Source of the DNA: an uncultured Clostridia bacterium
GTDB taxonomy: Bacteria > Bacillota > Clostridia > Christensenellales > CAG-314
Reading direction: 5' to 3'
Length of the DNA: 64,000 bases
NCBI GenBank assembly: GCA_947625115.1
Contig: CANQND010000002.1
Coordinates: 3,692 to 67,691 of the forward strand
In this document: in pieces, positions 1-64,000 of the stretch
Layout of the letters: each line of letters opens with the position of its first letter
How positions within the stretch are numbered: position 1 is the stretch's first letter
Position numbers and translations under genes: made by a program
The notes under the pieces: model-generated
Seen by the model: only the letters and a program-made list of their open reading frames with translations
What the model was told of the DNA's origin: nothing
Databases searched by the model: none

Positions 1-396
1 CACCGACGCCACGTAAAACACCGTTTCGCTGCTGCCCATAATGACGGAAGCGCACCTGCCGACGTAGCTATCCACACCGTAGGCGTTGTACACGTCGGTG
101 AGTATCGCCAAACTGCCGCTTCCGCTGAACGGACGCAAAAGCACCAACTGCACCACTTCGCGCGGTATGCCGATACACTCAAAGGGCGGGGCAAGCAATT
201 TGGTTATCCACACGTCCGCGCCGCTTGCGTGCAGAACGTTTACCATAATGAAAATTGCCGCAAGATAGGGGAAAACGGACAGGGACAGATTGAAAGACTT
301 GCGCGCGCCCAACACAAACGAATCGTAGACGTTTACGCGCTTGCACAACCCCGTAACGAGGACGGCAACAAGCAAAAGAGGGACTACGTAGTTCAT
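1..396 (-). CDS. spmB: spore maturation protein B (SpmB-like), N-terminal 132 codons; 3' end runs off the window
   Basis: Not in the ORF track because it is open at the window edge. Manual minus-strand translation from ATG at 396 gives MNYVVPLLLVAVLVTGLCKRVNVYDSFVLGARKSFNLSLSVFPYLAAIFIMVNVLHASGADVWITKLLAPPFECIGIPREVVQLVLLRPFSGSGSLAILTDVYNAYGVDSYVGRCASVIMGSSETVFYVASV. There is no stop through base 1. It is a Gate/nucleoside-recognition type membrane protein. ATGA overlap with the spmA stop. Confidence 0.75.
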   Translation of the reverse strand, partial: MNYVVPLLLVAVLVTGLCKRVNVYDSFVLGARKSFNLSLSVFPYLAAIFIMVNVLHASGADVWITKLLAPPFECIGIPREVVQLVLLRPFSGSGSLAILTDVYNAYGVDSYVGRCASVIMGSSETVFYVASV

Positions 397-947
397 TTTG
401 CTCTGCCGTAGGCGCAAAACACCAACGCCACGCCCACAACGGACGTAAACGCCGTGGCAATCAAATTGGGCAACAAAATATCCGACGGATTGGCGGAACC
501 GAGAGAGGCGCGCAAACCTATCACGGTAGCGGGAATGAGCTGTACGCTTGTGGCGTTTACCACAAAAAGCATTGCTCCCGTGCGCGAAAGCGTATCGCCG
601 CGTTCGGTTTCCTTTATCGCCGCAATTGCCGACGGAGTTGCGGCGTTGCCCACACCCAACATATTGGACGCCAAATTGAGAGAAATGTACCTCTCCGCCG
701 CTTGGGAAACGTTGCCGTACAAAAACTTGTTCAAACGGTGAAAACACGCGGACAAGCCCTCTACCAACTTGCACCGCTCTGCCACTTCAAAAATGCCCAA
801 CCACAAACAGTAAACGCCGCACAACCCCAACGCCGCGCTTACCGCTTGCGAACAGCTGTCCACGCACACCGAAAGCACGCTTTGCGGCTCGATGAACGTC
901 AACGCGGCAAGCGCGGTTGCCGTTACCACCGTCCATACGATATTCAT
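393..947 (-). CDS. spmA: spore maturation protein A (SpmA-like, nucleoside-recognition/Gate domain membrane protein)
   Basis: ORF 393..971, trimmed to ATG at 947 (MNIVWTVVTATALAAL..., which resembles the typical SpmA N-terminus). Hydrophobic. 'NMLGVGNAATPSAIAAIKE' is a Gate-domain-like motif. Immediately followed by spmB. Confidence 0.7.
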   Translation of the reverse strand: MNIVWTVVTATALAALTFIEPQSVLSVCVDSCSQAVSAALGLCGVYCLWLGIFEVAERCKLVEGLSACFHRLNKFLYGNVSQAAERYISLNLASNMLGVGNAATPSAIAAIKETERGDTLSRTGAMLFVVNATSVQLIPATVIGLRASLGSANPSDILLPNLIATAFTSVVGVALVFCAYGRAK

Positions 948-1045
948 TTGCCGCCGCACCCTGTCATACAAGTAGTTTATTGCGCGGTTTCGGCAAGTAT
1001 TCGACGGCTTTGAAAACGTTTTGCGCGGTCAATAGACTGTTTTTG

Positions 1046-1074
1046 TTTACAAATATCTCAAAAACATTTATAAT
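1046..1074 (+). promoter_or_regulatory. sigma-A type promoter for metG
   Basis: TTTACA (1046-1051), 17-nt spacer, TATAAT (1069-1074), about 68 nt upstream of the metG ATG. Confidence 0.55.
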
Positions 1075-1141
1075 ATACGCGACAAAACACCGCTTCGCCC
1101 GAGCAAACAAACGCGGACGGCGGAAAAATTCGGAGAGAAAT

Positions 1142-3061
1142 ATGAGCAAACCTACCTACTACATCACCACGCCCATCTATTACAGCAGCGGCAAACTGCA
1201 CATCGGACACTGTTATACCACCGTGATTTGCGACGCGATTGCGCGGTTCAAGCGAATGGACGGCTACGACGTGTTTTACCTGACGGGTACCGACGAACAC
1301 GGACAAAAGGTACAGCAAAAAGCGGAAGCCGCGGGCGTAACTCCCAAACAGTTTGTGGACAATCTGCACGAACAAATCGTCAAGCTGTGGAAAGTGCTGA
1401 ACATAAGCTACGACAAATTTATCCGCACCACCGACGACTATCACGAAAAAGCAGTACAAAAAATTTACGAAAAACTGCTTGCCTCGGGAGATATTTACAA
1501 ATCTACCTACGAGGGTTGGTACTGCACTCCTTGCGAAAGTTTTTGGACGGAAAGTCAGCTTGTAGAGAGCAAATGCCCCGATTGCGGCAGAGAAGTAAGA
1601 CTGCAAAAGGAAGAAAGTTACTTCTTTAAGTTGAGCAAGTACAGCGACAGACTTATCGAATTTTACAAGGAAAACCCCGATTTTATCAGCCCCAAGTCGC
1701 GTATGAACGAAATGATAAACAACTTTATCAAGCCGGGGCTAAAAGACCTTTGCATTTCGCGTACCACATTCGATTGGGGCGTAAAACTGCCATTCGACCC
1801 AAAACACGTGGCGTACGTGTGGGTGGACGCTCTTGCCAACTACATAACCGCGCTGGGTTACTTGCAGAACGATCACTCCCTTTACGACAAGTTTTGGCCC
1901 GCCGATTTGCATATGGTAGGCAAGGAAATTGTACGTTTTCACACCATAATATGGCCCGCGCTGTTAATGGCGTTGGGGTTGCCTCTGCCCAAAAAAGTGT
2001 ACGGACACGGTTGGGTGCTGTTCGGCAACGACAAAATGAGCAAATCCAAAGGCAACGTTGTGGACCCGATTGTGCTTGCCGACCGCTACGGCGCGGACGT
2101 TGTGCGCTACTACCTGTTGAGGGAAATTCCTTTCGGCAGCGACGGCAGTTACACAAACGAGGCGTTGCTCGTGCGCACCAACGCCGATTTGGTAAACGAC
2201 CTCGGCAACTTGGTCAGCCGCACCACCGCAATGATAACGCAGTACTTCGGCGGAGAAATACCCGCGCCCGACGCCTACACGGAGTTGGACAAAGAGCTTG
2301 TCGCCCTGTGCGAGGGCGCGCTTGACAAGGTGCGCGCGGATATGGACGCGCTTTCCGCACCCGACGCGCTTGCGGACATATTCAAAATCATTCAACGCGC
2401 CAACAAGTACATAGACGAAACAATGCCGTGGACTCTCAACAAAAACGGCGACAAAGCGCGGCTTGGCACGGTAATGTACGTGCTTGCCGAGTGCATACGC
2501 TTTTCAGCCACGTTGCTTTCTCCCTTTGTACCGCACACCGCCGAAAGAATTTTCGACAAATTGGGGTTGGATAAACCCAACGACTTTTCGGGCTTGGCGC
2601 GCTTCGGCGGGATAGGTAAAGGCGTAACGGTACACAAAGGCGACAACCTGTTCAACCGCATAGACGTGGACAAGGAACTGAAAGAATTGGACAAATTGGC
2701 GGAACAAACAAACGTTGAAGAAACAGAACCTCAAACGCCGCAAATATCGATAGAGGACTTTGCCAAAGTCAAATTGGTAACGGCAAAAGTACTTTCCTGC
2801 GAAAAGGTGGCAAAAAGCGACAAACTGCTTGTTTTCAAATTGCAAGTAGGCGATGAAGTGCGCCAAGTGGTAAGCGGGATCGCGCAGTACTACGCGCCCG
2901 AATATATGGTGGGCAAAACGGTTGTGTTGGTTGCCAACCTCAAACCCGCCAAGATACGCGGCGTGGAAAGCAACGGTATGATACTGTGCGCCGCCGACGG
3001 CAAAAAAGTTGTGTTTGTTACGCCCGAAGCGGAAATCGACAGCGGCAAGGAAGTAAGATGA
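1142..3061 (+). CDS. metG: methionyl-tRNA synthetase with C-terminal tRNA-binding (EMAP/Trbp111-like) domain
   Basis: ORF 917..3061, trimmed to ATG 1142 (MSKPTYYITTPIYY). Class I motifs 'KLHIGHCYT' (HIGH) and 'DKMSKSKGN' (KMSKS). CxxC...CxxC knuckle 'CTPCESF...CPDCG'. C-terminal 'KVKLVTAKVLSCEKVAKSDKLLVFKLQVGDE' is an OB tRNA-binding domain. Confidence 0.95.
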   Translation: MSKPTYYITTPIYYSSGKLHIGHCYTTVICDAIARFKRMDGYDVFYLTGTDEHGQKVQQKAEAAGVTPKQFVDNLHEQIVKLWKVLNISYDKFIRTTDDYHEKAVQKIYEKLLASGDIYKSTYEGWYCTPCESFWTESQLVESKCPDCGREVRLQKEESYFFKLSKYSDRLIEFYKENPDFISPKSRMNEMINNFIKPGLKDLCISRTTFDWGVKLPFDPKHVAYVWVDALANYITALGYLQNDHSLYDKFWPADLHMVGKEIVRFHTIIWPALLMALGLPLPKKVYGHGWVLFGNDKMSKSKGNVVDPIVLADRYGADVVRYYLLREIPFGSDGSYTNEALLVRTNADLVNDLGNLVSRTTAMITQYFGGEIPAPDAYTELDKELVALCEGALDKVRADMDALSAPDALADIFKIIQRANKYIDETMPWTLNKNGDKARLGTVMYVLAECIRFSATLLSPFVPHTAERIFDKLGLDKPNDFSGLARFGGIGKGVTVHKGDNLFNRIDVDKELKELDKLAEQTNVEETEPQTPQISIEDFAKVKLVTAKVLSCEKVAKSDKLLVFKLQVGDEVRQVVSGIAQYYAPEYMVGKTVVLVANLKPAKIRGVESNGMILCAADGKKVVFVTPEAEIDSGKEVR

Positions 3062-3846
3062 CGGACACTCATTTGCACCTCGACGACCCCAAACTGTACG
3101 AAAACGCCGAACAAATAGTTGCGGAATGTAAGCAAAGGGGCATTGACCCCCTCATCAACAACAGTTGCGATTTCGATTCTATGCAAAAAAGCGTTCTGCT
3201 TGCGGAACGCTTTGATTGCGTTTTCGCCACCGTCGGTATGCACCCGCACGACAGCAAAAATTTCGACGGCGAATTTATCGCAAAAATGACGGAGTACGCC
3301 GCTCTTCCCAAAGTTGTAGCCGTGGGCGAAATAGGTTTGGACTACTACTACGACCTGTCGGACAGAGCCGTGCAACGGGACGTGTTCGCCCAACAGATAG
3401 AGCTTGCGGACAAATTCGGTTTGCCGTTGACTTTGCACGTGAGGGACGCTTACGGCGACGCGTGGGATATACTCCGCGCACAAAAACGTCACCTGAACAA
3501 CGGCGTACTGTGGCATTGTTACAGCGGCAGTGCGGAATTTGCCCGTCAAGCCGTAAAAGAGGGACACTACTTTGCTTTCGGCGGAGCGATCACTTTCAAA
3601 AATGCCCGCAAAGAGGACGTTATCGCGCAAATACCCATCGACAGAGTTCTCTCCGAAACGGACAGCCCGTATATGTCGCCCGAGCCGTTGCGCGGACGGG
3701 TAAACTCTCCGCTCAACATTCCTTTGATAGTGACGAAACTCGCCGCGCTGTACGGCGTTGACGTAGCCGAGGCGGAACGCGCTATCGCCCAAAACACGCT
3801 GAAATTTTTCCCGAAAATATCGCTATACCGCCAAACCGCCGACTGA
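3058..3846 (+). CDS. tatD: TatD-family metal-dependent hydrolase/DNase
   Basis: ORF 2986..3846, trimmed to ATG 3058 (ATGA overlap with the metG stop). Motifs 'THLHLDD', 'VGEIGLDYYY', 'LHVRDA', 'ETDSPYM'. The metG-tatD linkage is conserved in Firmicutes. Confidence 0.9.
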   Translation: MTDTHLHLDDPKLYENAEQIVAECKQRGIDPLINNSCDFDSMQKSVLLAERFDCVFATVGMHPHDSKNFDGEFIAKMTEYAALPKVVAVGEIGLDYYYDLSDRAVQRDVFAQQIELADKFGLPLTLHVRDAYGDAWDILRAQKRHLNNGVLWHCYSGSAEFARQAVKEGHYFAFGGAITFKNARKEDVIAQIPIDRVLSETDSPYMSPEPLRGRVNSPLNIPLIVTKLAALYGVDVAEAERAIAQNTLKFFPKISLYRQTAD

Positions 3847-3853
3847 ACCTGCT

Positions 3854-4480
3854 ATGGATGTCAACTACGACAAAGAATTTGAAAAGATAAAAGCGCGAAT
3901 TGACCGCGAAAATCCGCCCAAACTGCTGTTGCACGTGTGCTGTGCGCCTTGCGCCACCGCGTGTCTTTTGCGATTGGCGGACAGTTTCGATATTACCCTG
4001 TACTACGCAAACGATAACATTATGCCTCGCGAAGAGTGGCAAAAACGTTTGGACGAAGTACAAAAACTTACCGAAACGGTAAACGGCGGACTATTTGAAA
4101 CGCAACCATTACGACCGCTTGACTTAGTTGTGCAACCGCTCGATACGGAAAGGTTCCTGACTGCGGCAAACGGTTTGGAAAAGGAAAAAGAGGGCGGCGC
4201 GCGTTGCGCCAAATGCTTTGAATTGCGACTCGGCGACGCAAGAAACTTTGCGTTGCAACACGGGTTCGATATGTTCGCCACCACGCTCACCGTTTCGCCC
4301 TACAAAAACAGCCGCTTGCTAAACGAAATAGGCTTGTCCTTGCAAACCCCCGCGCTGAGGTGGCTGCCGAGCGACTTCAAAAAGCATAACGGCTACAACG
4401 AAAGTATCAGGCTGAGCGCAAAATACGGACTGTACAGACAGCACTACTGCGGCTGCGCTTTCGGCAGAACGGAAATGTAG
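3854..4480 (+). CDS. queH: epoxyqueuosine reductase QueH (DUF208)
   Basis: 208-aa ORF with the hallmark 'LLLHVCCAPCA' motif and the C-terminal 'YRQHYCGCAF' motif of the QueH family. Confidence 0.8.
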   Translation: MDVNYDKEFEKIKARIDRENPPKLLLHVCCAPCATACLLRLADSFDITLYYANDNIMPREEWQKRLDEVQKLTETVNGGLFETQPLRPLDLVVQPLDTERFLTAANGLEKEKEGGARCAKCFELRLGDARNFALQHGFDMFATTLTVSPYKNSRLLNEIGLSLQTPALRWLPSDFKKHNGYNESIRLSAKYGLYRQHYCGCAFGRTEM

Positions 4481-4525
4481 TTGATTGCTAAACTAAGCAA
4501 TGTGTTGCGATTACCGCTAAAAAGC

Positions 4526-4556
4526 AATTCCCTTGTGTTGAACAGAGGGAATTTTT
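4526..4556 (+). terminator. rho-independent terminator after queH
   Basis: Stem AATTCCCT (4526-4533) pairs with AGGGAATT (4546-4553). The right arm runs into a T-run (4552-4556). Located 46 nt after the queH stop. Confidence 0.7.
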
Positions 4557-4565
4557 GCAATATAT

Positions 4566-5220
4566 AGCTTGCTTTTCAAGTCGAAACTCATCAGTCACCT
4601 AACGGTGCCGACTGCGTTGGGGCATTAGAAAAGCCTCAACTTGCCCGCGCTGGTTTCAGGTAGACTACTTGCTTTTCAGGTCGAAACTCATCAGTCACCT
4701 ATCGGTGCCAGCTTCTCTTGCGTCGTCAAGAGAAGCCTTATATGCGGTTGCAAACTTGCTCCCTACGGACAAGGGTGGGCGGTCAGTGAGAGGAACGGCG
4801 GAAAAAGGTCGGTTGCATATATTCCTCTTCCACCGCCTAACGGCGGTCCCCCTTCCCCGTAACGGCGTTGCCGTGACGGGGACGGTTTATTTGGGGAACA
4901 CGCCTTGCGGCGGCTCCTCTTCCCACGCAAGTATTAGTGTACTTGCGCGGGGACCCATTTTGCTCGCCGACGGGGACGGTTATTTAGCAGTTGGCAACTT
5001 ATTTCGGTAGTCGAAACTCATCAGTCACCTATCGGTGACAGCTTCTCTTGCGTCCCCAAGAGAAGCCCTATAAGCGGTTGCAGATTTACTACCTGCGGGA
5101 ACGTATGCTTTGCGTGGCGCGCTCTTTTGTCGTCAAGAGAAGCCTTATAAGCGGTTACGACCTATTACCTGCGGAACGTTTGTTTTGCGTGGCGCGTTCT
5201 TTTGTTATAAAGGGAGGTCT
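4566..5220. repeat. non-coding cluster of imperfect direct repeats with embedded hairpins
   Basis: The 21-mer GTCGAAACTCATCAGTCACCT occurs three times (4580-4600, 4680-4700, 5010-5030). The second and third copies are followed by AGCTTCTCTTGCGTC..CAAGAGAAGCC, which contains the inverted repeat TCTCTTG-N6-CAAGAGA. A 75-79 bp unit is tandemly repeated about 2.2 times at 5044-5215. GACGGGGACGGTT(T)ATTT occurs twice (about 4876 and 4969). Confidence 0.8.
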
Positions 5221-5260
5221 TTTTAAGTAACTTTCGGCGGGGGGGGGTAGACAAGCGCGC

Positions 5261-5292
5261 AAAAAAGGAACGCACAGATTGGCGTTCCTTTT
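5261..5292 (-). terminator. rho-independent terminator of the 5381..8044 lipoprotein gene/operon
   Basis: Minus-strand hairpin AAAGGAACGC-loop-GCGTTCCTTT followed by TTTTTT (complement of the A-run at 5261-5266). About 90 nt after the stop at 5381. Confidence 0.7.
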
Positions 5293-5380
5293 CTTATGCT
5301 CGGTGAATTGCAATTTCAATGCGTTAATTCACCTTGTTAGTTCGTTTTGCGCCCGTCAAATGAGGCGGGTTGCACAACCG

Positions 5381-8044
5381 TTACGCTGCGGTATAATCGC
5401 CGATTTGCAAAATTACCGCGAAGTAGGGCGCGTTGGGGAGGTTTTCTTGTCCCGAACCGGCAGAGAGATACAGGCAAGCAATATCGCTTTGTTCTTGTTG
5501 CCACTTGGCAATATCCTCAGGACCGAACGCAGCTGCCGACTTAATCTGACTTGCATATGGTTCATCTTTTACAGACAAACTTAGCAAGAAGTTCAACTTC
5601 CCGTTATATGCGTCAAGAGCGGGAATGCCCGTGCCATTCGTAAAGGTCGAGGTGTTGTACAAACTTCTTCCGTCAGAAAGCAAGTCGACTTGACCGCACT
5701 TGATATATATCGGGAACAGTGCCGCATTGCCACCGACTGCGGGACGAATTTGATTGAGTACGTCGTTGTGCATTGCGAATTTGTTGACAACTTCGCCCTC
5801 GTCGTCCGTTTGCGTGAACACTCCGCGAACGTCAAGTTTACGTCCGCCGTCAAGGGCTTTACCTGTTAACAAAGAACCCGGTTCGCAAATCATTACCGAG
5901 ATGACGTTTACATAGCTATTGCCGCCGCCGGGGTTATCGGGGTTGCCGAACGTAAGCGTTTTGCCTACGTATGTTTGCAATGCTCCGTTAATCGCGCCCG
6001 TGATATTTTCAAACAACGGAGTAGCACTGTACATTTTGTACCAACTTTCCTGTCCCGTTGCAAACGCCTGCAATACGCTCTTGGTATCGACGGTTATGGA
6101 CGGACCGCCCTCGTCGCTGGTGTTCGGGTTAGTACTCGGTACGTCATCGTGATCGGCGTCCGTCAAAATGAACAGAGGTCCGCCCGAACCGACAAGTTCG
6201 CTGTTGGAGATATTGACGTGTCCGCGCCAAGCGTAGCTCATATTGGAGTAGGAGTTGTACGCCTTGGTATTTTCGATATAGATATCGGTGCGTTCCAAAT
6301 CGCAATTATCGTGATCTTCGCCCGTTACTATTTTGCGAGTTTCTTTGTTTACCCAAAAACCGCTCGTAGCGTAGTTGTCGTGAATAAAGTTGCTGAAAAG
6401 TTGGTCCGCGTTTACGTTGTCATAGTGCATTTGCCAAGCAAACACGGTAGACATCATTATACCTGCGGGTATAACAGAATCTTCGCCCTCGTCAGGATTG
6501 TTTATGTTGGGGTTGTTGCCTTTCATAGCGATGTTTTTGAGAGTGTACTCGCCAAGGTCGGAACCGTCCAACATAGGTTGATAGAACAGGAACACGCTCC
6601 AATTGGATATGGGGTTTTTGGCAGTTGTGTAATCATCCCAATCGACATATTCAAGCAAAATTCTGCCGTGAGCGGATCTGTTTTGACGCTCGGTGTAGGT
6701 TACGCTTTGGTAGTTGCCGCTGACGCTTGTGGTGCTTGTGCAGAACAAGCCCTTTGCCATATTGTAACCGATTCCCGTGGTTACGCCTACGTTACCGCTG
6801 ATTTGAACGCCGTTGTAGTCTACAAGATTAGTATCCATAACGCGCGCATAGTTTTCATTGGAGCCGTGACCGCTGTTGTCGCCGCTGCGGAGTGTTCCCG
6901 CAAGCGTTTGTTGCGACTTAGAGAAACCTGCAAGGCTGGATCTCGCCTCGTTAAACAGCACGTTGTTTTCCGTTCCCTCAACGTCGGACCAGAAGTACAG
7001 AGAGGGCATTTGATCGGGATCGAGTTGGATACTGTTGTGCAGAATTACCCACTTGATATTGCCTACGTAGTTGCAGAGAGGCTGATCGTCCGCTTCCAAC
7101 TTGACCGCGTCCTCGTTGGGGGTGACGGTGGTTGTGTGCGCATTGAGATCGGCAGAGTAGGTGCTGTGCCAGATTTCCGACCAAAATCTCTTTTGCAAGT
7201 CTGCCATAACAGACAAGCCGATTTGATCGTAGACATTGTAGCCGCCGTCAACGATAAACGCTTCCACTACCAGAGTGCCGTCATCTTCATTCAGATTGTC
7301 GACGTTGTAGCCCTCGGCGGGAGAAATTTCCAACTTGACATACTTGCCTGCGGCGTCCTCGGAGAACTTGTAGGTGTTGTCCTCGATGGTAACAAAGGAG
7401 GTCAACGCTTCGTCTTTAAGTTCCTTATAACTGCCCTCTTTGGTTTCCTTTACAAACACTTTGGCAACGGTTTTGATATTGTCGATAAATGCCGTGTTGC
7501 CAGCGGCGGTACTGTCGTACACAGTGGCGCGCACGCGGAAGATGAACTTGTTGACGTTGCCGATCTCGTAGATCTCGCCCGTCTTGCGGAAATCGCCGCG
7601 TTGTTCCTCTGTGCCCTCTTCACGGGGTGCGGATCTTGTGAGATAGTCGGTATAGCCTTGGGGGGCACGCAAACTCGTCAACGGTCTTTTTTCTGTGACG
7701 TCGCTACTACCGCCCGTACCGACCGTAACATCTACGGTATCCGTCTTTCCCTCGTAAGAAAGGGAGTAGCTTGTGTTGCCCGCTTTTGTCAAATCGGCGC
7801 GAGCAAGAGTTGCGCCTTTCGCTACGAGTTCCGCAACGGTTTTGGTTTCGGTGTGGTTATCGGAATAAGTTACTTTGACTTGCAAATTGTCGTAGTCGAT
7901 TGTCGCGCCAACCTCGTAAGTACGAACGGGGGCAACGAACTCAATTGCTGTCACCGTTACTTTGTCGTTGCAACTTGCAAGCACGGGGAGTGCGATGGCA
8001 AGTACAATGGCAAGAACGATAACAAGTGATAATCTCTTCTTCAT
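5381..8044 (-). CDS. large lipoprotein (887 aa), N-terminal Ig-like region, function unknown
   Basis: N-terminus MKKRLSLVIVLAIVLAIALPVLASC is a signal peptide plus lipobox (LASC). RBS AAAGGAGA just upstream. N-terminal Ig-like segment ('VTVTAIEFVAP...YDNLQVKVTYSD'). The rest is Asn/Gly/Thr-rich, possibly beta-helix (not verified). Last gene of the 12616->5381 operon. Confidence 0.6.
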   Translation of the reverse strand: MKKRLSLVIVLAIVLAIALPVLASCNDKVTVTAIEFVAPVRTYEVGATIDYDNLQVKVTYSDNHTETKTVAELVAKGATLARADLTKAGNTSYSLSYEGKTDTVDVTVGTGGSSDVTEKRPLTSLRAPQGYTDYLTRSAPREEGTEEQRGDFRKTGEIYEIGNVNKFIFRVRATVYDSTAAGNTAFIDNIKTVAKVFVKETKEGSYKELKDEALTSFVTIEDNTYKFSEDAAGKYVKLEISPAEGYNVDNLNEDDGTLVVEAFIVDGGYNVYDQIGLSVMADLQKRFWSEIWHSTYSADLNAHTTTVTPNEDAVKLEADDQPLCNYVGNIKWVILHNSIQLDPDQMPSLYFWSDVEGTENNVLFNEARSSLAGFSKSQQTLAGTLRSGDNSGHGSNENYARVMDTNLVDYNGVQISGNVGVTTGIGYNMAKGLFCTSTTSVSGNYQSVTYTERQNRSAHGRILLEYVDWDDYTTAKNPISNWSVFLFYQPMLDGSDLGEYTLKNIAMKGNNPNINNPDEGEDSVIPAGIMMSTVFAWQMHYDNVNADQLFSNFIHDNYATSGFWVNKETRKIVTGEDHDNCDLERTDIYIENTKAYNSYSNMSYAWRGHVNISNSELVGSGGPLFILTDADHDDVPSTNPNTSDEGGPSITVDTKSVLQAFATGQESWYKMYSATPLFENITGAINGALQTYVGKTLTFGNPDNPGGGNSYVNVISVMICEPGSLLTGKALDGGRKLDVRGVFTQTDDEGEVVNKFAMHNDVLNQIRPAVGGNAALFPIYIKCGQVDLLSDGRSLYNTSTFTNGTGIPALDAYNGKLNFLLSLSVKDEPYASQIKSAAAFGPEDIAKWQQEQSDIACLYLSAGSGQENLPNAPYFAVILQIGDYTAA

Positions 8045-8126
8045 TTTGCTTGTTTCTTTCTCCTTTTTTTGATTTTTTATTTATGTCGAAACGAAAGTCT
8101 TGGGGACTTTACGTTGTTGTCAGTTA

Positions 8127-8630
8127 CTACTCCCAATTTCCCACGTACAACCATATATCCGCAACCGCGCCCGTTGCCGAGTCGTTGGAGGAATATCTGA
8201 GGTGTACGTTGCCTTTCCGCAAAAACACAAGCGGGTCGGTGCGACCTGCCGCGCCATTGCTCGTCAACGGTTTACATGCGGGTTTGGCGGGTTCGACAAT
8301 GGTTACGGTGACGGTTTTGTTTGTGGCGTCTTTCGGGAAATAGTCCCAAGCGATAGTCACTTCAAATTCTTCCACTTCCGTGATGTTGCCGTTTTCGTCC
8401 TGTTCCTGAACCTTTTTGGGGTTGTAGTTGATATAAGCGCGGTACTCCTTTTCTACTTCGTCGTAGGTGACGGAAACTTCCTGCCTGTCGCTTGTGATAA
8501 TGCCGGTAATTTCTATTTTGTCCATATAGATAATCTTTTCAAACGGTACGGCTTGCATACCGAAAATGCCCACTATCAACACGGAACCGAGAAATACCAC
8601 CAACAAAATTATTACAGTCGATTTTTTCAT
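8127..8630 (-). CDS. small N-terminally anchored extracytoplasmic protein (167 aa), unknown function
   Basis: MKKSTVIILLVVFLGSVLIVGIFG is a signal anchor. The start lies 3 nt after the upstream permease stop. No recognisable motif. Confidence 0.5.
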   Translation of the reverse strand: MKKSTVIILLVVFLGSVLIVGIFGMQAVPFEKIIYMDKIEITGIITSDRQEVSVTYDEVEKEYRAYINYNPKKVQEQDENGNITEVEEFEVTIAWDYFPKDATNKTVTVTIVEPAKPACKPLTSNGAAGRTDPLVFLRKGNVHLRYSSNDSATGAVADIWLYVGNWE

Positions 8631-8633
8631 AGC

Positions 8634-10334
8634 TTATTTCTCCACAAAGTACAGCTTGGCGCGGGTGACAAACAGGTACACGCGCGCGACCGTCAACACA
8701 ACCGCCAACACCAATCCCTTGACGAGGGAGGACGTTGTGCCGCGGTCGGAAAGGAAGTAGTACAAAAAGGCGAACAGTGCCGACAGCAAAAAGCCGATGA
8801 TCGTTGCGTTGCGTTCGTTGGGACTGTCGAACTCCACGCCCACCGTCTGATATTGGTCGGCGAAGTTGTTCATAAGGTCCATTTCCGCGCACCACAGCAG
8901 GTGACTTTCCGCCACCAGCAGAGTTATAAATCCCATTAACACGATTTCCGTTGCGTACGCGGAGGAAACGGTTACTTTTGTCATTACGCCCTCTACAACG
9001 TGGTAGGATTGGGCAAAGTAGTACGTCAACGTAACCGCCACCGTCGAGAGCAAAATTACCGCCGCACGGAACGCTATGCGCCCGAAAAGCGTGTAGATGG
9101 GCTTTTGCGGACGGGTTTTGAGTATGTTGCGCGCCGCGCCCTCGCGGCTGTACACCGAGGCGTAGGTGTTGTTGAACGACAAGGTCATAACCAACATAAC
9201 CAACAAATTGAACGTCTTTGTCATAACCTGTCCCGAATAGTCGGTGTTCATTGCCGCATACAGGCGGTTGAGCAACAATATCGCAATGGCGGGCAGAACA
9301 AGCTGAACAAAGGAACCGATAAGGAACGAACTGCTTCGGCAGTCCATCTGCAACGATTCGAAGAAAGGACTCAACTGTCTGCGATGTACGCGATTGGGCT
9401 TTGACTTGACGTTGCGCTTGTCAAACTCGAACTGCTTGGACGCCATTTTTACAAACAGAGGGCGCGCCGCCACAAAGGAAACGGCAATGAGCGCGACGAC
9501 AACGGCAAACATAACGCCCCAATAGAGGAACGTGTCGCCTTGAATGAGTTGCGCGCGCATACGCAATGTGCCGCCCACTATCATCAAAGTGAGATAGTAG
9601 TAAGGTACAAACACTTTGGCAAACGCATTGATAAAGTCGTCGATACCTTTGTAGATGTAGCCCCACTGCCCCATAATGTTTATGTTGGAGGGAATCGCCT
9701 GAATGAGGAATACCAAACCAACGGTTACCGCGCTTGCCACACCCAACACCAAGACGGCTTGCAACCACTTGAAGTGTCCTACAAATCTGCCCACGTAGTA
9801 GGCGGGAATGGATAGAACCGCGCCGATAGCTACGGGTACAAGCGAGATAAAGATAAAGCAGAACAGCAGCCAAGGATAGTAGTACCACACCGCGCTGTTA
9901 CTGATACCGTAGGCAACAAAAAGCGGCAAAGTTAAACCGACGTTCTTTTTCAGTTCAAAAATGTAGTACAGTATCAACTTGGACATATACACGTTGGTAC
10001 TGCTGACGGGCAGGGTGAGCAACACTCTGTTATCCGCCGTCATATACAGCGTTTTGGTTAGCCCCACCGTGCAGGTTATGACGGACATTAACTGTATGAG
10101 GGTAAAAATTACGTTTACAACCGTGTCGGGTATGTAACCGAAAGGACGGAATACCGACAGCATTTTGCTGACGTAAAACAACAGCCAAAACACAACTATA
10201 ACAACCGCCATTTTTATGACGGTAAGCACCACTTTGATTATCGTGGAACGAACCGAACGTATGAACGACAAATCCAATTTGTCCCGCAGCTGCATAATAA
10301 CCAGCGTTTTGAGATTGCGCAAATACGTTTTCAC
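8634..10334 (-). CDS. polytopic membrane protein, putative ABC-exporter permease partner (566 aa)
   Basis: At least 10 hydrophobic segments. The start overlaps the stop of the upstream ABC-ATPase fusion gene by 4 nt (ATGA at 10331-10334). It resembles the 'putative ABC exporter' permease class; no diagnostic motif was seen. Confidence 0.5.
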   Translation of the reverse strand: MKTYLRNLKTLVIMQLRDKLDLSFIRSVRSTIIKVVLTVIKMAVVIVVFWLLFYVSKMLSVFRPFGYIPDTVVNVIFTLIQLMSVITCTVGLTKTLYMTADNRVLLTLPVSSTNVYMSKLILYYIFELKKNVGLTLPLFVAYGISNSAVWYYYPWLLFCFIFISLVPVAIGAVLSIPAYYVGRFVGHFKWLQAVLVLGVASAVTVGLVFLIQAIPSNINIMGQWGYIYKGIDDFINAFAKVFVPYYYLTLMIVGGTLRMRAQLIQGDTFLYWGVMFAVVVALIAVSFVAARPLFVKMASKQFEFDKRNVKSKPNRVHRRQLSPFFESLQMDCRSSSFLIGSFVQLVLPAIAILLLNRLYAAMNTDYSGQVMTKTFNLLVMLVMTLSFNNTYASVYSREGAARNILKTRPQKPIYTLFGRIAFRAAVILLSTVAVTLTYYFAQSYHVVEGVMTKVTVSSAYATEIVLMGFITLLVAESHLLWCAEMDLMNNFADQYQTVGVEFDSPNERNATIIGFLLSALFAFLYYFLSDRGTTSSLVKGLVLAVVLTVARVYLFVTRAKLYFVEK

Positions 10335-12616
10335 TGCTTTGCCTCCGATTTGCCTTTACGCTGACGGCGTTTTTTGCGAGGTTTTTCCTCGTTGGACTCC
10401 GCGCCCTCTACGGGAACGGGCTGTACGTCGTTGCCGTTGATGACGGACATATAGAACTGTTCCAAACTTTCGCCGTTGCGTTCCATCTGGTGTACGTCCT
10501 TGACGCATTGAATTTGTCCCTTGCGAATAATGGCGATCCTGTCGCAGATACGCTCTACGACGTCGATGATGTGACTGCTGAAAAACACGATATTGCCCGC
10601 TTCGGCATGTTCGCGCATACATTCCTTTACTTGGAAAATGCTGTTGGGATCAAGACCCGTCAACGGCTCGTCCAATATCCACACCTTTGGGTTGTGAATG
10701 AGCGCAGCCATAATGGTTACTTTTTGCTTCATTCCGTGCGAATAGGTGCGAATGGGGTTGTCTATCGCCGATTGCAATTCAAAACGCTCTACCATTTTGT
10801 TGAGGCGTTCTTCGCGATCTTCTTTGCTTACTTCGTACAAATCGGCAATGTAGTTGATGTACTCGCGCGCGGTCAAACGCTCGTAAAGCGCGTAGTGGTC
10901 GGGGACAAAACCAATCTGACGCTTTGCCTGTACGCTTTGCGTAGCCACGTCGTAGCCGCACACTTCTATCGCGCCGTCGGTTATGGTCTGAATACCCACA
11001 ATACTCTTGATGATTGTGGATTTGCCCGCGCCGTTCGGCCCCAAAAAGCCGAATATTTCGCCGCCGCACACTTCGAGATCGGCGTCTTTGACGGCGTACA
11101 CGTCGCTCGTGCCGTAACGCTTGGTAAATTTTTTGAGAATAAGTTTGTTTTCGTTTTCCATATTCATTGGCTCCTCGATACTTCTGCCTGCAAGTTTGCT
11201 TTCCAAAGCAAGTTTATCTACACGTATTTTTTTGTTGCGCTCCACTATATCCAACCAACCCGAAACGGCGTTGTAACCCAATTCGTAGATGAACCACATA
11301 CCGAACGCAAAGCCGTAGTACACAACCAAAAACAGGAATTGGTACAAAGGATAGAACGTAAAGCTGAGATTGCCGATATTGAACGTAAACGTAGCAATAC
11401 GCGTGTTGAGTGCCCATTGTCCCAATTTATCCACGATAAAGTCGCCGTTGAGGTAGAAATAGTCTACGTCGGGATTGTAGTTGGTGAACCAAGCGTTGAC
11501 GATGAGCATTGCCACAAAGTAGATGGAGAACGCCACCATACTGTACTTGAATTCTTTCCAACGCGGACGGCGGAATATCCCCAAACCAACAACGAGCAAC
11601 GGCATATAAAACGCGTGGTAGTGACTCATAAAGAAATTTATCACGCTGTGAGATAATATTCCGTTTTCGCCCGTATCGGGCATTACCAACGCCAAAAACG
11701 CTCCCATAACGTTGATAAAGTAGGTAAAATAGAACAACTTTTTCCACTTGAACGTGAGGCACAACGGCGTGATGTACATAGCCGTGTTGCACAGGTGCAA
11801 CGGCAACGCTGTGACCCAACCCGCCCCGAACAGATCGCCGAAGCGGTGTCCGAAAGAGAAGTTAATCAAGCCCAAGAATGCGTAGTACATCATTGCAAAA
11901 CGCTTTGTGTCGTAGGTTTTATCACGCAACAGCACAAACAGTGTTATGGGAATCACCGCCGCGGGATACAACAACAAGCGGTGATAGAAATTTAGCTCTT
12001 TCGGCTGGAACGCAAGCGGTTTAAGCACCACTTCCATCGCATATCCCGGGAATGCCGCCAATATGCAACCGACAGCCGCAAGCGCGAACCATATCCATTC
12101 CTTTCCGCGCAGGCGTATCTTGTCGAAGTTGGCAACGGTGTACACGACGCAGTAGCCCAAGCCCAGACCCGTTTCAAAACTCAACAGCATTGCGCGCACG
12201 TTGAAAGCCTCGAACGCGCCCGTACCGACGATAGCCAAAATGTGGCTCGGCAACATAACGCTGTTAAAGACGAATATGGGAAGAGCGACGTAAGCTATCA
12301 GCGTGGGGATCGTCTTTACTTTGAAAAAGGACGCAAGCATGACAAGCATTTCCGCGGCATAGGCAAACCACACCTGCAACAGCGCGACAAAGATAAGCCC
12401 CTTTGTTTCAAAACCGTTGGACGGATTGAGGCTGCGCACATACGAAATATTGTCGTTGCCGAGCATATAACGGAAGAAGAACGCCGTTGCAAGTACCAAC
12501 GAGAACGTTTTGAGCGCGATATTAAGTTTTGTAGGCAACTTTTTGTTGAGCAACAACCCCGTAATAACGACGGCGGCAACTCCAAATGCGCCAAAAAGAT
12601 AGTAGATAGCTGTCAT
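10331..12616 (-). CDS. fusion protein: about 480-aa polytopic membrane domain (YwaF/TIGR02206-TMEM164-like) plus C-terminal ABC ATPase
   Basis: ORF-track start 12745, trimmed to ATG 12616 (RBS in caatAGGAGAaaatATG). The membrane part contains 'ALPLHLCNTAMY'; I associate the PLHLC motif with the YwaF/TMEM164 family from memory. The C-terminal domain has Walker A 'GPNGAGKST', signature-like 'YSHGMKQK' and Walker B 'VWILDEPLTGLD'. Confidence 0.7.
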   Translation of the reverse strand: MTAIYYLFGAFGVAAVVITGLLLNKKLPTKLNIALKTFSLVLATAFFFRYMLGNDNISYVRSLNPSNGFETKGLIFVALLQVWFAYAAEMLVMLASFFKVKTIPTLIAYVALPIFVFNSVMLPSHILAIVGTGAFEAFNVRAMLLSFETGLGLGYCVVYTVANFDKIRLRGKEWIWFALAAVGCILAAFPGYAMEVVLKPLAFQPKELNFYHRLLLYPAAVIPITLFVLLRDKTYDTKRFAMMYYAFLGLINFSFGHRFGDLFGAGWVTALPLHLCNTAMYITPLCLTFKWKKLFYFTYFINVMGAFLALVMPDTGENGILSHSVINFFMSHYHAFYMPLLVVGLGIFRRPRWKEFKYSMVAFSIYFVAMLIVNAWFTNYNPDVDYFYLNGDFIVDKLGQWALNTRIATFTFNIGNLSFTFYPLYQFLFLVVYYGFAFGMWFIYELGYNAVSGWLDIVERNKKIRVDKLALESKLAGRSIEEPMNMENENKLILKKFTKRYGTSDVYAVKDADLEVCGGEIFGFLGPNGAGKSTIIKSIVGIQTITDGAIEVCGYDVATQSVQAKRQIGFVPDHYALYERLTAREYINYIADLYEVSKEDREERLNKMVERFELQSAIDNPIRTYSHGMKQKVTIMAALIHNPKVWILDEPLTGLDPNSIFQVKECMREHAEAGNIVFFSSHIIDVVERICDRIAIIRKGQIQCVKDVHQMERNGESLEQFYMSVINGNDVQPVPVEGAESNEEKPRKKRRQRKGKSEAKQ

Positions 12617-12797
12617 ATTTTCTCCTATTGTAAAAACCGCAACAAAAAAATCCGCCCTTTTACAGCATATATTGTGAGTAAAAAACGGATTTATTTTCGC
12701 CGACTTACCGTCGGATAACATAAATTGCGCCTGTATTCGCCGCAAAAAATTACAGCAAAAAAGCGCGTCGGTTATCCGATCGCGGCATATTCAGTTG

Positions 12798-13253
12798 TCA
12801 GGATAAAAATTTTACTTTTTGTCTGTAAGCAACGGCTCCGAAAAACGCCGCTGAACTCTGCGCATTGCCGCTGCGCACAAATCTGCCGTCGGTACGCACA
12901 ATGCACGCGCACACCTTGCGATATGCGTACACGTACACAGCCCACAAGGCTACGCAACCCAAAATCACCGAAAGTATGCTGAAAATATGTTGGTAAACAA
13001 AGCCGAAAATCGACACGGCGTTTTCGTTAGCCAACAAATACATACCCTCCTGCAACACGTTCAACGATTGCAAGGAAAAATCTATGTGACGAACCGACGT
13101 TTTGAGCCAAAAACTGAGCAGGGCAAAAGCGCAGAACACAACAAAAAACCTAACGATATTCCCTACCGTTTTGCCGAAGTTTTTCATATGAGTTCTCATA
13201 GAAACCGTACGTTCGTTCTCGATAACGCGAGAACCGTACAAAAAGTTCTGCAT
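12798..13253 (-). CDS. small membrane protein (151 aa or shorter), hypothetical
   Basis: Two hydrophobic helices ('IVRFFVVFCAFALLSFWL', 'IFSILSVILGCVALWAVYVYAY'). A consensus promoter lies upstream. The true start may be an internal Met (MRTHMKNF). Confidence 0.4.
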   Translation of the reverse strand: MQNFLYGSRVIENERTVSMRTHMKNFGKTVGNIVRFFVVFCAFALLSFWLKTSVRHIDFSLQSLNVLQEGMYLLANENAVSIFGFVYQHIFSILSVILGCVALWAVYVYAYRKVCACIVRTDGRFVRSGNAQSSAAFFGAVAYRQKVKFLS

Positions 13254-13318
13254 TTTCTGTCCCTTTTGGCAATTTCGTGCAATTTTGAAACTGCTTCGAC
13301 GATTTTTAAGGTAATTTT

Positions 13319-13346
13319 ATTATATCCCATTTGAACAAATTGTCAA
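13319..13346 (-). promoter_or_regulatory. sigma-A type promoter for the 12798..13253 gene
   Basis: Minus strand: TTGACA (13341-13346), 16-nt spacer, TATAAT (13319-13324). Confidence 0.5.
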
Positions 13347-13503
13347 CGATTTCGACCGCGCGTAGACAATTTATACGCGAACAAATCGACTTTTTTTATG
13401 CAATTGCGACAAAATATAACAAAACATTGTAAATTAGATATAATTTTTATCCTTTTTCGCCGCGGTTACGAAAAAGGGGCGCATTTACGTCCCTCAACCG
13501 AAT

Positions 13504-14253
13504 TTATATTTCCGTGCGCAATTTTCCGCGCTCGAAATAGCACAAAACCGCGCCGTCGGGAAGAGCTTCCCTCACGCGAGGGAACTCGTCCAACTGTTCT
13601 TCGCGGTGCGCGTCGCTGTTGACGCACAGATACTTGCCGCCGAATGACAGATATTTTGCAACGGCTTGCAACGTCGGCATTGTAAACTCGCAGTTGCGCA
13701 ACGAAGAGGTGTTTACCTCAGGCACGACTCCGCGACGGACTGCGCGGCGCAAAGTTTCGCATACGTAATCGAAATCTTCGACGTAATCGCCGTGCCACTT
13801 GCGCAAAACGTCCACGTGTCCCAACACGTCGAAATCGCCGTTTTCCACCATTTCGCGAACGCAACGATCGTAGGCGCGCTCGTATTGGCGGCGATCGGCT
13901 ATCCCGTCCAAAACGGTTGCGTCGTGTACGGAGCCGATGATCATATCGGGGCGGAGAGATCGCAAAAACGCCGTTTCGCGCGGGTGCAGGTGCGGCTCGC
14001 CCATTTCGTAACCCTGCAACAGCTTGACTTTGCCCTCAAATTGCTTTTTGACGCGCTCGAACTCTTTGAGGCGCGCCTCGAACGGAAAGGAAGCAAATGT
14101 GTTGCGGTAAGCGTTGACGTCTATGTGATCGGTAAAACACACCGCGTCCAAGCCAAGCTCCACGGCGCGCAAAGCGTACCGCTCCATCGAGGCAACGCTG
14201 TCGAAACTGTATTCGGTGTGAACGTGCAAATCGCATTTGAGAAGTTTATTCAT
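13504..14253 (-). CDS. PHP-family histidinol-phosphatase-like hydrolase
   Basis: ORF 13504..14292, trimmed to ATG 14253 (MNKLLKCDLHVHTEYSFDS). PHP motifs 'DLHVHT', 'FTDHID', 'GSVHD', 'LGHVD', 'NSDAH'. Confidence 0.8.
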   Translation of the reverse strand: MNKLLKCDLHVHTEYSFDSVASMERYALRAVELGLDAVCFTDHIDVNAYRNTFASFPFEARLKEFERVKKQFEGKVKLLQGYEMGEPHLHPRETAFLRSLRPDMIIGSVHDATVLDGIADRRQYERAYDRCVREMVENGDFDVLGHVDVLRKWHGDYVEDFDYVCETLRRAVRRGVVPEVNTSSLRNCEFTMPTLQAVAKYLSFGGKYLCVNSDAHREEQLDEFPRVREALPDGAVLCYFERGKLRTEI

Positions 14254-14304
14254 ATATAAATTATATATCTTTGACCTCTTTTTGTAAAGCAAAACGCGCT
14301 TTGC

Positions 14305-15198
14305 CTACTTGTAAAGCGCGTCCAAGCCCGTACCTTGCAATCTTTGTCTGTCGCGAACGACCGTGTTGAGCAAACGTCGGGGCAAATCGAGATTTTGTTG
14401 CACGATATGCGACAGCTCGCCGTAAGGAAAAGGGTGATCGAATTTGTCGTTGCCCACTTCTATCGTAAAGGCGGGGATTTTCAGCTTTTCGATACACCAA
14501 TCCTTGTAGCCGCCGACGCTTCCGTTCAGGGTAACAAGCGGATAGCCCGTGTATTTGGATATAGCCTCGGCGTAACGCTTGTCGCGGAAACGCCTGTGCG
14601 AGGTCTGCCCGAACTCCCAATAGATTTCTTCGCCTTTGAGGTGGTAACTAAGCGTAACGACGGGCTTGATACGTTCGGTAAAATCGCGCAACGCTCGCGT
14701 TTCCGCCGCGGAAAAAGGTTCTTTGCCCACGTAGTTGCAAGAGGAACGATAGTAGCCGTTTTGCGCGCCCTCGCCCCAATGCGCGTCGAAATTGACGTTG
14801 AGGTCCACGCCGTCGGCGTTGGCTTTCCACAAAGTGAAGTCGCTGCCGCCGTTTATACGCAAAAGATTGCTTTTGCGCTCTTTGTCGGCGACAAAACCTA
14901 CGCCCTCCTGACAAAGCCGTACGCCGTCGGGATTGGTCATCGGGACAAAGTAAATACCGCCGTCGATGGGCAGATCGGCATTTTTGACGAGATGTTTGGC
15001 AAGGCACACAACCACCAACGCCGTGAGATGTTCTCTTGCGTGCATTGCGCCCTGCACGATCATATAGTTTCCGTTTTTGTTGCCCACGAACACGTAGGGT
15101 ATACGCTGTTTCAATTCGCTTTCGCCCACCACGCCCGTTTCCACGCCGTGACGGCAAAACATATCCACTTCTTTGAGTAAATCTTCGTAACCGAACAT
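14305..15198 (-). CDS. M14-family zinc carboxypeptidase (gamma-D-glutamyl-meso-DAP peptidase-like)
   Basis: 'GAMHAREHLT' is the HxxE zinc motif. 'PMTNPDGV' is also present. The start was chosen at ATG 15198 (MFGYEDLL); the upstream start at 15279 cannot be excluded. Confidence 0.75.
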   Translation of the reverse strand: MFGYEDLLKEVDMFCRHGVETGVVGESELKQRIPYVFVGNKNGNYMIVQGAMHAREHLTALVVVCLAKHLVKNADLPIDGGIYFVPMTNPDGVRLCQEGVGFVADKERKSNLLRINGGSDFTLWKANADGVDLNVNFDAHWGEGAQNGYYRSSCNYVGKEPFSAAETRALRDFTERIKPVVTLSYHLKGEEIYWEFGQTSHRRFRDKRYAEAISKYTGYPLVTLNGSVGGYKDWCIEKLKIPAFTIEVGNDKFDHPFPYGELSHIVQQNLDLPRRLLNTVVRDRQRLQGTGLDALYK

Positions 15199-15292
15199 AC
15201 ACTGCCCCTTTGTCGCTTTCTTAGTATATTCGTCGAAAATCGAAGAAGTGTTTGCATTAAAGAAAAAAGCCGATTTCAAATCGACTTTTTGT

Positions 15293-16573
15293 TCAATTCG
15301 TCAAAAGTTTCAACCAGACCGTTCGGGAACCGTCCGTTACGCGCAATTTCTCGGAAATTTCCACCCCCACTATCGCAAAAACCTCGTTGCCGCAGGCAAT
15401 AAGCAACAAATTGTCGCGCTTGCGGGCGGAAATTTTTTTGTCGATGAGATACCTGTTGAGCGGTTTTGTGCCGCCGCCGAACTTGGTAAACACATCTCCC
15501 TCGCGCCGAGTGCGAAACACCGCGCCGTCGGGGATCTTGCTGGGGTCTGCCCGCAGGCTGTCGGGCAAATACGTTTCGGAAACGGAAACCGTCCCGAGAG
15601 GCGTTGCCACGTTGCCCTCGGAGAAAGGGATTTCAAAGCGGTAAACGGGCGTTTGCCGCGACGGACACAGCGTAACGCAACCGTAGTCGTTGTAGGCGAC
15701 AAATCCGAAAGGCAGGTTTACCATTTTTCCGCCGACGTTTTGGGCGAGGTTGAAAATGGCGCGGATATGCTTTTGTTCGACGTCGCAATGAACGCCTAAA
15801 CGTTTGAACACCTTGTCCAACAAACGGTAGTCGCATTCGCATAGCAACTCTACGGGGATATGCGCCCCATCGCCGTCGAAAACTATTTGTTTGAATTTTT
15901 CCGTCGCCTGCAAGTCCAACCGTGCGTCGTCGTCGGCTATATTTTGAGCAAAGCGCAAGATATTTTGCTTTACCGCGGGATTGAGTTGTTGAAGCAACGG
16001 CATAACTTTATGTCGGATAAAATTGCGCGTGTAGCGAGTGTCGGCGTTGGTGACGTCCTCCACGTGGGGTACGCCGTGTTCTTCGGCATATTTTTCTATA
16101 TCCGCGCGAGTCCAATCCAACAGCGGACGGAGATATTTGCCGCTTTCGCGCTTCATTCCCGTCGCGCCCTTTGCGCCGCTGCCGCGAATGATATGCATAA
16201 GCACCGTTTCGGCATTGTCGTCGGCGTTGTGAGCCAAGCAAACGAAGTCGCAATCGAGATTGTCGAACACGCGATAACGCAAAATGCGCGCCGCAGTTTC
16301 GGTGGAGAACTTTTGCTCGGCGGCATAGGACGGCACGTCCACGCGGTAAACGAAACATTCAACGCCCAATTCGCGACAGTAGTCCGCAACAAAATCGCAG
16401 TCGCTCTGCGCCTCGGGGCGTATTCCGTGATTGACTGTAACGGCAAAAATATTGCGTAACTCCTTTTTATTTGCCAACACGTGCAACATCACCATACTGT
16501 CGATTCCGCCCGATACGGCGATTGCGTAACGGCGGTTGTCGGTATGCTGTTCGAGGTTGTGTTCCGATGTCAT
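15293..16573 (-). CDS. tilS: tRNA(Ile)-lysidine synthase
   Basis: PP-loop 'AVSGGIDSMVML'. 'LAHNADDNAETVLM' is also present. 426 aa. ATGA overlap with the upstream rsmA stop. Confidence 0.9.
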   Translation of the reverse strand: MTSEHNLEQHTDNRRYAIAVSGGIDSMVMLHVLANKKELRNIFAVTVNHGIRPEAQSDCDFVADYCRELGVECFVYRVDVPSYAAEQKFSTETAARILRYRVFDNLDCDFVCLAHNADDNAETVLMHIIRGSGAKGATGMKRESGKYLRPLLDWTRADIEKYAEEHGVPHVEDVTNADTRYTRNFIRHKVMPLLQQLNPAVKQNILRFAQNIADDDARLDLQATEKFKQIVFDGDGAHIPVELLCECDYRLLDKVFKRLGVHCDVEQKHIRAIFNLAQNVGGKMVNLPFGFVAYNDYGCVTLCPSRQTPVYRFEIPFSEGNVATPLGTVSVSETYLPDSLRADPSKIPDGAVFRTRREGDVFTKFGGGTKPLNRYLIDKKISARKRDNLLLIACGNEVFAIVGVEISEKLRVTDGSRTVWLKLLTN

Positions 16574-17397
16574 TTAAGTTCCTCTTTGAGAATTTTGTAC
16601 ATTGCGACGAACTGCTCCACCGACAATTCTTCGCCGCGGCAATTTGCGGAGAAACCGCATTTTTCAATTATTGCCGCCGATTGCTCCTTGCTTATGCCAA
16701 AGCCGTTTGCCAGACAGTTTGCCAACGTCTTGCGGCGCATAGAAAACGCCGAACGTACGGTTTTGCGAAACAGATCTCTGTCGGCAACGTCAAATTTATC
16801 TTTGAAATCGAGCGTTACCACCGCGCTGTCCACATTGGGCTTGGGGTAAAACAGCTCGCGACCGAGTACGCGCGTAAGCGTAACGTCGGCAACGGACTGC
16901 ACCGCCACCGACAACGCGCCGTAATCTTTGGTGCGGGGCGAAGCGGACAAACGCCGAGCCACCTCGTACTGCACGGTGAGAGTCAAAGAACGCGCGCAGT
17001 TGGTTTCCTCCACAAAACGCGTGATAAACGGGCTTGTTATGTAGTAGGGAATGTTGGCTACAACGCGATAGCTTTCGCCGCACAATTCCTCTATGCGGCT
17101 CATCGGGTACTTCATTATATCGCCGATAACAAGTTGCACGTTGTGGCAGTCGGCAAGAGTAATTTGCAAAATATCGCGGAGATTTTTGTCTATTTCAAAG
17201 GTTACCACCTTGTCGGCGTGACGCGACAGTACGCGAGTAAGAGTGCCTGCTCCCGCGCCCACTTCCAAAACCGCGCCGCCGTTTACGCCCGCGTCTTGGC
17301 AAATATCTTCCAAAATAGATTCGTCCGTCAAGAAGTTCTGCCCGAACTGCTTGTTGAAACGAAAACCTCTTTCGTCAAGTAACCGTTTTATTTCCAT
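16570..17397 (-). CDS. rsmA: 16S rRNA (adenine1518/1519-N6)-dimethyltransferase
   Basis: 'FNKQFGQNFL', SAM motif 'VLEVGAGAGTLT' and 'VANIPYYITSP'. Confidence 0.92.
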   Translation of the reverse strand: MEIKRLLDERGFRFNKQFGQNFLTDESILEDICQDAGVNGGAVLEVGAGAGTLTRVLSRHADKVVTFEIDKNLRDILQITLADCHNVQLVIGDIMKYPMSRIEELCGESYRVVANIPYYITSPFITRFVEETNCARSLTLTVQYEVARRLSASPRTKDYGALSVAVQSVADVTLTRVLGRELFYPKPNVDSAVVTLDFKDKFDVADRDLFRKTVRSAFSMRRKTLANCLANGFGISKEQSAAIIEKCGFSANCRGEELSVEQFVAMYKILKEELK

Positions 17398-17692
17398 ACT
17401 CTGTCAAAAGCTATCCTGTCTGTTGAAATTTTTTGCGCGCCGTCTGCGCCGTCGCAGTTGACCTAACGTAATCATTTTACCACATAAACTTGCAAAAGTA
17501 CACCGTTGACAATGTTTTTGCCGCACGAAACGCCGACAAAAAACCGTCCGTAAAAACGGGACACCGTTGTCGCAGTACGCCCCAAGCAAGAACAATAAAA
17601 ATCTTTTTATATCGCCTGCCCGTCCGCTACCGTCGTTCGCCTTACATTGTGGCGCGCGGTAAACCGAGTTACTGTATATACAGTAAAAAGGG

Positions 17693-17731
17693 TAGAAAAA
17701 AGGATCTTACTGTATAGGGTAGGATCCTTTT
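17693..17731 (-). terminator. rho-independent terminator of rpsF-ssb-rpsR
   Basis: Minus strand: stem AAAAGGATC / GATCCTTTT with a 16-nt loop, followed by a T-run (complement of the A-run at 17694-17700). About 95 nt after the rpsR stop. Confidence 0.65.
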
Positions 17732-17822
17732 CTCAATCGATGTTGTTTGTAAAGATATATAAGCTCGGCAAAAAGATTCAGTTAAAATCTTTCGTTAAAC
17801 AAATATCTTTACGGCGTTGAAC

Positions 17823-18068
17823 TTAGTCGGCTACGTACGGAATCAAAGCCATTTGACGCGCGCGTTTGATAGCCACTGCAAGCTCTCTTTGGTGGTGAGC
17901 GCAAACGCCCGTCATACGGCGAGGCAAAATTTTGCCGCTTTCCGCCATATACTTTTTGAGCTTGGCGACATCTTTGTAGTCGATGTACTCGGTTTTGTCA
18001 ACGCAGAAGTTGCAAACCTTGCGGCGTGCTGGACTTCTCATAGGTCTTTTTACTTCTTTATTTTCCAT
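17823..18068 (-). CDS. rpsR: 30S ribosomal protein S18
   Basis: 81 aa. '...[60 protein letters not shown]'. Confidence 0.97.
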
Positions 18069-18086
18069 TTTTGTTTCTCCTTACAA

Positions 18087-18497
18087 TCAGAAAGGCATAT
18101 CGTCGTCATCTACAACTTTGAGGCTGTCGATAACTTGATCTCTGCCGGCAGGCTGTGCGCCCGCGTTTTGTTGAGCGGAGCCGTTGGCTCTGGACAGGAA
18201 TTCCACTTGATCCGCGCGTACGTCAAACGTTTGACGTCTTACGCCGTCACGCTCGTAACTGCCCGTTTGAATACTTCCCGTAACAGCAACCTGACTTCCC
18301 TTTACCAAATACTTTACGCAGTTAGCCGCCAAGGCGTCCCACGTGATTATGTTGATAAAGTCGGCTCTGTTGTCGCCGTCGCGAGAATAGTTGCGATTGA
18401 CGGCAATAGAAAAACGGCAATAGGTGTGTCCGCTTTCGGTGGGAGTAGATGACTGAGGGTCTTGTGTTAATCTTCCGATCAAAAATACTTTGTTCAT
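18087..18497 (-). CDS. ssb: single-stranded DNA-binding protein
   Basis: 'MNKVFLIGRLTQDPQ' is an OB-fold N-terminus. There is a Gly/Gln-rich linker and an acidic tail 'DDDDMPF'. The gene lies between rpsF and rpsR. Confidence 0.95.
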   Translation of the reverse strand: MNKVFLIGRLTQDPQSSTPTESGHTYCRFSIAVNRNYSRDGDNRADFINIITWDALAANCVKYLVKGSQVAVTGSIQTGSYERDGVRRQTFDVRADQVEFLSRANGSAQQNAGAQPAGRDQVIDSLKVVDDDDMPF

Positions 18498-18517
18498 GTG
18501 TAACTCCTATGGCTGAA

Positions 18518-18802
18518 TTATCTCTTGACAATGAGGAAACGAATGACGCTGTCTTGATTGATACGCATCACGCGTTCCAGCTCTTCGGGCAGAGTTGCGG
18601 GTGCGGTGAAATTGATAAGTACGTAGTAGCCTTCGTTTTTGTAGTTTATCGGATAGGCAAGACGTCTTGTACCCCACTTGTCCACACTGTCAACGGTGCC
18701 GCCGTTACCCGTAACAACCGCGTTGAGCTTTTCCACTACCGCGTCCTTGGCTTCGTCCGCCAAATCGTTGTTAAGGATATACAACAATTCGTAACTGTTC
18801 AT
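18518..18802 (-). CDS. rpsF: 30S ribosomal protein S6
   Basis: ORF 18518..18874, trimmed to ATG 18802 (MNSYELLYILNNDL). RBS AAGGAGGT 8 nt upstream. Confidence 0.95.
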   Translation of the reverse strand: MNSYELLYILNNDLADEAKDAVVEKLNAVVTGNGGTVDSVDKWGTRRLAYPINYKNEGYYVLINFTAPATLPEELERVMRINQDSVIRFLIVKR

Positions 18803-18831
18803 GCTTATTTTACCTCCTTGTGGTCTGTTTG

Positions 18832-18908
18832 GCTGCGGTTCCTCCCCGCAGCAAGGGTTGCCATATTTAGGCAAATTACATTATATAGTAAATATTTACA
18901 AAAATCAA
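18832..18908 (-). promoter_or_regulatory. rpsF promoter plus 5'-UTR hairpin (possible S6:S18-binding leader)
   Basis: Minus strand: TTGATT (18903-18908), 17 nt, TATAAT (18880-18885). The leader hairpin is GCTGCGG (18846-18852) / CCGCAGC (18832-18838) with a GGAGGAA loop. An rpsF leader bound by S6:S18 is described in the literature. Identity with that motif was not verified. Confidence 0.4.
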
Positions 18909-18979
18909 GCGATTTTCAAATAAATCGAAAGTTTACGCCGTCAATTTGACGTATTGCCGACATTTTGCACGTTTTATGC

Positions 18980-19792
18980 TCAATTGTTGCCGTCGGACGC
19001 GCCTTTATCCCGAGAGGGAACGTTTGCGTCGAACCCGCCCTCCGTCAAAAAGTTCATAATGTCGGCAATGATAACATCGTCTTTGTTGGTGTACAGCATA
19101 GCGTGACCCAAATCGGGGTACACCTTGACGGACGCATTGACAAAGTGTTCCGCGACGTATTCCACGGATCTGTACGGGACAAGTTCGTCCAACTTGCCCC
19201 ACAATACCAAAACGGGAGTGGAAATCGGCGAGGCAACTTCCACCATAGTGTTGCATATTTTTACTATGTCGCAAAACGCGATACCGTTGCGCGGAGAAAA
19301 ATATCTGAGGGTGCGCTTCAACGCGATTTTGCCCGTGGTCGCGGCATTTTCGCCGTACGGCGCAAGGACGTTTTGCACGGCGTTGTTTTTCTCGCGCAGA
19401 TTTCCCTCGGCGGAGCGGTAGGTTTGTACCGTTTTGTTGCCGTAAAATTTTACCGCGTCCACAAAAAGCATAGGGTTGAGATATTTGTTGGCGGGCGAAA
19501 GCATAACGGCTCGGTGTACGCGCCTTTCCGCGCACAGAAAAGAAGTCAACGCTCCGCCCATTGAAAAGCCCACCACGTCCACTTGGTCGTGCTTTCGGGC
19601 AAGTTTGTCGTACGCTTCGAGAACGGCTTTGAGAGTTGCGGTTACGGTAAATTTGCGCATATCCACTTCGCCGTTGTGTCCGGGGATCTCAACCGCGCGC
19701 ACTTCGTCGTAGCGACCCAAGTAGTTGTACAACCTACCGAAGTCGCCCGTGTCCGTCAAATATCCGTGTATCGTCATTACCGCCTTGCTCAT
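18980..19792 (-). CDS. alpha/beta-fold hydrolase (esterase/lipase-like)
   Basis: Nucleophile elbow 'GFSMGG'. C-terminal 'DLGHAML' provides the catalytic His. 270 aa. The start lies 1 nt after the ung stop. Confidence 0.75.
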   Translation of the reverse strand: MSKAVMTIHGYLTDTGDFGRLYNYLGRYDEVRAVEIPGHNGEVDMRKFTVTATLKAVLEAYDKLARKHDQVDVVGFSMGGALTSFLCAERRVHRAVMLSPANKYLNPMLFVDAVKFYGNKTVQTYRSAEGNLREKNNAVQNVLAPYGENAATTGKIALKRTLRYFSPRNGIAFCDIVKICNTMVEVASPISTPVLVLWGKLDELVPYRSVEYVAEHFVNASVKVYPDLGHAMLYTNKDDVIIADIMNFLTEGGFDANVPSRDKGASDGNN

Positions 19793-19793
19793 T

Positions 19794-20453
19794 TTACCAC
19801 CTTATACATTTGCCCTGTTTGGCGAGAAATTCGTTTGTTTTGGAAAAATGCTTACAACCGAAAAACCCGTTATACGCCGAGAGCGGACTCGGGTGCGCCG
19901 CAGTCAAAACCAAGTGTTGAGGATTGGTGATCAACTCTTTCTTTTGGTAGGCGTTGCGACCCCACAGCAAAAACACCATTCCGCGCGGGCGCGCGTTGAG
20001 GTGAGAGATAACCGCGTCGGTGAAAATTTCCCACCCTTTGTCCTTGTGGGAATTGGGTTTGCCCGCCTCGACGGTTAGTACCGTGTTCATTAGCAGTACG
20101 CCCTGTTTCGCCCACGGGGTGAGATCGCCGCCGACTATCTCGGAGGGTTTGCCCGTATCCGATTTGATTTCCGCAAATATGTTGACAAGACTTTTGGGAA
20201 CGTCTACGCCCTGCGGCACCGAAAAACACATTCCCATCGCCTGATTGGGATTGTAGTACGGGTCCTGACCGAGTATCACAACGTTTACCTCGTCGTAGGC
20301 GGTGTTGTCGAATGCGTTTAGTATCAATCTCTTGGGTGGATACACGCGCTTTGCCGCGTACTGCTCCACCAAGAAACTTTTTAGTTGAACAAAGTAGGGC
20401 TTGACAAATTCCCTCTTGAAAAGATCGTCCCAACCGTTGTAACTACGTTCCAT
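19794..20453 (-). CDS. ung: uracil-DNA glycosylase (family 1)
   Basis: ORF 19794..20828, trimmed to ATG 20453 (MERSYNGWDDLFKREF). Motifs 'ILGQDPYYNPNQAMG' and 'AAHPSPLSAY'. Confidence 0.93.
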   Translation of the reverse strand: MERSYNGWDDLFKREFVKPYFVQLKSFLVEQYAAKRVYPPKRLILNAFDNTAYDEVNVVILGQDPYYNPNQAMGMCFSVPQGVDVPKSLVNIFAEIKSDTGKPSEIVGGDLTPWAKQGVLLMNTVLTVEAGKPNSHKDKGWEIFTDAVISHLNARPRGMVFLLWGRNAYQKKELITNPQHLVLTAAHPSPLSAYNGFFGCKHFSKTNEFLAKQGKCIRW

Positions 20454-20455
20454 AT

Positions 20456-20854
20456 TTACTCCTCTTTTGCAATGGGCTTGACGCGCATATCCTTTTCGCA
20501 ACGGATCTCGTCGCCCTCTTGTAGCGTCAGCACTTCGCCGTCGTCGTAATCTACCACAACGCCGTTTATCTGTAACGAGATTACCGCCCCGTCTGCCGTT
20601 TTCAGCAAGTAATCGCCTGCTTTGAGCTGTTTTCCGTTGCCCGCTCCGTACTTGCAAAATGCTTTCAAAACAAGCCACTCTCCGTCCGACGTGAGAACAG
20701 CGTCTTGGGCGTAGGCGGCTTTGCGCGCCGACTGTTCCCGCTTCATTTGTCGGTACATAACGACGAAACGCGCAATCAACGCGCCCAGCGACGCCAACGC
20801 TATCGCAAGCACCACCCAAGGCAACCATTGACTAAGTTCCGCAGCAAGCAGCAT
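20456..20854 (-). CDS. small single-pass membrane protein, hypothetical
   Basis: ORF 20456..20944. Start chosen at ATG 20854 (MLLAAELSQWLPWVVLAIALASLGALIARFVV) with a GAGGA RBS. It precedes ung by 2 nt. Confidence 0.45.
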   Translation of the reverse strand: MLLAAELSQWLPWVVLAIALASLGALIARFVVMYRQMKREQSARKAAYAQDAVLTSDGEWLVLKAFCKYGAGNGKQLKAGDYLLKTADGAVISLQINGVVVDYDDGEVLTLQEGDEIRCEKDMRVKPIAKEE

Positions 20855-21027
20855 ACCCTTATCCTCGACAAAAAGTTGTTTCGATAAAAGTATTATATCA
20901 TATACAAAACTGTCTGTCCACATAGAAAATCCGTCAAAAACCATATTGTTTGCACGCTTGAAACCTTAGCTGTTTGACACAAGCGGAAAACGGAGTTATA
21001 ATTTATAAAAAACAAAAAGGAGCCGCT

Positions 21028-22362
21028 ATGTACGAATTTAAGAAAGGCTTTTACTCCGACGTGCGCATAGAGGACCGTTTTTCGACGCAAATACGTTTGC
21101 AAAACGGACAACTGCACGAAGCCAAGGTCACAACAGAAAAGAAGGCTTTTGTACGCGTGTTCGACGGTAAAATGTGGTACTACACGTCTACCGACGACGT
21201 CAGTTCCGTCCAACAGGCACTCAACGAACTGTACGCCTACGCGCATTCTGATAAAAATATCGACCGAAACCCAATTGTTTCGCGCTATCAGACAAACAAG
21301 GACGTAAAAATCGTCTTTGCCGAACATTGCGTAAAAGACGTTCCGTTTGAAGAAAAGTTGAAATTGGTGTCGGAAACGGACGCCAAACTGACAAGTTCTC
21401 TTTGCAACTACAAGAGCGCGCAATATCTCGACAGATACTCGCTGTACGAATTTTACTCTTCCAAGGGAGCCGATATCAAATACGACTTTCAAACCTGCGG
21501 CATAGCTTACGGCTTGGCTTTTGCACACGGTGAGGACACTATGCAGGAGCAACTGAGCAAAGCGCGCACGGAGTTTTCTCAGCTGAACTACTCCGACGAG
21601 GAATTGCACGACTTTATTTCGCGTTGCGAAGACTTCATTCTCAACGCAAAACCCGTCCAAGCGGGAAGCTATCCCGTGGTGCTTGCGCCCATTGTGACGG
21701 GGGTGTTTGCGCACGAAAGTTTCGGACACAAGTCGGAAAGCGACTTTATGTTGGGCGACGAGGCAATGGCAAAGGAATGGACCCTCGGCAAAAAGGTGGG
21801 ATCGGATATTTTGACCATTCGCGAAAGCGGCGTATTTCAAGGAAGCGGTTACGTCCCCTACGACGACGAGGGGACTGCGGCTACGGACACCTACCTCATC
21901 AAAAACGGCGTGCTGACAGGACGTTTGCACAGTGCCGCCACCGCCGCCGCGCTCAACGAACAACTTACGGGAAACGCGCGCGCCATCAGTTGCGACTACG
22001 AACCGATAGTGCGTATGACCACCACTTTTGTGGAAAGCGGCGACAGCACGTTTGAACAGCTTATCGCGCCGATAAAGCACGGCTACTACATATACGACTT
22101 CAAACACGGTAGCGGAATGTCCACATTTACCATCGCCCCCAACCTCGCCTACGAGATTGTGGACGGCAAAGTGGCGGGACCGGTTAAAATAGCCGTCTTG
22201 ACAGGCAACGTGTTTGAAACATTGGGACTGATAGACGGCGTGGGCAACGACAGACAAATACTGAGCTTTGTGACGGGCGGCTGTGGCAAAATGGAACAAT
22301 ACCCGCTCAACGTCGGCTTGGGCGGACCGCATATACGCGTATCCAAAATGAACGTGCAATAG
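21028..22362 (+). CDS. tldD: TldD/PmbA-family metalloprotease (TldD-like)
   Basis: ORF 20974..22362, trimmed to ATG 21028 (RBS AAAGGAG). 'VRIEDRF...VRVFDGKMWYYTSTDD' N-terminus. 'HESFGHKSE' is an HExxxH motif typical of TldD. Confidence 0.8.
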   Translation: MYEFKKGFYSDVRIEDRFSTQIRLQNGQLHEAKVTTEKKAFVRVFDGKMWYYTSTDDVSSVQQALNELYAYAHSDKNIDRNPIVSRYQTNKDVKIVFAEHCVKDVPFEEKLKLVSETDAKLTSSLCNYKSAQYLDRYSLYEFYSSKGADIKYDFQTCGIAYGLAFAHGEDTMQEQLSKARTEFSQLNYSDEELHDFISRCEDFILNAKPVQAGSYPVVLAPIVTGVFAHESFGHKSESDFMLGDEAMAKEWTLGKKVGSDILTIRESGVFQGSGYVPYDDEGTAATDTYLIKNGVLTGRLHSAATAAALNEQLTGNARAISCDYEPIVRMTTTFVESGDSTFEQLIAPIKHGYYIYDFKHGSGMSTFTIAPNLAYEIVDGKVAGPVKIAVLTGNVFETLGLIDGVGNDRQILSFVTGGCGKMEQYPLNVGLGGPHIRVSKMNVQ

Positions 22363-22373
22363 AGAGGCGTAAT

Positions 22374-23600
22374 ATGAAAACGGAAAAATTGGTATCGAAG
22401 AAATCTAACAGATGTCTGAACGTTGTGGCAAATCAGGTGGAAAGTTTGCGCATAAACAACAGCAAACAAAACACTTTCCGCATTTACGACAACGGTTTTA
22501 TCGGAGTGGACGGCTCGTTGGGCGAAGCCGATTGGGAACAATTGGAACAATCGGCTAAGGCAAAACTCGCGCAAGGGATAGACTACCCCGAAACGCACTC
22601 AAAACAGCGCGTTCTTACCGTGGACGCAACAAAGCACATATTCGACGAAAAAGATTTTATCCCTGCCGTTCAATACCTTTTGGACAGATTGGGGGCGGAA
22701 AATCCGCAATTTTTGTTCTCCAACAAGGTGCAACTGAACAGTAGCGAGGACAGTTACGAAAACAGCGACGGAGAACGCTACCTGTATCGCGGCAATCAGT
22801 TTTTGCTTTCGTTGGCGATAAAATTGAAAGGTTCTCCCAACATAATGGACGAGGGTTACGGGGCGGAAAGTCTTGACTTTGACGAGGACGCCATTTGCCG
22901 CGATGTCAAATTGATATGCGACGCGTTTTTGAACAAGTTACCCCACGTCGAAGAGGACGAAGTGACGGTGATAGGCGGAGGCGAACCGCTTCAATACGCT
23001 ATCCAGCACTTGATAGCCGATCTGTACTTCAACAACGCGTCCCTGTTTGCCGACGAACTCGGGCAAAAACTGTTTAACGACAAACTTTCCATAACGATAA
23101 ACCGCAACCCCGCCGAACAAATAAATTTGCCATTCTTTGACGCGGAGGGCGTTGTAAACGAGGGATATGTAAACTACCTCGTCAAAAACGGCGTTTTGGA
23201 AAGATTGCTCACCTGCAAAAAATCCGCCGCACAATACGATACTCCCAACCTCGGTTGCGCGGGCGCGGCTTACAACGGAGTACCCAATGTCGGCGCAGAG
23301 GGTTTGGACGTTCAAAACACCGCCACCGATCTTTGCGAGTTGGTAAAGGGCAAAGCCGTATTTGTTTCCGACACGGGCGGCGGAGATATGACCCCGAGCG
23401 GAGATATAAGTATGCCCGTAATGACGGCGTACCTGTTTGAGAACGGAAAATTGTTGGGCAGACTGCCCGAATTTGTCATTTCCGCAAATATTTTCCAACT
23501 GCTGGGCGACGACTTTGTGGGAGTGACGGACAGCGGGCTGTTCAAATTCGGCAAACAAAAACACTTTGTTTACAAAGCGAAAATCGTAAACAAAGCCTGA
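22374..23600 (+). CDS. pmbA: TldD/PmbA-family protein (PmbA-like partner, lacks the HExxxH motif)
   Basis: 408 aa, immediately downstream of tldD. It has a family-typical Gly-rich C-terminal half ('GCAGAAYNGVPNVGAEGLDV', 'VSDTGGGDMTPSGD'). Confidence 0.65.
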   Translation: MKTEKLVSKKSNRCLNVVANQVESLRINNSKQNTFRIYDNGFIGVDGSLGEADWEQLEQSAKAKLAQGIDYPETHSKQRVLTVDATKHIFDEKDFIPAVQYLLDRLGAENPQFLFSNKVQLNSSEDSYENSDGERYLYRGNQFLLSLAIKLKGSPNIMDEGYGAESLDFDEDAICRDVKLICDAFLNKLPHVEEDEVTVIGGGEPLQYAIQHLIADLYFNNASLFADELGQKLFNDKLSITINRNPAEQINLPFFDAEGVVNEGYVNYLVKNGVLERLLTCKKSAAQYDTPNLGCAGAAYNGVPNVGAEGLDVQNTATDLCELVKGKAVFVSDTGGGDMTPSGDISMPVMTAYLFENGKLLGRLPEFVISANIFQLLGDDFVGVTDSGLFKFGKQKHFVYKAKIVNKA

Positions 23601-23621
23601 GTTATCCGAAAAAAAAGCAAA

Positions 23622-23657
23622 ACCGACTTCGCATAACAAACGAAGTCGGTTTTTTTT
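23622..23657 (+). terminator. rho-independent (bidirectional-looking) terminator after the pmbA-like gene
   Basis: ACCGACTTCG (23622-23631), loop CATAACAAA, CGAAGTCGGT (23641-23650), then T7. An A-run precedes the stem. Confidence 0.8.
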
Positions 23658-23738
23658 GCGGAAAATCGTCGCCGAAAGCGTTGCCGCCGCCGTTAAACTA
23701 CGGCTTGGCGGCTGTTTCGGGCAAGAACTCAATCAAAA

Positions 23739-24215
23739 TTATCTGTAAACAAACAGCGGTTCGGTGTGATCGCGAGTAGCTGTTTGCGCCACAAAATCTA
23801 TCTTGTAACGGTGATAGCGCGTAAAAGTTTCAGCAAAAGTAACCTTTATTTCCACAATACGCATATCGGGGTTGGCTTCGGTTACGTATTCGTTGTAGTT
23901 GAGCGAAAACTCTCTCTTCAAAAACTTACGCAACGCGGCGTTTTGTGCGTCCAAGGGGTGTCCGAGAGATCGCGCCACACCGTGCATATTGTGCGATCCG
24001 TGACAAAGCCCCACGCCGGGGCTGACGGATATGTGATTCATCAACGAATTGCCCACGCGTCCGAGTATGTAAAACACGCCGTCGTGATAAACTGCGTTTA
24101 CGTCGCGAACGCTCACCACGCCGTTGGCGGCAGAAGCCACGCTCATCTCTATCACGTGTCCGAAATTTTCTTCCATTACCTCCAATGCTCTCGCATAAAT
24201 GTCTTTGCTGTCCAT
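23739..24215 (-). CDS. pyridoxamine-5'-phosphate-oxidase-like (FMN-binding split-barrel) family protein
   Basis: 158 aa. The overall pattern ('VASAANGVVSVRDVNAVYHDGVFYI') is typical of PNPOx-like small proteins. This is a weak motif-level call. Confidence 0.45.
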   Translation of the reverse strand: MDSKDIYARALEVMEENFGHVIEMSVASAANGVVSVRDVNAVYHDGVFYILGRVGNSLMNHISVSPGVGLCHGSHNMHGVARSLGHPLDAQNAALRKFLKREFSLNYNEYVTEANPDMRIVEIKVTFAETFTRYHRYKIDFVAQTATRDHTEPLFVYR

Positions 24216-24284
24216 TTCGCCCTCCGCAAACTTTTGTACTTATATTGTAACAAAACGCAAGCGCAAAGTCAATACGTGAATTTG

Positions 24285-24312
24285 AAAAACCCCAAGGGAC
24301 TGACCCTTGGGG
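24285..24312 (-). terminator. rho-independent terminator after the DUF1858 gene
   Basis: Minus strand: CCCCAAGGG-TCAGT-CCCTTGGGG followed by TTTTT (complement of 24285-24289). 16 nt after the stop at 24328. Confidence 0.75.
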
Positions 24313-24327
24313 CTAATGCGCGCAAAC

Positions 24328-24510
24328 TTACGCGTTCAATTGGGCGAGCATATCCTCTACGTCCACGCCGTGAACCGCCGCGGCTTCTTCCACCGTTTCG
24401 GTGTGAGCCATAAGGCAATGGATACAACCCATTCCGTAACGTCCGAAAACGCGAGCGGCTTCCGGCTTGATTTGCAACACTTCTACTATTTTCATATCCT
24501 TGGTTATCAT
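24328..24510 (-). CDS. DUF1858 / hybrid-cluster-protein-associated redox disulfide domain protein (60 aa)
   Basis: 'MKIVEVLQIKPEAARVFGRYGMGCIHCLMAHTETVEEAAAVHGVD' shows the typical CxxC-containing DUF1858 pattern. RBS AAGGAGA. Confidence 0.7.
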   Translation of the reverse strand: MITKDMKIVEVLQIKPEAARVFGRYGMGCIHCLMAHTETVEEAAAVHGVDVEDMLAQLNA

Positions 24511-24543
24511 AGTAATCTCCTTATTGAAAAATTTTGCATTGTT

Positions 24544-24572
24544 ATTTTACAACAGTATGCGCTACTTGGCAA
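24544..24572 (-). promoter_or_regulatory. putative own promoter of the DUF1858 gene
   Basis: Minus strand: TTGCCA (24567-24572), 17 nt, TAAAAT (24544-24549). It lies in the 74-nt gap after the AAA+ gene. Confidence 0.4.
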
Positions 24573-24584
24573 GCAAAAATGCCG

Positions 24585-25742
24585 TTATCTGAAATTTTCG
24601 TACTGTTTGAGCAAATCTGCCGAAATGCTGGGCTGTATCTTTGCAAACGCCTTTTCAAACATTTCGCGAGTGAGAGGTATGGGAGAGTGAAGATCTCCCG
24701 CCTGAATTTGTTCCAACGCCAAGCGGCAGGCTTCTTCTATTATTCCGCAAATATCCGCGGCGGAATAGTAGGCGTCCTCCACTTCCACAACGCCGACGGG
24801 GCTTTCGACGGTGGTTTTGTGTACTGTCATCTGCACAACTTCGTCAACGGTTATGTCGTTTAACTCTATGCCTTGAAGTTTGCTTTCCACTATTGCGCGC
24901 TTTGCCTCGATATCGGGAGGCGACACGTGTACCAAGTGCGAAAATCTCTTGTAACGCAAGTAGGCGGGGTCTATCACGTCGGGACGGTTGGTCGCGGCGA
25001 TAATCATACGCTTTGATCCGTCCACGCCGAAGCCGTTGATACGTTGCAACAGTTCGGTCGTCACCGCCGCCTTGTAGTCCTTTGTGTCCTGCGTGCGGCG
25101 GCTGAAAATGGATTCACATTCGTCCACGAACAGTATCGCTCCGTCCGGACAAGCGTCAATTTCGTCAAACAACTGCCGTACAGCCTGCTCGGACTGACCC
25201 ACATAGGATTTGAAAATATCCGCAGGGGTGATAACGAACAGCGGCAATTTCAACGCGTTGGCTATTGCCTCGGCAAACATTGTTTTGCCCGTGCCGGGCG
25301 CGCCGTACATAAGCAGACCCAAGCCGCCCTCTATTTTGTAGTACTTGATTATGTCGGGGTTTTGAGCGATAAAGATGAAGCTCTTGACGATCTTTTTTAC
25401 GTCCTCCAAACCCTTTACGTCGTCGAAAGTGGTATCGGGAATTTTGCTCTTCACCGACGAACCCAAAACGCGCGCTCTGTCGCCCAAACGCCGTTCAAAA
25501 TCCTTGTACTTTTCCACCTCGGCCGTGTCGGTGTGACGTTCGCTCAACTTGTGCGCCAACTGCGAAGCGCGAAGATATTCCGTCGCCAAAGGCTGACGTT
25601 CTTCGCCCTGAATTTCATGCAGGTCCTTTCTGCCGTTCAACAGGGAGCGAATTTTGTCCGTCGATTCGCGAAACTGCTTTTCAAGATTTTCAATTGTGTC
25701 GGAAGGATTGTTCTTTTCCGATTTTTTTGCCATACCGGACAT
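24585..25742 (-). CDS. g10 of the large operon: classic-clade AAA+ ATPase (FtsH/Vps4/katanin-like single AAA module) with about 100-aa helical N-terminal region
   Basis: 385 aa. Walker A 'GAPGTGKT' (nt 25281-25304). Walker B 'ILFVDECESI'. Second region of homology 'IIAATNRPDVIDPAYLRYKRFSHLVHVSPPD'. Strong RBS AAGGAGGA that overlaps the end of g9. Confidence 0.85.
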   Translation of the reverse strand: MSGMAKKSEKNNPSDTIENLEKQFRESTDKIRSLLNGRKDLHEIQGEERQPLATEYLRASQLAHKLSERHTDTAEVEKYKDFERRLGDRARVLGSSVKSKIPDTTFDDVKGLEDVKKIVKSFIFIAQNPDIIKYYKIEGGLGLLMYGAPGTGKTMFAEAIANALKLPLFVITPADIFKSYVGQSEQAVRQLFDEIDACPDGAILFVDECESIFSRRTQDTKDYKAAVTTELLQRINGFGVDGSKRMIIAATNRPDVIDPAYLRYKRFSHLVHVSPPDIEAKRAIVESKLQGIELNDITVDEVVQMTVHKTTVESPVGVVEVEDAYYSAADICGIIEEACRLALEQIQAGDLHSPIPLTREMFEKAFAKIQPSISADLLKQYENFR

Positions 25743-25753
25743 CGCTTTCCTCC

Positions 25754-26500
25754 TTAGGCTATATCGCCGATGTCGCCTACGCCGCCGCCGTTGCCGTTAC
25801 CGTCGGGCTTACCGCCGCCGTTGTCGCCGCTGTTCGATTGCGGCGCGGGAGCGTTACCCGCATTTTTGGGCGAGGACGACGCGCGCATATCCGCCATCAA
25901 TTTCTTTGCATAAGAGTTTTCCTGTTCGGGAGCGACGCCCTTGTTCTTTTTGGATTGCTTTGCAAAGCCCTTTTGCGACATCGTTTTCATACGAACGCTG
26001 ACCGTTTTGAGGCTGTTGACCATTTCCAACGCGATCCTTTGACTGCTGACGAGCATTTCACACATCTGATTCATACGCGCGGCGTTGTTCCTAATGGCGC
26101 GACGTACCTGACGTTTGCGCCTCATACGCTCCCAAAAGCCGTACTTTTGCGACATAGTTGCGGCAAGCACTTCCTGTTGCATATTGAGTACGTCGTCTAC
26201 GCAATCGATAGCCTGACCGATACACTGCATTGCAAATCCAACGTCGTTCAATAAATCGATGACGGATTTCATTTGCATTGTAACGTCCAAAAACGTTATC
26301 AATATCTGCGTGCGGTAGTCCTCTTCGCCGTACTGATCCTCGAAAGAGATTGCGCGTTGGCAAAGTTGCATTATGCGACGGTCCAATTCTCTGCGCTTTT
26401 TCTTGCGCTCCGCATTGAGCATTACTTGTTTGTTTTGTTCCTCAATGTTGGATTGTTCCTGTTCCATTTGTTGAAGTTGATCGCTGTAATCTTCTGGCAT
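25754..26500 (-). CDS. g9: 248-aa predicted all-helical/coiled-coil protein with Gly/Asn-rich C-terminal tail
   Basis: ORF with a TAATG overlap to the g8 stop. Heptad-like charged sequence ('QLQQMEQEQSNIEEQNKQVMLNAERKKKRRELDRRIMQL'). Tail 'SNSGDNGGGKPDGNGNGGGVGDIGDIA'. No enzymatic motif. Confidence 0.6.
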   Translation of the reverse strand: MPEDYSDQLQQMEQEQSNIEEQNKQVMLNAERKKKRRELDRRIMQLCQRAISFEDQYGEEDYRTQILITFLDVTMQMKSVIDLLNDVGFAMQCIGQAIDCVDDVLNMQQEVLAATMSQKYGFWERMRRKRQVRRAIRNNAARMNQMCEMLVSSQRIALEMVNSLKTVSVRMKTMSQKGFAKQSKKNKGVAPEQENSYAKKLMADMRASSSPKNAGNAPAPQSNSGDNGGGKPDGNGNGGGVGDIGDIA

Positions 26501-29500
26501 TATTCGTTCCCCCTTGTGTGAATCTGTTGTAATTTTGTTTTAAGAAGCTGTTTTTCCGCTTCGTTGTTGTCAAACCAATCGTGAATGGAAATGCGGTGCA
26601 AATTCCAATTGCGTTCCGTCAAATTTTGGTAGTACAGCAAGTTGTAGTCGAGATAGTCGTACTTGCCGTCCGTGGGCAGTTCGCACCACACGCCCAATTC
26701 CGCTTGCTGTTTGTCCTCGGACAACACGGCGACGGGTATACGCACGGAGCCTTCCGTTACGCCGTAACCCACCACTACGCGGTCCTCGTCGATGCCCAAG
26801 GACTTTATATATTTTACCACGTCCGCAACAAAATGGGAACCTCTTTCCAAAGTGTTGCTCACAAATTGCTTCATTCCCTCTTGCGCGAAGCGTTGCACCA
26901 AGCGCAGATAATCCACGATAAAGGATATGCGCGTGGCTCCGTCCAATTGGTAGGGCAAAACGGAGTGGATAACCGTTACCGAACTCCTTGCGCGGGTAAC
27001 CGCCACGTTAAATATGCACTGACCGAAGTCGTCGCGGTTCAGTTCGCCGAACCTCTTTTGAACGGAACCGTTTTTGTCGCGCCCGTAGGTCAACGACAGT
27101 ATCAGGTGATCCGTTTCCTGTCCCTGAACGCTTTCTATCGTGCGGAAGAATACCGCTTTGTCCCCCACGTCTACCGCCGCTTGCGCGCGCCTGATAGCTT
27201 CGTCCAGCTTGCCGTCGCGAGATACAAGCCGTTGTATTTCTTCCAACTGAGCCTGTCCGAATGCAACCACGCCCACCGAGTAGCCGTCGCGCAATTTGCC
27301 GCTGTCCTCGTCAAAGTACTTGGCAAAGTGTTCTTTGAGCAGTTGCAACGCCTTTTCCGCTTCCGCACGGTTTACGCCGCCCTCGCAGTAGCCCTCCTCA
27401 ACGTAGACGTCGGTAAAGCCCAACCCCTCGCCAAACGGACGAGCCGCGGGGAACGTGCGCATAAACGGATAGAACCTCTTTTGCGAAAACGCGATAAGTG
27501 CCTCGGTGTTGCTACGGTAGTGACACGTAAGCTCGGCGTAGTTGAAAGTGTGCGCGTTCAACGCCAAACTCAACGCGGAGATGTTTTTGTCGAGTTTCAG
27601 TTCCTTGTCGTAGTCCTCTATCACCGCGGCTTTTTGCGCCTTGAAGTGAGTTATGGGCGGCATTTGATGTTCGTCACCCACCAAAACGCACTGTTTGGAG
27701 CGGTACAGCAACGGTACGAGATACACGGGTTCGAGCTGACTTGCTTCGTCCACGATGACCACATCAAAATCGTCGTAGGTTTCGGTGCGGAACAGCACGC
27801 TTGCCGTGGACGGCGACAGAATGAAGCAACGTTTGAGTTTGCAAATGGCGGAGTCGTAGTTTTTGAACATACCGCGCATTGTGTACTTGACGCCCTTATC
27901 TCCCGCAAGGAAAGCGAAATCGGGGTCGTCGGGATCGATGGAAGTCAGACAAGCCTGTTCGATAGCCTTTGCGTTGAGGCGAGCGATTTCCTTTTCGGCG
28001 GCGGAATATTTGCTCAATTCCACTTCCGCCTGATGTCCCATTCCGTTGTGATAGTTGCCCATTTGACCTATGCGATAAACTATCACTGCGTGCAAAAAGT
28101 TGTGTTCTACAAATTCGGCAAAGCGAGATGGTTCCACGATAACGTCGCCCTTTTCCGCCGCCTCAAACAGCTTGCGGGCAGGGATAACGGCGCAAAGCGC
28201 GTCCAACAAAGCGTAGTACTGAATTGCCGCGCCCGCGCAACCCTTGTCGGCGGATTGACGGACAAAGTAGCGCAAATCTTCAACGCTCAAACCCTCGCAA
28301 CCGACGGTGTAGTAGTTTTTGACATATTTGTTGCCGACTTCTTTGAGCAGTTCCGTCGCTTTTGTCAAAGAGTCAACGCATTTTTTGTTCAATTTCGTTA
28401 TCGCGGAAATGATTTGCAAACGAATGGAGTCCGCGATTGCGGAATAAGCGGCGTTCCCGCCGAAACGCAATGCCGCGCAAACCGTTTCAGCCACGGCGAG
28501 AAGTTCCGCCTGAGGCATAGTCAGGTTGGCTTCTTCGCAAATTTGCTTTACGGCGCAAAGCAGTTGCTTTTGAGAAAGATACAGTTCGTAAGCCGCGATC
28601 ACCTCTCCCAACGTTACGCTGTGAGCGGCAAAGGTCACGTCGGGGTCTTTGGTAAGCAACTCGTAGGTCTGTTCCGCAATGTCGATATATCTGCGCAACG
28701 AAACTTTGAGCGTTTTGCTCCTGTGCAACGCCAACGACAACGCCTCGTACTGTTCTTCCGTGAGCAGTTCGGGAACGTTGAGTATTTGCGACATATAGCG
28801 CAATGCCCGTTCCGCCTCGTTGGAACGTACGCAGTAGTTGCGGTAGTCAAGCGCGGCTTTGATAACCTTGTCCGCCGTGAGCAACTTGTCCGAACTGAAC
28901 GCGGATAGTTTTTTGACGGTGTGCGCCGTCTTGAAACCGAGTTTGTCGCCCTCGCGGTACTCCTTTATGTCGTCGTAAACTTTGAGAATGAAATTTTGCT
29001 GTTTTTCCGTCAGGGGCAAATCGAACACTTCGAGCGCGTCCAACTGACTCTTGCGAGCCTCGGTACGCTTGGCGTTGTACGCGTCAACAGTTTCCAACAG
29101 CTTTTCCACGTCAACGGCGTTGTCAAGACTGCCCGAAATGAGCTTTCTGTTGTCGTCGATGAGTTTGAGTTGCGCCAAAGTGAGTTCTTTGTCTACGACG
29201 AGGCGAACAACGCCGTCTACGCCCGCCGCGTCCCCCGTAAATTGCACCGAGGGGTTGGCATTGACGAGATTTTGCCTGTATGTATCCAACTTGCGGCTGA
29301 ACGTTTCCGTTTTGTCGCGGTCCGTTCCCAATTTGGCGATTTTGTCTATTGCGTCGGCGGCATTGGGTTTGAATACGTCCTGTCCCGCAAGCGACAAAAT
29401 GCAGTCCACTGTAAGTTGCTCCAAAGAAACACCGCACGAACGTCGAACGGAATCCAATTCGTCGAGGACGTCTTTGAGCAAGTTGCCTATCTCTTTGTAG

Positions 29501-31083
29501 GCGGGGAGCAACGTTTCGTCCACGTTGACGGAACCGTTTACGTTAAGCCAAGGGCTGTACTTTATCGGACGCTCTTTGCAGAGATTTGCAAACTGTTTTC
29601 CCGCTTCGCTTGCAAGCGATTTGACCTGTTCCAACTGCTCTGCGGTGATTTTTTCCATTTGAGCGGCGGGAGCGAAATCGATAACGGGCAAATCGGCGTT
29701 GGCAAAGTACGCGTCCAAAGCGTCGTAGTAGCATTTGCCCGCCACGGTATCTTTGCCGTACATAACGTTGTAGTAGTTGGCTAGTTTCATAACGGCGTCC
29801 GTCTTGTTGCGCAACGCCGCGTCCAACTTGACGGGTATGGAGCGGTCGGGCGTGTACTCGCGCTTGTAGCGCAAAATGTTGCGAAATTCCATTTTGAGAG
29901 AGGACGGATTGACCGTTGAAGCCTGTTTTTCCGTTTCGTAAGCGAGCATAAGAACAAACTTGCGAAGATTTTCGGGCAGTTTGTTGCTGACTTCCGCCAA
30001 GGCGGAGATCTTTTTGGAAGCGAACATAACTCTCTTGCCCTGCGACATCAATATCGCTATCATATTGGCGATAGTCAAAGTTTTGCCCGTTCCCGGGGGA
30101 CCTTTTATTATGAGCGATTCGCCGCTTGCAACGCGCCCTATCAATTTTTGCTGAATGCTGTCGTGCGGCAGAATAAACTGCAAGCCCACCGATTTTTTCT
30201 GCTCGGGAGTTGCCGCGTGTTCGGGCTGTTGCAAGCCGAACACTTTGGCTACAAGTTCGCTACGATCGATCTTGTCCTTGTTGCGGCGAACGTCGTAGTA
30301 CATACATATATCGCTGTGGTTGTAGGTTGAAATAGCCACCACGTCGCGCGACAACGAAAATGCCGCCTGTTGCGAAACGGTGTTCACGCAATCGTTAAGA
30401 TAACGCTCCACTCTGTCGAAATATTCCCTGCCGTCCGACAAGACGTTCAGATCCAACGCGTCGTCGAAATCCGCTCCGTTGCCGTTTGGGTGAGGAAACC
30501 CCGCCGCAACGGTAGGATACAGTTCGCGCATAAGCGTGATAAGGCAAGGGTTGAAGTAGGCGTCGTCGTCTACAAATTCTATCTCTACGGGGCTGGTTTC
30601 CGACCCCCTGTTGAGCCTTATCGGGTAAATAATCATAGGAGAATTGACAGTTACGAGTTCTCCCTGTTGAGTTATTTGCCAACGCAACGCGCCGACGCTC
30701 AAAAACAGCGGATTGTTGCCTTTAAGGTTGAGTTCGCTGTAATAGTTGTCGATAAATTTGTGCAGATCCTCCACACTTACCGTGCCGTTTGTTTCTTTCC
30801 ACTGCCATTTGACGGAAATACCCGTATCGGGGATCTTGACAAGAGAACTTTTTGCAAGAACCGTTTGATTGCCCGGTTTTCCGTGCCGTTCGCGCGCGGT
30901 GTTGATCATCAATTCGCCCGACGGGGCGTCGGGGAAAGAAAGCAGATAGGTGCGGTTGGACACGGAACTGCGCGCAGTGCCGTCGAAGTCGCCCAAATCC
31001 AACATTCTGTTGGAAGTACCCTCTTCGAGGTGAAGCAGATCTCGGATAAAATCGTCCAAAAAATCTTTGGTGTTATTTGGCAT
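26500..31083 (-). CDS. g8: 1527-aa SF1 helicase of the Upf1/DNA2-like (AAA_11/AAA_12) class, with DUF4011-like N-terminus and C-terminal restriction-endonuclease-like/DUF3320-like region
   Basis: Walker A 'IIKGPPGTGKT' (residues 328-335, nt 30079-30102). Walker B 'VVIVDEASQLEP' (about residue 1112). 'VLVGDEHQMPP', 'YRSNTEALIAF', 'SVQGQETDHLILSL', 'NVAVTRARSSVTVI'. N-terminal 'NPLFLSVGALRW...SPMIIYPIRL' is DUF4011-like. C-terminal 'NWNLHRISIHDWFDNNEAE' is typical of the terminal module in this architecture. Confidence 0.85.
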   Translation of the reverse strand: MPNNTKDFLDDFIRDLLHLEEGTSNRMLDLGDFDGTARSSVSNRTYLLSFPDAPSGELMINTARERHGKPGNQTVLAKSSLVKIPDTGISVKWQWKETNGTVSVEDLHKFIDNYYSELNLKGNNPLFLSVGALRWQITQQGELVTVNSPMIIYPIRLNRGSETSPVEIEFVDDDAYFNPCLITLMRELYPTVAAGFPHPNGNGADFDDALDLNVLSDGREYFDRVERYLNDCVNTVSQQAAFSLSRDVVAISTYNHSDICMYYDVRRNKDKIDRSELVAKVFGLQQPEHAATPEQKKSVGLQFILPHDSIQQKLIGRVASGESLIIKGPPGTGKTLTIANMIAILMSQGKRVMFASKKISALAEVSNKLPENLRKFVLMLAYETEKQASTVNPSSLKMEFRNILRYKREYTPDRSIPVKLDAALRNKTDAVMKLANYYNVMYGKDTVAGKCYYDALDAYFANADLPVIDFAPAAQMEKITAEQLEQVKSLASEAGKQFANLCKERPIKYSPWLNVNGSVNVDETLLPAYKEIGNLLKDVLDELDSVRRSCGVSLEQLTVDCILSLAGQDVFKPNAADAIDKIAKLGTDRDKTETFSRKLDTYRQNLVNANPSVQFTGDAAGVDGVVRLVVDKELTLAQLKLIDDNRKLISGSLDNAVDVEKLLETVDAYNAKRTEARKSQLDALEVFDLPLTEKQQNFILKVYDDIKEYREGDKLGFKTAHTVKKLSAFSSDKLLTADKVIKAALDYRNYCVRSNEAERALRYMSQILNVPELLTEEQYEALSLALHRSKTLKVSLRRYIDIAEQTYELLTKDPDVTFAAHSVTLGEVIAAYELYLSQKQLLCAVKQICEEANLTMPQAELLAVAETVCAALRFGGNAAYSAIADSIRLQIISAITKLNKKCVDSLTKATELLKEVGNKYVKNYYTVGCEGLSVEDLRYFVRQSADKGCAGAAIQYYALLDALCAVIPARKLFEAAEKGDVIVEPSRFAEFVEHNFLHAVIVYRIGQMGNYHNGMGHQAEVELSKYSAAEKEIARLNAKAIEQACLTSIDPDDPDFAFLAGDKGVKYTMRGMFKNYDSAICKLKRCFILSPSTASVLFRTETYDDFDVVIVDEASQLEPVYLVPLLYRSKQCVLVGDEHQMPPITHFKAQKAAVIEDYDKELKLDKNISALSLALNAHTFNYAELTCHYRSNTEALIAFSQKRFYPFMRTFPAARPFGEGLGFTDVYVEEGYCEGGVNRAEAEKALQLLKEHFAKYFDEDSGKLRDGYSVGVVAFGQAQLEEIQRLVSRDGKLDEAIRRAQAAVDVGDKAVFFRTIESVQGQETDHLILSLTYGRDKNGSVQKRFGELNRDDFGQCIFNVAVTRARSSVTVIHSVLPYQLDGATRISFIVDYLRLVQRFAQEGMKQFVSNTLERGSHFVADVVKYIKSLGIDEDRVVVGYGVTEGSVRIPVAVLSEDKQQAELGVWCELPTDGKYDYLDYNLLYYQNLTERNWNLHRISIHDWFDNNEAEKQLLKTKLQQIHTRGNE

Positions 31084-31097
31084 AAGTATATTTTCCT

Positions 31098-33023
31098 TTA
31101 ATTAAAATTCATCGAATTCCACGAGCGGGTGCGGGCTTCGTCGCAGTCGTACTCAAAAGCTCTTGCGTCCGCCTCGTACATATGTACCTTGTACACGTTA
31201 GAATGAGTGTTGCCGTTGTAAATTTGACGGGTTTCTTTCCACAGCATTACTCTCCCGCGACTGATACCCATATTGAGAAAGTGCCAATCCGTCCAAGCAC
31301 CGTTTACCAACGCGCTTTGCAGAGAGTGGAAAGATTCGTGTACTATCGTGCCGAACGTCCAATCGATATTGAGCGTACACGACAACTTAAACTGTATACA
31401 TTTGCCACCGTCGCAACACAATCCGCCCGCCGTTTGGTTTTCGAGTTCATCTAACAATTCCACTTTGGGGAAGTTTTCGGATACGGGCAGACGAAGTATC
31501 TGATACACCGAACGCACCGCCTGACGAAGCCTGTTTTCCATTTCATCTCGTTCCAGACGTTGCCACACGCTCTTGTCGTCTGTTCCCAAAGTGCAGTAAC
31601 GCGCGATCATTCCGCATTTGGCAAAAACCGATTCGTTGCTGTCCACAATGAGCCTTATGTTGTTTCTGTCTATGTCGCGAATGAGGTCGTAATTGAAACC
31701 GCCGTAAACGCTACGCTGTTTTTCGTACTGCGAAAAGTCGCCCCAACCGGAGTCTATAACCAAATACACCGCCGAGAGGTGTTCGAGATAGTTAAGTACT
31801 GCCTTACTGTGCGCGTTGGAAATACGTCTGCATTTATCCTGCCAACGAGCGTCGCCCGCGCCGTGCAATTTGAGAAGTTGGCTGAACCCGCAAAATCCCA
31901 AAAAGGGCATAGACTGCAAAATTTCGTCGCCGTTGACTTCGTTTACTATTTTTCTGGCGATGAGTTCTTCCTTGGCAGAGGCGTAGACGGGCATAGATAT
32001 GTATTCCAGACTTATGTCCGCTATGGACACGTCGTCGCCCTCTTCGCCCGCAAGTTCCATTGCGCGCTTGTTGAGGTGAGCGGTGCCGCTTGTGTCCGTC
32101 AAGTAAATTTTCAACCCCCGTTTGCCCAAACGCATTGCAAGCATAAGCAACGCGTCGCATTTCTCCACGGGTAACGACAGGGCGTTTTCAACAATGCAAA
32201 CGGCGTTTTGTTCGCAGATGTAGCCGAACAATGTTTGCAAAAAATCTTCTTCCTTGTCTGCAAGTCCGCTTGCTTCCACGCACAGCAACTTGCCGTCATC
32301 GCCGCATTGATAAGCGGCAAACAGGCGAGCGTCGTCCGTCAACGGGGTGCTTAGCACAACGGCGTTGGCTTTGCCTCCCTCGGTGTACTCGGGCATAGGA
32401 AACACTTCGTAATCGCGGCGGTAGTAAGTTATATCCTTGATGTAGGCGTTTGCCGTCTGCACGATAACGCGCTGTTTTGCAGTTTGGAACAGCTTTTCGC
32501 AATCGTCGAGGTATTCGGCGGCGCGCTGTTTGAGATCGCCGAGCTGTAACAGAGGAACGTCCGTTACAAAGTTACATTCTTTCAACAGTTCGCGAGAACG
32601 CGCGGCGCACGACAAGGCTTGCGTACACAAATCGACGTCGGTTACCGCTCCGCCGAAAACGCGGCGGTACTTGACCGTTTCTCCGAGAGCGGCATTCAAA
32701 TCAGTGGCGAACTTGGCAAATTTTTCCACTATGGCGGCGGTTTTTCCGTAGCCGTTTTGGTTCGCCTCGGCAATAGCCTGCTCGAAGTACTGCTTTGCCG
32801 CAACGTAGTTTTCCTCTGCAAACCCGTCCGCATACGCCAACAAACGCAACTTGGCGTTCAGGCGCAGGCGTAACGCTTTGGCGTTGTCCCGCTTGTCGTC
32901 AAACAGGTTGGGGTTGTCTATTATCGCGTTGAGGCACTCCGACTCGGAATGAAGTTTTTTCAAATCCAGACAATCGAAATATGCCTTGTTGATACGTGAA
33001 AGTTGTTCCGAAAGAGAAGCCAT
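31098..33023 (-). CDS. g7: 641-aa protein, helical/TPR-like N-terminus, C-terminal HExxH (zincin-like) module
   Basis: 'GTIVHESFHSLQ' (HESFH at nt 31326-31340) is followed 51 residues later by 'YEADARAF', a possible gluzincin third ligand. The start lies 1 nt after the g6 stop. Confidence 0.6.
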   Translation of the reverse strand: MASLSEQLSRINKAYFDCLDLKKLHSESECLNAIIDNPNLFDDKRDNAKALRLRLNAKLRLLAYADGFAEENYVAAKQYFEQAIAEANQNGYGKTAAIVEKFAKFATDLNAALGETVKYRRVFGGAVTDVDLCTQALSCAARSRELLKECNFVTDVPLLQLGDLKQRAAEYLDDCEKLFQTAKQRVIVQTANAYIKDITYYRRDYEVFPMPEYTEGGKANAVVLSTPLTDDARLFAAYQCGDDGKLLCVEASGLADKEEDFLQTLFGYICEQNAVCIVENALSLPVEKCDALLMLAMRLGKRGLKIYLTDTSGTAHLNKRAMELAGEEGDDVSIADISLEYISMPVYASAKEELIARKIVNEVNGDEILQSMPFLGFCGFSQLLKLHGAGDARWQDKCRRISNAHSKAVLNYLEHLSAVYLVIDSGWGDFSQYEKQRSVYGGFNYDLIRDIDRNNIRLIVDSNESVFAKCGMIARYCTLGTDDKSVWQRLERDEMENRLRQAVRSVYQILRLPVSENFPKVELLDELENQTAGGLCCDGGKCIQFKLSCTLNIDWTFGTIVHESFHSLQSALVNGAWTDWHFLNMGISRGRVMLWKETRQIYNGNTHSNVYKVHMYEADARAFEYDCDEARTRSWNSMNFN

Positions 33024-33024
33024 A

Positions 33025-34536
33025 TTACTTGTCGTCGTCCGTCAAACGGTACGGATCTTCCGTGTTGTTTTGAGAGTTTTGCTCTTGTTGGTTTTGCTGG
33101 TTGCTTTGAGGTTGTTGAGAACCGCCCATAGCGAACTGTTTCAACATCTCGTCGTCGCCCTCCGAAATAACGTCGGGTTGAACGTGAATTTTTTGCTCTG
33201 GTACGTCATCGTAGAGTTCTTCGTCTTGCATACTGCGTTCGCTGATGTCCTCCGAAATATCCTGCAACTGACTGAGATATTCCTTTGCCTCGTTGTTTAC
33301 GCGGAGAGCTTCGTTCTTGACGCGTATAAGAGCCATAGACGCGCTTTCGGCGTTTTTGCGCCCGTAGTTGCCCGAAAGCACCGCCACGATGTCGCCGAAA
33401 TCGAGTTGGCTGATAAGGCGACCCGCATTTGCGGGGTGAGCGTCGATCTCCGCCTGTAACGGGAGCAGTACTTCCAACTTGTAGATGTCCAAAATAGCCA
33501 AACGCGCTTTGTTGCTTTGCTGTTGAGCCTGCAACATTGCTTTAAGTTTTTCCTGTTCCGCTTGCAAACGTTTTATATTTGTGGCAAGCGCGGCTCTGCG
33601 CTGTTGAAGCGTAACGTTGTCGCCGTTGTTTTCCACTTCTTTGAATATGCCCTGCAATTCCACGCGTATATCGGCAAGTTGTTGCTCTATTTCGTTGATA
33701 CGGCTGCCGATCTTCCCCGTGGGGTCGGTCAGGCGGCTTTCTTCCTGTTTGAGGCGTTCGCAGAAACGCTGGAAGTCGTTCAACGCCTGTTGCGCGCCCG
33801 ACAGCTGTCCTACGCCGTCCTCTTTGTAATGGGGGAACGGTTTTTCGGCTCGGTCCTTGGGTTTAACTTCTTCCGTCATCTGCGCCCATTTGGAAGCGGA
33901 CTCTATTGCCGCGTCCATCTCGGCGAGGTCGGAATTTGTGCAGAATGCGTTTAGCAAGTGACTGCGTACGTTCATCAAAGCAACCATTATGTGGCAAGCG
34001 CACTCACACGCTTGCTTACTGCTGAAATCGCAAACGCCCTCCAACGCTACCAACAAAGCCGTAGCCTTTTTCTTAATTTCGTTTAGTACTTCCTCCTGTT
34101 GAACAATTTGCTCTCCGAATATCGCGACATTGCCAAGAAGAGTATCTATCGCGCTTATGGTAGTCTGCACCGTCTTGACAATTTCCTCGCGCGCGCTCGG
34201 TTGAGATTGTTCTTGTTTGTTTTTGTTTTTCATAATCTTCTTTACCTGTCCTTGTAGTTTTTGTATCTTTTTTATGTCCGCTTCGTCTTGTATTTCCGTC
34301 AGCTCCACAACTATGTCGGCAAGATCCCTCAAACTGTCCTTTACCTTACCGAACCCGTTGTTTACGCCGTAGATACACAGTTCCAAGATGTGTTCTATCG
34401 TTTCGATAGCCAAGGGCTTTGCGTCCTTGTAGAAACCGTGTCTGACGATATAGTCGGCGGTAAATTTGGGATTTACGCCCAAATTCCTCTTGGCCAACAC
34501 CGCCTCTATGCGTTGCATCATATTTTTCATTTCCAT
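33025..34536 (-). CDS. g6: 503-aa predicted helical/coiled-coil protein with Gln/Asn-rich acidic C-terminal tail
   Basis: Long heptad-like stretches ('INEIEQQLADIRVELQGIFKEVE', 'IKRLQAEQEKLKAMLQAQQQS'). Tail 'GGSQQPQSNQQNQQEQNSQNNTEDPYRLTDDDK'. RBS AAGAGGTG. Confidence 0.6.
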   Translation of the reverse strand: MEMKNMMQRIEAVLAKRNLGVNPKFTADYIVRHGFYKDAKPLAIETIEHILELCIYGVNNGFGKVKDSLRDLADIVVELTEIQDEADIKKIQKLQGQVKKIMKNKNKQEQSQPSAREEIVKTVQTTISAIDTLLGNVAIFGEQIVQQEEVLNEIKKKATALLVALEGVCDFSSKQACECACHIMVALMNVRSHLLNAFCTNSDLAEMDAAIESASKWAQMTEEVKPKDRAEKPFPHYKEDGVGQLSGAQQALNDFQRFCERLKQEESRLTDPTGKIGSRINEIEQQLADIRVELQGIFKEVENNGDNVTLQQRRAALATNIKRLQAEQEKLKAMLQAQQQSNKARLAILDIYKLEVLLPLQAEIDAHPANAGRLISQLDFGDIVAVLSGNYGRKNAESASMALIRVKNEALRVNNEAKEYLSQLQDISEDISERSMQDEELYDDVPEQKIHVQPDVISEGDDEMLKQFAMGGSQQPQSNQQNQQEQNSQNNTEDPYRLTDDDK

Positions 34537-34548
34537 TGCCGCACCTCT

Positions 34549-35640
34549 TTACCCTTTGTTGACCGAAGCGAGGACGTGAGCTACCAAATCCTTTGTGGCG
34601 TGAGGTATGCTCTCCCACCAATGGTTGCAAAACGCCAATACGTCGTCGGGATAGAATATGTAGTCGTTTTTGGTTTGACTTGCCTTGCGTTGAAGTTGCG
34701 CCAAGGGCAACATTCCCTCGCTTTCGAGATACTTTTTGTAACCGACTAACCTGCGGTTGCGACTGCTTGCAAAACACAAATAGTAGTCGTCGTCGGGTTC
34801 GATTGTGTTGTTTTGCAAAAATTCCTTGTCGGTAATGCGGCAGGGCATTTCGTTTTGGTGAATGAGATACAGCCTCAACTCGGAACGGTTGGTAAAGTAC
34901 TCTATCGCCGAAGTTTCCTTTTTGCCCAAACGGTAACGGCTGTTTGCCCAATCGGAAAAGGTTTCGCCGTTTACGTACATCAAGCCGAAAAGCGGAGTTC
35001 TGCCGTCGTGCAACGACATATTCAACAAAGAAGTTATGCGCGCACTGTCGTCCGACTCGGGAACGCTCGTTTCGCGACGGGCGGGTATTTCGTCCAACAA
35101 ACCCAAAGAGAACATCTGACCCGCCTTTTCGTCGTAGTCGAAAGAGCGGTTTTGACCGTTACGCAATTGGTCGGGAGGGTTTTGCAACAAGTCGAGATGA
35201 CGGCGGGCGGCGATTTTGCGCAGGTACACCGATTTAGACACCGTTTTGCCGCGAAATTCGTTGCGCCAAATTCTTTCATAGTAGTTGCAAGCCACCTTGA
35301 AAGCCGTTATGTTGTCCACATTGGCGTGATTTGTTTCGTAGTAGTAGGCAAGCCGCAAAAGCGCGTTGGGATTGCCGCCGAGAGCCGCCTGTTTGCACAG
35401 TTCCACCGCTTTGGTTATCTTTTCGTGGGCAAGTTTGGCGTTTTGGTGACTGTTGTCCACGCGCGACAGGGTTTGCAACGCTTCGTGAAAGAGAATTTCC
35501 GACAGCGTGAATTTTTCGGAGTTTTCCGTTGTGATCTCGAACTCCTTGATAGTTATCGGTTTTTTGCATTTGACGCACACAAATTCGCCGCTGTACAATT
35601 CGTACACATCTCTTTCCTTACCGCATTTTTCACAACGCAT
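34549..35640 (-). CDS. g5: zinc-ribbon plus Sel1/TPR-like repeat protein (363 aa)
   Basis: ORF 34549..35697, trimmed to ATG 35640 (RBS GGGAGGAA). N-terminal 'CEKCGK-x15-CVKCKK' is a zinc ribbon. 'AALGGNPNALLRLAYYYETN' is Sel1-like. The start overlaps the g4 3' end by 11 nt. Confidence 0.65.
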   Translation of the reverse strand: MRCEKCGKERDVYELYSGEFVCVKCKKPITIKEFEITTENSEKFTLSEILFHEALQTLSRVDNSHQNAKLAHEKITKAVELCKQAALGGNPNALLRLAYYYETNHANVDNITAFKVACNYYERIWRNEFRGKTVSKSVYLRKIAARRHLDLLQNPPDQLRNGQNRSFDYDEKAGQMFSLGLLDEIPARRETSVPESDDSARITSLLNMSLHDGRTPLFGLMYVNGETFSDWANSRYRLGKKETSAIEYFTNRSELRLYLIHQNEMPCRITDKEFLQNNTIEPDDDYYLCFASSRNRRLVGYKKYLESEGMLPLAQLQRKASQTKNDYIFYPDDVLAFCNHWWESIPHATKDLVAHVLASVNKG

Positions 35641-38600
35641 ATTGTTCCTCCCTGATAGCCGTAGGCGACTGTTCGACGGGCGTTTGAAGTTCCACAACGG
35701 CGTTTTTCACGGTTATCTTGTAGTTTTCGGTTACGTCCGTTTCGCCGCTTTTTACGCTAACTTCCGCAGTCACTTGCAAATATCCGTCGTTCTGCTCTTC
35801 ATCGCTGACGTATTTATAAGTAATTTCGATTTCTTGTCCTGCCACAAGTCCCTGCTGTTCGTAGCCGAGCTTGTCGGCAAGATCTTCTATCGCGGGGCGC
35901 GTTTTGTATTCGCCGTTGTCCGTCAACGTGACGGTTACGGTAAGCTCAACTTCACTTATCGTAAAGTCGCAGGTAAGCGTACCCTGCAAGACGTAGTTTT
36001 TGTTGACGGGGTTCAGTGAAACTTCTTCCAAAACAGCCGTTGCAACGTAACTTCCCGCATTTACGGGTTCAACGTCTACATCGCCGTCTTTCAATTTGTA
36101 AGTTACCTTTAATGTGGGTTCTTCGCCGTCTATTTGTCCGCTAAACGACGGTTGAGGAGCTTGTCTTTCGCCGTTGTAGGTAAAGGAGGTTTGCTCGCTC
36201 CAACTTACCGTCAAAGTGGCTTTGGCAATTTCAAACTCGTGTTCCGCGTCGTTCAAAGCGTAGTTGGAAGAATACTGTTCGGAAAGTTGCGCCGTTACGC
36301 AATAATCCGAGCCTGCGTCAGTTTCCGCGCCATCGTAAGTGACCGCCGAAAGGGGTATTCCCTGAGCTACGTCGCCTGTGAAACTTTGCACTACGGGGTG
36401 TTGTTCCTGCCCGTTGTAAGTCAACTCGTCTTGGCTCCACACCGCGGTTACCGTCCTCTTGGTAATGGAAAATTCCTTTGTTAAATCGCCGCTGAGTTCG
36501 TAGTTTTTGTTTACGTCGGCGTCGGTCAAGGCAACTGTAACGGAATAACTTCCGACGTTGATGGCGTTGCCGTTCGTCAAATTGTCGCCGCTAACCGTGC
36601 AAACGGTAACGGGGATTTCCTCCTTGGCGGCTTTGCTCAACGTAACAGCGGGGACGATAGACTCGGCTTTGTAGGTGTAGTCAACGTCTGTCCAAGTAAC
36701 GGTCAATTCCATTTTGTCGATCGTGAGGCTGTGCGTGATATTTTCCAACTTGTAGTTTTTGTTTACGTCGGCGTCGGTGAGGCTTGCCGTGACGGTGTAT
36801 TCGCCCGCGTTCACGGCATATTCGCTACCGCCCTCTATACTGCAAGACAGCAGAGGTTGCTCCGACTTGACGCCCGTTACGGAAGCCGTTACGGTGTGTA
36901 TGTCGCCGTCGTAGGTAAACGTATCATCTCCCCATTCAACCGTAACGGTTGCGGGATTGATGACAAACACGCTGTCGGGATCGTCTATGACGTAGTTGAT
37001 ATTGTAGTTGCCCGACGTCGGCAAGCTAACCTTTATCGGGTACGAACCGACGTTTTTAGAATCCATCGCCGTGTAAGTGAGTTGCTCAACGGGTACACGG
37101 TCGCTCTCCACGTCGCCGTTTACCTCGGTAACCTTTATGTAGTGAGTATCTCCGTCGTAAGTGAACTCTTTGGATTGTTCCCAAACCACGCTGACGGTTT
37201 GCGCGGAAATGGTAAATTGACAGGTGGAACCCGCAACTATTTCGTAGTTGTTGTTTACGTCGTCGCCCGTCAAAACCGCCGTCGCCGTGTAGACGTCGGC
37301 ATTTACGGGGCTGGGGCTACTGTCGCCGCGATTACCGCTGTACGTTACGGAAAGAACGGGTTCTTCCGCCTTTACGCCGCTAACGCTTGCTTCGGGGTGT
37401 TGTTCTTGATGATTGTAAGTAAACGTCTGTTGCGCGCTCCAACTTACCGTCAACTGGTACTTGGCTATATCGTAGGTGTGAGTTTCGTCGCCCGCCTTGA
37501 TGGTGTAGTTGGTGGCAAAGTGATTGTCGCCGTCGTTGGACAGGGACGTACTTACGCTGTACCCGTTGCCTGCGTTCGTTGCCTCGTACACGCGATTGGC
37601 GTTTAACTGCGAGAGCAACGCCGCGCGTTCGGAAGCGACCGCATTGTTAACGGAGTCGATTGCGGGAGCTTGTTTTTCGCCGTTGTACGTCAAAGTTCCG
37701 CTGTTCCAAACAAGCGTTACCTCGCGCTGTGTGATAGTGAACGAATGGGAAGTTGAAGTTTCTTCCAACTTATAGTTCTGCTTATCGATGGCTTTTGTGA
37801 GAGCCGCAGTTGCCTGATAAGTGTTGACGTCCTTGTTTGGATCGGGCGTAACGGTAATTTCCAACCTGCCGTCTGCCGCAACGCCTTCACAATGCACTAC
37901 GGGTACGTGAGATTGACCGTCGTAGGTAAAGGTAAAGGTGTCCCACTCCACCATTGCCGTGGCTTGGGTTATTGCAAACGAATAGTCGGCGTCGTCGATA
38001 GTAAAGTTGGTGGCAAAACGCTCTTCGCCGTCCGTCAAATGCGCCGTTACCGTGTAGCCGCTTTGGACGTTGCGTTGCGCGCCCGTGTAGGTAAAGTGGT
38101 TTGCTTTGCCGGGCAGTACAACTCCGCTTTCGCCGTCCGATTCGGCATCGTCTACTTTGCTGACTTCGGGGTGTTGATACTCGCCGTTGTAAACAAAACT
38201 GTTGTTATTCCAAGTAACGGAGATATGTCTTTTTCCTATCTCGAAATCTTCGCTTGCTCCGTTGGACAAAGCGTAGTTGTTGTTGTAGAGTGAGGTATCG
38301 TTGAGAGCCGCAGTTGCCGTATATTTACCTGCGTAAACGCCGAAGTGACCGTCCAAGCCGCTTTGTTGCGTACTCAGCGTAACGGTCAAGCCGTTCTCAA
38401 CGATGTCGTCGAGATCCTCATCGAAACTGCCCTCCGCTTTACTTACCGACGGCTGTTGCAACTTGCCGTTGTAGACGTAGCTTTTTTTCGAGTCCCAACT
38501 GAGCGTAAGCTCGATTTGTTTTATCGTAAAGTTGCGCGTCGTTTCGGTAAGGGTGTAGTTGTTGAGGTCTTGCGCCTCGGTCAGACTTATCTCGACTGTG

Positions 38601-40873
38601 TAAGTGCCTGCGTTTGTCGGTTGTTGCTCGGACGCGTCAAATCTGCTGCCGTTGTGCAAAGAACCGCTACGGCTGTGCGAAATTTGCAAAGAATGATTTT
38701 CCTCGCCCAGACCCGTCACTGTCGCCTCGGGAGAGTGTTGTTGCTTGTCGTAGGAGTACGCCACCGAGCCGCCGCTCTCGCCGCCCTTGTCGTCCCAGAC
38801 GGGTGTAAGTTGAGCCTTTGCGATATAAACGGTTTTTGCCGCGCCTTGCACTATTTCGTACTGATTTGCCTGTTCGCCCGTCAACGACAGGGTTATATTG
38901 TAGTTGCCCGCGTTGCGCAACACCGCTTGCGTTGTTCTCTTTGTTGCTTGGTTAAACGAACCTGCGGAGTTTTCGATAGCCCAATCCAATTCGTCGTCGT
39001 TGATGACGTTGCCCTCGTCAAAACTCAACGTGTAGGTCTGTTCCTGCCCGTTGTAGGTGATGACGTTCTGCAATTTGTTGACGGTGCCGTCCTCCGCCCA
39101 ATTTACGGTTACTTTGCGCTTGGTAACGGTAACGCGAACTTCGTCGCTACTGAATGAAGTAAGGTCGGAATCCGCCGAATGTGACGTTACCGTGCAGGTG
39201 TAAGTTCCGCCCTGCTTGAAAAACACGTGTTCGAAGAGGAACTCGTCCTGCGTTTTGTCGCTCCACGCTTCGCCGCCCGTGTCCGTACCGTCCCAAGTCC
39301 ACTTGTAGGTGAGGGTGAAATCTTCGTCTGCCGCAACCGCGTCGGAGGAAAAGGCTATCTTTTCGCCGTACATAACAGTGTTGTTTGCGCAATCGGTCGT
39401 GACGGAACGTATGGTGGGCTTGCGCATAGTCCATTGCGGAGTCAGATACACGTCGGAATGTACTTGTTGCGAAAGTTCTTGCGAAAACGCCTGCGTCAAC
39501 GAGTGAGAGGCGGCGTCTTTGCCGTCGGCAACGCTCCAAGAAATATCAAACCCGTTGCGGGTAAGACCGCCAAGCCACTCGTCCGCAGTTGCCGCCACCA
39601 AATAGCGAAATTCACATTCGCCCGCTGTTTGCGGTGCGGAATTAGCAAAAGACTTGGGTATAGCGTAACTGCCGCTGTCGTTGTCCTCGTTGACGTACAC
39701 GCGGTAGATCTTGGCAAAGGACAGTTCCACCTGCTCCATACTTTCGGTAACGGGTTGTCCCTCGATGGATTTGCCGTTCACTTTCAATCCGTTGAAGATG
39801 TAGCCCTCGCTGTTGACATAGTTCCAATCCAAATCGTCGTCGCTTGTAATGTCGCTCTTTTCAAAGAAATCGTACTTTTGAGCATATTCGTCAACGTTGA
39901 ACACGTCCCCCTTGGAGCCGAACCACGTTTCCAACACCTGCCCGTCAAAGCGACGATAGCTGTCCAAAGAATAAGAAAATGTTATGTACACGTCGCTGTC
40001 CGACAGCCCCGACGGAAGCACCTTGTTAGCCAACGCAAAGGAACCCGTTGTGTTGTAGCCGTAAAGCAGGTTGCGCACGTCGTCTATGTTGTCTTTTTCG
40101 GCGATTATCTTAATGTTGGGGTCTGCTTTTGCAAAGAGGTCGGTATCGGTAAAATCAAATTTCACTTCTCCCGAAAACGCCACCGTATCGACGCCTTTTT
40201 CCGAGAAAATGCCGCCGTACACCGACAAAACGGGTTTGTCGTTAAAGGTGTCGGTAAGCACGGCTTTGTTGCCCTTACCCTCCATAACGGATACAACGTT
40301 GTAACCGTCGAGGTTCGGGTCGTATTCGTAAACCAGCGGACGAACGACGTCCTCTCTGCCCTGACCGAAATAGCCCCTGTCCAAAAAGCCCAAACTGCCG
40401 AGAGTTACCGCCGCCGCGAACAACGCCGTTACCGTAGCCAAGACGATCACCCACGCCTTTTTGGTTTGAGTGCCGTCGCGCACGGCTGTCGCGTAACCGG
40501 CGATGACAAGCAAAAGGGACAGCGTATGCACAACGCACCAGCTGATTTGCGCCCAAAAAGTCATTGCGCTGGACATAAAATTGTTCGCCGCCATAAGGCA
40601 CATTAACCCGAGCGTCACAAACAAATAGGGCAAAATTATCGCCAGACCGTAACGCAAACGGAAGTTACTTGCCAAAGAGAGAACCAAAACCACACAGTCG
40701 ATAGCGGCGGCTATTAACGGAATTAACCAAAAACGGAGTTCCGCTTGCGCGCACAAAAGCCAAACGAACACAGCCATATCCATAACCATATTCACAAACA
40801 GGCTTACGCACAAAAGCCACTTCAAACTGCTGTATCTGTTGGCAGCTTTGTCATTGCGAGATGTGTTCTTCAT
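35630..40873 (-). CDS. g4: 1747-aa polytopic-membrane-anchored surface protein with Listeria-Bacteroides-type repeats, an Ig-like domain and at least 12 MBG/'YNG'-type Ig-like repeats
   Basis: About 5 hydrophobic helices in residues 15-165 and no cleavable signal peptide. 'EGYIFNGLKVNG' and 'NGFDISWSV' are Flg_new-like. 'GGTYTCTVTS' is Ig-like. A recurring module follows: '(F/L)TYNG..Q.P...' then 'AG.YTVTA.LT....NY.L'. Examples are ITYNGQEQTY, YVYNGKLQQP, FVYNGEYQHP, FTYDGQSHVP, LTYNGEKQAP, FTYNHQEQHP, FTYDGDTHYI, FTYDGDIHTV, LTYNGQEQHP and FTYNGERQAP. RBS GAAGGAG. TAATG overlap with the g3 stop. No LPXTG or C-terminal anchor. Confidence 0.8.
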   Translation of the reverse strand: MKNTSRNDKAANRYSSLKWLLCVSLFVNMVMDMAVFVWLLCAQAELRFWLIPLIAAAIDCVVLVLSLASNFRLRYGLAIILPYLFVTLGLMCLMAANNFMSSAMTFWAQISWCVVHTLSLLLVIAGYATAVRDGTQTKKAWVIVLATVTALFAAAVTLGSLGFLDRGYFGQGREDVVRPLVYEYDPNLDGYNVVSVMEGKGNKAVLTDTFNDKPVLSVYGGIFSEKGVDTVAFSGEVKFDFTDTDLFAKADPNIKIIAEKDNIDDVRNLLYGYNTTGSFALANKVLPSGLSDSDVYITFSYSLDSYRRFDGQVLETWFGSKGDVFNVDEYAQKYDFFEKSDITSDDDLDWNYVNSEGYIFNGLKVNGKSIEGQPVTESMEQVELSFAKIYRVYVNEDNDSGSYAIPKSFANSAPQTAGECEFRYLVAATADEWLGGLTRNGFDISWSVADGKDAASHSLTQAFSQELSQQVHSDVYLTPQWTMRKPTIRSVTTDCANNTVMYGEKIAFSSDAVAADEDFTLTYKWTWDGTDTGGEAWSDKTQDEFLFEHVFFKQGGTYTCTVTSHSADSDLTSFSSDEVRVTVTKRKVTVNWAEDGTVNKLQNVITYNGQEQTYTLSFDEGNVINDDELDWAIENSAGSFNQATKRTTQAVLRNAGNYNITLSLTGEQANQYEIVQGAAKTVYIAKAQLTPVWDDKGGESGGSVAYSYDKQQHSPEATVTGLGEENHSLQISHSRSGSLHNGSRFDASEQQPTNAGTYTVEISLTEAQDLNNYTLTETTRNFTIKQIELTLSWDSKKSYVYNGKLQQPSVSKAEGSFDEDLDDIVENGLTVTLSTQQSGLDGHFGVYAGKYTATAALNDTSLYNNNYALSNGASEDFEIGKRHISVTWNNNSFVYNGEYQHPEVSKVDDAESDGESGVVLPGKANHFTYTGAQRNVQSGYTVTAHLTDGEERFATNFTIDDADYSFAITQATAMVEWDTFTFTYDGQSHVPVVHCEGVAADGRLEITVTPDPNKDVNTYQATAALTKAIDKQNYKLEETSTSHSFTITQREVTLVWNSGTLTYNGEKQAPAIDSVNNAVASERAALLSQLNANRVYEATNAGNGYSVSTSLSNDGDNHFATNYTIKAGDETHTYDIAKYQLTVSWSAQQTFTYNHQEQHPEASVSGVKAEEPVLSVTYSGNRGDSSPSPVNADVYTATAVLTGDDVNNNYEIVAGSTCQFTISAQTVSVVWEQSKEFTYDGDTHYIKVTEVNGDVESDRVPVEQLTYTAMDSKNVGSYPIKVSLPTSGNYNINYVIDDPDSVFVINPATVTVEWGDDTFTYDGDIHTVTASVTGVKSEQPLLSCSIEGGSEYAVNAGEYTVTASLTDADVNKNYKLENITHSLTIDKMELTVTWTDVDYTYKAESIVPAVTLSKAAKEEIPVTVCTVSGDNLTNGNAINVGSYSVTVALTDADVNKNYELSGDLTKEFSITKRTVTAVWSQDELTYNGQEQHPVVQSFTGDVAQGIPLSAVTYDGAETDAGSDYCVTAQLSEQYSSNYALNDAEHEFEIAKATLTVSWSEQTSFTYNGERQAPQPSFSGQIDGEEPTLKVTYKLKDGDVDVEPVNAGSYVATAVLEEVSLNPVNKNYVLQGTLTCDFTISEVELTVTVTLTDNGEYKTRPAIEDLADKLGYEQQGLVAGQEIEITYKYVSDEEQNDGYLQVTAEVSVKSGETDVTENYKITVKNAVVELQTPVEQSPTAIREEQYAL
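35750..39121 (-). repeat. intragenic array of divergent 75-95 aa Ig-like (MBG-type) modules within g4
   Basis: The protein-level periodicity is listed under g4. The copies are diverged at nucleotide level; no long identical DNA repeats were noticed by eye. Confidence 0.7.
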
Positions 40874-42498
40874 TACTTGCTCCTTCTGTATTTGACAGGT
40901 CCCCTGATCAATCCGTTACCGAGAGCCTTTACTCTGTCAAAGACGTAAACGTCCTTGCCCAAATGGAATATGAGCAAACCGTTGTACTCCTTGCAGGACT
41001 TGCTTTTTACAAACGCATGAGTCAAGCGCACGGCGGGACTTAGCAATTTGCGATAGTACTTGTAGTTTTTCGCGCCGAGCGGCGTTGCGTCGGGCTGTGA
41101 ACAGTTGGGACACAGATTGCTCAACTGCCCCGAATTGTTCTTGGTGTACCGCTTGTGACAGCACGGACACTCGAACGTCGCCTCGCTCGTCAAGCGCATT
41201 TTGTCAAAGGCAAATTCGAGATCGGCAGTAAGTCCGCCCTTTTGTTCGGGGTGGAAAATGTCCGTGTAGTACACTTCGGGACGACGGCACCCGCGGCATA
41301 TGCGTCTGCCGTCCGCCTCTTCCACTTGCGTAGCGCACGCCGTCCGCACGCAACCGTCGAGCGTGTTAGCCGAACAATCCACCAAAAACAGGTGCTTGCA
41401 AAATTCCGACTGCTCCGCAATTTGTTTTATGTCCGAAGCGGTAAGCCCGAAATTCTTTTTGTCGGGTTGCAAAATCCACCCCTCGTCGGAAACCGCCGAA
41501 GCAATGCGATTGGAGCGCACCAAGTGGTCCTTGCTGTGACAATTCAGACAGGACACGTCCACGGAGTTGTTGAGTCCTATCGTAACGCACAAAACGGCTT
41601 TGCCTCCCAACATAACGTTGTAGCGAGAAGCCTGCCATTTTATGGAAGAAAATCCCAACACCTTTATCTCGCTGCAATCCAGCACCAACGGACCGTTGGG
41701 AGAAAACTCGCGACGTTTGTCCTCCAAAATGTCCAAGTCTTCCTTGCTGAAAATAACATAGTCGGTAAAGGCGTTGTCGCCGTTTTCGTTTTCCTCTTCC
41801 ACGCACGCCGTCATCGCGGCAAAAACGCCGTCCCACAGCTTGGTGTGATCCACGCTGTTGTCCACGACGGATTCGTCCTTTGCGTCGTCGGGTGTACGGC
41901 TGATTATCTCCTTTATCTGCGCGCCCTCTTCTTTGGGAATGGGGTGGAAATATCCCCCCTCCTTGCGGAAGAACACCGTCCCCAAAAAGGGTTGCGACTC
42001 GCCCACGCCGTAGTTTGCCGTCAAGCGCAACGCCAAACCGCAGATTTCCACTTCGTTGTCCCTTGCGGCTTCAAACTGAAACGGTTTGCTGCTGTACAGC
42101 GGACGAAGTACTTCGGTGCAAAACCGTTGCGCCAACGCGTCGTCGTTTTGGCGTTGAGCCTCGTCCAACTTGCGCTGATAAGTCAAGAATGAATAGTTGT
42201 GGTGATAGTCCTGCGCAACCAAATCGATAAGGTTTTTCCACGCGCCCGCGTCGCCGCTTCCGTATTCGCCGCGCAAATGCGCAAACCAACTTGCGCCGTG
42301 GCTGTCAAATGCAAACCTGCCGCCGCTTTCGCTCGGGACGTCCCTGTCGTCGCTCAACACAAACACGTCCTCCGCCGTGCGAATAACGTTGCCATCTACC
42401 GACCTAATGGGAACATTTTTGATAAAACCGTTTTCAAACAGCCACACGATGCTCTCGAAAATGGCTTTGTACTTGTAGTTTACCGTCCTTGTAGCCAT
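40873..42498 (-). CDS. g3: 541-aa cytoplasmic protein with Cys-rich (multi zinc-ribbon-like) C-terminal half, unknown family
   Basis: Cys clusters 'CLNCHSKDH', 'CSANTLDGCVRTAC...ICRGC' and 'FECPCCHKRY...LCPNCSQ'. TAATG overlaps at both ends (42498 and 40873). RBS GGAGAGGTGAAG. Confidence 0.6.
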   Translation of the reverse strand: MATRTVNYKYKAIFESIVWLFENGFIKNVPIRSVDGNVIRTAEDVFVLSDDRDVPSESGGRFAFDSHGASWFAHLRGEYGSGDAGAWKNLIDLVAQDYHHNYSFLTYQRKLDEAQRQNDDALAQRFCTEVLRPLYSSKPFQFEAARDNEVEICGLALRLTANYGVGESQPFLGTVFFRKEGGYFHPIPKEEGAQIKEIISRTPDDAKDESVVDNSVDHTKLWDGVFAAMTACVEEENENGDNAFTDYVIFSKEDLDILEDKRREFSPNGPLVLDCSEIKVLGFSSIKWQASRYNVMLGGKAVLCVTIGLNNSVDVSCLNCHSKDHLVRSNRIASAVSDEGWILQPDKKNFGLTASDIKQIAEQSEFCKHLFLVDCSANTLDGCVRTACATQVEEADGRRICRGCRRPEVYYTDIFHPEQKGGLTADLEFAFDKMRLTSEATFECPCCHKRYTKNNSGQLSNLCPNCSQPDATPLGAKNYKYYRKLLSPAVRLTHAFVKSKSCKEYNGLLIFHLGKDVYVFDRVKALGNGLIRGPVKYRRSK

Positions 42499-45400
42499 TA
42501 CTTCACCTCTCCGAGTTCGTCCCTATCCAACACGGACTTTATGTCCTCCACCTTTTGCGCTTCCGCGCCGAGGTTTTTGCAAAAACTTTCGTCGTCGTTG
42601 TTTTCCAATTGGAAATTCCACAAACCGCGAATGTAGGCGACAAAGGTCTTGGGTAGCAAGGGGCGCAATTTGCCTTGACGGCTCTCTCCGCAAACGGGGC
42701 AAGCCGCCTCCCATTTGTCGTCAAATTCGATGACGGTGGGTCGCGGACTGCACTCGGCGTAACGGCACGTGCGGCAACTGCCCACGTCGTCGTATATGAT
42801 ACGGCACACTTCGTGTTCGCCCTTGCAACCGTTGCTTTTGCGGAAACACTGATCGCAAGCCGCGTAAAGTTCCGCCTCGGTTTTGCCGCGATATCTGTCG
42901 CTAAGCAAAATACAACCCTTTTCTTTCAGATAGCCGCAATGCGACATTGCGCAAATCTTCAAACAGGGCAGATTTCTGTCGTTGAGTTTTCCGCTGTTGC
43001 TCATTCTGCCGTGTTCGTGTTCCTTGTTGCTTGCCGAACAACGGTAGCCCTCTTCCGTAACGGAGCGTTTGAGCATATAACCGCAGTGGTCGCACTTGAA
43101 CTCGCGCGTGTTGATTTCGTTCATCACGCAACTCTCTTCGTTTTTGTACTTGCCGCTGTGCGAACAGATCAAGTCGTTGTCGCGCAAGACTTCGTAGTAC
43201 TCCTTGCGGGAAATTTGCTTGGTTTTGCCGCAGGTTTTGCACTCCACCGTAACGACGTCGCCGTTTTGGCGTTTGCTTTCGTTCGTTTCGTGCATAAGCG
43301 CGGGGTTTTCCTTGAAATGTACGCTACCGCCGTGATCGCAAATAAGCGTGTTTTTGCGTTTGAACTCCTCGTAGTCCTGTTGCGACATTAACTTTACGTT
43401 ACCGCATTTGTTGCAACGCACCGTTACCATTTGGTCGTTGTTGCTACCCGCAAGTATCGTTGCGTCGCCGCTGTTGGACGTCATCAAGCCTATCGCCGCA
43501 AAATACGCCAACGCAAAACCCTCCAACTTGTTCATATCCGCAAACGAGAAAATTTCAACGTTTTTGTCCTGTCCCAAACGGAACACGCGTCCGATACGTT
43601 GGTCCATAGCAAGCGGGTCGGGCGTAACCTGATAGTTTACGATCAAGTTGCACTTTTGCAAGTTTGCGCCCTCAGTCAAGGCAGCGTCTTTTACCACCAA
43701 GATGGCGTCGGAACGGTCGTTAAAGGCGTTTATCACGTTTTCCTGACTGTCCGCGTCGCTCAAAACAAGACGTTTGGAATATTTTTTGTCCTTTTTCAAC
43801 GCGGCGACCACCTCGTCGATAACGCTGTCCTTTTCGTCGAGTTCGTAATCGAAAAAGATAATCACGCGTTCCTTGGCGTGCTTGTCGAGTATCTGTTGCA
43901 AATAGCGATATTTGTAACCGAGCTTGTCGTCTGTTTCTTCGACGGGTATTATCGCCGTTTGATCCCACGCGTCCAAGCCGACGGCTTTGAACCGCTCGTG
44001 ATAGTACTCCACGTAACCGTTCTTTGTGTAGTGACGGTACGCGGAAGCTCTGTAAATTTTGTCAAACTTGCCCAAAGCCTCGTAGAGCATTTCGTTGTAG
44101 GCGTTTTTGTCGCTTTCCCATTCGCCCTTGACGGAGGATATGTACTTGGCAACGGACATCGTTTCGCCGTTGTATTTGACGGCGGGCAGAAATCCGCTGT
44201 CGATATTTGCGCGCGAATAGTCCGCCTCCGCGCCGTTATTTAATTGCAACAGGCAAATCTTGGAGTACACTTCTGTCGGCACGGGGAAGAGCAGGACGTT
44301 TTTGACGAGTTTGTTTGCGTCGATAAAGTTGCCGCCCTCGCTGTGCGCCGACTGCCTTATCATTATCGACCGCAACAACGCGTGGTACTCGCGCGCAACA
44401 ACGTCGATGATTTTGTTTTTTATTTCCTTGTTCTGTTTGAGAAAATTTTCCACGTGATTGGAACGGGCGTACTCCGTCAGATTGTCGTACTCTTCCTGAC
44501 TTTGTATTCCCTGCCCGCGCAACCATTCAAAAAACGCCTCTCTGTACGGGTGCAACATTATCGTGTCCAACTTCACTTTGCGAATGAAGTCGGTAACATT
44601 TGTGGCTCCGCGGCACATTGTTTTGAGATAGTATTGTTTTTCTTGAAGATACTTTGCCGAACGTTGCTTGTCCTCCTGCTCGGCAAAATCGTCGGGATTG
44701 CCGCCCTGACAGCGTACAAAGTACCACAAACGGAACATATTTTCAAGGTTGCCCGAGTGCGGCGTGGCGGAAAGCAACAGACAGTACGTTTGCGAACCCG
44801 TCGCTTTCTTGATAGACATCAATTGAGAGAGGAGCTTCATCGCCTTGGCGTACTCGCCCTCTTCTTTGCACAGGTGGTGAGCCTCGTCCACGACGATAAC
44901 GTCAAAGACAATGTTGTCGGGAATTTTCCACTGCGCAAAAACTTTCACGTCCACAATAACCGATTTGGCGGGGTGAATGATTTTGTCCGCGCTGTTACGC
45001 GTATAAATTTTGTTCAACACCGAGTAGAAATCGGTATTTGCGGGGTCGCCGTCGCGAACTTGTACGAGCTGACCTTTGCCCAGACCGAATTTTGTTTCGA
45101 TAACGTCTACCCAATCGTTGAACACCTGACTCGGCGTTACTATCAACATATTGCTTATGCGGTCGCGTTCGGCAAGTTCGCTTAGCACCACTCCCGCTTC
45201 GTAGGTTTTTCCGCTACCCACTACGTCGGCAAGCAAGCCGAAACCGCGCAGATCGCGCAACATCTGTTCGGCGGCGCGTTGTTGCTTGGAGCGAATAACC
45301 GCGCCTCCGCCGTGCTTTTTAGGGTCACGCTGAATACCGTAAACGCCGCTCGGACCTTTTTCGTAGTACCGCGCGTCTATGTTGAGTTGGCTGAAATCGT

Positions 45401-45554
45401 CAAACCTGTCCAAAGCCAAAATTTTTTCTTCCGCGCGGCTTATCCTGCTGGTGTAGGTCGTGCGGCGGTCGGTGAGATTTTGCTTTTGGTCCTCGGGATT
45501 CCAAGCCTTTTGCGAATTACCGCCTTTGGTAAACCTGATTTCTATATTTGCCAT
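42498..45554 (-). CDS. g2: SNF2-family (SF2) helicase/translocase with about 250-aa Cys-rich C-terminal extension (1018 aa)
   Basis: Motif I 'LADVVGSGKTYEAG'. Motif II 'VIVVDEAHHL' (nt 44877-44888). Motif III 'LLLSATPHSGN'. Motifs V/VI 'LTEGANLQ...DQRIGRVFRLGQ'. The C-terminal residues about 710-960 (nt 42675-43427) hold about 24 Cys. They include a duplicated module: 'VTVRCNKCGNVKLMSQQDYEEFKRKNTLICDHGG' and 'VTVECKTCGKTKQISRKEYYEVLRDNDLICSHSG'. Confidence 0.88.
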   Translation of the reverse strand: MANIEIRFTKGGNSQKAWNPEDQKQNLTDRRTTYTSRISRAEEKILALDRFDDFSQLNIDARYYEKGPSGVYGIQRDPKKHGGGAVIRSKQQRAAEQMLRDLRGFGLLADVVGSGKTYEAGVVLSELAERDRISNMLIVTPSQVFNDWVDVIETKFGLGKGQLVQVRDGDPANTDFYSVLNKIYTRNSADKIIHPAKSVIVDVKVFAQWKIPDNIVFDVIVVDEAHHLCKEEGEYAKAMKLLSQLMSIKKATGSQTYCLLLSATPHSGNLENMFRLWYFVRCQGGNPDDFAEQEDKQRSAKYLQEKQYYLKTMCRGATNVTDFIRKVKLDTIMLHPYREAFFEWLRGQGIQSQEEYDNLTEYARSNHVENFLKQNKEIKNKIIDVVAREYHALLRSIMIRQSAHSEGGNFIDANKLVKNVLLFPVPTEVYSKICLLQLNNGAEADYSRANIDSGFLPAVKYNGETMSVAKYISSVKGEWESDKNAYNEMLYEALGKFDKIYRASAYRHYTKNGYVEYYHERFKAVGLDAWDQTAIIPVEETDDKLGYKYRYLQQILDKHAKERVIIFFDYELDEKDSVIDEVVAALKKDKKYSKRLVLSDADSQENVINAFNDRSDAILVVKDAALTEGANLQKCNLIVNYQVTPDPLAMDQRIGRVFRLGQDKNVEIFSFADMNKLEGFALAYFAAIGLMTSNSGDATILAGSNNDQMVTVRCNKCGNVKLMSQQDYEEFKRKNTLICDHGGSVHFKENPALMHETNESKRQNGDVVTVECKTCGKTKQISRKEYYEVLRDNDLICSHSGKYKNEESCVMNEINTREFKCDHCGYMLKRSVTEEGYRCSASNKEHEHGRMSNSGKLNDRNLPCLKICAMSHCGYLKEKGCILLSDRYRGKTEAELYAACDQCFRKSNGCKGEHEVCRIIYDDVGSCRTCRYAECSPRPTVIEFDDKWEAACPVCGESRQGKLRPLLPKTFVAYIRGLWNFQLENNDDESFCKNLGAEAQKVEDIKSVLDRDELGEVK

Positions 45555-45567
45555 AAATTTCTCCCAA

Positions 45568-47604
45568 TTAGTCTGCGCCCTCTATCTTTATGGTAAAGTC
45601 TTGCGCCCTAAGCTCGATGTCGTTTGCCCAAACGTAGGTTTCTCCCGTAAGATCGGAGGATTTTTCGGGCAGGTATCTTATTTTTACGCGCACACCGCTG
45701 TTGGCTTCTTCCGATTTCCCCACAAAGGGCTTGGCTATGCCGTTTGCGTCGAATTGTATCCCCGCCTCGAAGTTAAACCTGCGCTCACTGCCCGTCAACC
45801 TGTCGAAAACGGACAGCAATTGCACCCGCGTATCGTTGTGGTAAAACATAACCGCGGCTTCCTTTTCGGTGTTGCGCCGACGGAAGTCTATCTTCTTTTC
45901 CAACATACGCTCGTAGGACTTGGTCTTGCCCGAATTGTCGAACAAAAACAGTCCCGTACTCTCGTAACGAAGCCCCTCGTCTTTGTACATCTGCCGTTCC
46001 AGCTCTCTTTTTGTCAGGGACATTGAAAAAATCAACAACGAACCCGACAAGCACGGCGGCACGTTATACTTGTAGTGAACACATTCGCCGTTTTCGGAGA
46101 TTTCGTAACCCTTGTCCACCAACAAAGAAAATATGCAACGGCGATTGTTGCCCTCTCCCAAGTAAATATCCGTACCGTATGTCAGAGATGTAAGCGTTGC
46201 AACCTTTATGTTGTTCAGCGCGGCAAGCGCGCAACCCACTGCGGGAGCGTAAACCGCGTCCTCGTGCGCAAAAATGGCAAAGCTGTCCTCGCTGTCGTAT
46301 TGGCGGTCCGTTCCCTCAAAGGTTCCGACGGCAACTTTGCGTTTTCTGCCGCCCATCTTCGCCTTGATGGCTTCCACCAGACGATAGGTTTCCACCACTC
46401 CGCCCGTTATGAACACGTGTTCGACGTTGCGGTTAATGTTTTTGTCCAACTCGTTTACAATGTAGCGGTAAAGTTTTTCGGCGAAAGAATCTTCCAAAAT
46501 TTTACCGTTGACGTCCACGCCCACGCAATTTGCAAATTCGTCGTGAGTGAGTTTCAACCTTATGTTCAGATCGCGAATAACGTTTATCGGAACGCCGTCT
46601 TTGAAAAGGCTGTCCTCTTTGCCGTACATTCCGAAAAAGATTTTCGCCATTTTTATTTCTTTCAGAAACAGGTATTGCTTGGTGAGCAAGCCTCTTTCGT
46701 AAACGTGTCCGTCGCTGCCCGCCGACGGCGAACCCATCGTTTCGCGATCTTCCATACGCCGCTCCAAAAAATTGGCTACGGCGTTGTCGATGTCGTTTCC
46801 GCCGAGATCTATGGGGCTGCTGTGTCCCTCCAAACCGTCGATGGACACGCCCGAACGCTGAATGTTGGTTTTGGCGACAAACGTTTTGTCCTCGCCCACG
46901 TTGAACACAAGCGCGCTTTGCCCCTCGGAGATTATGCCGCGTTGCTTGGCGTAAATGCTCAACGCTTTGGTCATACTGAGTACGGTGTGGATCTTCCAAC
47001 GTTTATCGAAGCCGTTCAACACGATACGTTTGAGTTCGGAAATGAATTCTTGCCCGATATTGGGAGGATAAACCAACGAAAGTTGCAATGTGTAGTCGCT
47101 GTTGAGCTGATCGGCGATACATTTTATGCGCCGCTCCACCAATTTGCCGATATACTTAAAGTACTGTTCGCAAACGGACTTGGGGGTTGTTTTGCTTACT
47201 TCAAAGGTTTTGTTCTGCTCTATCAGCTTGGAAAAATCCGATTCCGTTTTCGTTTCCAGCGGAAAAATGAATTTGGGAAAATGATTGCCCGAATTGTAGT
47301 ACTTGACGTTGGAGTTGTAGACGCTTTCCGTCAGACTGCTTTTGCGTTGCAACAGCGTTAAAAGCTGTTTTATCTTTACGACCGTCAAATAACTGTTGGA
47401 CTGCTGCTCCGTAACTTCGTCGGCAAAATACCAAGCGTTTTTGTCTTGATTGAAATAGGCAACGGCAGGCAACGCCATCAAGGACGTACCGTCGGGAACG
47501 ATCTTGCCCCACCTTTCCTCGCCGTAAAGTTTGTAGGCGAAAACGACTTTCAGCGTGTCGCTGCCCAGATCCAATGCGACGTGGATATTTGTTGTGAAAT
47601 TCAT
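45568..47604 (-). CDS. g1: Hsp70/actin-fold (ASKHA) ATPase-like protein, divergent (678 aa)
   Basis: ORF-track start 47643 is a TTG. I prefer ATG 47604 (MNFTTNIHVALDLGSDTLKV) with a GGAG 9 nt upstream. The phosphate-1-like motif is 'ALDLGSDT'. The phosphate-2-like motif is 'ALVFNVGEDKTFV'. The adenosine-like motif is 'VFITGGVVETYRLVEAIK'. The nucleotide-binding-like domain is about 450 aa and is followed by a beta-rich tail of about 230 aa. No EEVD tail. Confidence 0.65.
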   Translation of the reverse strand: MNFTTNIHVALDLGSDTLKVVFAYKLYGEERWGKIVPDGTSLMALPAVAYFNQDKNAWYFADEVTEQQSNSYLTVVKIKQLLTLLQRKSSLTESVYNSNVKYYNSGNHFPKFIFPLETKTESDFSKLIEQNKTFEVSKTTPKSVCEQYFKYIGKLVERRIKCIADQLNSDYTLQLSLVYPPNIGQEFISELKRIVLNGFDKRWKIHTVLSMTKALSIYAKQRGIISEGQSALVFNVGEDKTFVAKTNIQRSGVSIDGLEGHSSPIDLGGNDIDNAVANFLERRMEDRETMGSPSAGSDGHVYERGLLTKQYLFLKEIKMAKIFFGMYGKEDSLFKDGVPINVIRDLNIRLKLTHDEFANCVGVDVNGKILEDSFAEKLYRYIVNELDKNINRNVEHVFITGGVVETYRLVEAIKAKMGGRKRKVAVGTFEGTDRQYDSEDSFAIFAHEDAVYAPAVGCALAALNNIKVATLTSLTYGTDIYLGEGNNRRCIFSLLVDKGYEISENGECVHYKYNVPPCLSGSLLIFSMSLTKRELERQMYKDEGLRYESTGLFLFDNSGKTKSYERMLEKKIDFRRRNTEKEAAVMFYHNDTRVQLLSVFDRLTGSERRFNFEAGIQFDANGIAKPFVGKSEEANSGVRVKIRYLPEKSSDLTGETYVWANDIELRAQDFTIKIEGAD

Positions 47605-47672
47605 TTTCTTCCGCTCCGTGTTTACCGCTGTGTCAATTATCAACGATAAATGTCAAAATCTGCTAACTTAAT

Positions 47673-47700
47673 ATTATATCATAAATAAAACCTGTGTCAA
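47673..47700 (-). promoter_or_regulatory. near-consensus sigma-A promoter (extended -10) of the 10-gene operon
   Basis: Minus strand: TTGACA (47695-47700), 16-nt spacer ending in TGa, TATAAT (47673-47678). About 70 nt upstream of the g1 ATG. Confidence 0.7.
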
Positions 47701-47836
47701 GATGTACAATGAGATTTCGTCGCATATATATTACATTTTCTTATATAACAAGTGGCTGCCGCAACTTTTTTGCCCGCCGCGACGACCGAAGCGAGGCATT
47801 TTGGTTGGGGGATACGCGAGCGACAAGCGAGGAACG

Positions 47837-47868
47837 AACAAGAAGCCCCGAAATCGAGGCTTCTTGTT
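47837..47868. terminator. strong hairpin between the sugar locus and the 10-gene operon (terminator-like, orientation ambiguous)
   Basis: AACAAGAAGCC (47837-47847), 10-nt loop, GGCTTCTTGTT (47858-47868). The T-rich tail (CCTTTATTTG) is on the plus strand only. No U-tract lies on the minus strand, which is where the upstream gene (stop 47909) is read. Confidence 0.35.
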
Positions 47869-47908
47869 CCTTTATTTGCAGAGGAGCAAATATCGGTTAA
47901 ATGTGTTG

Positions 47909-50377
47909 TTAGGCAGCTTCCTTGCAGAACAGTGCTTGGGTTATCTCAAAGCTACCTGCATCGCCCGGCATAGAATTCATATCAAGGAATATTCTAAATT
48001 CCACAATTCCTGTCAGACCGGAAACGTCAATGGTAACTGTCTGTTCTTCACCTGTCAAAAGGCCCTCGTCACCATCGTTACCCTCATATTTCTTTTCGGT
48101 TGTGCCAACTTTGATTATAGCACTGTGTCCTTGCAAGCCCTTGAAAGTGATCGTGATATGATCATAACCGCCCTCACCGAGGTCGATCCAAGCAAGAATG
48201 CTATCCCAACCTGCCGCCGCGTAGGTGACAGTTGTCTTGCCGTTTGCGTATTCAATATCACAGCGTTCGCCATCTTTGGGAGCATTGAGCCAAAGACCAT
48301 TTGCGTCATAGTCTTTTGTTGTGTCAGCTTTGCCTGCAACATACATAAATTGAGCCTTGCTCACTTTAATTTCACCGGCAGGAACACCCTGATCACTAAG
48401 ACCGGCGAAAATACGCACGGTCACATCGCCTGTTCTCGGTTTATCGAGAGGAATGGCTACCGTTTGCCACTCGCCTGTAAATTTGCCGAAATCTCCTTCT
48501 CCGCCATTACCTTCAAAATGAGCTTCGAATTTCTTTTGGTCGGAAAACTCTACACTGAGAATACCTACTGTATTTGCGGTACCTTTTACTTCCCAAAGAA
48601 CATAGTTCAAGGGTGCGCCCTCGATCTTGGCGGTCGCGGTCGCGGCAGACCAGCTGTTGTTTTCAATGTAAGAAAGAGTGTAAACACCATTCTTCCCGTC
48701 TACGTTGTCGGCAGGTCCTGAAATTGTCCAATGATCATTGCCGTCTGCATCTGTCCAACCGGAATTGAAGCTGTTGAGCAAATCGGTGGGATAGGATCCG
48801 TCCTCCGGTTCGGGTTCGGGGGTTACCGTGCCTTTGCCGAATTCCATACTGTAAATTGTGAATTCGCCAGAGAGTCCTTTTTCGCCTCCACCTGCACTAG
48901 TGACACCAACAAAGAATAAGATTTTAAGATCGGAATTCCAATCTGCATTAAGACCGCTGATGTCGAGAACCTCGGTCTGCTCGCTTCCTGTAAATGTCAG
49001 GAAGTAACTATCTTTTTGTCGATCGTAGGGCTTCACCAAAAAGCCAACGCCCTCGGGACCCTTTACCTTGATTGTAAGAGTGGTCATATTTTGAAGAGCG
49101 GCACCCTTAACATAAGTATACATATAGGGCCATTCGAGATTGCCTTTTACATAGTGAACATTGACGGAGTTGTCCGTTGCGTTGAGGGAGGGCGTGTACA
49201 CGCCGAAATCGTAGCTGAACCACTCGGTACTAACCTTGCCGTCGGTTTCGGTGATCTCCTTAGCGGTGTACATAGGAACAGCCTTGTCTGTGGAGAACTC
49301 GGCTTTTACGATAGTGAAGTCACCCTCGGCAGAGCCGTTACCCGTTTCCCAAATGACATAAATCTTGTTTTGAGCTTGTGCTTCGGCTACTTTGTCGGTC
49401 TTGGCAAATTTATGCGCAAATTCCTCGGTGGGGTTGCCTTGCTCATCGTTGACTTTTGCCTGAGTGAAGCCGGAAACGTCCACTTCGATAGTAAACTCTT
49501 TGTTATCCAAATCATCGGGAACGGTGGCTTGAACCTCGTAGAAGTCGAAGGGCTTGACGGCAATCAATGTGCCTGCGGGAGCCTTGACTGTGAGTTTGAA
49601 AGAGTTAATCGCGCTCATCGTTTCGGCATCGCTATACACAAATGCCAACAGAGCATTGTACCAAAATTCCTGATGAGTCTTTCTCTTGCCGTGAACGGTG
49701 TAGCTACCGTCTTGGTTTTGTGCGTCTACTTTGTAAATGCCGCGACCGTCATCGTACCAACCTGCGTTGACAGTTTTGCTTTCCGCCGTGATTTGGTTCC
49801 AAGCTGCGGTTTCGGGCAGGGGACTGCCTGCGGGCAGTTGGTAAGCCGTGGCGCGGTTTGCCTCGTTGATATCGCGGTCGGTGAGGTACATCTCGGAGAT
49901 GGTGATCTTACCTGTTACATCTCTCCAACCTGCATCGGCAAACAGCAAGATAACGTTTTTGCTTGCAAGATTGTAGTCGGAAACGTCAATCTCGTAGGTC
50001 TTTTCCGTAGAGGAAAGTTCAAAGTTGAATTCTCTTGCGTCTGCACCGTCGCCGAATTTGACGAGCAGAGTACTCCACTCGGCGGTCGTCGTCATCGAAG
50101 CGGTCAAAACGAATGTTTTGTAGCTTTCCTTTTCTTCCGCACCGAGCGGACCGCTTACATATTGGTACGTATCCGTCTTGGTGTAGTCCAAAACAAGTTT
50201 GCCGCCTGTGGTGTTGATGTCGTAGATATTACGGTCGCCAACACTCCACAAGTTTGCGTTGCTTGTCAAAACGTCCCAACGGTTCTCCTTGGTGTTGTCG
50301 CACGCGACAACGAGGAAAGAAGAAACGATCATGACCAAGCTCAGCAGAACAGCTATTGCAATTTTCTTTGCTTTCAT
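47909..50377 (-). CDS. lipoprotein with five tandem beta-sandwich (CBM-like) modules
   Basis: ORF 47909..50458, trimmed to ATG 50377 (RBS AAAGGAGA). 'MKAKKIAIAVLLSLVMIVSSFLVVAC' is a signal peptide plus lipobox. There are five modules of about 150 aa, each ending in a similar strand: 'GKITISEMYLTD', 'GDFTIVKAEFSTD', 'GEFTIYSMEFGKG', 'GEIKVSKAQFMYV', 'GSFEITQALFCKE'. Confidence 0.6.
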   Translation of the reverse strand: MKAKKIAIAVLLSLVMIVSSFLVVACDNTKENRWDVLTSNANLWSVGDRNIYDINTTGGKLVLDYTKTDTYQYVSGPLGAEEKESYKTFVLTASMTTTAEWSTLLVKFGDGADAREFNFELSSTEKTYEIDVSDYNLASKNVILLFADAGWRDVTGKITISEMYLTDRDINEANRATAYQLPAGSPLPETAAWNQITAESKTVNAGWYDDGRGIYKVDAQNQDGSYTVHGKRKTHQEFWYNALLAFVYSDAETMSAINSFKLTVKAPAGTLIAVKPFDFYEVQATVPDDLDNKEFTIEVDVSGFTQAKVNDEQGNPTEEFAHKFAKTDKVAEAQAQNKIYVIWETGNGSAEGDFTIVKAEFSTDKAVPMYTAKEITETDGKVSTEWFSYDFGVYTPSLNATDNSVNVHYVKGNLEWPYMYTYVKGAALQNMTTLTIKVKGPEGVGFLVKPYDRQKDSYFLTFTGSEQTEVLDISGLNADWNSDLKILFFVGVTSAGGGEKGLSGEFTIYSMEFGKGTVTPEPEPEDGSYPTDLLNSFNSGWTDADGNDHWTISGPADNVDGKNGVYTLSYIENNSWSAATATAKIEGAPLNYVLWEVKGTANTVGILSVEFSDQKKFEAHFEGNGGEGDFGKFTGEWQTVAIPLDKPRTGDVTVRIFAGLSDQGVPAGEIKVSKAQFMYVAGKADTTKDYDANGLWLNAPKDGERCDIEYANGKTTVTYAAAGWDSILAWIDLGEGGYDHITITFKGLQGHSAIIKVGTTEKKYEGNDGDEGLLTGEEQTVTIDVSGLTGIVEFRIFLDMNSMPGDAGSFEITQALFCKEAA

Positions 50378-50476
50378 TGTTTTTCTCCTTTTTTTATTAT
50401 TTTTTTGTATGTTCACTCGGCAGAGCCGAATTGATACCTTTGTGTTAGTTGTGTGCAATTTTGCTCAAAAAGCATA

Positions 50477-51610
50477 TCAGCGTTTGAGCAGAGTTTCTTC
50501 GGTGTCGTAGTCGAACAGTTGAATGTGTTGCGTGTCCACGTAGAGAACGATCTTGTCCTCCTGCTCTACTCTGCAACGAGAGCCGCCGCGCACCACGATT
50601 TCGCTATCGGTGCCGTCGATAGAACAGTAGATCAACGTTTCATTGCCGAGTTTTTCGGTGACGTTGACGGTCGCCTTGATAGCGGCTTCGGGATAGCTCT
50701 CTGCCCATTCCTCGCCGTAGTGAACGTCCTCGGGACGAACGCCCAATACAAATTGACGTTTGTTTACTTCTTCTACGGTTAGACGCTTGACCGTTTCGGG
50801 GTGAATGAGCAGGCGGTTGCGACCTATGCGCGCGTAGATCTTGCGATCCTTGCCCTCGCCCTCCTCTTCCATTGTCACGTCGAGGAAGTTCATCTGCGGG
50901 GTGCCGATAAAGCCCGCGACAAACTTATTTGCAGGGTAGCTGTAAAGGTTGTCGGGGGTGTCTACTTGCTGAATAAGACCGTCTTTCATAACCACGATAC
51001 GGGTACCCATAGTCATAGCCTCGGTTTGGTCGTGGGTGACGTAGATAAAGGTTGCTTGCAGTTGATTGTGCAACTTGATGATCTCCGTACGCATTTGCGT
51101 GCGCATTTTTGCGTCCAAGTTGGAAAGAGGCTCGTCCAACAGGAACACCTTGGGATCGCGCACTATCGCGCGACCGAGAGCGACGCGCTGGCGTTGTCCG
51201 CCGGAAAGGTTCTTGGGTTTGCGGTCGAGGTAGTCTTCCAAGCCCAATATCTTTGCCGCCGCTTTTACCTTTTGCTCGATTTCCTTTTTGGGGACTTTCC
51301 TTAGGCGCAGACCGAAAGACATATTTTCAAACACGGTCATATAGGGGTACAGCGCGTAGTTTTGGAACACCATCGCTATATCTCTATCCTTTGGTTCTAC
51401 GTTGTTGACGCGTCTGTCATCGATGTACAGATCGCCCTCGCTGATCTCCTCCAACCCCGCGATCATTCTGAGGGTGGTGGATTTGCCGCAACCCGAGGGA
51501 CCGACGAACACGACAAATTCCTTGTCGTGAATTTCAAGGTTGAAGTCGTGAACCGCACGGACTCCGCCGGGGTACACTTTTGCAATGTTTTTGAGTGATA
51601 TGTTTGCCAT
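50477..51610 (-). CDS. msmK: sugar ABC transporter ATP-binding protein (MsmK/MalK/UgpC type)
   Basis: ORF 50477..51793, trimmed to ATG 51610 (RBS AGGAGGAG). Walker A 'GPSGCGKST'. '[14 protein letters not shown]'. '[11 protein letters not shown]'. C-terminal regulatory (TOBE-like) domain. Confidence 0.9.
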
Positions 51611-51689
51611 TTGCTCCTCCTGAATGGTGACTGTTTTGCCACACTGTTTTTTTTTGTTTTGTATTTTTTCCGCACAAGGCGGTTGTTGC

Positions 51690-52928
51690 CTACTCTGTCG
51701 GCTTGGGCGCAAAGCCCAACTTGTGCATTGCCGCACGAATTTCCGAAAGGGAATTGAAACACTTCCACACCGTGCGCTTGTAGTAGTTGGCACCCATAAG
51801 CAGGGTTATGCCTTTGTCTATCCCGATGTAGCACTTGGTGTGCCAGCCCTGCGCGGCGTTGAAACTGTCGTAAAGCCCGTAGCGGCCGTTGAGAGCGGCA
51901 CATTGCTTGTAGGTGAGGGCTAAGCTAAGCGCGTGCTTGTCGTCGAACACAACGCTTGCCAACGCGGCATACGGCGCAACTGTGCCGTCGGAAACGTTTT
52001 CGCTGTTGTTATTGCCGCTGGGAGTGCTGCCTATGCGACCGTTGTAGCCGCCGAGAACGGCGCAACTGCTCAGACCCCACACGCCGTTGGGGTACAAATC
52101 GGGTTGGGACGCGCAAAACAATCTGTCGTTCTTCACCGCCTTGACGGAGTTGGCGAACCAATCCACGCCAAACGGGTCTACCTTGCCGTTGAAATCCACA
52201 AAGGCGTGACTGAATTGGTGAGCGAACAGACTGCCGAACCATGTGTGAATGAAGTCGTCGCCATCTGCCGTTTTGCCCAAAAGCCTGCCAAAGCAGTTGT
52301 ACGCCTCGTTGGCGCATTGGGCGTTGTTGGCTGCCGCCAACACGTAGATGATCAGTTGTTCGGCGTAGAAATCCCAATGGACGCTCATACCGCTATCGTA
52401 GCAAGCCATAAAGAAATGCTTGTGGGTGGGGTCGAAAAACCAATCCCATTCGGCACGGCGCACCAACTTGCGCGCCATTTTGAGAGTGTTTCCGCCGAAG
52501 TACGCCCCAGCGGTGAGCGCGCCGCAAAACAACAACGCGCTGTCGATTGTGGAAAGTTCGCTGTTGCGGTACCGCGTGCCGTCCGCCATGCTGTAAAAGT
52601 GGTACAAAAAACCGTGATCCTGTTGCAAGCCCAACAGCGTTGTCAACGCGCCGTCGCAAATACCCTTGGCGGTGTTGCGCTCTATCCAACCGAAATCCAC
52701 GCCCACTGCCATTGCAGCCAGCATAAAGCCGTTGGAGGCTACGGAACAAACCTTTTTGTAGTTGGGAACTGTGTCGGGCATAAGCCCAAACGTTTGCTGT
52801 TCGCGCGAGAAGTTGTCCAGAAAAAATCGAAAGCAACTTTGCATTTCGTCCAACAACGGTTGGTCGCACGGTCTTTCTTTGAAATACTTGCGGGGCGCGG
52901 CTTGCGCGCCGTCGGTGTGTGCGTTCAT
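51690..52928 (-). CDS. cytoplasmic 'putative glucoamylase' family protein (PF10091/GH144-like)
   Basis: 412 aa with no signal peptide. '[15 protein letters not shown]', '[41 protein letters not shown]', '[14 protein letters not shown]'. These motifs are shared with the neighbouring paralog. I associate them, from memory, with the GH144 endo-beta-1,2-glucanase family. Confidence 0.55.
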
Positions 52929-52934
52929 ATTCTC

Positions 52935-54308
52935 CTATGCGGCAGTGAAGCCCAAAGCGTCAAGCCCGTTTTGCAGGTACTCGTTGCCGTTGGTGAGCGT
53001 CCAGATGCCATCGGTGATATAGTTGTACAGCATACAAAGGGTTATGCCCTTGTCGATGCCGATATAGGACGAGGCGTAAAAGTTCTTGTCCAGATTGTAG
53101 CTGTCCACCAACCCGTAGCGACCGTTTAGCTTGTTGTCCTTGTTGAAAGCGGCAAGAGCTTCCAACGATTGCTCGGGAGTGAACACTACGCTGCCCAACG
53201 CGCCGCAGGGCGCAACCGTTGACGCATTCAGCTGATAGGCGGCGCGCTCGTCGGAGGAGGCATATTTCGGATCCCAACCGCGCGTACCGCTACCGATAAA
53301 GCCGCAGTAGACGTTGTTTACGCCATCGCAAGCCGTAAGTCCCCACACGCCGTTGCGGAATGTCTTGTAGGTGTTGGAGTTATCCTTGCAGTACTCGTAG
53401 TCGGCGAGGGACGCCTGAACGGAGTTTTCCCACCAATCGGTGCCTTGTTCGTCCGTTTTGTTGCGGAAATCGATAAAGGCGTGGCTGAATTGATAGGTGA
53501 ATATGCTTCCGAACCAACTGTAATAAAATCTGTGACCGTTGTAGTTGCCTTGCTTGCGCGTAAACGCGTAGTACTCGGAGTCGTCAAGGCGGTAAGCCTC
53601 GTTGGGGCTGCCTGCGCCGAGAACGTAGATCATAAGCTGTTCTGCATAGAAATCCCACGGTCCGCTTGGATTGTTGCCGTTAAACGTCATTGCAATGCAG
53701 GGCTGTGTGCCGTTGTTGTTCATACGCATAGACGTCCAATCCACGTTGGAGTAGATTTGATTTGCAAGACGCTCCACTTCTCCGCCGAAGTACTCGGCTG
53801 CCGTAAGCGCGCCGCACAGCATTATCGCCGTGTCGATGGAGGAATACTCGCTGCCCGAAACGGGTTTTGCCGTGGACATATCCAAAAAGTGGGTAAAGAA
53901 GCCGTTTTTGGTAGCGTTGGACTCGGGATTCGTTTGAAGATCGAGCAACGTGCGGAGAGTACCCTCGGCGCGAGCTTGCGCCTCGTCATTGGTGACATAG
54001 CCCTGCTCTACGCCTATTACGTAGGCGGCAAGACCAAAGCCCACAGAGGCAATGGACGCAGGACTGTCGTTTTCGCCATATGCCTGCACGTAGTTTGCGC
54101 GGTCGGCAACAAGACCGTAGGCGGGAGAACCCTCGCGCGTTTGCGTTTCGTTCCAAAAGAAATCGAAACTGCCGCGCATTTCCTTTTCTATCAGGTTGCC
54201 GTACTTTTTTACCAACTGTTCCTTGGTGGGTTCGCCGCAAGCGGCAAAGCACCCCAACAGCAGTACGACAAGCATTACTATACAAATCAGTTTGAGATAT
54301 TTTTTCAT
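52935..54308 (-). CDS. lipoprotein paralog of the 'putative glucoamylase' family (PF10091/GH144-like)
   Basis: 'MKKYLKLICIVMLVVLLLGCFAAC' is a lipoprotein signal. 'SIASVGFGLAAYVIG', 'GFFTHFLDMSTAKPVSGSEYSSIDTAIMLCGALTAAEYFGG', 'DFYAEQLMIYVLGAG'. Confidence 0.55.
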   Translation of the reverse strand: MKKYLKLICIVMLVVLLLGCFAACGEPTKEQLVKKYGNLIEKEMRGSFDFFWNETQTREGSPAYGLVADRANYVQAYGENDSPASIASVGFGLAAYVIGVEQGYVTNDEAQARAEGTLRTLLDLQTNPESNATKNGFFTHFLDMSTAKPVSGSEYSSIDTAIMLCGALTAAEYFGGEVERLANQIYSNVDWTSMRMNNNGTQPCIAMTFNGNNPSGPWDFYAEQLMIYVLGAGSPNEAYRLDDSEYYAFTRKQGNYNGHRFYYSWFGSIFTYQFSHAFIDFRNKTDEQGTDWWENSVQASLADYEYCKDNSNTYKTFRNGVWGLTACDGVNNVYCGFIGSGTRGWDPKYASSDERAAYQLNASTVAPCGALGSVVFTPEQSLEALAAFNKDNKLNGRYGLVDSYNLDKNFYASSYIGIDKGITLCMLYNYITDGIWTLTNGNEYLQNGLDALGFTAA

Positions 54309-54318
54309 ACAGCCTCTC

Positions 54319-55908
54319 TTATTCGCCCGTGATACCTGCCTTGTCGATACCGTCTACAAAGTACTTTTGAGTGAAGAAGAACATAATTATCAACGGCAAC
54401 ACGTTGAGAAGCGTACCTGCCATATAGATTGCGTCGTTGACGGATTTGCCCGTTGTGGAGTCGGCACCGCCTCCGAAAGCGTTGTTGAATGCTTCTCTGA
54501 AACGTTGCAACTGCAAGGGCAGAGTGTAATCGGGCTGTCCGATGTACACTTGCGTGAGTACCGTTTCGTTGTAGTACCACACCACCGACAGCAAAAAGCT
54601 GAGCAGTATTGCGGGAACCGCGGCGGGCAGACCTATACGGGTGAAAATCTGGAAAGAATTTGCGCCGTCGATCTTGGCTGCTTCCACGACGGAATCGGGT
54701 ATGCCGCGGAAGAATTGGTAGAATATCAGAATGAATACCGCCGATTTGATACCTTGACCCAATGCCGCAGGTACAATGAAGCTAAGCACGTTGCCCGAGA
54801 AATGCAGGTTGGTAAAGATAACCAACTGCGGGAACATTGTAAGTTGCGGCGGAATGATAAAGGTGAGTATTATCAGACCGAACAGCACCTTTTTGCCGGG
54901 GAAGCGGAAACGCGCAAGACCGTAGGCTGTAAGGCAGCATGCCGCCGTCTGGAACAGCGCGGGCAACACCGAAACGTACGCCGTACGAGCAAGCGTGCCG
55001 AAAAATTTGATTGCCTGCGCCGCCTCGCTGTAATTGCTCCATTTCCACTCGGTGGGCCAATAGGTAACCAACGGGTTGATGACGTCGCTTTCGCCCATTA
55101 ACGAATAGGCAAGCATATACAACATTGGGTAGATGTACACAAAGCCGAACAAAATGAGCAATGCGTAGCAAACGATGAGCTGAATGGCACCTTTCTTTTC
55201 GTTGTTGCCGAGAAGCGCGGTTTTCCACTCGTCCTTGGTGCGGCGGCGGAAGAAATGCGCAAAGCGGCTCCTCATAAGGGTCACCTCGTCCACCTCTGCC
55301 TCGGCGTCCTCGTCGGAGTCGGCAAAGACGGGTTGTTCTTCGGTATTTTCTTCGGCAACGTCGACGGTTACGGCAACAGGCTCGGGTTTTGCCTCGTCAA
55401 GCGCGGGTTGCTCGGCAGGCAGGGTTCCCTCGGGGGTTTCAGCTGCCTTTTCGGCACGGCGACGGGCGCGCCTTTGATCGGCTTTGAGTTTCGCCTCTAC
55501 GCACAACGTCCACAGCATTTTGAAGAATACGCCTACGTTTTTGAAAAATCTGACGGTTTTATGCCATGCATTTACCCAAAAATCGCGGATACGGTGACCC
55601 AAATCGACAAAGTACTTGCGTATTTTACCGCCCAACGCCACAAAGAAATCTTTGCAACGTTTGCCGAAACTTTCTTTTTCAGGTTCGGTTTCGGGTTCGG
55701 CTTCCTCTGTCGGGGTTTCCTCTGCGGGACTTTCCGTAACTGTCGGGGTTTCGGCGGTTTCGGAAATTTCTTCCGCTACCGCGGGCATATCGGCGACCTC
55801 TGCCGACTGTTCTGTCGGTTCAACGTCCGCCGCGCGCTGTTCATCGACATTTTGCAACGGCTCGTTGTTGAGGTTTTCGTCTTTCGGGGTGTGAATGCGT
55901 TTTTTCAT
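54319..55908 (-). CDS. carbohydrate ABC transporter permease (MalG-like) with about 250-aa acidic low-complexity N-terminal extension
   Basis: ORF 54319..55989, trimmed to ATG 55908 (ATGA overlap with the upstream permease stop; RBS AAGGAGGG). The EAA loop is 'VVEAAKIDGANSFQIFTRIGLP'. The N-terminal extension is rich in E/T/P/A ('TESPAEETPTEEAEPETEPEKE'). Confidence 0.8.
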   Translation of the reverse strand: MKKRIHTPKDENLNNEPLQNVDEQRAADVEPTEQSAEVADMPAVAEEISETAETPTVTESPAEETPTEEAEPETEPEKESFGKRCKDFFVALGGKIRKYFVDLGHRIRDFWVNAWHKTVRFFKNVGVFFKMLWTLCVEAKLKADQRRARRRAEKAAETPEGTLPAEQPALDEAKPEPVAVTVDVAEENTEEQPVFADSDEDAEAEVDEVTLMRSRFAHFFRRRTKDEWKTALLGNNEKKGAIQLIVCYALLILFGFVYIYPMLYMLAYSLMGESDVINPLVTYWPTEWKWSNYSEAAQAIKFFGTLARTAYVSVLPALFQTAACCLTAYGLARFRFPGKKVLFGLIILTFIIPPQLTMFPQLVIFTNLHFSGNVLSFIVPAALGQGIKSAVFILIFYQFFRGIPDSVVEAAKIDGANSFQIFTRIGLPAAVPAILLSFLLSVVWYYNETVLTQVYIGQPDYTLPLQLQRFREAFNNAFGGGADSTTGKSVNDAIYMAGTLLNVLPLIIMFFFTQKYFVDGIDKAGITGE

Positions 55909-56792
55909 TTCTTCACCCTCCTTTCGTGTTTTTTGAAGATCAGCACGGACACGCCAAGCAGGGCAAGCATAACTATAAAGTAGATCCAAGCCATTGCCGA
56001 CGAATATCCGAAGCCGCCTGTTGCGCCTTGCTCGGTGTAGGCACTTGTTATGCGCATTACTATCGGGTTGAGCGAGAACACCGACTGCATTACCACCGTG
56101 AACACCACGTTAAGCACTATCGTCGGGTTGAGCGCGGGCAGGGTGAGCTTCCAGAACATCTCCCACTTGGACGCGCCGTCGATCTGCGCCGCCTCGTACA
56201 TATTTTTGTCCATCTTTTGCAAACCCGTCATAAACACCAATATCTGAATACCGCTGAACCACAGTATCATAATGAACTCGCTTGTGAGGAATTGCAACGC
56301 GTCCAACAAAAACTGCGGAACCGTGCCTGCAAGCGACTCGAAATTTATGAGTTGCTCTATCCCCGGGAAAGACGCAACGCCCTGCTCGATAAAGATACCG
56401 ATAACGGGACCGCTGGTGATGATGACGGGCAAAAAGAATACCGTGCGGAAAAATCCCGTACCCTTTAACTTGCTGTTGAGCAACATTGCAAGTATCAACG
56501 ATATTACCGTGATGACGGGGACGTACAGCACCAACTTGATAACGTAGTCCTTGATACCGTTGATGAAATCCGTATCCTTAGACAGGGCATAGATATAGTT
56601 GCTGAATCCTACGCTCTCCGTTTGGAAACTGCCCGAATCTACGGTGACGTTGCTGAAACTGAAAATCAGAGTTTGTATTATCGGGTAAAGGGTGAACACC
56701 ATGAAGCCTACAAGCCACAGGGCGCAAAAACCGTAGCCCGACAATATATCTGAACGCGAATATTGAACTTTGGGTTTTTTGTTGTTTTTCAT
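55905..56792 (-). CDS. carbohydrate ABC transporter permease (MalF-like)
   Basis: 295 aa, six hydrophobic segments, EAA loop 'MYEAAQIDGASKWEMFWKLTLP'. Confidence 0.85.
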   Translation of the reverse strand: MKNNKKPKVQYSRSDILSGYGFCALWLVGFMVFTLYPIIQTLIFSFSNVTVDSGSFQTESVGFSNYIYALSKDTDFINGIKDYVIKLVLYVPVITVISLILAMLLNSKLKGTGFFRTVFFLPVIITSGPVIGIFIEQGVASFPGIEQLINFESLAGTVPQFLLDALQFLTSEFIMILWFSGIQILVFMTGLQKMDKNMYEAAQIDGASKWEMFWKLTLPALNPTIVLNVVFTVVMQSVFSLNPIVMRITSAYTEQGATGGFGYSSAMAWIYFIVMLALLGVSVLIFKKHERRVKK

Positions 56793-56824
56793 AGCCGTTT
56801 AGTAATGTTTTTGGTTTTGGTCGG

Positions 56825-58951
56825 TCAATGCACCGCTACGGCAGATTGCGCTTCCACCGTCACGCCGTTGTAGGCGTAGGGTTGAGAGGAATAGTTGACT
56901 ATTGTTTTGTAACCGTTGGAGTAGGTGTTGATGTACACCTCTTGCCCATCGACTTTTTCTCTGCGAACTATCTGCTCGCCCACCACATTTTGCAACACGG
57001 CGTTCACGTCCTCGTAGGTTTGACGAACGGTGTAGCTCCACACGTCGTAGGAAGAGGTGAATATGCTTTGACTGTCGGTGCCGTAAAGCTCGATTGCGTC
57101 CTCCTTGGTGAGAATGAACGAGGGGTACACGTTGCTGTCGATGAGGCGCAACGTGAGGCTCTTGCCCGTGTAGTCCAAGTTGAGCGCAGAGGAGTACATA
57201 GGAACGTAGCCGCCCAGCACCATCTGCAAGAAAGGAACGCTTTCCGTTTCGATAAGGTAGGCGGAGTACTCGATGGGAGTATCTACGTAGCTATCCATAA
57301 GGTTGAACATATAGCTGTTGGGGTTGGACAGCGAAATGCTCACATCGGCGGTTTTGACAAGTTCTACCGTTTGCTTTATGAGATCGGTGCGGGTGAACGC
57401 TTCCGTTTTGTAGCCGCCGAACAGCAAACTGCCGAGGTTGGTCGCCTCCAAACCCGCATTGAAGCTACCCAAACGGGAAGCGTCGCTCTTCAAAAGTTTT
57501 GCCGTGTAAGACGGTTTTAGCAAACTGAATGTTGCTGTGGAACCTGCACGAGTGTCGTTAAGCACCACAAACTGCTCCGAGATGTTTTGCGTCAAGTTGG
57601 AGTTGGAAACATTTGCCCTGTCGTAGGCGCGAACGTAATCGACCGTAAAGTTGAATGGTACGTCCAACATAGCAAGTCTGGAACCCAAATTGCGGTAGCC
57701 CGCCTTGTTAGCCATTGGGAACACCGACGGTTTGGAACCGCCCAAGCCGCCGCTTTGGTAGCCCGTGACAGCCACCGTGAGTCCCTTGCAGTAGTAGGAA
57801 ACGCTTTCCGCAGTTTGAAGTACGAAATCGGGGTCCGTCATACGGACTGTTTCGCGCCCGAACATACTTGGCTTGTTGTCCGCCATAAGGAATTGCAGGC
57901 GCATTCCCACATTGTCGATATTCTTCTTGTCGATGTCGAGGTAGTTGTCGCGATAGAGCGCGGCAACGTCGGCAATGTTGACGTTTGACTTGCCCATAAG
58001 GTTGAAATCAACGCTTGCGTCAAAGTGGTTGCGTTCATCTTGAAAATCGTTGGTGTGCGTGTTGGAATCGAGGAAACGCTCGTACTCCTCACGATAGATG
58101 AAGCGGAAACCCGTGCGGTTGTAGGGTATACGCCCAATGCCGCTTGTGCCTGCGGTGATATTGGCGTACTCCGCCCCGTCGGAAGCCACCATCATCGTGG
58201 TGTGATCGCCGTACATTGTGGCTACCACAGGCATTGTGATACGGTGAGGCTCGTTGGCGCGCGACGTGGGTGCCGTGATACCGATGTCGTTGCCGTACAC
58301 GCGCTGAGAGTACTCGTTTTGAGCGTTGCCGGGCGTGTTGAGGTCGATAAGCGCGCCGCTACCGTCGGGAATGAATATATTTCCGCCCTCAACGGTTTGA
58401 TAACTGCTGTCGAAATAGGGGTAGACGGCGATTTGCTCCAACTTGTAGGTAGAAGTTTCCTTTATCGACGAATCAGGCACGGTGACGCTTAGCTTGTCGC
58501 CTTTCAAGCGCACTTCCACTTTGAAAGAAATGCCTATATCCGTCAGACGGACGGTGGCGTCAAAGCCGTCGTCCCTTTCGATAAAGTCGCGTTCCTTTAT
58601 GGGCTGCGTGGTGATACGCGTTATGGGACGATCGTACCGCGTGGAGTTGCCTCTGCGGAAAGAACGATACATAACATAGAGTCCGTCCTCGATGTTTTTG
58701 ACGTTGGTTTCGTCGTCGGACGGGTCTACCTTGCCGCTTGTCCATTCAAGATCGCCCTTTTTGAGGGAGAGATTGAGGTTTGTTTTGTCAACTGTGAGTT
58801 CGTAGTCGCCCACGGTGCGGGTGTAGAAGCCCTCCGCTCCGCTACCCTCATCGGCAAGCGTGGACGGCTCGCCCTCGGTGGCAACGGCTATGCCCACTGT
58901 GGAGCAAATGACCGCCACTGCCAAAAGAATGAAGAACAGTTTTTTACGCAT
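56825..58951 (-). CDS. large secreted protein (708 aa) of a sugar-utilisation locus, unknown function (possibly DUF5696-like)
   Basis: ORF 56825..58981, trimmed to ATG 58951. 'MRKKLFFILLAVAVICSTVGIAVA' is a signal peptide. No catalytic motif was recognised. The family guess is from gene context and memory only. Confidence 0.45.
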   Translation of the reverse strand: MRKKLFFILLAVAVICSTVGIAVATEGEPSTLADEGSGAEGFYTRTVGDYELTVDKTNLNLSLKKGDLEWTSGKVDPSDDETNVKNIEDGLYVMYRSFRRGNSTRYDRPITRITTQPIKERDFIERDDGFDATVRLTDIGISFKVEVRLKGDKLSVTVPDSSIKETSTYKLEQIAVYPYFDSSYQTVEGGNIFIPDGSGALIDLNTPGNAQNEYSQRVYGNDIGITAPTSRANEPHRITMPVVATMYGDHTTMMVASDGAEYANITAGTSGIGRIPYNRTGFRFIYREEYERFLDSNTHTNDFQDERNHFDASVDFNLMGKSNVNIADVAALYRDNYLDIDKKNIDNVGMRLQFLMADNKPSMFGRETVRMTDPDFVLQTAESVSYYCKGLTVAVTGYQSGGLGGSKPSVFPMANKAGYRNLGSRLAMLDVPFNFTVDYVRAYDRANVSNSNLTQNISEQFVVLNDTRAGSTATFSLLKPSYTAKLLKSDASRLGSFNAGLEATNLGSLLFGGYKTEAFTRTDLIKQTVELVKTADVSISLSNPNSYMFNLMDSYVDTPIEYSAYLIETESVPFLQMVLGGYVPMYSSALNLDYTGKSLTLRLIDSNVYPSFILTKEDAIELYGTDSQSIFTSSYDVWSYTVRQTYEDVNAVLQNVVGEQIVRREKVDGQEVYINTYSNGYKTIVNYSSQPYAYNGVTVEAQSAVAVH

Positions 58952-61019
58952 GAGTGAACATCTCCCTGAACAATGACGCAAAGTAACCGAAGAATTGGGT
59001 TACCAACATGCGCAGCACAATGATGAAGAGAATCGCCATTGCGAAGGCAAACACCGTGAGAATTACATTCTTTACAGCTTGCCAGAAAGTGTAGTCATGC
59101 AGTTCCATTATCGCACGGAACACGCAAACCGCGCTCCAACCGTAGATAACGACCATCATGACGTCGTAGATTATTTGCTCGTTGTAGGTCAAAAACCTGC
59201 TTATGATGAACATCGGCAACGCAAGTATCAGATAGGGCGCAAGAGCGTATATGAACGAGATGAAGCAGTGCTTCAACTTGCCCTCGCCGTCCGATACCGT
59301 GCTTACGAAGTAGTTGCACAGCACCAAGCCCAACAGCACCGCCGTGGACGTTAGCACGATACGCAACGCATTGCTGTTGTACACGCTGTTGTTGTTGAAC
59401 AGGTAGCCCGTAACGATGACGCTCAGCAACTGCAACACCACAAACCACACGTACAGCACTATCGCCGACCAAATGCTTGTGGCACCGTGGTACTTTGTTT
59501 GGTAAACCGCGTCGGGCGTGGACTTGAAATACGTACCCGTGTACAGCAGTTCGCGCACTATTTTGGCGTTTTTGACCTTGCCTACGCCTTTCTTTATGGG
59601 CGCAAGTACTTTGGGCTTCTTTTTGTCCAATATCTTCCACACCACCACAAGCACGATTATCACAAGTATCACCGAAACTATCCAGCCGATGTTGTCTTGC
59701 AACCAATCGTTGCGGATTTCCCAATATGCCTCGGAGTAGCCCGCCTTGTCCTCGGCGAGTTTGAACTGCCTGAGAGCCGTTTGGTAGTCGCCTTTCTTCA
59801 TACTTGCGCGAGCCAACGCCTTGTAGGATACGATGAAACTGCTGTTCAGTTGCAAAATGTTCTTCCAAAGCCCCTCGCCTTCGAGGTACAGACCGTCCTT
59901 GTAGTAGCGGACCGCCTCAAACACCTTTTCGGCAAAGTCGGTACGCTCATAGCGCACGATCATATTGTACTTGGAGTCCAACACTATCAAACTGCCGTCT
60001 TTCAACACGCTTATCGCCTTGGGAGAAACCAAGCTGCCCAAACGTTCGTCGATATCCTCTCCGCCGAAGCAGAACAGCAAGTCGCCGTAGCTGTCGAACA
60101 CGGCGATGTGTCCGTCCGAAGTGACGGAGTAGATGTTCTCGTCGTCGTCGATGCTTATCGCCTCGGTGTTGGAGTAGTTGACCGCGGGCGACATAATGGC
60201 GTTGCCCAACGTGTTGAGTTTCTTGACCGTGTTTTGGAATGCGTTGTTCGTCACCGTGTAGATGAGTCCTCGGCTACTGATAGCAACGTTAGTGGGAGTA
60301 CGCGGCGCAGAAAGGAACAGCTCCTTTTGCTCCTTGGAGAAGAACAGATTCTGGAAGAACGATTGGAACGTGGATTCCGTTTCGTTTGCGCCCACATAGC
60401 CTACAAATTCGCTTTTAAGAGTGCCGTCCTCCTGCTCTTGCAGGTTAAGCTGCATAAGACCCGAAACGCACCCCTCGCTGACGAGGTAGATGTTGCCGCG
60501 GTTGTCCACTTTGAGCTTTTGCGGCACAAAGGGAGTATCCGCGCCGACAAGAGGATTGTCGGGACGACCCACTTCGCCGCGCAGTTCGCCCGTTGTTTTG
60601 TTGAAGACGTAGATCTTTTGATTGCTCTCATCTGCAACGTACAGCCAATCGCCGCTTATCGCAACGCCCGTCGGCTTGGAAAGCGTGCCGTTACCTATCA
60701 AAGACGAGTCCGTGCTTTCAAGAGTCTTTTCCTTACCGTCAAGATCCAGCACCTGAACGCATTGCGTGATGGGATCGGCAATGTAGATGCTGTCGTTGTC
60801 CTCGTCCACCGCCATATCCATTTCAGGCACGGTGTCCTCCACTGTGCCGGGCAGAAGAGTCTTGCCCGTGGGAGTGTAGGCGGTCTGCGTAGGCACGATA
60901 CTGCCCTCGGGACCGACGGTTTCGGTGGAATAAGGCACGGCAAAGGCAATCGAGGGCATAGCGAACACAGCGATCGTCGCTAACACAAGGATTGCAATTA
61001 CTATATACCAACGTTTCAC
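58944..61019 (-). CDS. signal-anchored NHL-repeat beta-propeller, TPR-like segment and C-terminal Yip1-like polytopic membrane domain
   Basis: The ORF-track start 61115 overlaps the upstream permease gene. I prefer GTG at 61019 (GGAGG 7 nt upstream; VKRWYIVIAILVLATIAVFA). NHL-like blades are 'SKPTGVAISGDWLYVADESNQKIYVFN' and 'NRGNIYLVSEG'. The TPR-like segment is 'KKGDYQTALRQFKLAEDKAGYSEAY'. Five C-terminal TM helices. Confidence 0.6.
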   Translation of the reverse strand: MKRWYIVIAILVLATIAVFAMPSIAFAVPYSTETVGPEGSIVPTQTAYTPTGKTLLPGTVEDTVPEMDMAVDEDNDSIYIADPITQCVQVLDLDGKEKTLESTDSSLIGNGTLSKPTGVAISGDWLYVADESNQKIYVFNKTTGELRGEVGRPDNPLVGADTPFVPQKLKVDNRGNIYLVSEGCVSGLMQLNLQEQEDGTLKSEFVGYVGANETESTFQSFFQNLFFSKEQKELFLSAPRTPTNVAISSRGLIYTVTNNAFQNTVKKLNTLGNAIMSPAVNYSNTEAISIDDDENIYSVTSDGHIAVFDSYGDLLFCFGGEDIDERLGSLVSPKAISVLKDGSLIVLDSKYNMIVRYERTDFAEKVFEAVRYYKDGLYLEGEGLWKNILQLNSSFIVSYKALARASMKKGDYQTALRQFKLAEDKAGYSEAYWEIRNDWLQDNIGWIVSVILVIIVLVVVWKILDKKKPKVLAPIKKGVGKVKNAKIVRELLYTGTYFKSTPDAVYQTKYHGATSIWSAIVLYVWFVVLQLLSVIVTGYLFNNNSVYNSNALRIVLTSTAVLLGLVLCNYFVSTVSDGEGKLKHCFISFIYALAPYLILALPMFIISRFLTYNEQIIYDVMMVVIYGWSAVCVFRAIMELHDYTFWQAVKNVILTVFAFAMAILFIIVLRMLVTQFFGYFASLFREMFTHA

Positions 61020-61063
61020 AAAGAAACCTCCGTAATTCTTTATCGTAAATTTGCCTTTTGTTT

Positions 61064-61936
61064 TTACTTGATACCCGAATGCGCCATAGTGTCCATAACC
61101 TTGCTCTGCATACATATAAATATGATGAGGTTGGGCAGGAACATTATCAGCGCGCTTGCCGCCGTTATACCTTGCGTCACCGTGGACGAGCCGCCCGATG
61201 AGAAAGTCGTGATATAGTAGGCAAAGGTTTTCAGACTTTCGTTGTTAAGGTACAGCGTGGAAGCCTCCACGTTGCCCCATGCCGATTGGAAAGACAGTAT
61301 TGCCACCGTAGCAAGAGCGGGACGCACCATTGGAATGATGACTCTGAACAATATCGTCCACTCTCCCGCGCCGTCCATCTTGGCCGCCTCTATCAAGGGG
61401 TCGGGAATTTGGTCCACAAACTGTTTGAGCAGGAACACGCCTATCGGCATTGCAATTATCGGCAGAATGTTGGTGATAAATCTGTCCACCAAGCCGAGGT
61501 TGACGATGATGATGAAGCGCGGTATCGACACTGCAATAGGCACAAACATAAGCGCGAGCGTGTTTATCTCAAACAAAACGTTTCTGCCTTTGAAGTTCTT
61601 TTTGGAAAGCACATAGCCTGCCGAAACGGCAAGGAAAATGCTTATCACCACAGTCAGTATCGTGACGATAACGGAGTTGAACAAATACCTCGAAGCCGGC
61701 ACGGACGATCCTGCCATTAACTCGAACAACGCTTTGTAGTTGTCCCAAGTGGGATTTTTTACAAAGAAGCTGGGCGGGAATTTGAACAGCTCGTCTGCGG
61801 GTTTGAATGCCGTTGTAAAGATGTAAATGATGGGCAACACCATAAACACCGCAAAGGGCAACAGTATGATGTAGAACTTTAACTGACTGATATGGAAATG
61901 CTTGGGGTTTATCTTTTTTCCTTGAAATGACGCCAT
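61064..61936 (-). CDS. carbohydrate ABC transporter permease (MalG-like)
   Basis: 290 aa. EAA loop 'LIEAAKMDGAGEWTILFRVIIP'. Six TM segments. Confidence 0.85.
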   Translation of the reverse strand: MASFQGKKINPKHFHISQLKFYIILLPFAVFMVLPIIYIFTTAFKPADELFKFPPSFFVKNPTWDNYKALFELMAGSSVPASRYLFNSVIVTILTVVISIFLAVSAGYVLSKKNFKGRNVLFEINTLALMFVPIAVSIPRFIIIVNLGLVDRFITNILPIIAMPIGVFLLKQFVDQIPDPLIEAAKMDGAGEWTILFRVIIPMVRPALATVAILSFQSAWGNVEASTLYLNNESLKTFAYYITTFSSGGSSTVTQGITAASALIMFLPNLIIFICMQSKVMDTMAHSGIK

Positions 61937-61951
61937 TTTGTACCTCCTCTA

Positions 61952-62917
61952 TCAGTCCTTTTCCGTCAAAATCTTGCGGATTATCTTGGAAAGCAGGTAT
62001 ATCAGCAACAGCAACACCACGCTGACGGCTGCGGCATAGCCCATTTCGTAGCGAATGTAGCCGTAGTCCTCTATGTGGTTTACCATTAACTGACCCGCAT
62101 AGTTGGGCGTCGGGTTGGAGCCTGATAACTGCACGCCTATCGCGCCCGCTTGGAAAGTGTTGACAACCGCCATAACCGCGCCGAACAACAATTGCGGTTT
62201 CATCGAGGGCAACGTGACGTACCAGATTTCCTGCGCACGGTTTTTCATACCGTCCATATACGCCGCCTCGTACAGTTCGGGGTCGATATTCAATATACCC
62301 GAAAGCATTGCCAAGAAGCCTACGCCCATGCTGGACCAAATGGTAACGATTATCATAATGGGCATAAGGTATTCCTCGCTTTGCAACCATTGTATCGCTT
62401 CGGAAATCACGCCCCATTTGAGCAAAATCGCGTTCAAATAGCCGTTGGGGTCGCCCGAGAAAATGGTTGTCCACACCACCTGCATTGCAACGCCCGCGGT
62501 AAGCGACGGCGAATAGATGAGCAATGCAAGTATTGTACGGGGAAGTTTGGGTATCTGCGCAAGCATCCACGCCAACAGGAAGGAAAGCAGATAGCCGGTA
62601 GGTCCCGCGATAAGCGCGAACTTTATCGTGTTGGGCAGTACTTTCTGCATAAATTCCTTGTCCGCCGTAAACAACCTTATGTAGTTGGTAAAGCCCACAA
62701 AGTGCGGCGAACTGATACTGTTGAAGTCGGTAAACGACAGCCCTATGGCGATAACGACGGGCAACACTATGAACACAACAAAGGAAAGGATATAGGGTGC
62801 AATAAGCAACGCCGTTGTAAATCCGCTTCTTTTGCCGCCTATCTTAGTGTTGTTTTTCAACTCGTTTCGTGCGGGCAGGCGCGTGGCTTTTTTCTTTTTG
62901 ATTGTAGCTTCTTCCAT
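61952..62917 (-). CDS. carbohydrate ABC transporter permease (MalF-like)
   Basis: ORF 61952..62974, trimmed to ATG 62917 (RBS GAGGAGA). EAA loop '[23 protein letters not shown]'. Confidence 0.85.
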
Positions 62918-62933
62918 TTGAAATCTCCTCAAA

Positions 62934-64000
62934 TCAATTGTTATTGCCGCGCTTGTACGCTTCAATATCTTCAAGAGTCGTCAGCTTGTATTGTCGGACG
63001 ATTTTGCCGTCTTTCACGTAGCCGAATTCCTCTAACTTGCGCATTAGTTCTTTGTCTATCTTGGTTACCGCGTCCTCCACGGCGGAACGGGTGTTCTGAC
63101 CGTTGATGACGATCTTGTTCCACGCGTTGCTCAATTCGCGTTCAAGCATATACCAACCGGGTACTTTGGGTATCTCTCTCATCCACTCCCATTGCTCCAA
63201 TATCACCTTTTTGTCGGCACTGCTAAAAGCAACGGAGTTGCTGAATGCTTTGATATTTGCGCTGTTCCAGATGTACGCTTTGCCGTACAGCATTGTCAAG
63301 CGGTTCATAAATTCCGTTTGAATGTTTTCGCTCGACCACCATTTAAGCACTTCCCAACCCGCTTTGTCCTTGTCGTCGTTGCCGCTCTTGAACAATGCCA
63401 TAGAGGTCGCGCTACCCGTTTGCCAACGTTCTATCTCGCCCTCTTCGTTTTCCACTCCCGGCGAGAGTGCCACGCCCCACTTGCCCGCTATTTCCGGCGC
63501 GGCCATATTGAGGCGAATGTAGGTGTCGAACGTGGAAATACCTATCGGCAAACTGCCGTTGCGGAAGTTGTCGAAGAAGTTGCTTATCTGTTGGGGCAAG
63601 CCGTACAGCGTGTACAGCTCGGTCATAAGTTTGATTGCTTCGAGGCTTTCGCTGTCCGCTATCGTAGTGCGGGTGGCGTCGTCGCTGAACAGGTTGCCGC
63701 CGTACTGATAGATAAAGGGCGCGGTTGTCATTATCGACTTGCTTGCCGTACTGCTGCTTAGCGGAATGTAGAAGTTCAAACCTCTGCGCTGTAACTCGGG
63801 CAACATACTGATTACGTCATTCCACGTCTGCGGCAATTTGTCCTCGGTGTAGCCGAGGCTTGCAAGCACGTCCTTGCGATAGTACATAACGTAGAAGTCC
63901 TGCGTTTCGGGCAGAGCCAAGCCCTTGCCGTCGGCGATAAGGGAAATCATTGCGCCGCTACTGAAACGTTGCAACACCTCGCCGTAATCGGGGAATTGCG
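62934..64000 (-). CDS. extracellular solute-binding protein (ABC sugar uptake), C-terminal part; 5' end outside the window
   Basis: The reading frame is open to base 64000. The track 'M' at 63977 is an internal GTG, and manual translation upstream gives ...QFPDYGEV. The content is typical of a family-1 SBP ('[21 protein letters not shown]', '[10 protein letters not shown]'). It lies upstream of two permease genes. Confidence 0.75.

What the first reader, a model, noticed from the sequence alone, without database searches (positions are those of the whole stretch)
24585..47700. A 10-gene, ~23 kb tightly coupled operon combining four NTPase families: candidate undescribed system
One strand and one near-consensus promoter (47673-47700) are followed by ten ORFs with 0-14 nt gaps or overlaps. 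No internal terminator was seen.

Gene order:
- g1: Hsp70/actin-fold ATPase.
- g2: SNF2 helicase with a Cys-rich tail.
- g3: Cys-rich protein.
- g4: 1747-aa polytopic membrane protein with at least 12 Ig-like repeats.
- g5: zinc-ribbon plus Sel1 repeats.
- g6: coiled-coil protein with a Q/N tail.
- g7: HExxH protein.
- g8: 1527-aa DUF4011/Upf1-like SF1 helicase.
- g9: coiled-coil protein with a G/N tail.
- g10: classic AAA+ ATPase.

SNF2 and Upf1-like helicases recur in anti-phage systems, for example Zorya ZorD, DISARM DrmD, Mokosh and CoCoNuT-type systems. The hallmark partners of those systems are absent here:
- no methyltransferase;
- no PglZ or Lon-like protein;
- no MotAB-like ZorAB;
- no DUF1998;
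- no McrBC GTPase;
- no PLD or clearly intact nuclease.

I know of no named system with this gene set. The cluster sits between housekeeping and sugar-utilisation genes, with no integrase, transposase or tRNA. A conflict/defence role is an inference only. Alternatives are an envelope- or surface-linked nucleic-acid transaction machine, or several adjacent modules (g1-g3, g4, g5-g7, g8-g10).
Basis: partly seen in the sequence, partly recalled or inferred. Interest (0 to 1): 0.92.

Follow-up and report, generated by a model that had tools for sequence, protein, structure and literature searches.

The report
Conserved ten-gene multi-ATPase operon, undescribed
Ten tightly packed genes form one operon that is kept in the same order in dozens of uncultured gut Clostridia and matches no named system; its job is unknown, most plausibly membrane-anchored surveillance of foreign nucleic acid.

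Summary
Ten minus-strand ORFs (24585-47604) lie behind a 12/12 consensus promoter, with junctions of -11 to +14 nt and no convincing internal terminator.

The gene order g2-g10 recurs in 30 species-level Clostridia MAG loci at 19-80% protein identity, and g1-g6 recurs in further contigs. A much deeper 11-gene "clade B" keeps the whole order.

Structure prediction and profile searches give these assignments:
- g1: full Hsp70 architecture.
- g2: SNF2 ATPase.
- g4: 5 TM helices plus 12 MBG/Ig-like repeats.
- g5: zinc ribbon plus Sel1 repeats.
- g7: FtsH-like protein, with an AAA-like domain lacking Walker A and an invariant HExxH zincin.
- g8: Upf1-like SF1 helicase with a degenerate Vsr/MTES_1575 domain.
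- g10: p97-D2/VAT-like AAA+ ATPase.
- g3, g6, g9: orphans. g6 and g9 carry conserved acidic C-terminal tails.

No PADLOC, NCBIfam or Pfam model reaches a family cut-off for any named defence system, and literature searches found no description of this gene set.

The flanks are housekeeping genes and are shared within subclades. No phage or plasmid copies were found. The defence reading therefore remains an inference (about 0.4). A lineage-specific cellular machine is a serious rival.

The parts
47673..47700 (-). sigma-70-type promoter, TTGACA-16-TG-TATAAT
   Evidence: 12/12 match with a TG extension; best site in 43-51 kb. It is followed by GGAG and the ATG at 47604.
45568..47604 (-). g1: Hsp70-architecture protein (nucleotide-binding domain plus beta-sandwich substrate-binding domain), 678 aa
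   Evidence: AF2 model has pLDDT 85. Foldseek matches Hsc70/DnaK/Hsp110 over 670-700 columns at E 3e-19. Sequence support is weak: DnaK E 0.02 and PF00012 in 8/31 members. The DLGSD phosphate-1 motif is invariant.
42498..45554 (-). g2: SNF2-family ATPase with a Cys-rich (multi-CxxC) C-terminal tail, 1018 aa
   Evidence: Pfam SNF2-rel_dom plus Helicase_C. The closest solved relative is RapA. DrmD scores 133 bits against a cut-off of 610. The tail is conserved into clade B.
40873..42498 (-). g3: orphan protein with an N-terminal domain and about three zinc ribbons, 541 aa
   Evidence: No Pfam, PDB or PADLOC match. Invariant C317/C320/C388/C401/C404/C444/C447/C466.
35630..40873 (-). g4: membrane protein with 5 N-terminal TM helices and 12 extracellular MBG/Ig-like repeats, 1747 aa
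   Evidence: TM scan and repeat count. MBG_2 hit. Conserved polar residues: Asp in TM1, Asp in TM2, an SNF-RFKY loop, W..H in TM4, GYFGQG after TM5. Ortholog length varies from 900 to 1933 aa.
34549..35640 (-). g5: N-terminal zinc ribbon, Sel1 repeats and an unknown C-terminal domain, 363 aa
   Evidence: Sel1 hit in 11/27 orthologs, best E 1.2e-4. PDB Sel1/TPR proteins at E 0.002-0.008. CxxC...CxxC is visible in the sequence.
33025..34536 (-). g6: conserved N-terminal domain, coiled coil, Q/N-rich linker and acidic C-terminus (LxDDD), 503 aa
   Evidence: Only generic coiled-coil matches. It is the fastest-evolving gene, 19-28% identity. The N-terminal domain is a separate gene in clade B. The C-terminal DDD is conserved.
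31098..33023 (-). g7: FtsH-like soluble protein with a helical N-domain, an AAA-like domain without Walker A, and an HExxH zincin domain, 641 aa
   Evidence: AF2 model has pLDDT 90. Foldseek PDB matches are spastin/PAN/Vps4/katanin/AFG3L2/FtsH, prob 1.0, E 3e-3. The top BFVD hit is an FtsH/Yme1 metallopeptidase over 576 columns, E 1e-3. H562, E563, H566, E617 and E624 are invariant. The P-loop position reads STPLTDDARL.
26500..31083 (-). g8: DUF4011/Upf1-like SF1 helicase with a roughly 700-aa poorly conserved insert and a degenerate Vsr/MTES_1575-like C-terminal domain, 1527 aa
   Evidence: Pfam hits. PDB relatives are Sen1/IGHMBP2/DNA2/Upf1. Walker A and DEASQ are invariant. The first catalytic Asp of the Vsr-like motif is replaced (IP[IV]AVL) in all 26 sequences. 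PDC-S37 383 bits, ProA 399 bits (cut-off 1500), Hhe 246 bits (cut-off 2000).
25754..26500 (-). g9: orphan helical protein with a Gly-rich disordered linker and a conserved C-terminal D-I-x-D-I-L tail, 248 aa
   Evidence: Alignment of 27 orthologs. No consistent Pfam or PDB match, and no Snf7/PspA hit.
24585..25742 (-). g10: single-ring classical AAA+ ATPase (p97-D2/VAT-like) with a helical N-domain, 385 aa
   Evidence: PF00004 at E 6e-32 plus Vps4_C. VAT/p97 at E 4e-63. It is the most conserved gene: 58-80% identity in clade A and 39% in clade B. Walker A/B are invariant.

Best explanation
The ten genes are one co-inherited system. I read it as a membrane-anchored, multi-ATPase surveillance machine of the conflict/defence type.

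Shown:
- One promoter and translationally coupled junctions.
- Gene order kept across two deep clades of uncultured Clostridia.
- Four NTPases whose checked nucleotide-binding motifs are conserved: g1 Hsp70-like (phosphate-1 DLGSD), g2 SNF2, g8 Upf1-like, g10 p97-like (Walker A/B).
- One invariant HExxH zincin fused to a dead AAA-like domain (g7, FtsH-like).
- One envelope-spanning protein with a fast-varying extracellular repeat array (g4).
- Zinc-ribbon, Sel1 and coiled-coil proteins without catalytic motifs (g3, g5, g6, g9).

Inferred mechanism:
1. g4 anchors the complex and reports an event at the cell surface, such as phage or DNA entry or envelope damage. It does so through its conserved polar TM bundle and short cytoplasmic loops.
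2. g5 (Sel1), g6 and g3 scaffold the cytoplasmic parts on g4.
3. g10 and g7 together act as a split FtsH-like unfoldase-protease. They process the tail-bearing coiled-coil proteins g6 and g9, whose conserved acidic C-termini would serve as docking or degron signals. This switches the system on or resets it.
4. g1 acts as an ATP-gated clamp or chaperone.
5. The two translocases, g2 on duplex DNA and g8 on ssDNA or RNA, are the output. They strip or remodel the incoming nucleic acid or its nucleoprotein complexes rather than cutting it, because the only nuclease-like domain is degenerate.
For: Unity of the system:
- Promoter and junctions.
- Same order in 30 genome loci and in further contigs.
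- Clade B keeps every gene at 24-39% identity, except that its g9-position protein shows no sequence similarity to g9.
- Pairwise-identity matrices of g5, g7, g8, g9 and g10 correlate, Spearman 0.58-0.86.

Conflict flavour:
- The best library matches of g8 are stand-alone anti-phage helicases: PDC-S37 at E 8e-115, ProA at 4e-119, Hhe at 4e-73.
- g2 matches DrmD/BrxH/DpdE best.
- g10 matches IetA, the ATPase of an ATPase+protease defence pair, at E 3e-32.
- g4 repeat number varies from 900 to 1933 aa, and g4 and g6 diverge fastest.
- Thematically similar extended type III-A CoCoNuT operons combine a Upf1-like helicase, an Hsp70-like protein, a CDC48-like ATPase, coiled coils and an inactivated REase (PMC11090510).

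g7/g10 pairing idea:
- g7 models as FtsH-like but lacks a P-loop.
- g10 is an active single-ring AAA+ ATPase of the same classical clade.
Against: - No defence-island context. Flanking genes in about 25 loci are housekeeping (Sua5, YitT, HisG, OTCase, prfA/prmC, spoVT-spoVB-mazG). Only isolated R-M or SspE-like hits occur in single loci.
- Flanks are shared among 7 species-level genomes of one subclade, which looks like vertical descent.
- GC content equals that of the surroundings.
- Distribution is confined to Clostridia MAGs. No phage or plasmid copy was found.
- All defence-HMM matches are partial and far below the curated cut-offs.
- No intact nuclease or other obvious toxic effector is present.
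- The g7:g10 interaction, the tail recognition and the sensor role of g4 are untested inferences.
- hhalign finds no sequence-level similarity between g7 and the AAA domain of g10.
Confidence: 0.4

Rival explanations
1. A lineage-specific housekeeping machine rather than an immune one. In this reading it is an ERAD/FtsH-like 'extract and degrade' or nucleoprotein-clearing apparatus. p97-like g10, FtsH-like g7, the Sel1 adaptor g5 and Hsp70-like g1 would handle the giant surface protein g4 or other envelope clients. The SNF2 and Upf1/Sen1-like motors would clear stalled protein-nucleic-acid complexes.
For: - Embedding in housekeeping neighbourhoods, apparently vertical descent and uniform GC content.
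- Very high conservation of g10, 58-80%.
- g1 keeps a full Hsp70 substrate-binding architecture.
- The closest solved relatives are p97/VAT, Sen1 and RapA. All of these remodel or remove protein complexes (their functions are from my own knowledge).
- No intact toxic effector is present.
Against: - Restricted to a few hundred uncultured lineages, about 161 clusters at 50% identity.
- One species lost g8 cleanly, so at least that part is dispensable.
- Fast turnover of the g4 repeats and of g6 is more typical of conflict genes.
- The best matches of g8 are anti-phage proteins.
- No known housekeeping pathway uses this gene set.
Confidence: 0.3
2. Several independent modules (g1-g3, g4, g5-g7, g8, g9-g10) that merely share a transcript, each with its own function.
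For: - L024 lacks g8 but keeps everything else, with an 18-nt g7-g9 junction.
- Clade B splits g6 into two genes.
- g8-like proteins work alone as Hhe/PDC-S37-type defence genes (their function is from my own knowledge).
Against: - The full order is retained in about 30 species and in clade B, at down to 24-39% identity.
- Rates are correlated across the genes.
- No sub-module was seen alone: every g1 and g7 relative whose context was examined sits in the full operon.
Confidence: 0.12
3. A divergent member of an already named defence system: type III CoCoNuT, DISARM, Zorya, BREX, Mokosh, Dpd or IetAS.
For: Sub-threshold HMM hits to DrmD, BrxHI/HII, DpdE, ZorD, MkoA/C and IetA. There is also a thematic overlap with the extended type III-A CoCoNuT operons.
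Against: Every defining partner is missing from all ten proteins: McrB/McrC, DUF1998/DrmA/DrmB, PLD, a methyltransferase, PglZ/PglX, MotAB-like ZorAB, DpdA/B/C, and the IetS subtilase. Scores are 3-75 times below the curated cut-offs.
Confidence: 0.05
4. A function tied to a conjugative or other mobile element, such as DNA-transfer accessory machinery plus a surface adhesin.
For: In one clade B contig the operon is followed by ClpP and a T4SS coupling protein, TraG/VirD4. g4 looks like an adhesin.
Against: - Other copies, including clade B, are flanked by prfA/prmC, enolase and biosynthetic genes.
- No integrase, relaxase or T4SS genes occur in the window.
- No hits in 72,556 plasmids or in the viral contigs.
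Confidence: 0.05

Closest known systems
Extended type III-A CoCoNuT operons (Bell, Koonin et al. 2024, PMC11090510)
   Same: They combine a Upf1-like SF1 helicase, an Hsp70-like NBD/SBD protein, coiled-coil proteins, zinc ribbons, an inactivated PD-(D/E)xK domain and, in some operons, a CDC48/SpoVK-like AAA+ ATPase.
   Different: CoCoNuTs are defined by an McrB-type GTPase with an NxD motif and an McrC/DUF2357 partner, usually with HEPN. None of these is present here. CoCoNuTs have no SNF2 ATPase, no Ig-repeat membrane protein and no FtsH-like zincin.
Zorya type I (ZorAB + ZorC + ZorD)
   Same: The logic is similar: a membrane-embedded component with conserved acidic TM residues, long coiled coils, and an SNF2-family motor as cytoplasmic output (PMC11946911 abstract; details from my own knowledge).
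   Different: There is no MotA/MotB-like stator. g2 scores 19.7 bits against the ZorD model, whose cut-off is 1500. g4 is a 5-TM protein with a huge extracellular array rather than a long cytoplasmic tail. The extra Hsp70, AAA+, zincin and SF1 components have no Zorya counterpart.
Hhe / ProA / PDC-S37 stand-alone DUF4011 helicase-nuclease anti-phage proteins
   Same: g8 shares DUF4011, the AAA_11/AAA_12 core and the C-terminal MTES_1575-type domain: PDC-S37 383 bits, ProA 399 bits, Hhe 246 bits.
   Different: The scores are 4-8 times below the equivalog cut-offs and cover only the C-terminal half. The nuclease motif is degenerate. Here the protein is one of ten co-inherited genes, not a single-gene system.
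FtsH / m-AAA proteases, and the pseudo-protease FtsHi assemblies
   Same: g7 models as an AAA-like domain followed by an HExxH peptidase domain. It is partnered in the operon with an active classical-clade AAA+ ATPase, g10. This recalls mixed active/inactive FtsH-type rings.
   Different: g7 has no TM anchor, no Walker A and no sequence-level match to M41 or AAA. Here the ATPase side is the dead one, whereas in FtsHi it is the protease side (my own knowledge). A hetero-oligomer is hypothetical.
IetAS (AAA+ ATPase IetA + serine protease IetS)
   Same: An ATPase-plus-protease pair in a defence context. g10 matches IetA at E 3e-32.
   Different: The score is 102 bits against a cut-off of 510. g10 is closer to CDC48/VAT. 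The protease here is a zincin, not a subtilase. Eight further genes are present.
DISARM / BREX / Dpd SNF2-type helicases (DrmD, BrxHI/HII, DpdE)
   Same: g2 is an SNF2-family ATPase whose best library hits are these proteins.
   Different: g2 scores 133 bits against 610 (DrmD) and 106 against 500 (DpdE). There is no methyltransferase, PglZ, DrmA/B/C or DpdA-C.

Membership tests
CoCoNuT (type II/III) | McrB-like GTPase with an NxD motif plus a McrC/DUF2357 partner (PMC11090510) | tested here: not met
   No McrB, AAA_5-GTPase, DUF2357 or HEPN hit in any of the ten proteins.
CoCoNuT (type II/III) | Upf1-like helicase CnuH and Hsp70-like CnuD | tested here: inconclusive
   g8 is Upf1-like and g1 is Hsp70-like. 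No CnuH or CnuD models or sequences were available to test orthology.
DISARM | DrmA (helicase with DUF1998), DrmB and DrmC (PLD), or a methyltransferase, alongside DrmD (my own knowledge; NCBIfam models) | tested here: not met
   g2 scores 133 bits against the DrmD model, cut-off 610. No DUF1998, PLD or MTase domain was found.
Zorya | ZorA/ZorB MotAB-like stator plus ZorC/ZorD | tested here: not met
   ZorD model scores 19.7 bits against a cut-off of 1500. g4 has no MotA/ExbB or OmpA-like hit.
BREX | PglZ phosphatase, PglX methyltransferase, BrxC ATPase and BrxL/Lon | tested here: not met
   Only partial BrxHI/HII helicase-core hits to g2, about 110 bits. None of the core BREX genes is present.
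Hhe / ProA / PDC-S37 | Full-length match to the single-gene DUF4011 helicase-nuclease model | tested here: not met
   ProA 399 bits against 1500; Hhe 246 bits against 2000. Matches cover only g8 residues about 890-1524.
Hhe / ProA / PDC-S37 | Intact C-terminal PD-(D/E)xK (MTES_1575/Vsr-like) nuclease | tested here: not met
   PF18741 scores 27.7 bits against a cut-off of 38.2. The position of the first catalytic Asp reads IP[IV]A in all 26 sequences. The motif assignment is from my own knowledge of DUF559/Vsr.
IetAS | IetA AAA+ ATPase with the IetS subtilisin-like protease | tested here: not met
   IetA model scores 102 bits against a cut-off of 510. No subtilase is present; the protease-like gene is a zincin.
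Mokosh | MkoA/MkoC RNA helicase with a PLD nuclease | tested here: not met
   MkoA/C hits to g8 are 88-95 bits and cover the helicase core only. There is no PLD.
Dpd (7-deazaguanine DNA modification) | DpdA (TGT-like), DpdB and DpdC together with DpdE and other helicases | tested here: not met
   DpdE scores 106 bits against a cut-off of 500. No TGT, ParB or DUF328 domains are present.
Hsp70 family (g1) | Actin-fold nucleotide-binding domain followed by a beta-sandwich substrate-binding domain | tested here: met
   Foldseek E 3e-19 over 670-700 columns to Hsc70, DnaK, BiP and Hsp110.
Hsp70 family (g1) | Sequence membership (Pfam PF00012 at the gathering score) | tested here: not met
   0 hits for the window protein. 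8/31 relatives hit with a best E of 2.9e-4. DnaK in the PDB scores E 0.02.
FtsH / M41 AAA protease (g7) | AAA+ module followed by an HExxH peptidase domain | tested here: inconclusive
   The fold-level top hits are FtsH/AFG3L2/Yme1-type and classical AAA proteins, E 1e-3 to 3e-3, prob 1.0. No sequence-level match exists to Pfam, PDB or g10.
FtsH / M41 AAA protease (g7) | Functional Walker A/B motifs and an N-terminal membrane anchor | tested here: not met
   The P-loop position reads STPLTDDARL. No TM segment is present.
Cdc48/p97/VAT (g10) | Tandem D1-D2 AAA rings with an N-domain | tested here: not met
   g10 has a single AAA module. It aligns best to the D2 domain of p97/VAT (E 4e-63). The CDC48 subfamily model scores 193 bits against a cut-off of 803.
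ESCRT-III / Vps4 (g9 or g6 with g10) | Snf7/PspA-type helical hairpin protein with a C-terminal MIM, and a Vps4 with an MIT domain | tested here: not met
   No Snf7 or PspA hit in any of 27 g9 orthologs or in the PDB. g10 is closer to p97/VAT than to Vps4. Only the Vps4_C helix matches. The folds of g9 and of the g10 N-domain could not be modelled.

The most novel reading that the evidence does not exclude
A new class of envelope-triggered immunity in Gram-positive gut anaerobes. An extracellular Ig-repeat 'antenna' (g4) is wired through Sel1 and coiled-coil adaptors to a split FtsH/p97-like unfoldase-protease switch (g7+g10) and an Hsp70-like clamp (g1). Together these license two nuclease-free nucleic-acid motors (SNF2 g2 and Upf1-like g8) to evict invading DNA or RNA. 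The logic is Zorya-like but is built from entirely different, partly eukaryote-like (p97 / Sel1 / Hsp70 / Upf1) parts.
Probability: 0.22. Interest if true: 0.9.

Novelty: categorically new. Interest (0 to 1): 0.74.

Why it matters
If functional as one machine, this is a previously undescribed ten-protein system with five orphan protein families. It joins chaperone-type (Hsp70, p97/FtsH-like) and helicase-type (SNF2, Upf1-like) motors to a surface-exposed membrane protein. No characterised bacterial system uses that combination.

It is common in uncultured human and animal gut Clostridia of the Christensenellales type, whose biology and phage interactions are almost unknown.

If it is immune, it adds a nuclease-free, envelope-coupled mechanism. 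If it is housekeeping, it is a bacterial analogue of p97/Sel1/Hsp70 extraction machinery coupled to nucleic-acid remodelling. Either way it gives concrete, mutable targets (four Walker sites, one HExxH, two C-terminal tails) for experiments.

Tried and rejected
1. ESCRT-III/Vps4 idea for g9/g6 plus g10. It was prompted by the Vps4_C hit and the tail motifs. It is rejected at sequence level: no Snf7/PspA hits, and g10 is closer to p97-D2/VAT.
2. g7 and g10 as detectable paralogues. hhalign probability is 0.5%. The AAA-like call for g7 rests on predicted structure only.
3. Horizontal exchange of g8. This was suspected from best-HSP identities in L026 and L037. Full-length identity matrices show no outliers (residuals at most 0.07).
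4. The single-protein genome scan with g7 found nothing. The alignment-based scan was needed.
5. Re-searching the 5.8-billion-protein set with the g7 alignment gave no new members. The exhaustive HMM search did.
g3, the C-terminal domain of g5, the N-terminal domain of g6, g9 and the g10 N-domain therefore remain unmodelled.
8. Literature searches for ProA, PDC-S37 and the Hsp70+SNF2+DUF4011+AAA+ combination found no description of this gene set. The Hsp70-containing systems of Kaur et al. 2020 are GTPase/tubulin-centred and differ from this one.
9. Phage and plasmid origin: no hits.
10. Weak hints that the g5 C-terminus is a BrxC-like wHTH (E 0.1-0.4) are not significant and were not used.

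Full report
**Observation.**

The ORF table shows ten long minus-strand ORFs filling 24585-47643 with no competing coding potential. Two starts needed refinement. g1 begins at the ATG at 47604, 8 nt after GGAG, giving the 678-aa protein that is also the database representative. g5 begins at the ATG at 35640 (MRCEKCGK), which overlaps g4 by 11 nt. The junctions are then +13, -1, -1, -11, +12, +1, +14, -1 and +11 nt.

The promoter at 47700-47673 is a perfect TTGACA-16-TATAAT with a TG extension. The upstream minus-strand gene ends at 47909 with its own hairpin, so the cluster has its own start. Inside the cluster, terminator-like sites are no more frequent than in shuffled sequence (34 found versus 32.8 expected), and none is strong on the minus strand. 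GC content (0.47-0.52) matches the flanks. The window has no tRNA and no Rfam hit. No integrase or transposase appears among the Pfam hits listed for the flanks.

The flanks encode:
- on one side, MetRS, TatD, KsgA, QueH, TilS, SSB, UDG and TldD/PmbA;
- on the other side, an ABC sugar transporter, glucoamylases and DUF5696.

**What the proteins are.**

- **g2** is an SNF2-family ATPase (Pfam). RapA is its nearest solved relative. It has a long multi-CxxC tail.
- **g8** has DUF4011, an AAA_11/AAA_12 (Upf1-like SF1) core and a sub-threshold MTES_1575 domain. Its solved relatives are Sen1, IGHMBP2, DNA2 and Upf1. Walker A and the DEASQ box are invariant in 26 sequences. The Vsr-like C-terminal motif has lost its first acidic residue everywhere (IP[IV]AVL), so the nuclease is probably dead.
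- **g10** is a single classical AAA+ module. Its best matches are VAT and the D2 ring of p97 (E 4e-63).
- **g1** has no Pfam hit. An AlphaFold2 model built on 31 relatives (pLDDT 85) superposes on full-length Hsc70, DnaK, BiP and Hsp110 at E 3e-19. Weak sequence evidence agrees.
- **g7** has an invariant HExxH followed by invariant Glu residues. Its model (pLDDT 90) has three parts: a helical N-domain, an alpha/beta domain and a zincin domain.
  - The alpha/beta domain matches spastin, PAN, katanin, Vps4, AFG3L2 and FtsH (prob 1.0, E about 3e-3).
  - In the viral structure library the top hit is an FtsH/Yme1 metallopeptidase aligned over 576 columns (E 1e-3).
  - The P-loop position reads STPLTDDARL, so the AAA-like domain cannot bind ATP in the canonical way.
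  - hhalign sees no sequence similarity to g10. This assignment is therefore fold-level only.
- **g4** has five N-terminal TM helices and twelve 80-100-aa repeats with the motif FTYNGxxQxP (MBG type). The TM bundle carries conserved Asp, Asp and His residues, an SNF-RFKY loop and a GYFGQG exit motif.
- **g5** has a zinc ribbon plus Sel1 repeats (11/27 orthologs).
- **g3**, **g6** and **g9** have no relatives in Pfam, PADLOC, NCBIfam or the PDB. g3 has about three invariant zinc ribbons.
- g9 and g6 share an architecture: a helical core, a low-complexity linker and a conserved acidic C-terminal motif. The motif is D-I-x-D-I-L in g9 and LxDDD in g6.

**Is the gene set conserved?**

Yes, strongly.

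- g1 has 62 and g7 has 22 cluster-level relatives in the word-indexed search of the 5.8-billion-protein set. Those that carry a source name come from Clostridia MAGs.
- Contexts of distant members (31-38% identity) show the same neighbours in the same order.
- A pattern scan of one genome per GTDB species with the g7 alignment returned 30 loci. They are labelled Christensenella, Borkfalkiaceae, Coproplasma, Limadaptatus or simply Clostridia.
- tblastn with g1-g10 finds g2 through g10 in order in every locus long enough. Identities to the window:

| gene | identity |
|---|---|
| g10 | 58-80% |
| g8 | 36-52% |
| g7 | 27-50% |
| g4 | 22-38% |
| g6 | 19-28% |

- The only structural variant is L024. 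It lacks g8 cleanly, with an 18-nt g7-g9 junction.
- Pairwise identity matrices for g5, g7, g8, g9 and g10 correlate (Spearman 0.58-0.86) with no outliers. The genes have evolved as a unit.
- An exhaustive HMM search found 161 clusters at 50% identity for g7 among 1.84 billion representatives.
- The weakest full-length hits belong to a second, deep "clade B". Its operon runs: Hsp70-like (31% identity), SNF2 (32%), g3-like, MBG membrane protein, g5-like, a 274-aa gene equal to the g6 N-domain, a 509-aa coiled coil, g7-like, SF1 helicase, a 216-aa g9-position protein, and AAA+ (39%).
- The named members of clade B are again Clostridia MAGs.

**Context.**

- Downstream flanks are shared among seven species-level genomes of one subclade and among three of another. 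They differ between subclades.
- Ninety-two flanking proteins from about 25 loci are overwhelmingly housekeeping: Sua5, YitT, GGDEF, NadA, HisG, OTCase, HisRS and Dus.
- Only isolated defence-type hits occur, each in a single locus: one type II MTase with IceA, and one SspE/Orf5-like protein.
- Other copies sit next to prfA-prmC, spoVT-spoVB-mazG or enolase.
- One clade B copy is followed by ClpP and a T4SS coupling protein, but this is not general.
- No relatives occur in IMG/VR contigs or in 72,556 plasmids.

The cluster is therefore a stable chromosomal operon, not an island cargo gene set.

**Comparison with known systems.**

PADLOC and NCBIfam give only partial, sub-threshold matches:

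| gene | model | score (bits) | cut-off (bits) |
|---|---|---|---|
| g2 | DrmD | 133 | 610 |
| g2 | DpdE | 106 | 500 |
| g2 | ZorD | 20 | 1500 |
| g8 | ProA | 399 | 1500 |
| g8 | Hhe | 246 | 2000 |
| g8 | PDC-S37 | 383 | (C-terminal half only) |
| g10 | IetA | 102 | 510 |
| g10 | CDC48 | 193 | 803 |

None of the defining partners of DISARM, BREX, Zorya, Dpd, Mokosh, IetAS or CoCoNuT is present.

The nearest thematic analogue is the extended type III-A CoCoNuT operon. It unites a Upf1-like helicase, an Hsp70-like NBD/SBD protein, coiled coils, an inactivated REase and sometimes a CDC48-like ATPase (PMC11090510). CoCoNuTs are defined by McrB/McrC, which are absent here. The Hsp70-containing conflict systems of Kaur et al. 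2020 are GTPase/tubulin-centred. Seven literature searches found no description of this gene set.

**Mechanism.**

Shown:
- one transcription-unit architecture;
- four NTPases whose checked nucleotide-binding motifs are conserved;
- one intact zincin on a dead AAA-like scaffold;
- one envelope-spanning protein with a variable extracellular array;
- four non-catalytic zinc-ribbon, Sel1 or coiled-coil proteins, two of which carry conserved C-terminal tails;
- no intact nuclease.

Inferred:
- g4 is the anchor and sensor.
- g5, g6 and g3 scaffold the cytoplasmic parts on it.
- g10 and g7 form a split FtsH-like unfoldase-protease that acts on the tailed proteins g6 and g9 as a switch or reset.
- g1 is an ATP-gated clamp.
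- g2 (duplex DNA) and g8 (ssDNA or RNA) are the outputs. They evict or remodel nucleic acid rather than cut it.

I rate the single-system claim at about 0.9 and the defence reading at about 0.4.

The main rival (about 0.3) is a lineage-specific cellular machine: p97/Sel1/Hsp70-style extraction plus helicase-driven clearing of nucleoprotein complexes. It is favoured by the apparently vertical inheritance and the housekeeping neighbourhoods. It is disfavoured by the natural loss of g8, the fast-evolving g4 and g6, and the anti-phage affinities of g8.

**Verdict.**

This is a real, deeply conserved operon that no library or paper searched describes, and it fits no named system. Its function is open. 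The defence role is unproven, several context signals argue against a classical defence island, and five of the ten proteins remain structurally uncharacterised here.

Noticed in passing
L024:10004-13797: A natural nine-gene variant. One species-level genome has lost g8 (the SF1 helicase) cleanly, leaving g7 and g9 18 nt apart. It keeps all the other genes and the same flanks as its relatives L004 and L013.
   Followed up: partly
L038:18439-21857: In one clade B contig the operon is followed on the same strand by a 266-aa ORF, a ClpP protease, a 538-aa ORF and a TraG/VirD4-type T4SS coupling protein. Other clade B copies (L041, L043) lack this arrangement.
   Followed up: partly
window 23739-24215 (-): A 158-aa ORF with no Pfam hit lies directly downstream of g10. 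No terminator lies between them. Two promoter-like sites occur at 24572-24544 and 24272-24244, and a strong 14-bp-stem terminator follows at 23653-23619. The ORF is not conserved next to the operon in other loci, so it is probably not part of the system, though it may be read through.
   Followed up: partly
window 47909-50458 (-): An ORF of about 822-849 aa with no Pfam family lies immediately upstream of the operon promoter. It ends in a GC-rich hairpin at about 47868-47835. The overlapping plus-strand ORF 47702-48721 also has no hits and is probably spurious.
   Followed up: no
window 35630-40873, g4 residues 1-170: The five TM helices of g4 carry conserved polar and charged residues: Asp in TM1, Asp in TM2, W..H in TM4, and the motifs SNF-RFKY and GYFGQG. 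These are conserved even in clade B. The pattern resembles ion-coupled or signalling TM bundles rather than a passive anchor.
   Followed up: partly
window 20974-23600 (+): A tandem TldD/PmbA metallopeptidase pair sits next to the operon. The 488-aa minus-strand ORF 20893-22359 that overlaps it has no hits and is a shadow ORF.
   Followed up: no
window 50477-61115 (-): A sugar-utilisation block: a MalK-like ABC ATPase, two putative glucoamylases (PF10091), ABC permeases and a solute-binding protein, and a DUF5696 protein (E 3e-123).
   Followed up: no
flank ORFs of the related loci (alignment A7; locus not identified): Among the 92 flank proteins scanned, one is a type II methyltransferase (PADLOC E 3e-110) and one is an IceA-family protein (Pfam E 2e-72), suggesting an R-M system beside the operon. 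Another flank protein matches SspE/Orf5/HEC-06 models. These are the only defence-type neighbours seen in about 25 loci.
   Followed up: no
window 26500-31083, g8 residues about 400-1000: The helicase core of g8 is split by a roughly 700-aa insert between Walker A (about residue 330) and motif II (about residue 1112). The insert is poorly conserved. I expect it to be a helical stalk, but its secondary structure was not predicted here. It may be comparable to the stalk/coiled-coil inserts described for CoCoNuT CnuH helicases.
   Followed up: no

What the first reader, a model, noticed from the sequence alone, without database searches (positions are those of the whole stretch)
35630..40873. Giant polytopic surface-repeat protein embedded between cytoplasmic helicase and ATPase genes
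g4 has about 5 N-terminal TM helices (nt about 40379-40873). These are followed by roughly 1580 residues predicted to be extracytoplasmic. That part contains Listeria-Bacteroides-type repeats, an Ig-like domain and at least 12 MBG/'YNG' Ig-like modules, and it has no sortase or C-terminal anchor. Repeat arrays of this kind normally belong to adhesins encoded as stand-alone genes. Here the gene is translationally coupled on both sides to zinc-ribbon and helicase-associated cytoplasmic proteins. One speculative reading is a surface sensor or decoy coupled through its polytopic anchor to intracellular effectors. Another is a surface structure whose assembly needs the ATPases.
Basis: partly seen in the sequence, partly recalled or inferred. 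Interest (0 to 1): 0.7.

Follow-up and report, generated by a model that had tools for sequence, protein, structure and literature searches.

The report
Surface repeat protein inside helicase operon
A 1747-residue membrane protein that puts a long chain of Ig-like repeats on the cell surface is a fixed core gene of an undescribed ten-gene helicase/ATPase/protease operon in gut Clostridia, which suggests the cell surface is wired to DNA-handling machinery inside.

Summary
Gene g4 (35630-40873, minus strand) encodes 5 N-terminal TM helices, a ~420-residue head ending in an Ig-like domain, 12 tandem MBG-like repeats and no sortase or C-terminal anchor. It overlaps g3 by 1 nt and g5 by 11 nt. The claimed Listeria-Bacteroides repeats were not found.

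g4 is not a passenger gene. In all 20 other independent loci that extend past g3, a 5-TM MBG protein of 1052-2121 aa sits between the g3 and g5 homologues, down to 21-22% g3 identity. The DUF4011 helicase-nuclease is missing in three loci.

Lys+Arg counts (178 inside, 15 outside, 18 orthologues) place the repeats outside the cell. g4 is the fastest-evolving gene of the operon, mostly in the distal repeats. Its TM bundle and the cytoplasmic loop motif SNFRFKY are conserved.

Seven of the ten proteins match no Pfam, NCBIfam or PADLOC family. g3 folds confidently but has no structural match. I found no paper describing the system.

Best reading, inferred and untested: an outside-in sensor or anchor subunit of a new conflict-type system.

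The parts
45568..47604 (-). First gene of the operon, 678 aa. Putative actin/Hsp70-fold (ASKHA) ATPase, on motif evidence only.
   Evidence: No Pfam, NCBIfam, PADLOC or PDB sequence hit. Invariant motifs DLGSD.LK (12-19), GG.D.D (268-273) and GG.VET (401-406) in 14 orthologues. hhalign against E. coli DnaK aligns only the first 70 residues, probability 1.4%. Present in every locus that reaches it.
42498..45554 (-). SNF2-family helicase, 1018 aa, with a C-terminal region carrying six CxxC pairs (Zn ribbons).
   Evidence: Pfam SNF2-rel_dom, ResIII and Helicase_C. PADLOC DrmD/BrxH/DpdE/ZorD-like and NCBIfam DrmD at 133 bits against a 610-bit cut-off. CxxC positions.
40873..42498 (-). g3, 541 aa. 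Cys-rich protein of unknown fold. Its stop codon overlaps the g4 start by 1 nt.
   Evidence: No family hit. 179 representatives at E<=1e-3 among 1.84 billion proteins. 11 invariant residues, 9 of them Cys plus H369. AlphaFold2 mean pLDDT 87.5, with no PDB or BFVD match at E<0.02.
35630..40873 (-). g4, 1747 aa. Polytopic, surface-exposed MBG-repeat protein; the subject of the finding.
40379..40873 (-). g4 aa 1-165: 5-TM bundle. Near-invariant polar residues lie inside the helices (D32, D59, H116). The cytoplasmic loop motif is S-N-F-R-F-K/R-Y, with N70, R72 and Y75 invariant.
   Evidence: Hydropathy, AlphaFold2 helices, alignments of 15-16 orthologues. 0 nonsynonymous and 5 synonymous changes against the strain in L027.
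39119..40378 (-). g4 aa 166-585: extracellular head. It starts with the conserved GxFGQG...RP.VY.Y motif directly after TM5. An alpha/beta domain follows (aa 180-330, pLDDT 80-89). The head ends in an Ig-like domain (~aa 490-585).
   Evidence: Weak TpLRR hit (E=0.022) and strong phage-type Ig-like hits. dN/dS 0.14.
35942..39118 (-). g4 aa 586-1644: 12 tandem MBG-like (Ig-like) repeats of ~85 aa.
   Evidence: Own HMM. Pfam MBG_2 and MBG_3. The best solved relative is the LAR_0958 adhesin repeat 4ng0, E=0.017. dN/dS 0.83 against L027.
35633..35941 (-). g4 aa 1645-1747: degenerate 13th repeat and a free C-terminus with no anchor.
34549..35640 (-). g5, 363 aa. N-terminal Zn ribbon (CxxC...CxxC) followed by Sel1-type repeats. 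Its start overlaps the g4 end by 11 nt.
   Evidence: Gene call, junction, invariant C3, C6, C22 and C25, profile hits to Sel1-repeat proteins at E=9e-7.
33025..34536 (-). 503-aa helical, coiled-coil-type protein.
   Evidence: No family hit. Conserved position in the loci.
31098..33023 (-). 641-aa protein with an invariant C-terminal HExxH..Q motif. Putative zinc metallopeptidase, on motif evidence only.
   Evidence: H562, E563, H566 and Q569 are invariant in 13 orthologues. No Pfam or PDB hit. Second-fastest evolving gene.
26500..31083 (-). 1527-aa DUF4011 SF1 helicase with a C-terminal MTES_1575 restriction-endonuclease-like domain. Optional module of the system.
   Evidence: Pfam. PADLOC PDC-S37 E=8e-115 and Hhe 7e-48. 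NCBIfam ProA at 399 bits against a 1500-bit cut-off. Absent in L013, L020 and L021.
25754..26500 (-). 248-aa helical protein with a Gly-rich acidic tail.
   Evidence: No family hit. Always directly upstream of the AAA+ gene.
24585..25742 (-). 385-aa classic-clade AAA+ ATPase (Cdc48 D2 / Vps4 / IetA-like). Last gene of the operon.
   Evidence: Pfam AAA E=6e-32 and Vps4_C 4e-6. PADLOC IetA 3e-32. PDB VCP-like ATPase 4e-63.

Best explanation
g4 is the membrane-spanning, surface-exposed core subunit of an undescribed chromosomal system of nine or ten genes. The system occurs in Christensenellales-type gut Clostridia.

Shown:
- The N-terminus is cytoplasmic, followed by a five-helix bundle.
- A conserved head and a chain of 5-19 Ig-like MBG repeats project outward.
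- The gene always lies between two Zn-ribbon proteins, g3 and g5, with overlapping or near-abutting reading frames.

Inferred:
- g3, g4 and g5 are made in fixed proportion and form a membrane complex.
- The distal repeats and head meet something outside the cell. A phage that is adsorbing or breaching the wall is the most likely candidate.
- The signal crosses the membrane through the conserved polar TM bundle and the cytoplasmic SNFRFKY loop.
- g3 and g5 then recruit or release the cytoplasmic enzymes. These are the SNF2 helicase, the ASKHA-like ATPase, the HExxH protein, the AAA+ unfoldase and, where present, the DUF4011 helicase-nuclease. They act on incoming nucleic acid close to its point of entry.

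I hold the structural claims (topology, core membership) at about 0.9. The sensor/anchor mechanism within a defence-type system is at the confidence given below.
For: Core membership:
- A g4-like gene with 5 TM segments and MBG repeats lies directly between the g3 and g5 homologues in L004/L005, L007, L009-L022, L023, L024, L026 and L027.
- The junctions are -11 to +25 nt in 17 loci, with one exception of 128 nt.
- The DUF4011 helicase is dispensable (absent in L013, L020 and L021); g4 is not.

Topology:
- Lys+Arg total 178 inside against 15 outside over 18 orthologues.
- AlphaFold2 predicts five helices.

The TM domain is more than an anchor:
- D32, D59 and H116 inside the helices are near-invariant. 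N70, R72 and Y75 in the loop are invariant.
- There are no nonsynonymous changes in it between close strains.

Surface exposure and arms-race pattern:
- g4 is the least conserved gene in every lineage pair: 36% against 43-65%, 41% against 64-79%, 60-67% against 76-96%.
- Its dN/dS is 0.52, 0.17, 0.30, 0.14 and 0.35, against 0-0.15 for five of the neighbours.
- In the window pair the excess lies in the repeats (0.83; Fisher p=1.7e-14 against neighbours).
- The changes avoid conserved core columns of the repeat (p=6e-5) and favour distal repeats 4-12.

Conflict-type partners:
- The SNF2 helicase is closest to DrmD/BrxH/DpdE/ZorD models.
- The DUF4011 helicase with an REase-like domain is closest to PDC-S37, ProA and Hhe.
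- The AAA+ ATPase is closest to IetA.

Precedent for membrane sensing coupled to an SNF2-type effector: Zorya (PMC11946911). Computational precedent for conflict systems with TM segments and extracellular cadherin or FNIII parts: PMC7159879.
Against: - No function was tested.
- All matches to defence families fall far below curated cut-offs, so the partners are relatives, not members.
- The operon lies among housekeeping genes (MetRS, TilS, KsgA, a sugar-uptake locus). No integrase or other defence genes are nearby.
- Its chromosomal position is conserved within lineages. This is less typical of defence islands.
- No dN/dS exceeds 1, and in one pair (L011/L012) the repeats are not elevated. 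Relaxed constraint on a spacer would explain the rates as well as diversifying selection does.
- No methyltransferase or other self/non-self marker is visible.
- g3 has no recognisable fold, so its adaptor role is a guess based on gene position.
Confidence: 0.45

Rival explanations
1. Membrane tether with an exposed spacer. g4 only holds the helicase/ATPase complex at the membrane, where foreign DNA enters. The repeat array carries no information and drifts, or it changes to avoid being used as a phage receptor.
For: dN/dS in the repeats is high but never above 1. Repeat number varies freely, from 5 to 19. The TM bundle is the conserved part.
Against: A plain tether would not need five helices with conserved buried Asp/Asp/His. 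It would not need a conserved 420-residue head (dN/dS 0.14). It would not need to keep at least five folded repeats in every lineage, with the core repeat positions protected.
Confidence: 0.2
2. Polymorphic surface receptor for cell-cell (kin or partner) recognition, or for capture of extracellular DNA. Contact outside triggers DNA-handling enzymes inside. This would be a contact-dependent exchange or uptake system, not phage defence.
For: The array is of adhesin type (MBG; best solved relative is the LAR_0958 adhesin repeat). Its distal end is variable. The location is stable, chromosomal and outside any defence island. Two DNA translocase/helicase genes are present.
Against: The operon contains no relaxase, coupling protein, VirB4/FtsK-type pump, competence pseudopilus gene or ComEC-like channel. 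The five-helix bundle is too small to be an obvious DNA channel.
Confidence: 0.15
3. Surface structure or adhesin whose insertion, extraction or quality control needs the ATPases. The AAA+ unfoldase, the ASKHA-like ATPase and the HExxH protein would service the giant protein.
For: A Cdc48/Vps4-like AAA+ ATPase, a possible Hsp70-like ATPase and a possible metalloprotease are all protein-handling activities. g4 is large and polytopic.
Against: This does not explain an SNF2 helicase that is present in every locus, nor a DUF4011 helicase with an REase-like domain in most loci. Neither has a known role in protein export.
Confidence: 0.1
4. g4 is an inserted passenger adhesin gene unrelated to its neighbours.
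For: MBG arrays are usually found in stand-alone surface proteins. The more remote database hits (P0006-P0009) have other architectures.
Against: g4 is present at the same position in all 20 other independent loci, across g3 identities of 21-100%. The junctions overlap or abut. The only full-length relatives found (P0003-P0005) all lie in this operon.
Confidence: 0.02

Closest known systems
Zorya type I anti-phage system (ZorAB membrane complex plus ZorC and the SNF2-type ZorD; PMC11946911)
   Same: Same logic: a membrane-embedded component is encoded together with an SNF2-family helicase and further soluble proteins. The SNF2 protein here gives weak hits to ZorD models (PADLOC E=3e-11; NCBIfam 19.7 bits).
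   Different: There is no MotAB/ZorAB homologue. The membrane protein here is a single 5-TM chain with a huge extracellular Ig-like array, not a long cytoplasmic tail. The SNF2 protein carries Zn ribbons and no Mrr-like nuclease. The ZorD cut-off (1500 bits) is missed by far.
DUF4011 helicase-nuclease defence proteins (Hhe, ProA, PADLOC candidate PDC-S37)
   Same: The 1527-aa protein shares DUF4011, AAA_11/AAA_12 and an MTES_1575 REase-like domain. PDC-S37 E=8e-115; ProA 399 bits; Hhe 246 bits.
   Different: Those proteins are annotated as single-gene systems. Here the gene is an optional tenth gene of a larger operon, absent in three loci. It scores far below the curated cut-offs of 1500 and 2000 bits.
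MBG-repeat surface adhesins of Firmicutes (for example Lactobacillus reuteri LAR_0958, PDB 4ng0)
   Same: Tandem ~85-residue Ig-like repeats with the W / Y-x-G / NAG-Y / NY signature. Pfam MBG_2 passes its cut-off. The repeat profile aligns end to end with 4ng0.
   Different: Anchoring is by an N-terminal 5-TM bundle, not by a signal peptide plus LPXTG. The gene is embedded in an NTPase operon. The PDB match is weak (E=0.017).
GAP1-N2-type GTPase-centred conflict systems predicted by Kaur et al. 2020 (PMC7159879)
   Same: These are computationally predicted conflict systems. They combine NTPases, sometimes HSP70, with TM segments and extracellular cadherin or FNIII-repeat proteins.
   Different: No GAP1 GTPase, tubulin, GrpE or DnaJ is present here. 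The proteins show no homology to that system.
IetAS (AAA+ ATPase plus protease)
   Same: The last gene hits IetA models (PADLOC 3e-32; NCBIfam 101.8 bits). A putative protease (HExxH) is present in the operon.
   Different: The score is below the IetA cut-off (510 bits). The protease candidate is not a subtilase and is not adjacent to the ATPase.

Membership tests
MBG-domain surface proteins (Pfam PF18676 MBG_2 / PF18887 MBG_3) | Match to the Pfam model at or above the gathering score | tested here: met
   MBG_2 scores 27.0 bits on the whole protein and 36.2 bits on the C-terminal third, against a cut-off of 25. Orthologues carry precomputed MBG_2 or MBG_3 hits.
MBG-domain surface proteins | Tandem array of ~70-90-residue repeats | tested here: met
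   12 copies at aa 586-1644 by my own HMM, domain E-values from 2e-7 to 2e-35. Orthologues have 5-19 copies.
Sortase-anchored Gram-positive adhesins | N-terminal signal peptide plus C-terminal LPXTG, hydrophobic stretch and basic tail | tested here: not met
   No LPXTG-type motif and no C-terminal hydrophobic segment. The N-terminus has five TM segments, not a signal peptide.
Listeria-Bacteroides repeat proteins (Pfam Flg_new) | Match to PF09479 | tested here: not met
   No hit at E<=5 in the window head and none at E<=0.05 in 17 orthologue heads.
Zorya | ZorA/ZorB (MotAB-like) membrane pair | tested here: not met
   No ZorA or ZorB hit for any of the ten proteins in PADLOC or NCBIfam.
Zorya | ZorD-type SNF2 helicase reaching the curated score | tested here: not met
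   NF041790 scores 19.7 bits against a cut-off of 1500.
DISARM | DrmD at the curated score, together with DrmA, DrmB and a methyltransferase | tested here: not met
   DrmD scores 133 bits against 610. No DrmB, DrmC or methylase hits.
Hhe / ProA single-gene defence helicases | Score at or above the NCBIfam equivalog cut-off | tested here: not met
   ProA scores 399 bits against 1500; Hhe scores 246 against 2000. The domain set (DUF4011, AAA_11/AAA_12, MTES_1575) is shared.
IetAS | IetA at the curated score plus an adjacent IetS protease | tested here: not met
   IteA scores 101.8 bits against 510. No IetS hit.
Anti-phage defence systems in general | Protection against phage or plasmid on expression | not testable with these tools
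   Needs experiments.
Anti-phage defence systems in general | Location in defence islands or mobile elements | tested here: not met
   The flanks are housekeeping genes with no integrase. The position is conserved within lineages. No relatives were found in IMG/VR.

The most novel reading that the evidence does not exclude
This is a new class of bacterial immune or surveillance system. An extracellular Ig-like array, tens of nanometres long, acts as the receptor. It detects a phage or a foreign cell at the surface, before or during DNA entry. It signals through a novel 5-TM transducer and novel-fold Zn-ribbon adaptors to helicases, a protease and an AAA+ unfoldase. That would be a bacterial counterpart of a transmembrane pattern-recognition receptor wired to nucleic-acid effectors.
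Probability: 0.3. Interest if true: 0.9.

Novelty: new variant of a known kind. Interest (0 to 1): 0.72.

Why it matters
Nearly all described bacterial defence systems sense invaders inside the cell. A few, such as Zorya, sense them at the membrane. A conserved operon that obligatorily joins a long surface-exposed Ig-like array to SNF2 and SF1 helicases, an AAA+ ATPase and a likely protease would make outside-in signalling to DNA-handling enzymes directly testable.

It would also give a role to several protein families that now have none. The g3 family has 179 representative clusters and a confident model with no structural match. The 5-TM module, g5, the HExxH protein and the ASKHA-like protein are likewise unassigned.

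The system lives in Christensenellales-type gut bacteria, a group of interest in human and animal microbiome work.

If the defence reading is wrong, the result still stands that an adhesin-type array is a fixed subunit of a helicase/ATPase machine. That alone is unusual and needs an explanation.

Tried and rejected
- Word-indexed search with g4 aa 1-592 returned nothing, not even the protein itself, so it was uninformative.
I therefore could not scan metagenomes for the 5-TM module outside this operon. The reverse question, whether g4-type anchors occur elsewhere, rests only.
- I suspected that the 248-aa protein and the AAA+ N-terminus were an ESCRT-III/MIT pair because of the Vps4_C hit. Pfam at E<=1 gave only noise for four and two sequences respectively, so I dropped the idea.
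- Hsp70 identity of the first gene: there was no PDB or Pfam hit for the single sequence, the profile or any of 14 orthologues. hhalign against DnaK gave probability 1.4%. I kept it only as a motif-level suggestion.
- The AlphaFold2 model of g4 aa 1-686 was mediocre (pLDDT 59.6). Its fold search gave only weak FN3/Ig hits.
- The g3 model was good but matched nothing in PDB or BFVD.
- The TM-module profile against PDB gave nothing significant.
- No tRNA, Rfam family or DNA tandem repeat is relevant to the finding.
- The promoter and terminator scans were at chance level.
- Literature searches for DUF4011, ProA, Hhe, MBG and Hsp70+SNF2 found no description of this operon.
- The passenger-gene hypothesis is rejected on synteny.

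Full report
**1. What is in the window**

The minus strand between 47604 and 24585 carries ten tightly packed genes. In order they are:
- a 678-aa protein with no family match;
- a 1018-aa SNF2 helicase with six C-terminal CxxC pairs;
- g3, 541 aa and Cys-rich;
- g4, 1747 aa;
- g5, 363 aa, a Zn ribbon followed by Sel1 repeats;
- a 503-aa helical protein;
- a 641-aa protein with an invariant HExxH..Q motif;
- a 1527-aa DUF4011 SF1 helicase with an MTES_1575 restriction-endonuclease-like end;
- a 248-aa helical protein;
- a 385-aa classic AAA+ ATPase of the Cdc48-D2/Vps4 type.

The g3 stop and the g4 start share one base (TAATG), with GGAG upstream. The g5 ATG lies 11 nt inside the end of g4, behind GGGAGGA. 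The genes on either side of the operon are housekeeping genes: a sugar ABC/glycosidase locus, TldD/PmbA, UDG, KsgA, TilS and MetRS. No integrase, tRNA or other defence gene is present.

**2. The g4 protein**

Hydropathy gives five segments within aa 17-164. AlphaFold2 gives five helices at 6-41, 46-68, 71-99, 103-131 and 136-165.

Across 18 orthologues there are always exactly five N-terminal segments. Lys+Arg total 178 in the N-tail and loops 2-3 and 4-5, against 15 in loops 1-2 and 3-4. By the positive-inside rule the N-terminus is therefore cytoplasmic and everything after residue ~165 is outside. This is an inference from sequence, not an experiment.

The bundle is not a bland anchor. D32 (TM1), D59 (TM2) and H116 (TM4) are near-invariant. 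The short cytoplasmic loop carries S-N-F-R-F-K/R-Y, with N70, R72 and Y75 invariant. The chain leaves the membrane through a conserved GxFGQG...RP.VY.Y motif.

The ~420-residue head has three parts:
- a well-modelled alpha/beta domain (aa 180-330, pLDDT 80-89) with a faint TpLRR-type signal (E=0.022);
- a poorly modelled middle;
- an Ig-like domain at ~490-585.

A 17-orthologue profile matches this Ig-like domain to solved phage-type Ig-like proteins. These are 9ncf_S at 1.5e-16, a tail protein (9c2d_S) at 5.9e-9 and T4 Hoc at 1.3e-8.

Twelve MBG-like repeats follow at aa 586-1644. They share the signature TV.W / F.Y.G..Q.P / NAG.Y.V.A.L / NY.L / F.I. Pfam MBG_2 passes its cut-off. The repeat profile aligns end to end with the LAR_0958 adhesin repeat, though weakly (4ng0, E=0.017). 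The copies are 21-33% identical and leave no trace as DNA repeats.

There is no sortase motif and no C-terminal anchor.

**3. Is g4 part of the operon or a passenger?**

The g3 family is small but real: 179 representatives at E<=1e-3 among 1.84 billion proteins, and no Pfam model. I fetched contexts in several ways:
- exact look-up of homologues;
- a pattern scan of 185,579 species genomes, which gave 15 loci, all Christensenella, Christensenellaceae, Borkfalkiaceae or unclassified Clostridia MAGs;
- look-ups of the most distant g3 clades, at 21-22% identity.

In every locus that extends past g3 (20 independent loci besides the window's own contigs), the next gene is a 5-TM protein with MBG repeats, 1052-2121 aa long. 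It is followed by the g5 homologue, the helical protein and the HExxH protein.

The g3-g4 and g4-g5 junctions lie between -11 and +25 nt in 17 loci, with one exception of 128 nt. By contrast, the DUF4011 helicase is missing in L013, L020 and L021, where the 248-aa and AAA+ genes follow directly. L021 also lacks the HExxH gene.

The only full-length relatives of g4 found in the 5.8-billion-protein collection (P0003-P0005) all lie in this operon. The remaining hits share only MBG repeats and have other architectures.

**4. Evolutionary pattern**

g4 is the least conserved gene in every comparison:
- 36% against 43-65% for the other six genes (window vs L004);
- 26% in the L007 lineage, within the range of the other genes there;
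- 41% against 64-79%, 67% against 82-96%, 60% against 80-95% and 64% against 76-93% in four further pairs.

Between the window and a close strain (L027, dS ~0.035-0.045), dN/dS is 0.52 for g4 and 0-0.15 for eight neighbours. By region:

| g4 region | dN/dS | Nonsynonymous / synonymous |
|---|---|---|
| TM bundle (aa 1-165) | 0 | 0 / 5 |
| Head (aa 166-585) | 0.14 | 6 / 12 |
| Repeats (aa 586-1644) | 0.83 | 64 / 21 |

Fisher's test for aa 586-1747 (repeats plus C-terminal tail; 69 nonsynonymous, 24 synonymous) against the pooled neighbours gives p=1.7e-14. The replacements avoid the conserved core columns of the repeat (4 of 288 residues against 52 of 707, p=6e-5). They are concentrated in repeats 4-12, the membrane-distal ones.

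Four more close pairs give g4 values of 0.17, 0.30, 0.14 and 0.35, against 0-0.10 for five neighbours. The HExxH protein is second, at 0.12-0.31. In one pair (L011/L012) the repeats are not the elevated part, and no value exceeds 1.

The pattern fits a folded, exposed array under weak or diversifying selection attached to a strongly constrained transducer. It does not prove positive selection.

**5. What the partners say**

- The SNF2 helicase is nearest to DrmD, BrxH, DpdE and ZorD models.
- The DUF4011 protein is nearest to PDC-S37, ProA and Hhe.
- The AAA+ ATPase is nearest to IetA.

All three are far below the curated cut-offs, so they are relatives and not members.

Seven of the ten proteins match no Pfam, NCBIfam or PADLOC family. 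g3 gave a confident model (pLDDT 87.5, pTM 0.74) with no match in PDB or BFVD. The first gene has actin/Hsp70-like phosphate and adenosine motifs but no statistical support.

No relative of g3 was found in IMG/VR. I found no paper describing this operon. The nearest ideas in the literature are Zorya, a membrane complex plus an SNF2-type effector (PMC11946911), and the predicted GAP1-N2 conflict systems, which have TM segments and extracellular cadherin or FNIII parts (PMC7159879).

**6. Most likely mechanism**

Shown: a conserved operon; g4 with N-in/C-out topology by the positive-inside rule; a constrained polar 5-TM bundle and cytoplasmic loop; a variable distal array; tight coupling to two Zn-ribbon proteins.

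Inferred: g3, g4 and g5 form a membrane complex. The exposed head and array register an event at the surface, most plausibly phage adsorption or wall breaching. The TM bundle relays it. The cytoplasmic NTPases, the protease and, where present, the helicase-nuclease then act on incoming nucleic acid. I put this at about 0.45.

The rivals are:
- a pure tether with a drifting spacer (0.2);
- a contact or kin-recognition or DNA-capture device (0.15);
- a surface structure serviced by the ATPases (0.1);
- a passenger gene (0.02).

Points against the defence reading are the housekeeping neighbourhood and the stable position within lineages. No self/non-self marker such as a methylase is visible, and there are no functional data.

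**7. Verdict**

The gene is an ordinary kind of repeat protein in an extraordinary setting. It is an obligatory, polytopic, surface-exposed subunit of an undescribed helicase/ATPase/protease system. Function remains to be shown.

Noticed in passing
window 26500-31083; L013, L020, L021: The DUF4011 helicase-nuclease is the only gene of the operon with a strong match to a defence-candidate model (PDC-S37, E=8e-115). It is missing in three of the related loci, where the 248-aa and AAA+ genes follow directly. It therefore looks like an exchangeable effector module.
   Followed up: partly
window 40873-42498 (g3): The AlphaFold2 model built on a 55-sequence alignment is confident (pLDDT 87.5, pTM 0.74). 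It has no match in PDB or BFVD at E<0.02, so this may be a new fold. Nine Cys residues and one His are invariant.
   Followed up: yes
window 31098-33023: The 641-aa protein has an invariant HExxH..Q motif near its C-terminus (H562, E563, H566, Q569) but no peptidase family hit. After g4 it is the fastest-evolving gene of the operon (dN/dS 0.12-0.31 in four pairs).
   Followed up: partly
window 39119-39406 (g4 aa ~490-585): The closest solved relatives of the head's Ig-like domain are phage surface proteins. They are an 'Immunoglobulin-like domain protein' (9ncf), a tail protein (9c2d), T4 Hoc and decoration proteins, not bacterial adhesins.
   Followed up: partly
window 34549-35640 (g5) and 33025-34536, compared with L027: Synonymous divergence between the two close strains is uneven. 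dS is 0.009 in g5 and 0.088 in the 503-aa gene, against 0.035-0.045 elsewhere. This hints at recombination within the operon.
   Followed up: no
window 25754-26500 compared with L027 21688-22440: The 248-aa protein differs in length between close strains (248 against 250 aa). It ends in a Gly-rich acidic tail (…GGGKPDGNGNGGGVGDIGDIA).
   Followed up: no
L026 11774-17191 and 18511-19368: In this distant lineage the g4 head is ~240 residues longer (repeats start at aa 824). An extra 285-aa gene sits between the g5-like gene and the coiled-coil gene.
   Followed up: no
L016 11658-14906 (aa 1053-1071); similar in L022: A hydrophobic stretch lies near the C-terminus of these shorter g4 orthologues (…FVTAVVVGTD…). 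It is probably a beta-strand of the last repeat and not a second anchor.
   Followed up: no
window 47909-50458 and 5381-8044: Two large proteins have no Pfam match. One is an 849-aa predicted lipoprotein (signal peptide ending …VVAC) next to the sugar ABC transporter and glycosidase genes. It is not part of the operon and is absent from related loci. The other is an 887-aa ORF.
   Followed up: partly
window 19794-20828: The uracil-DNA glycosylase ORF, as listed, has a ~135-residue Arg-rich N-terminal extension. This is probably an artefact of taking the first start codon; the real start is likely near MERSYNGW.
   Followed up: no
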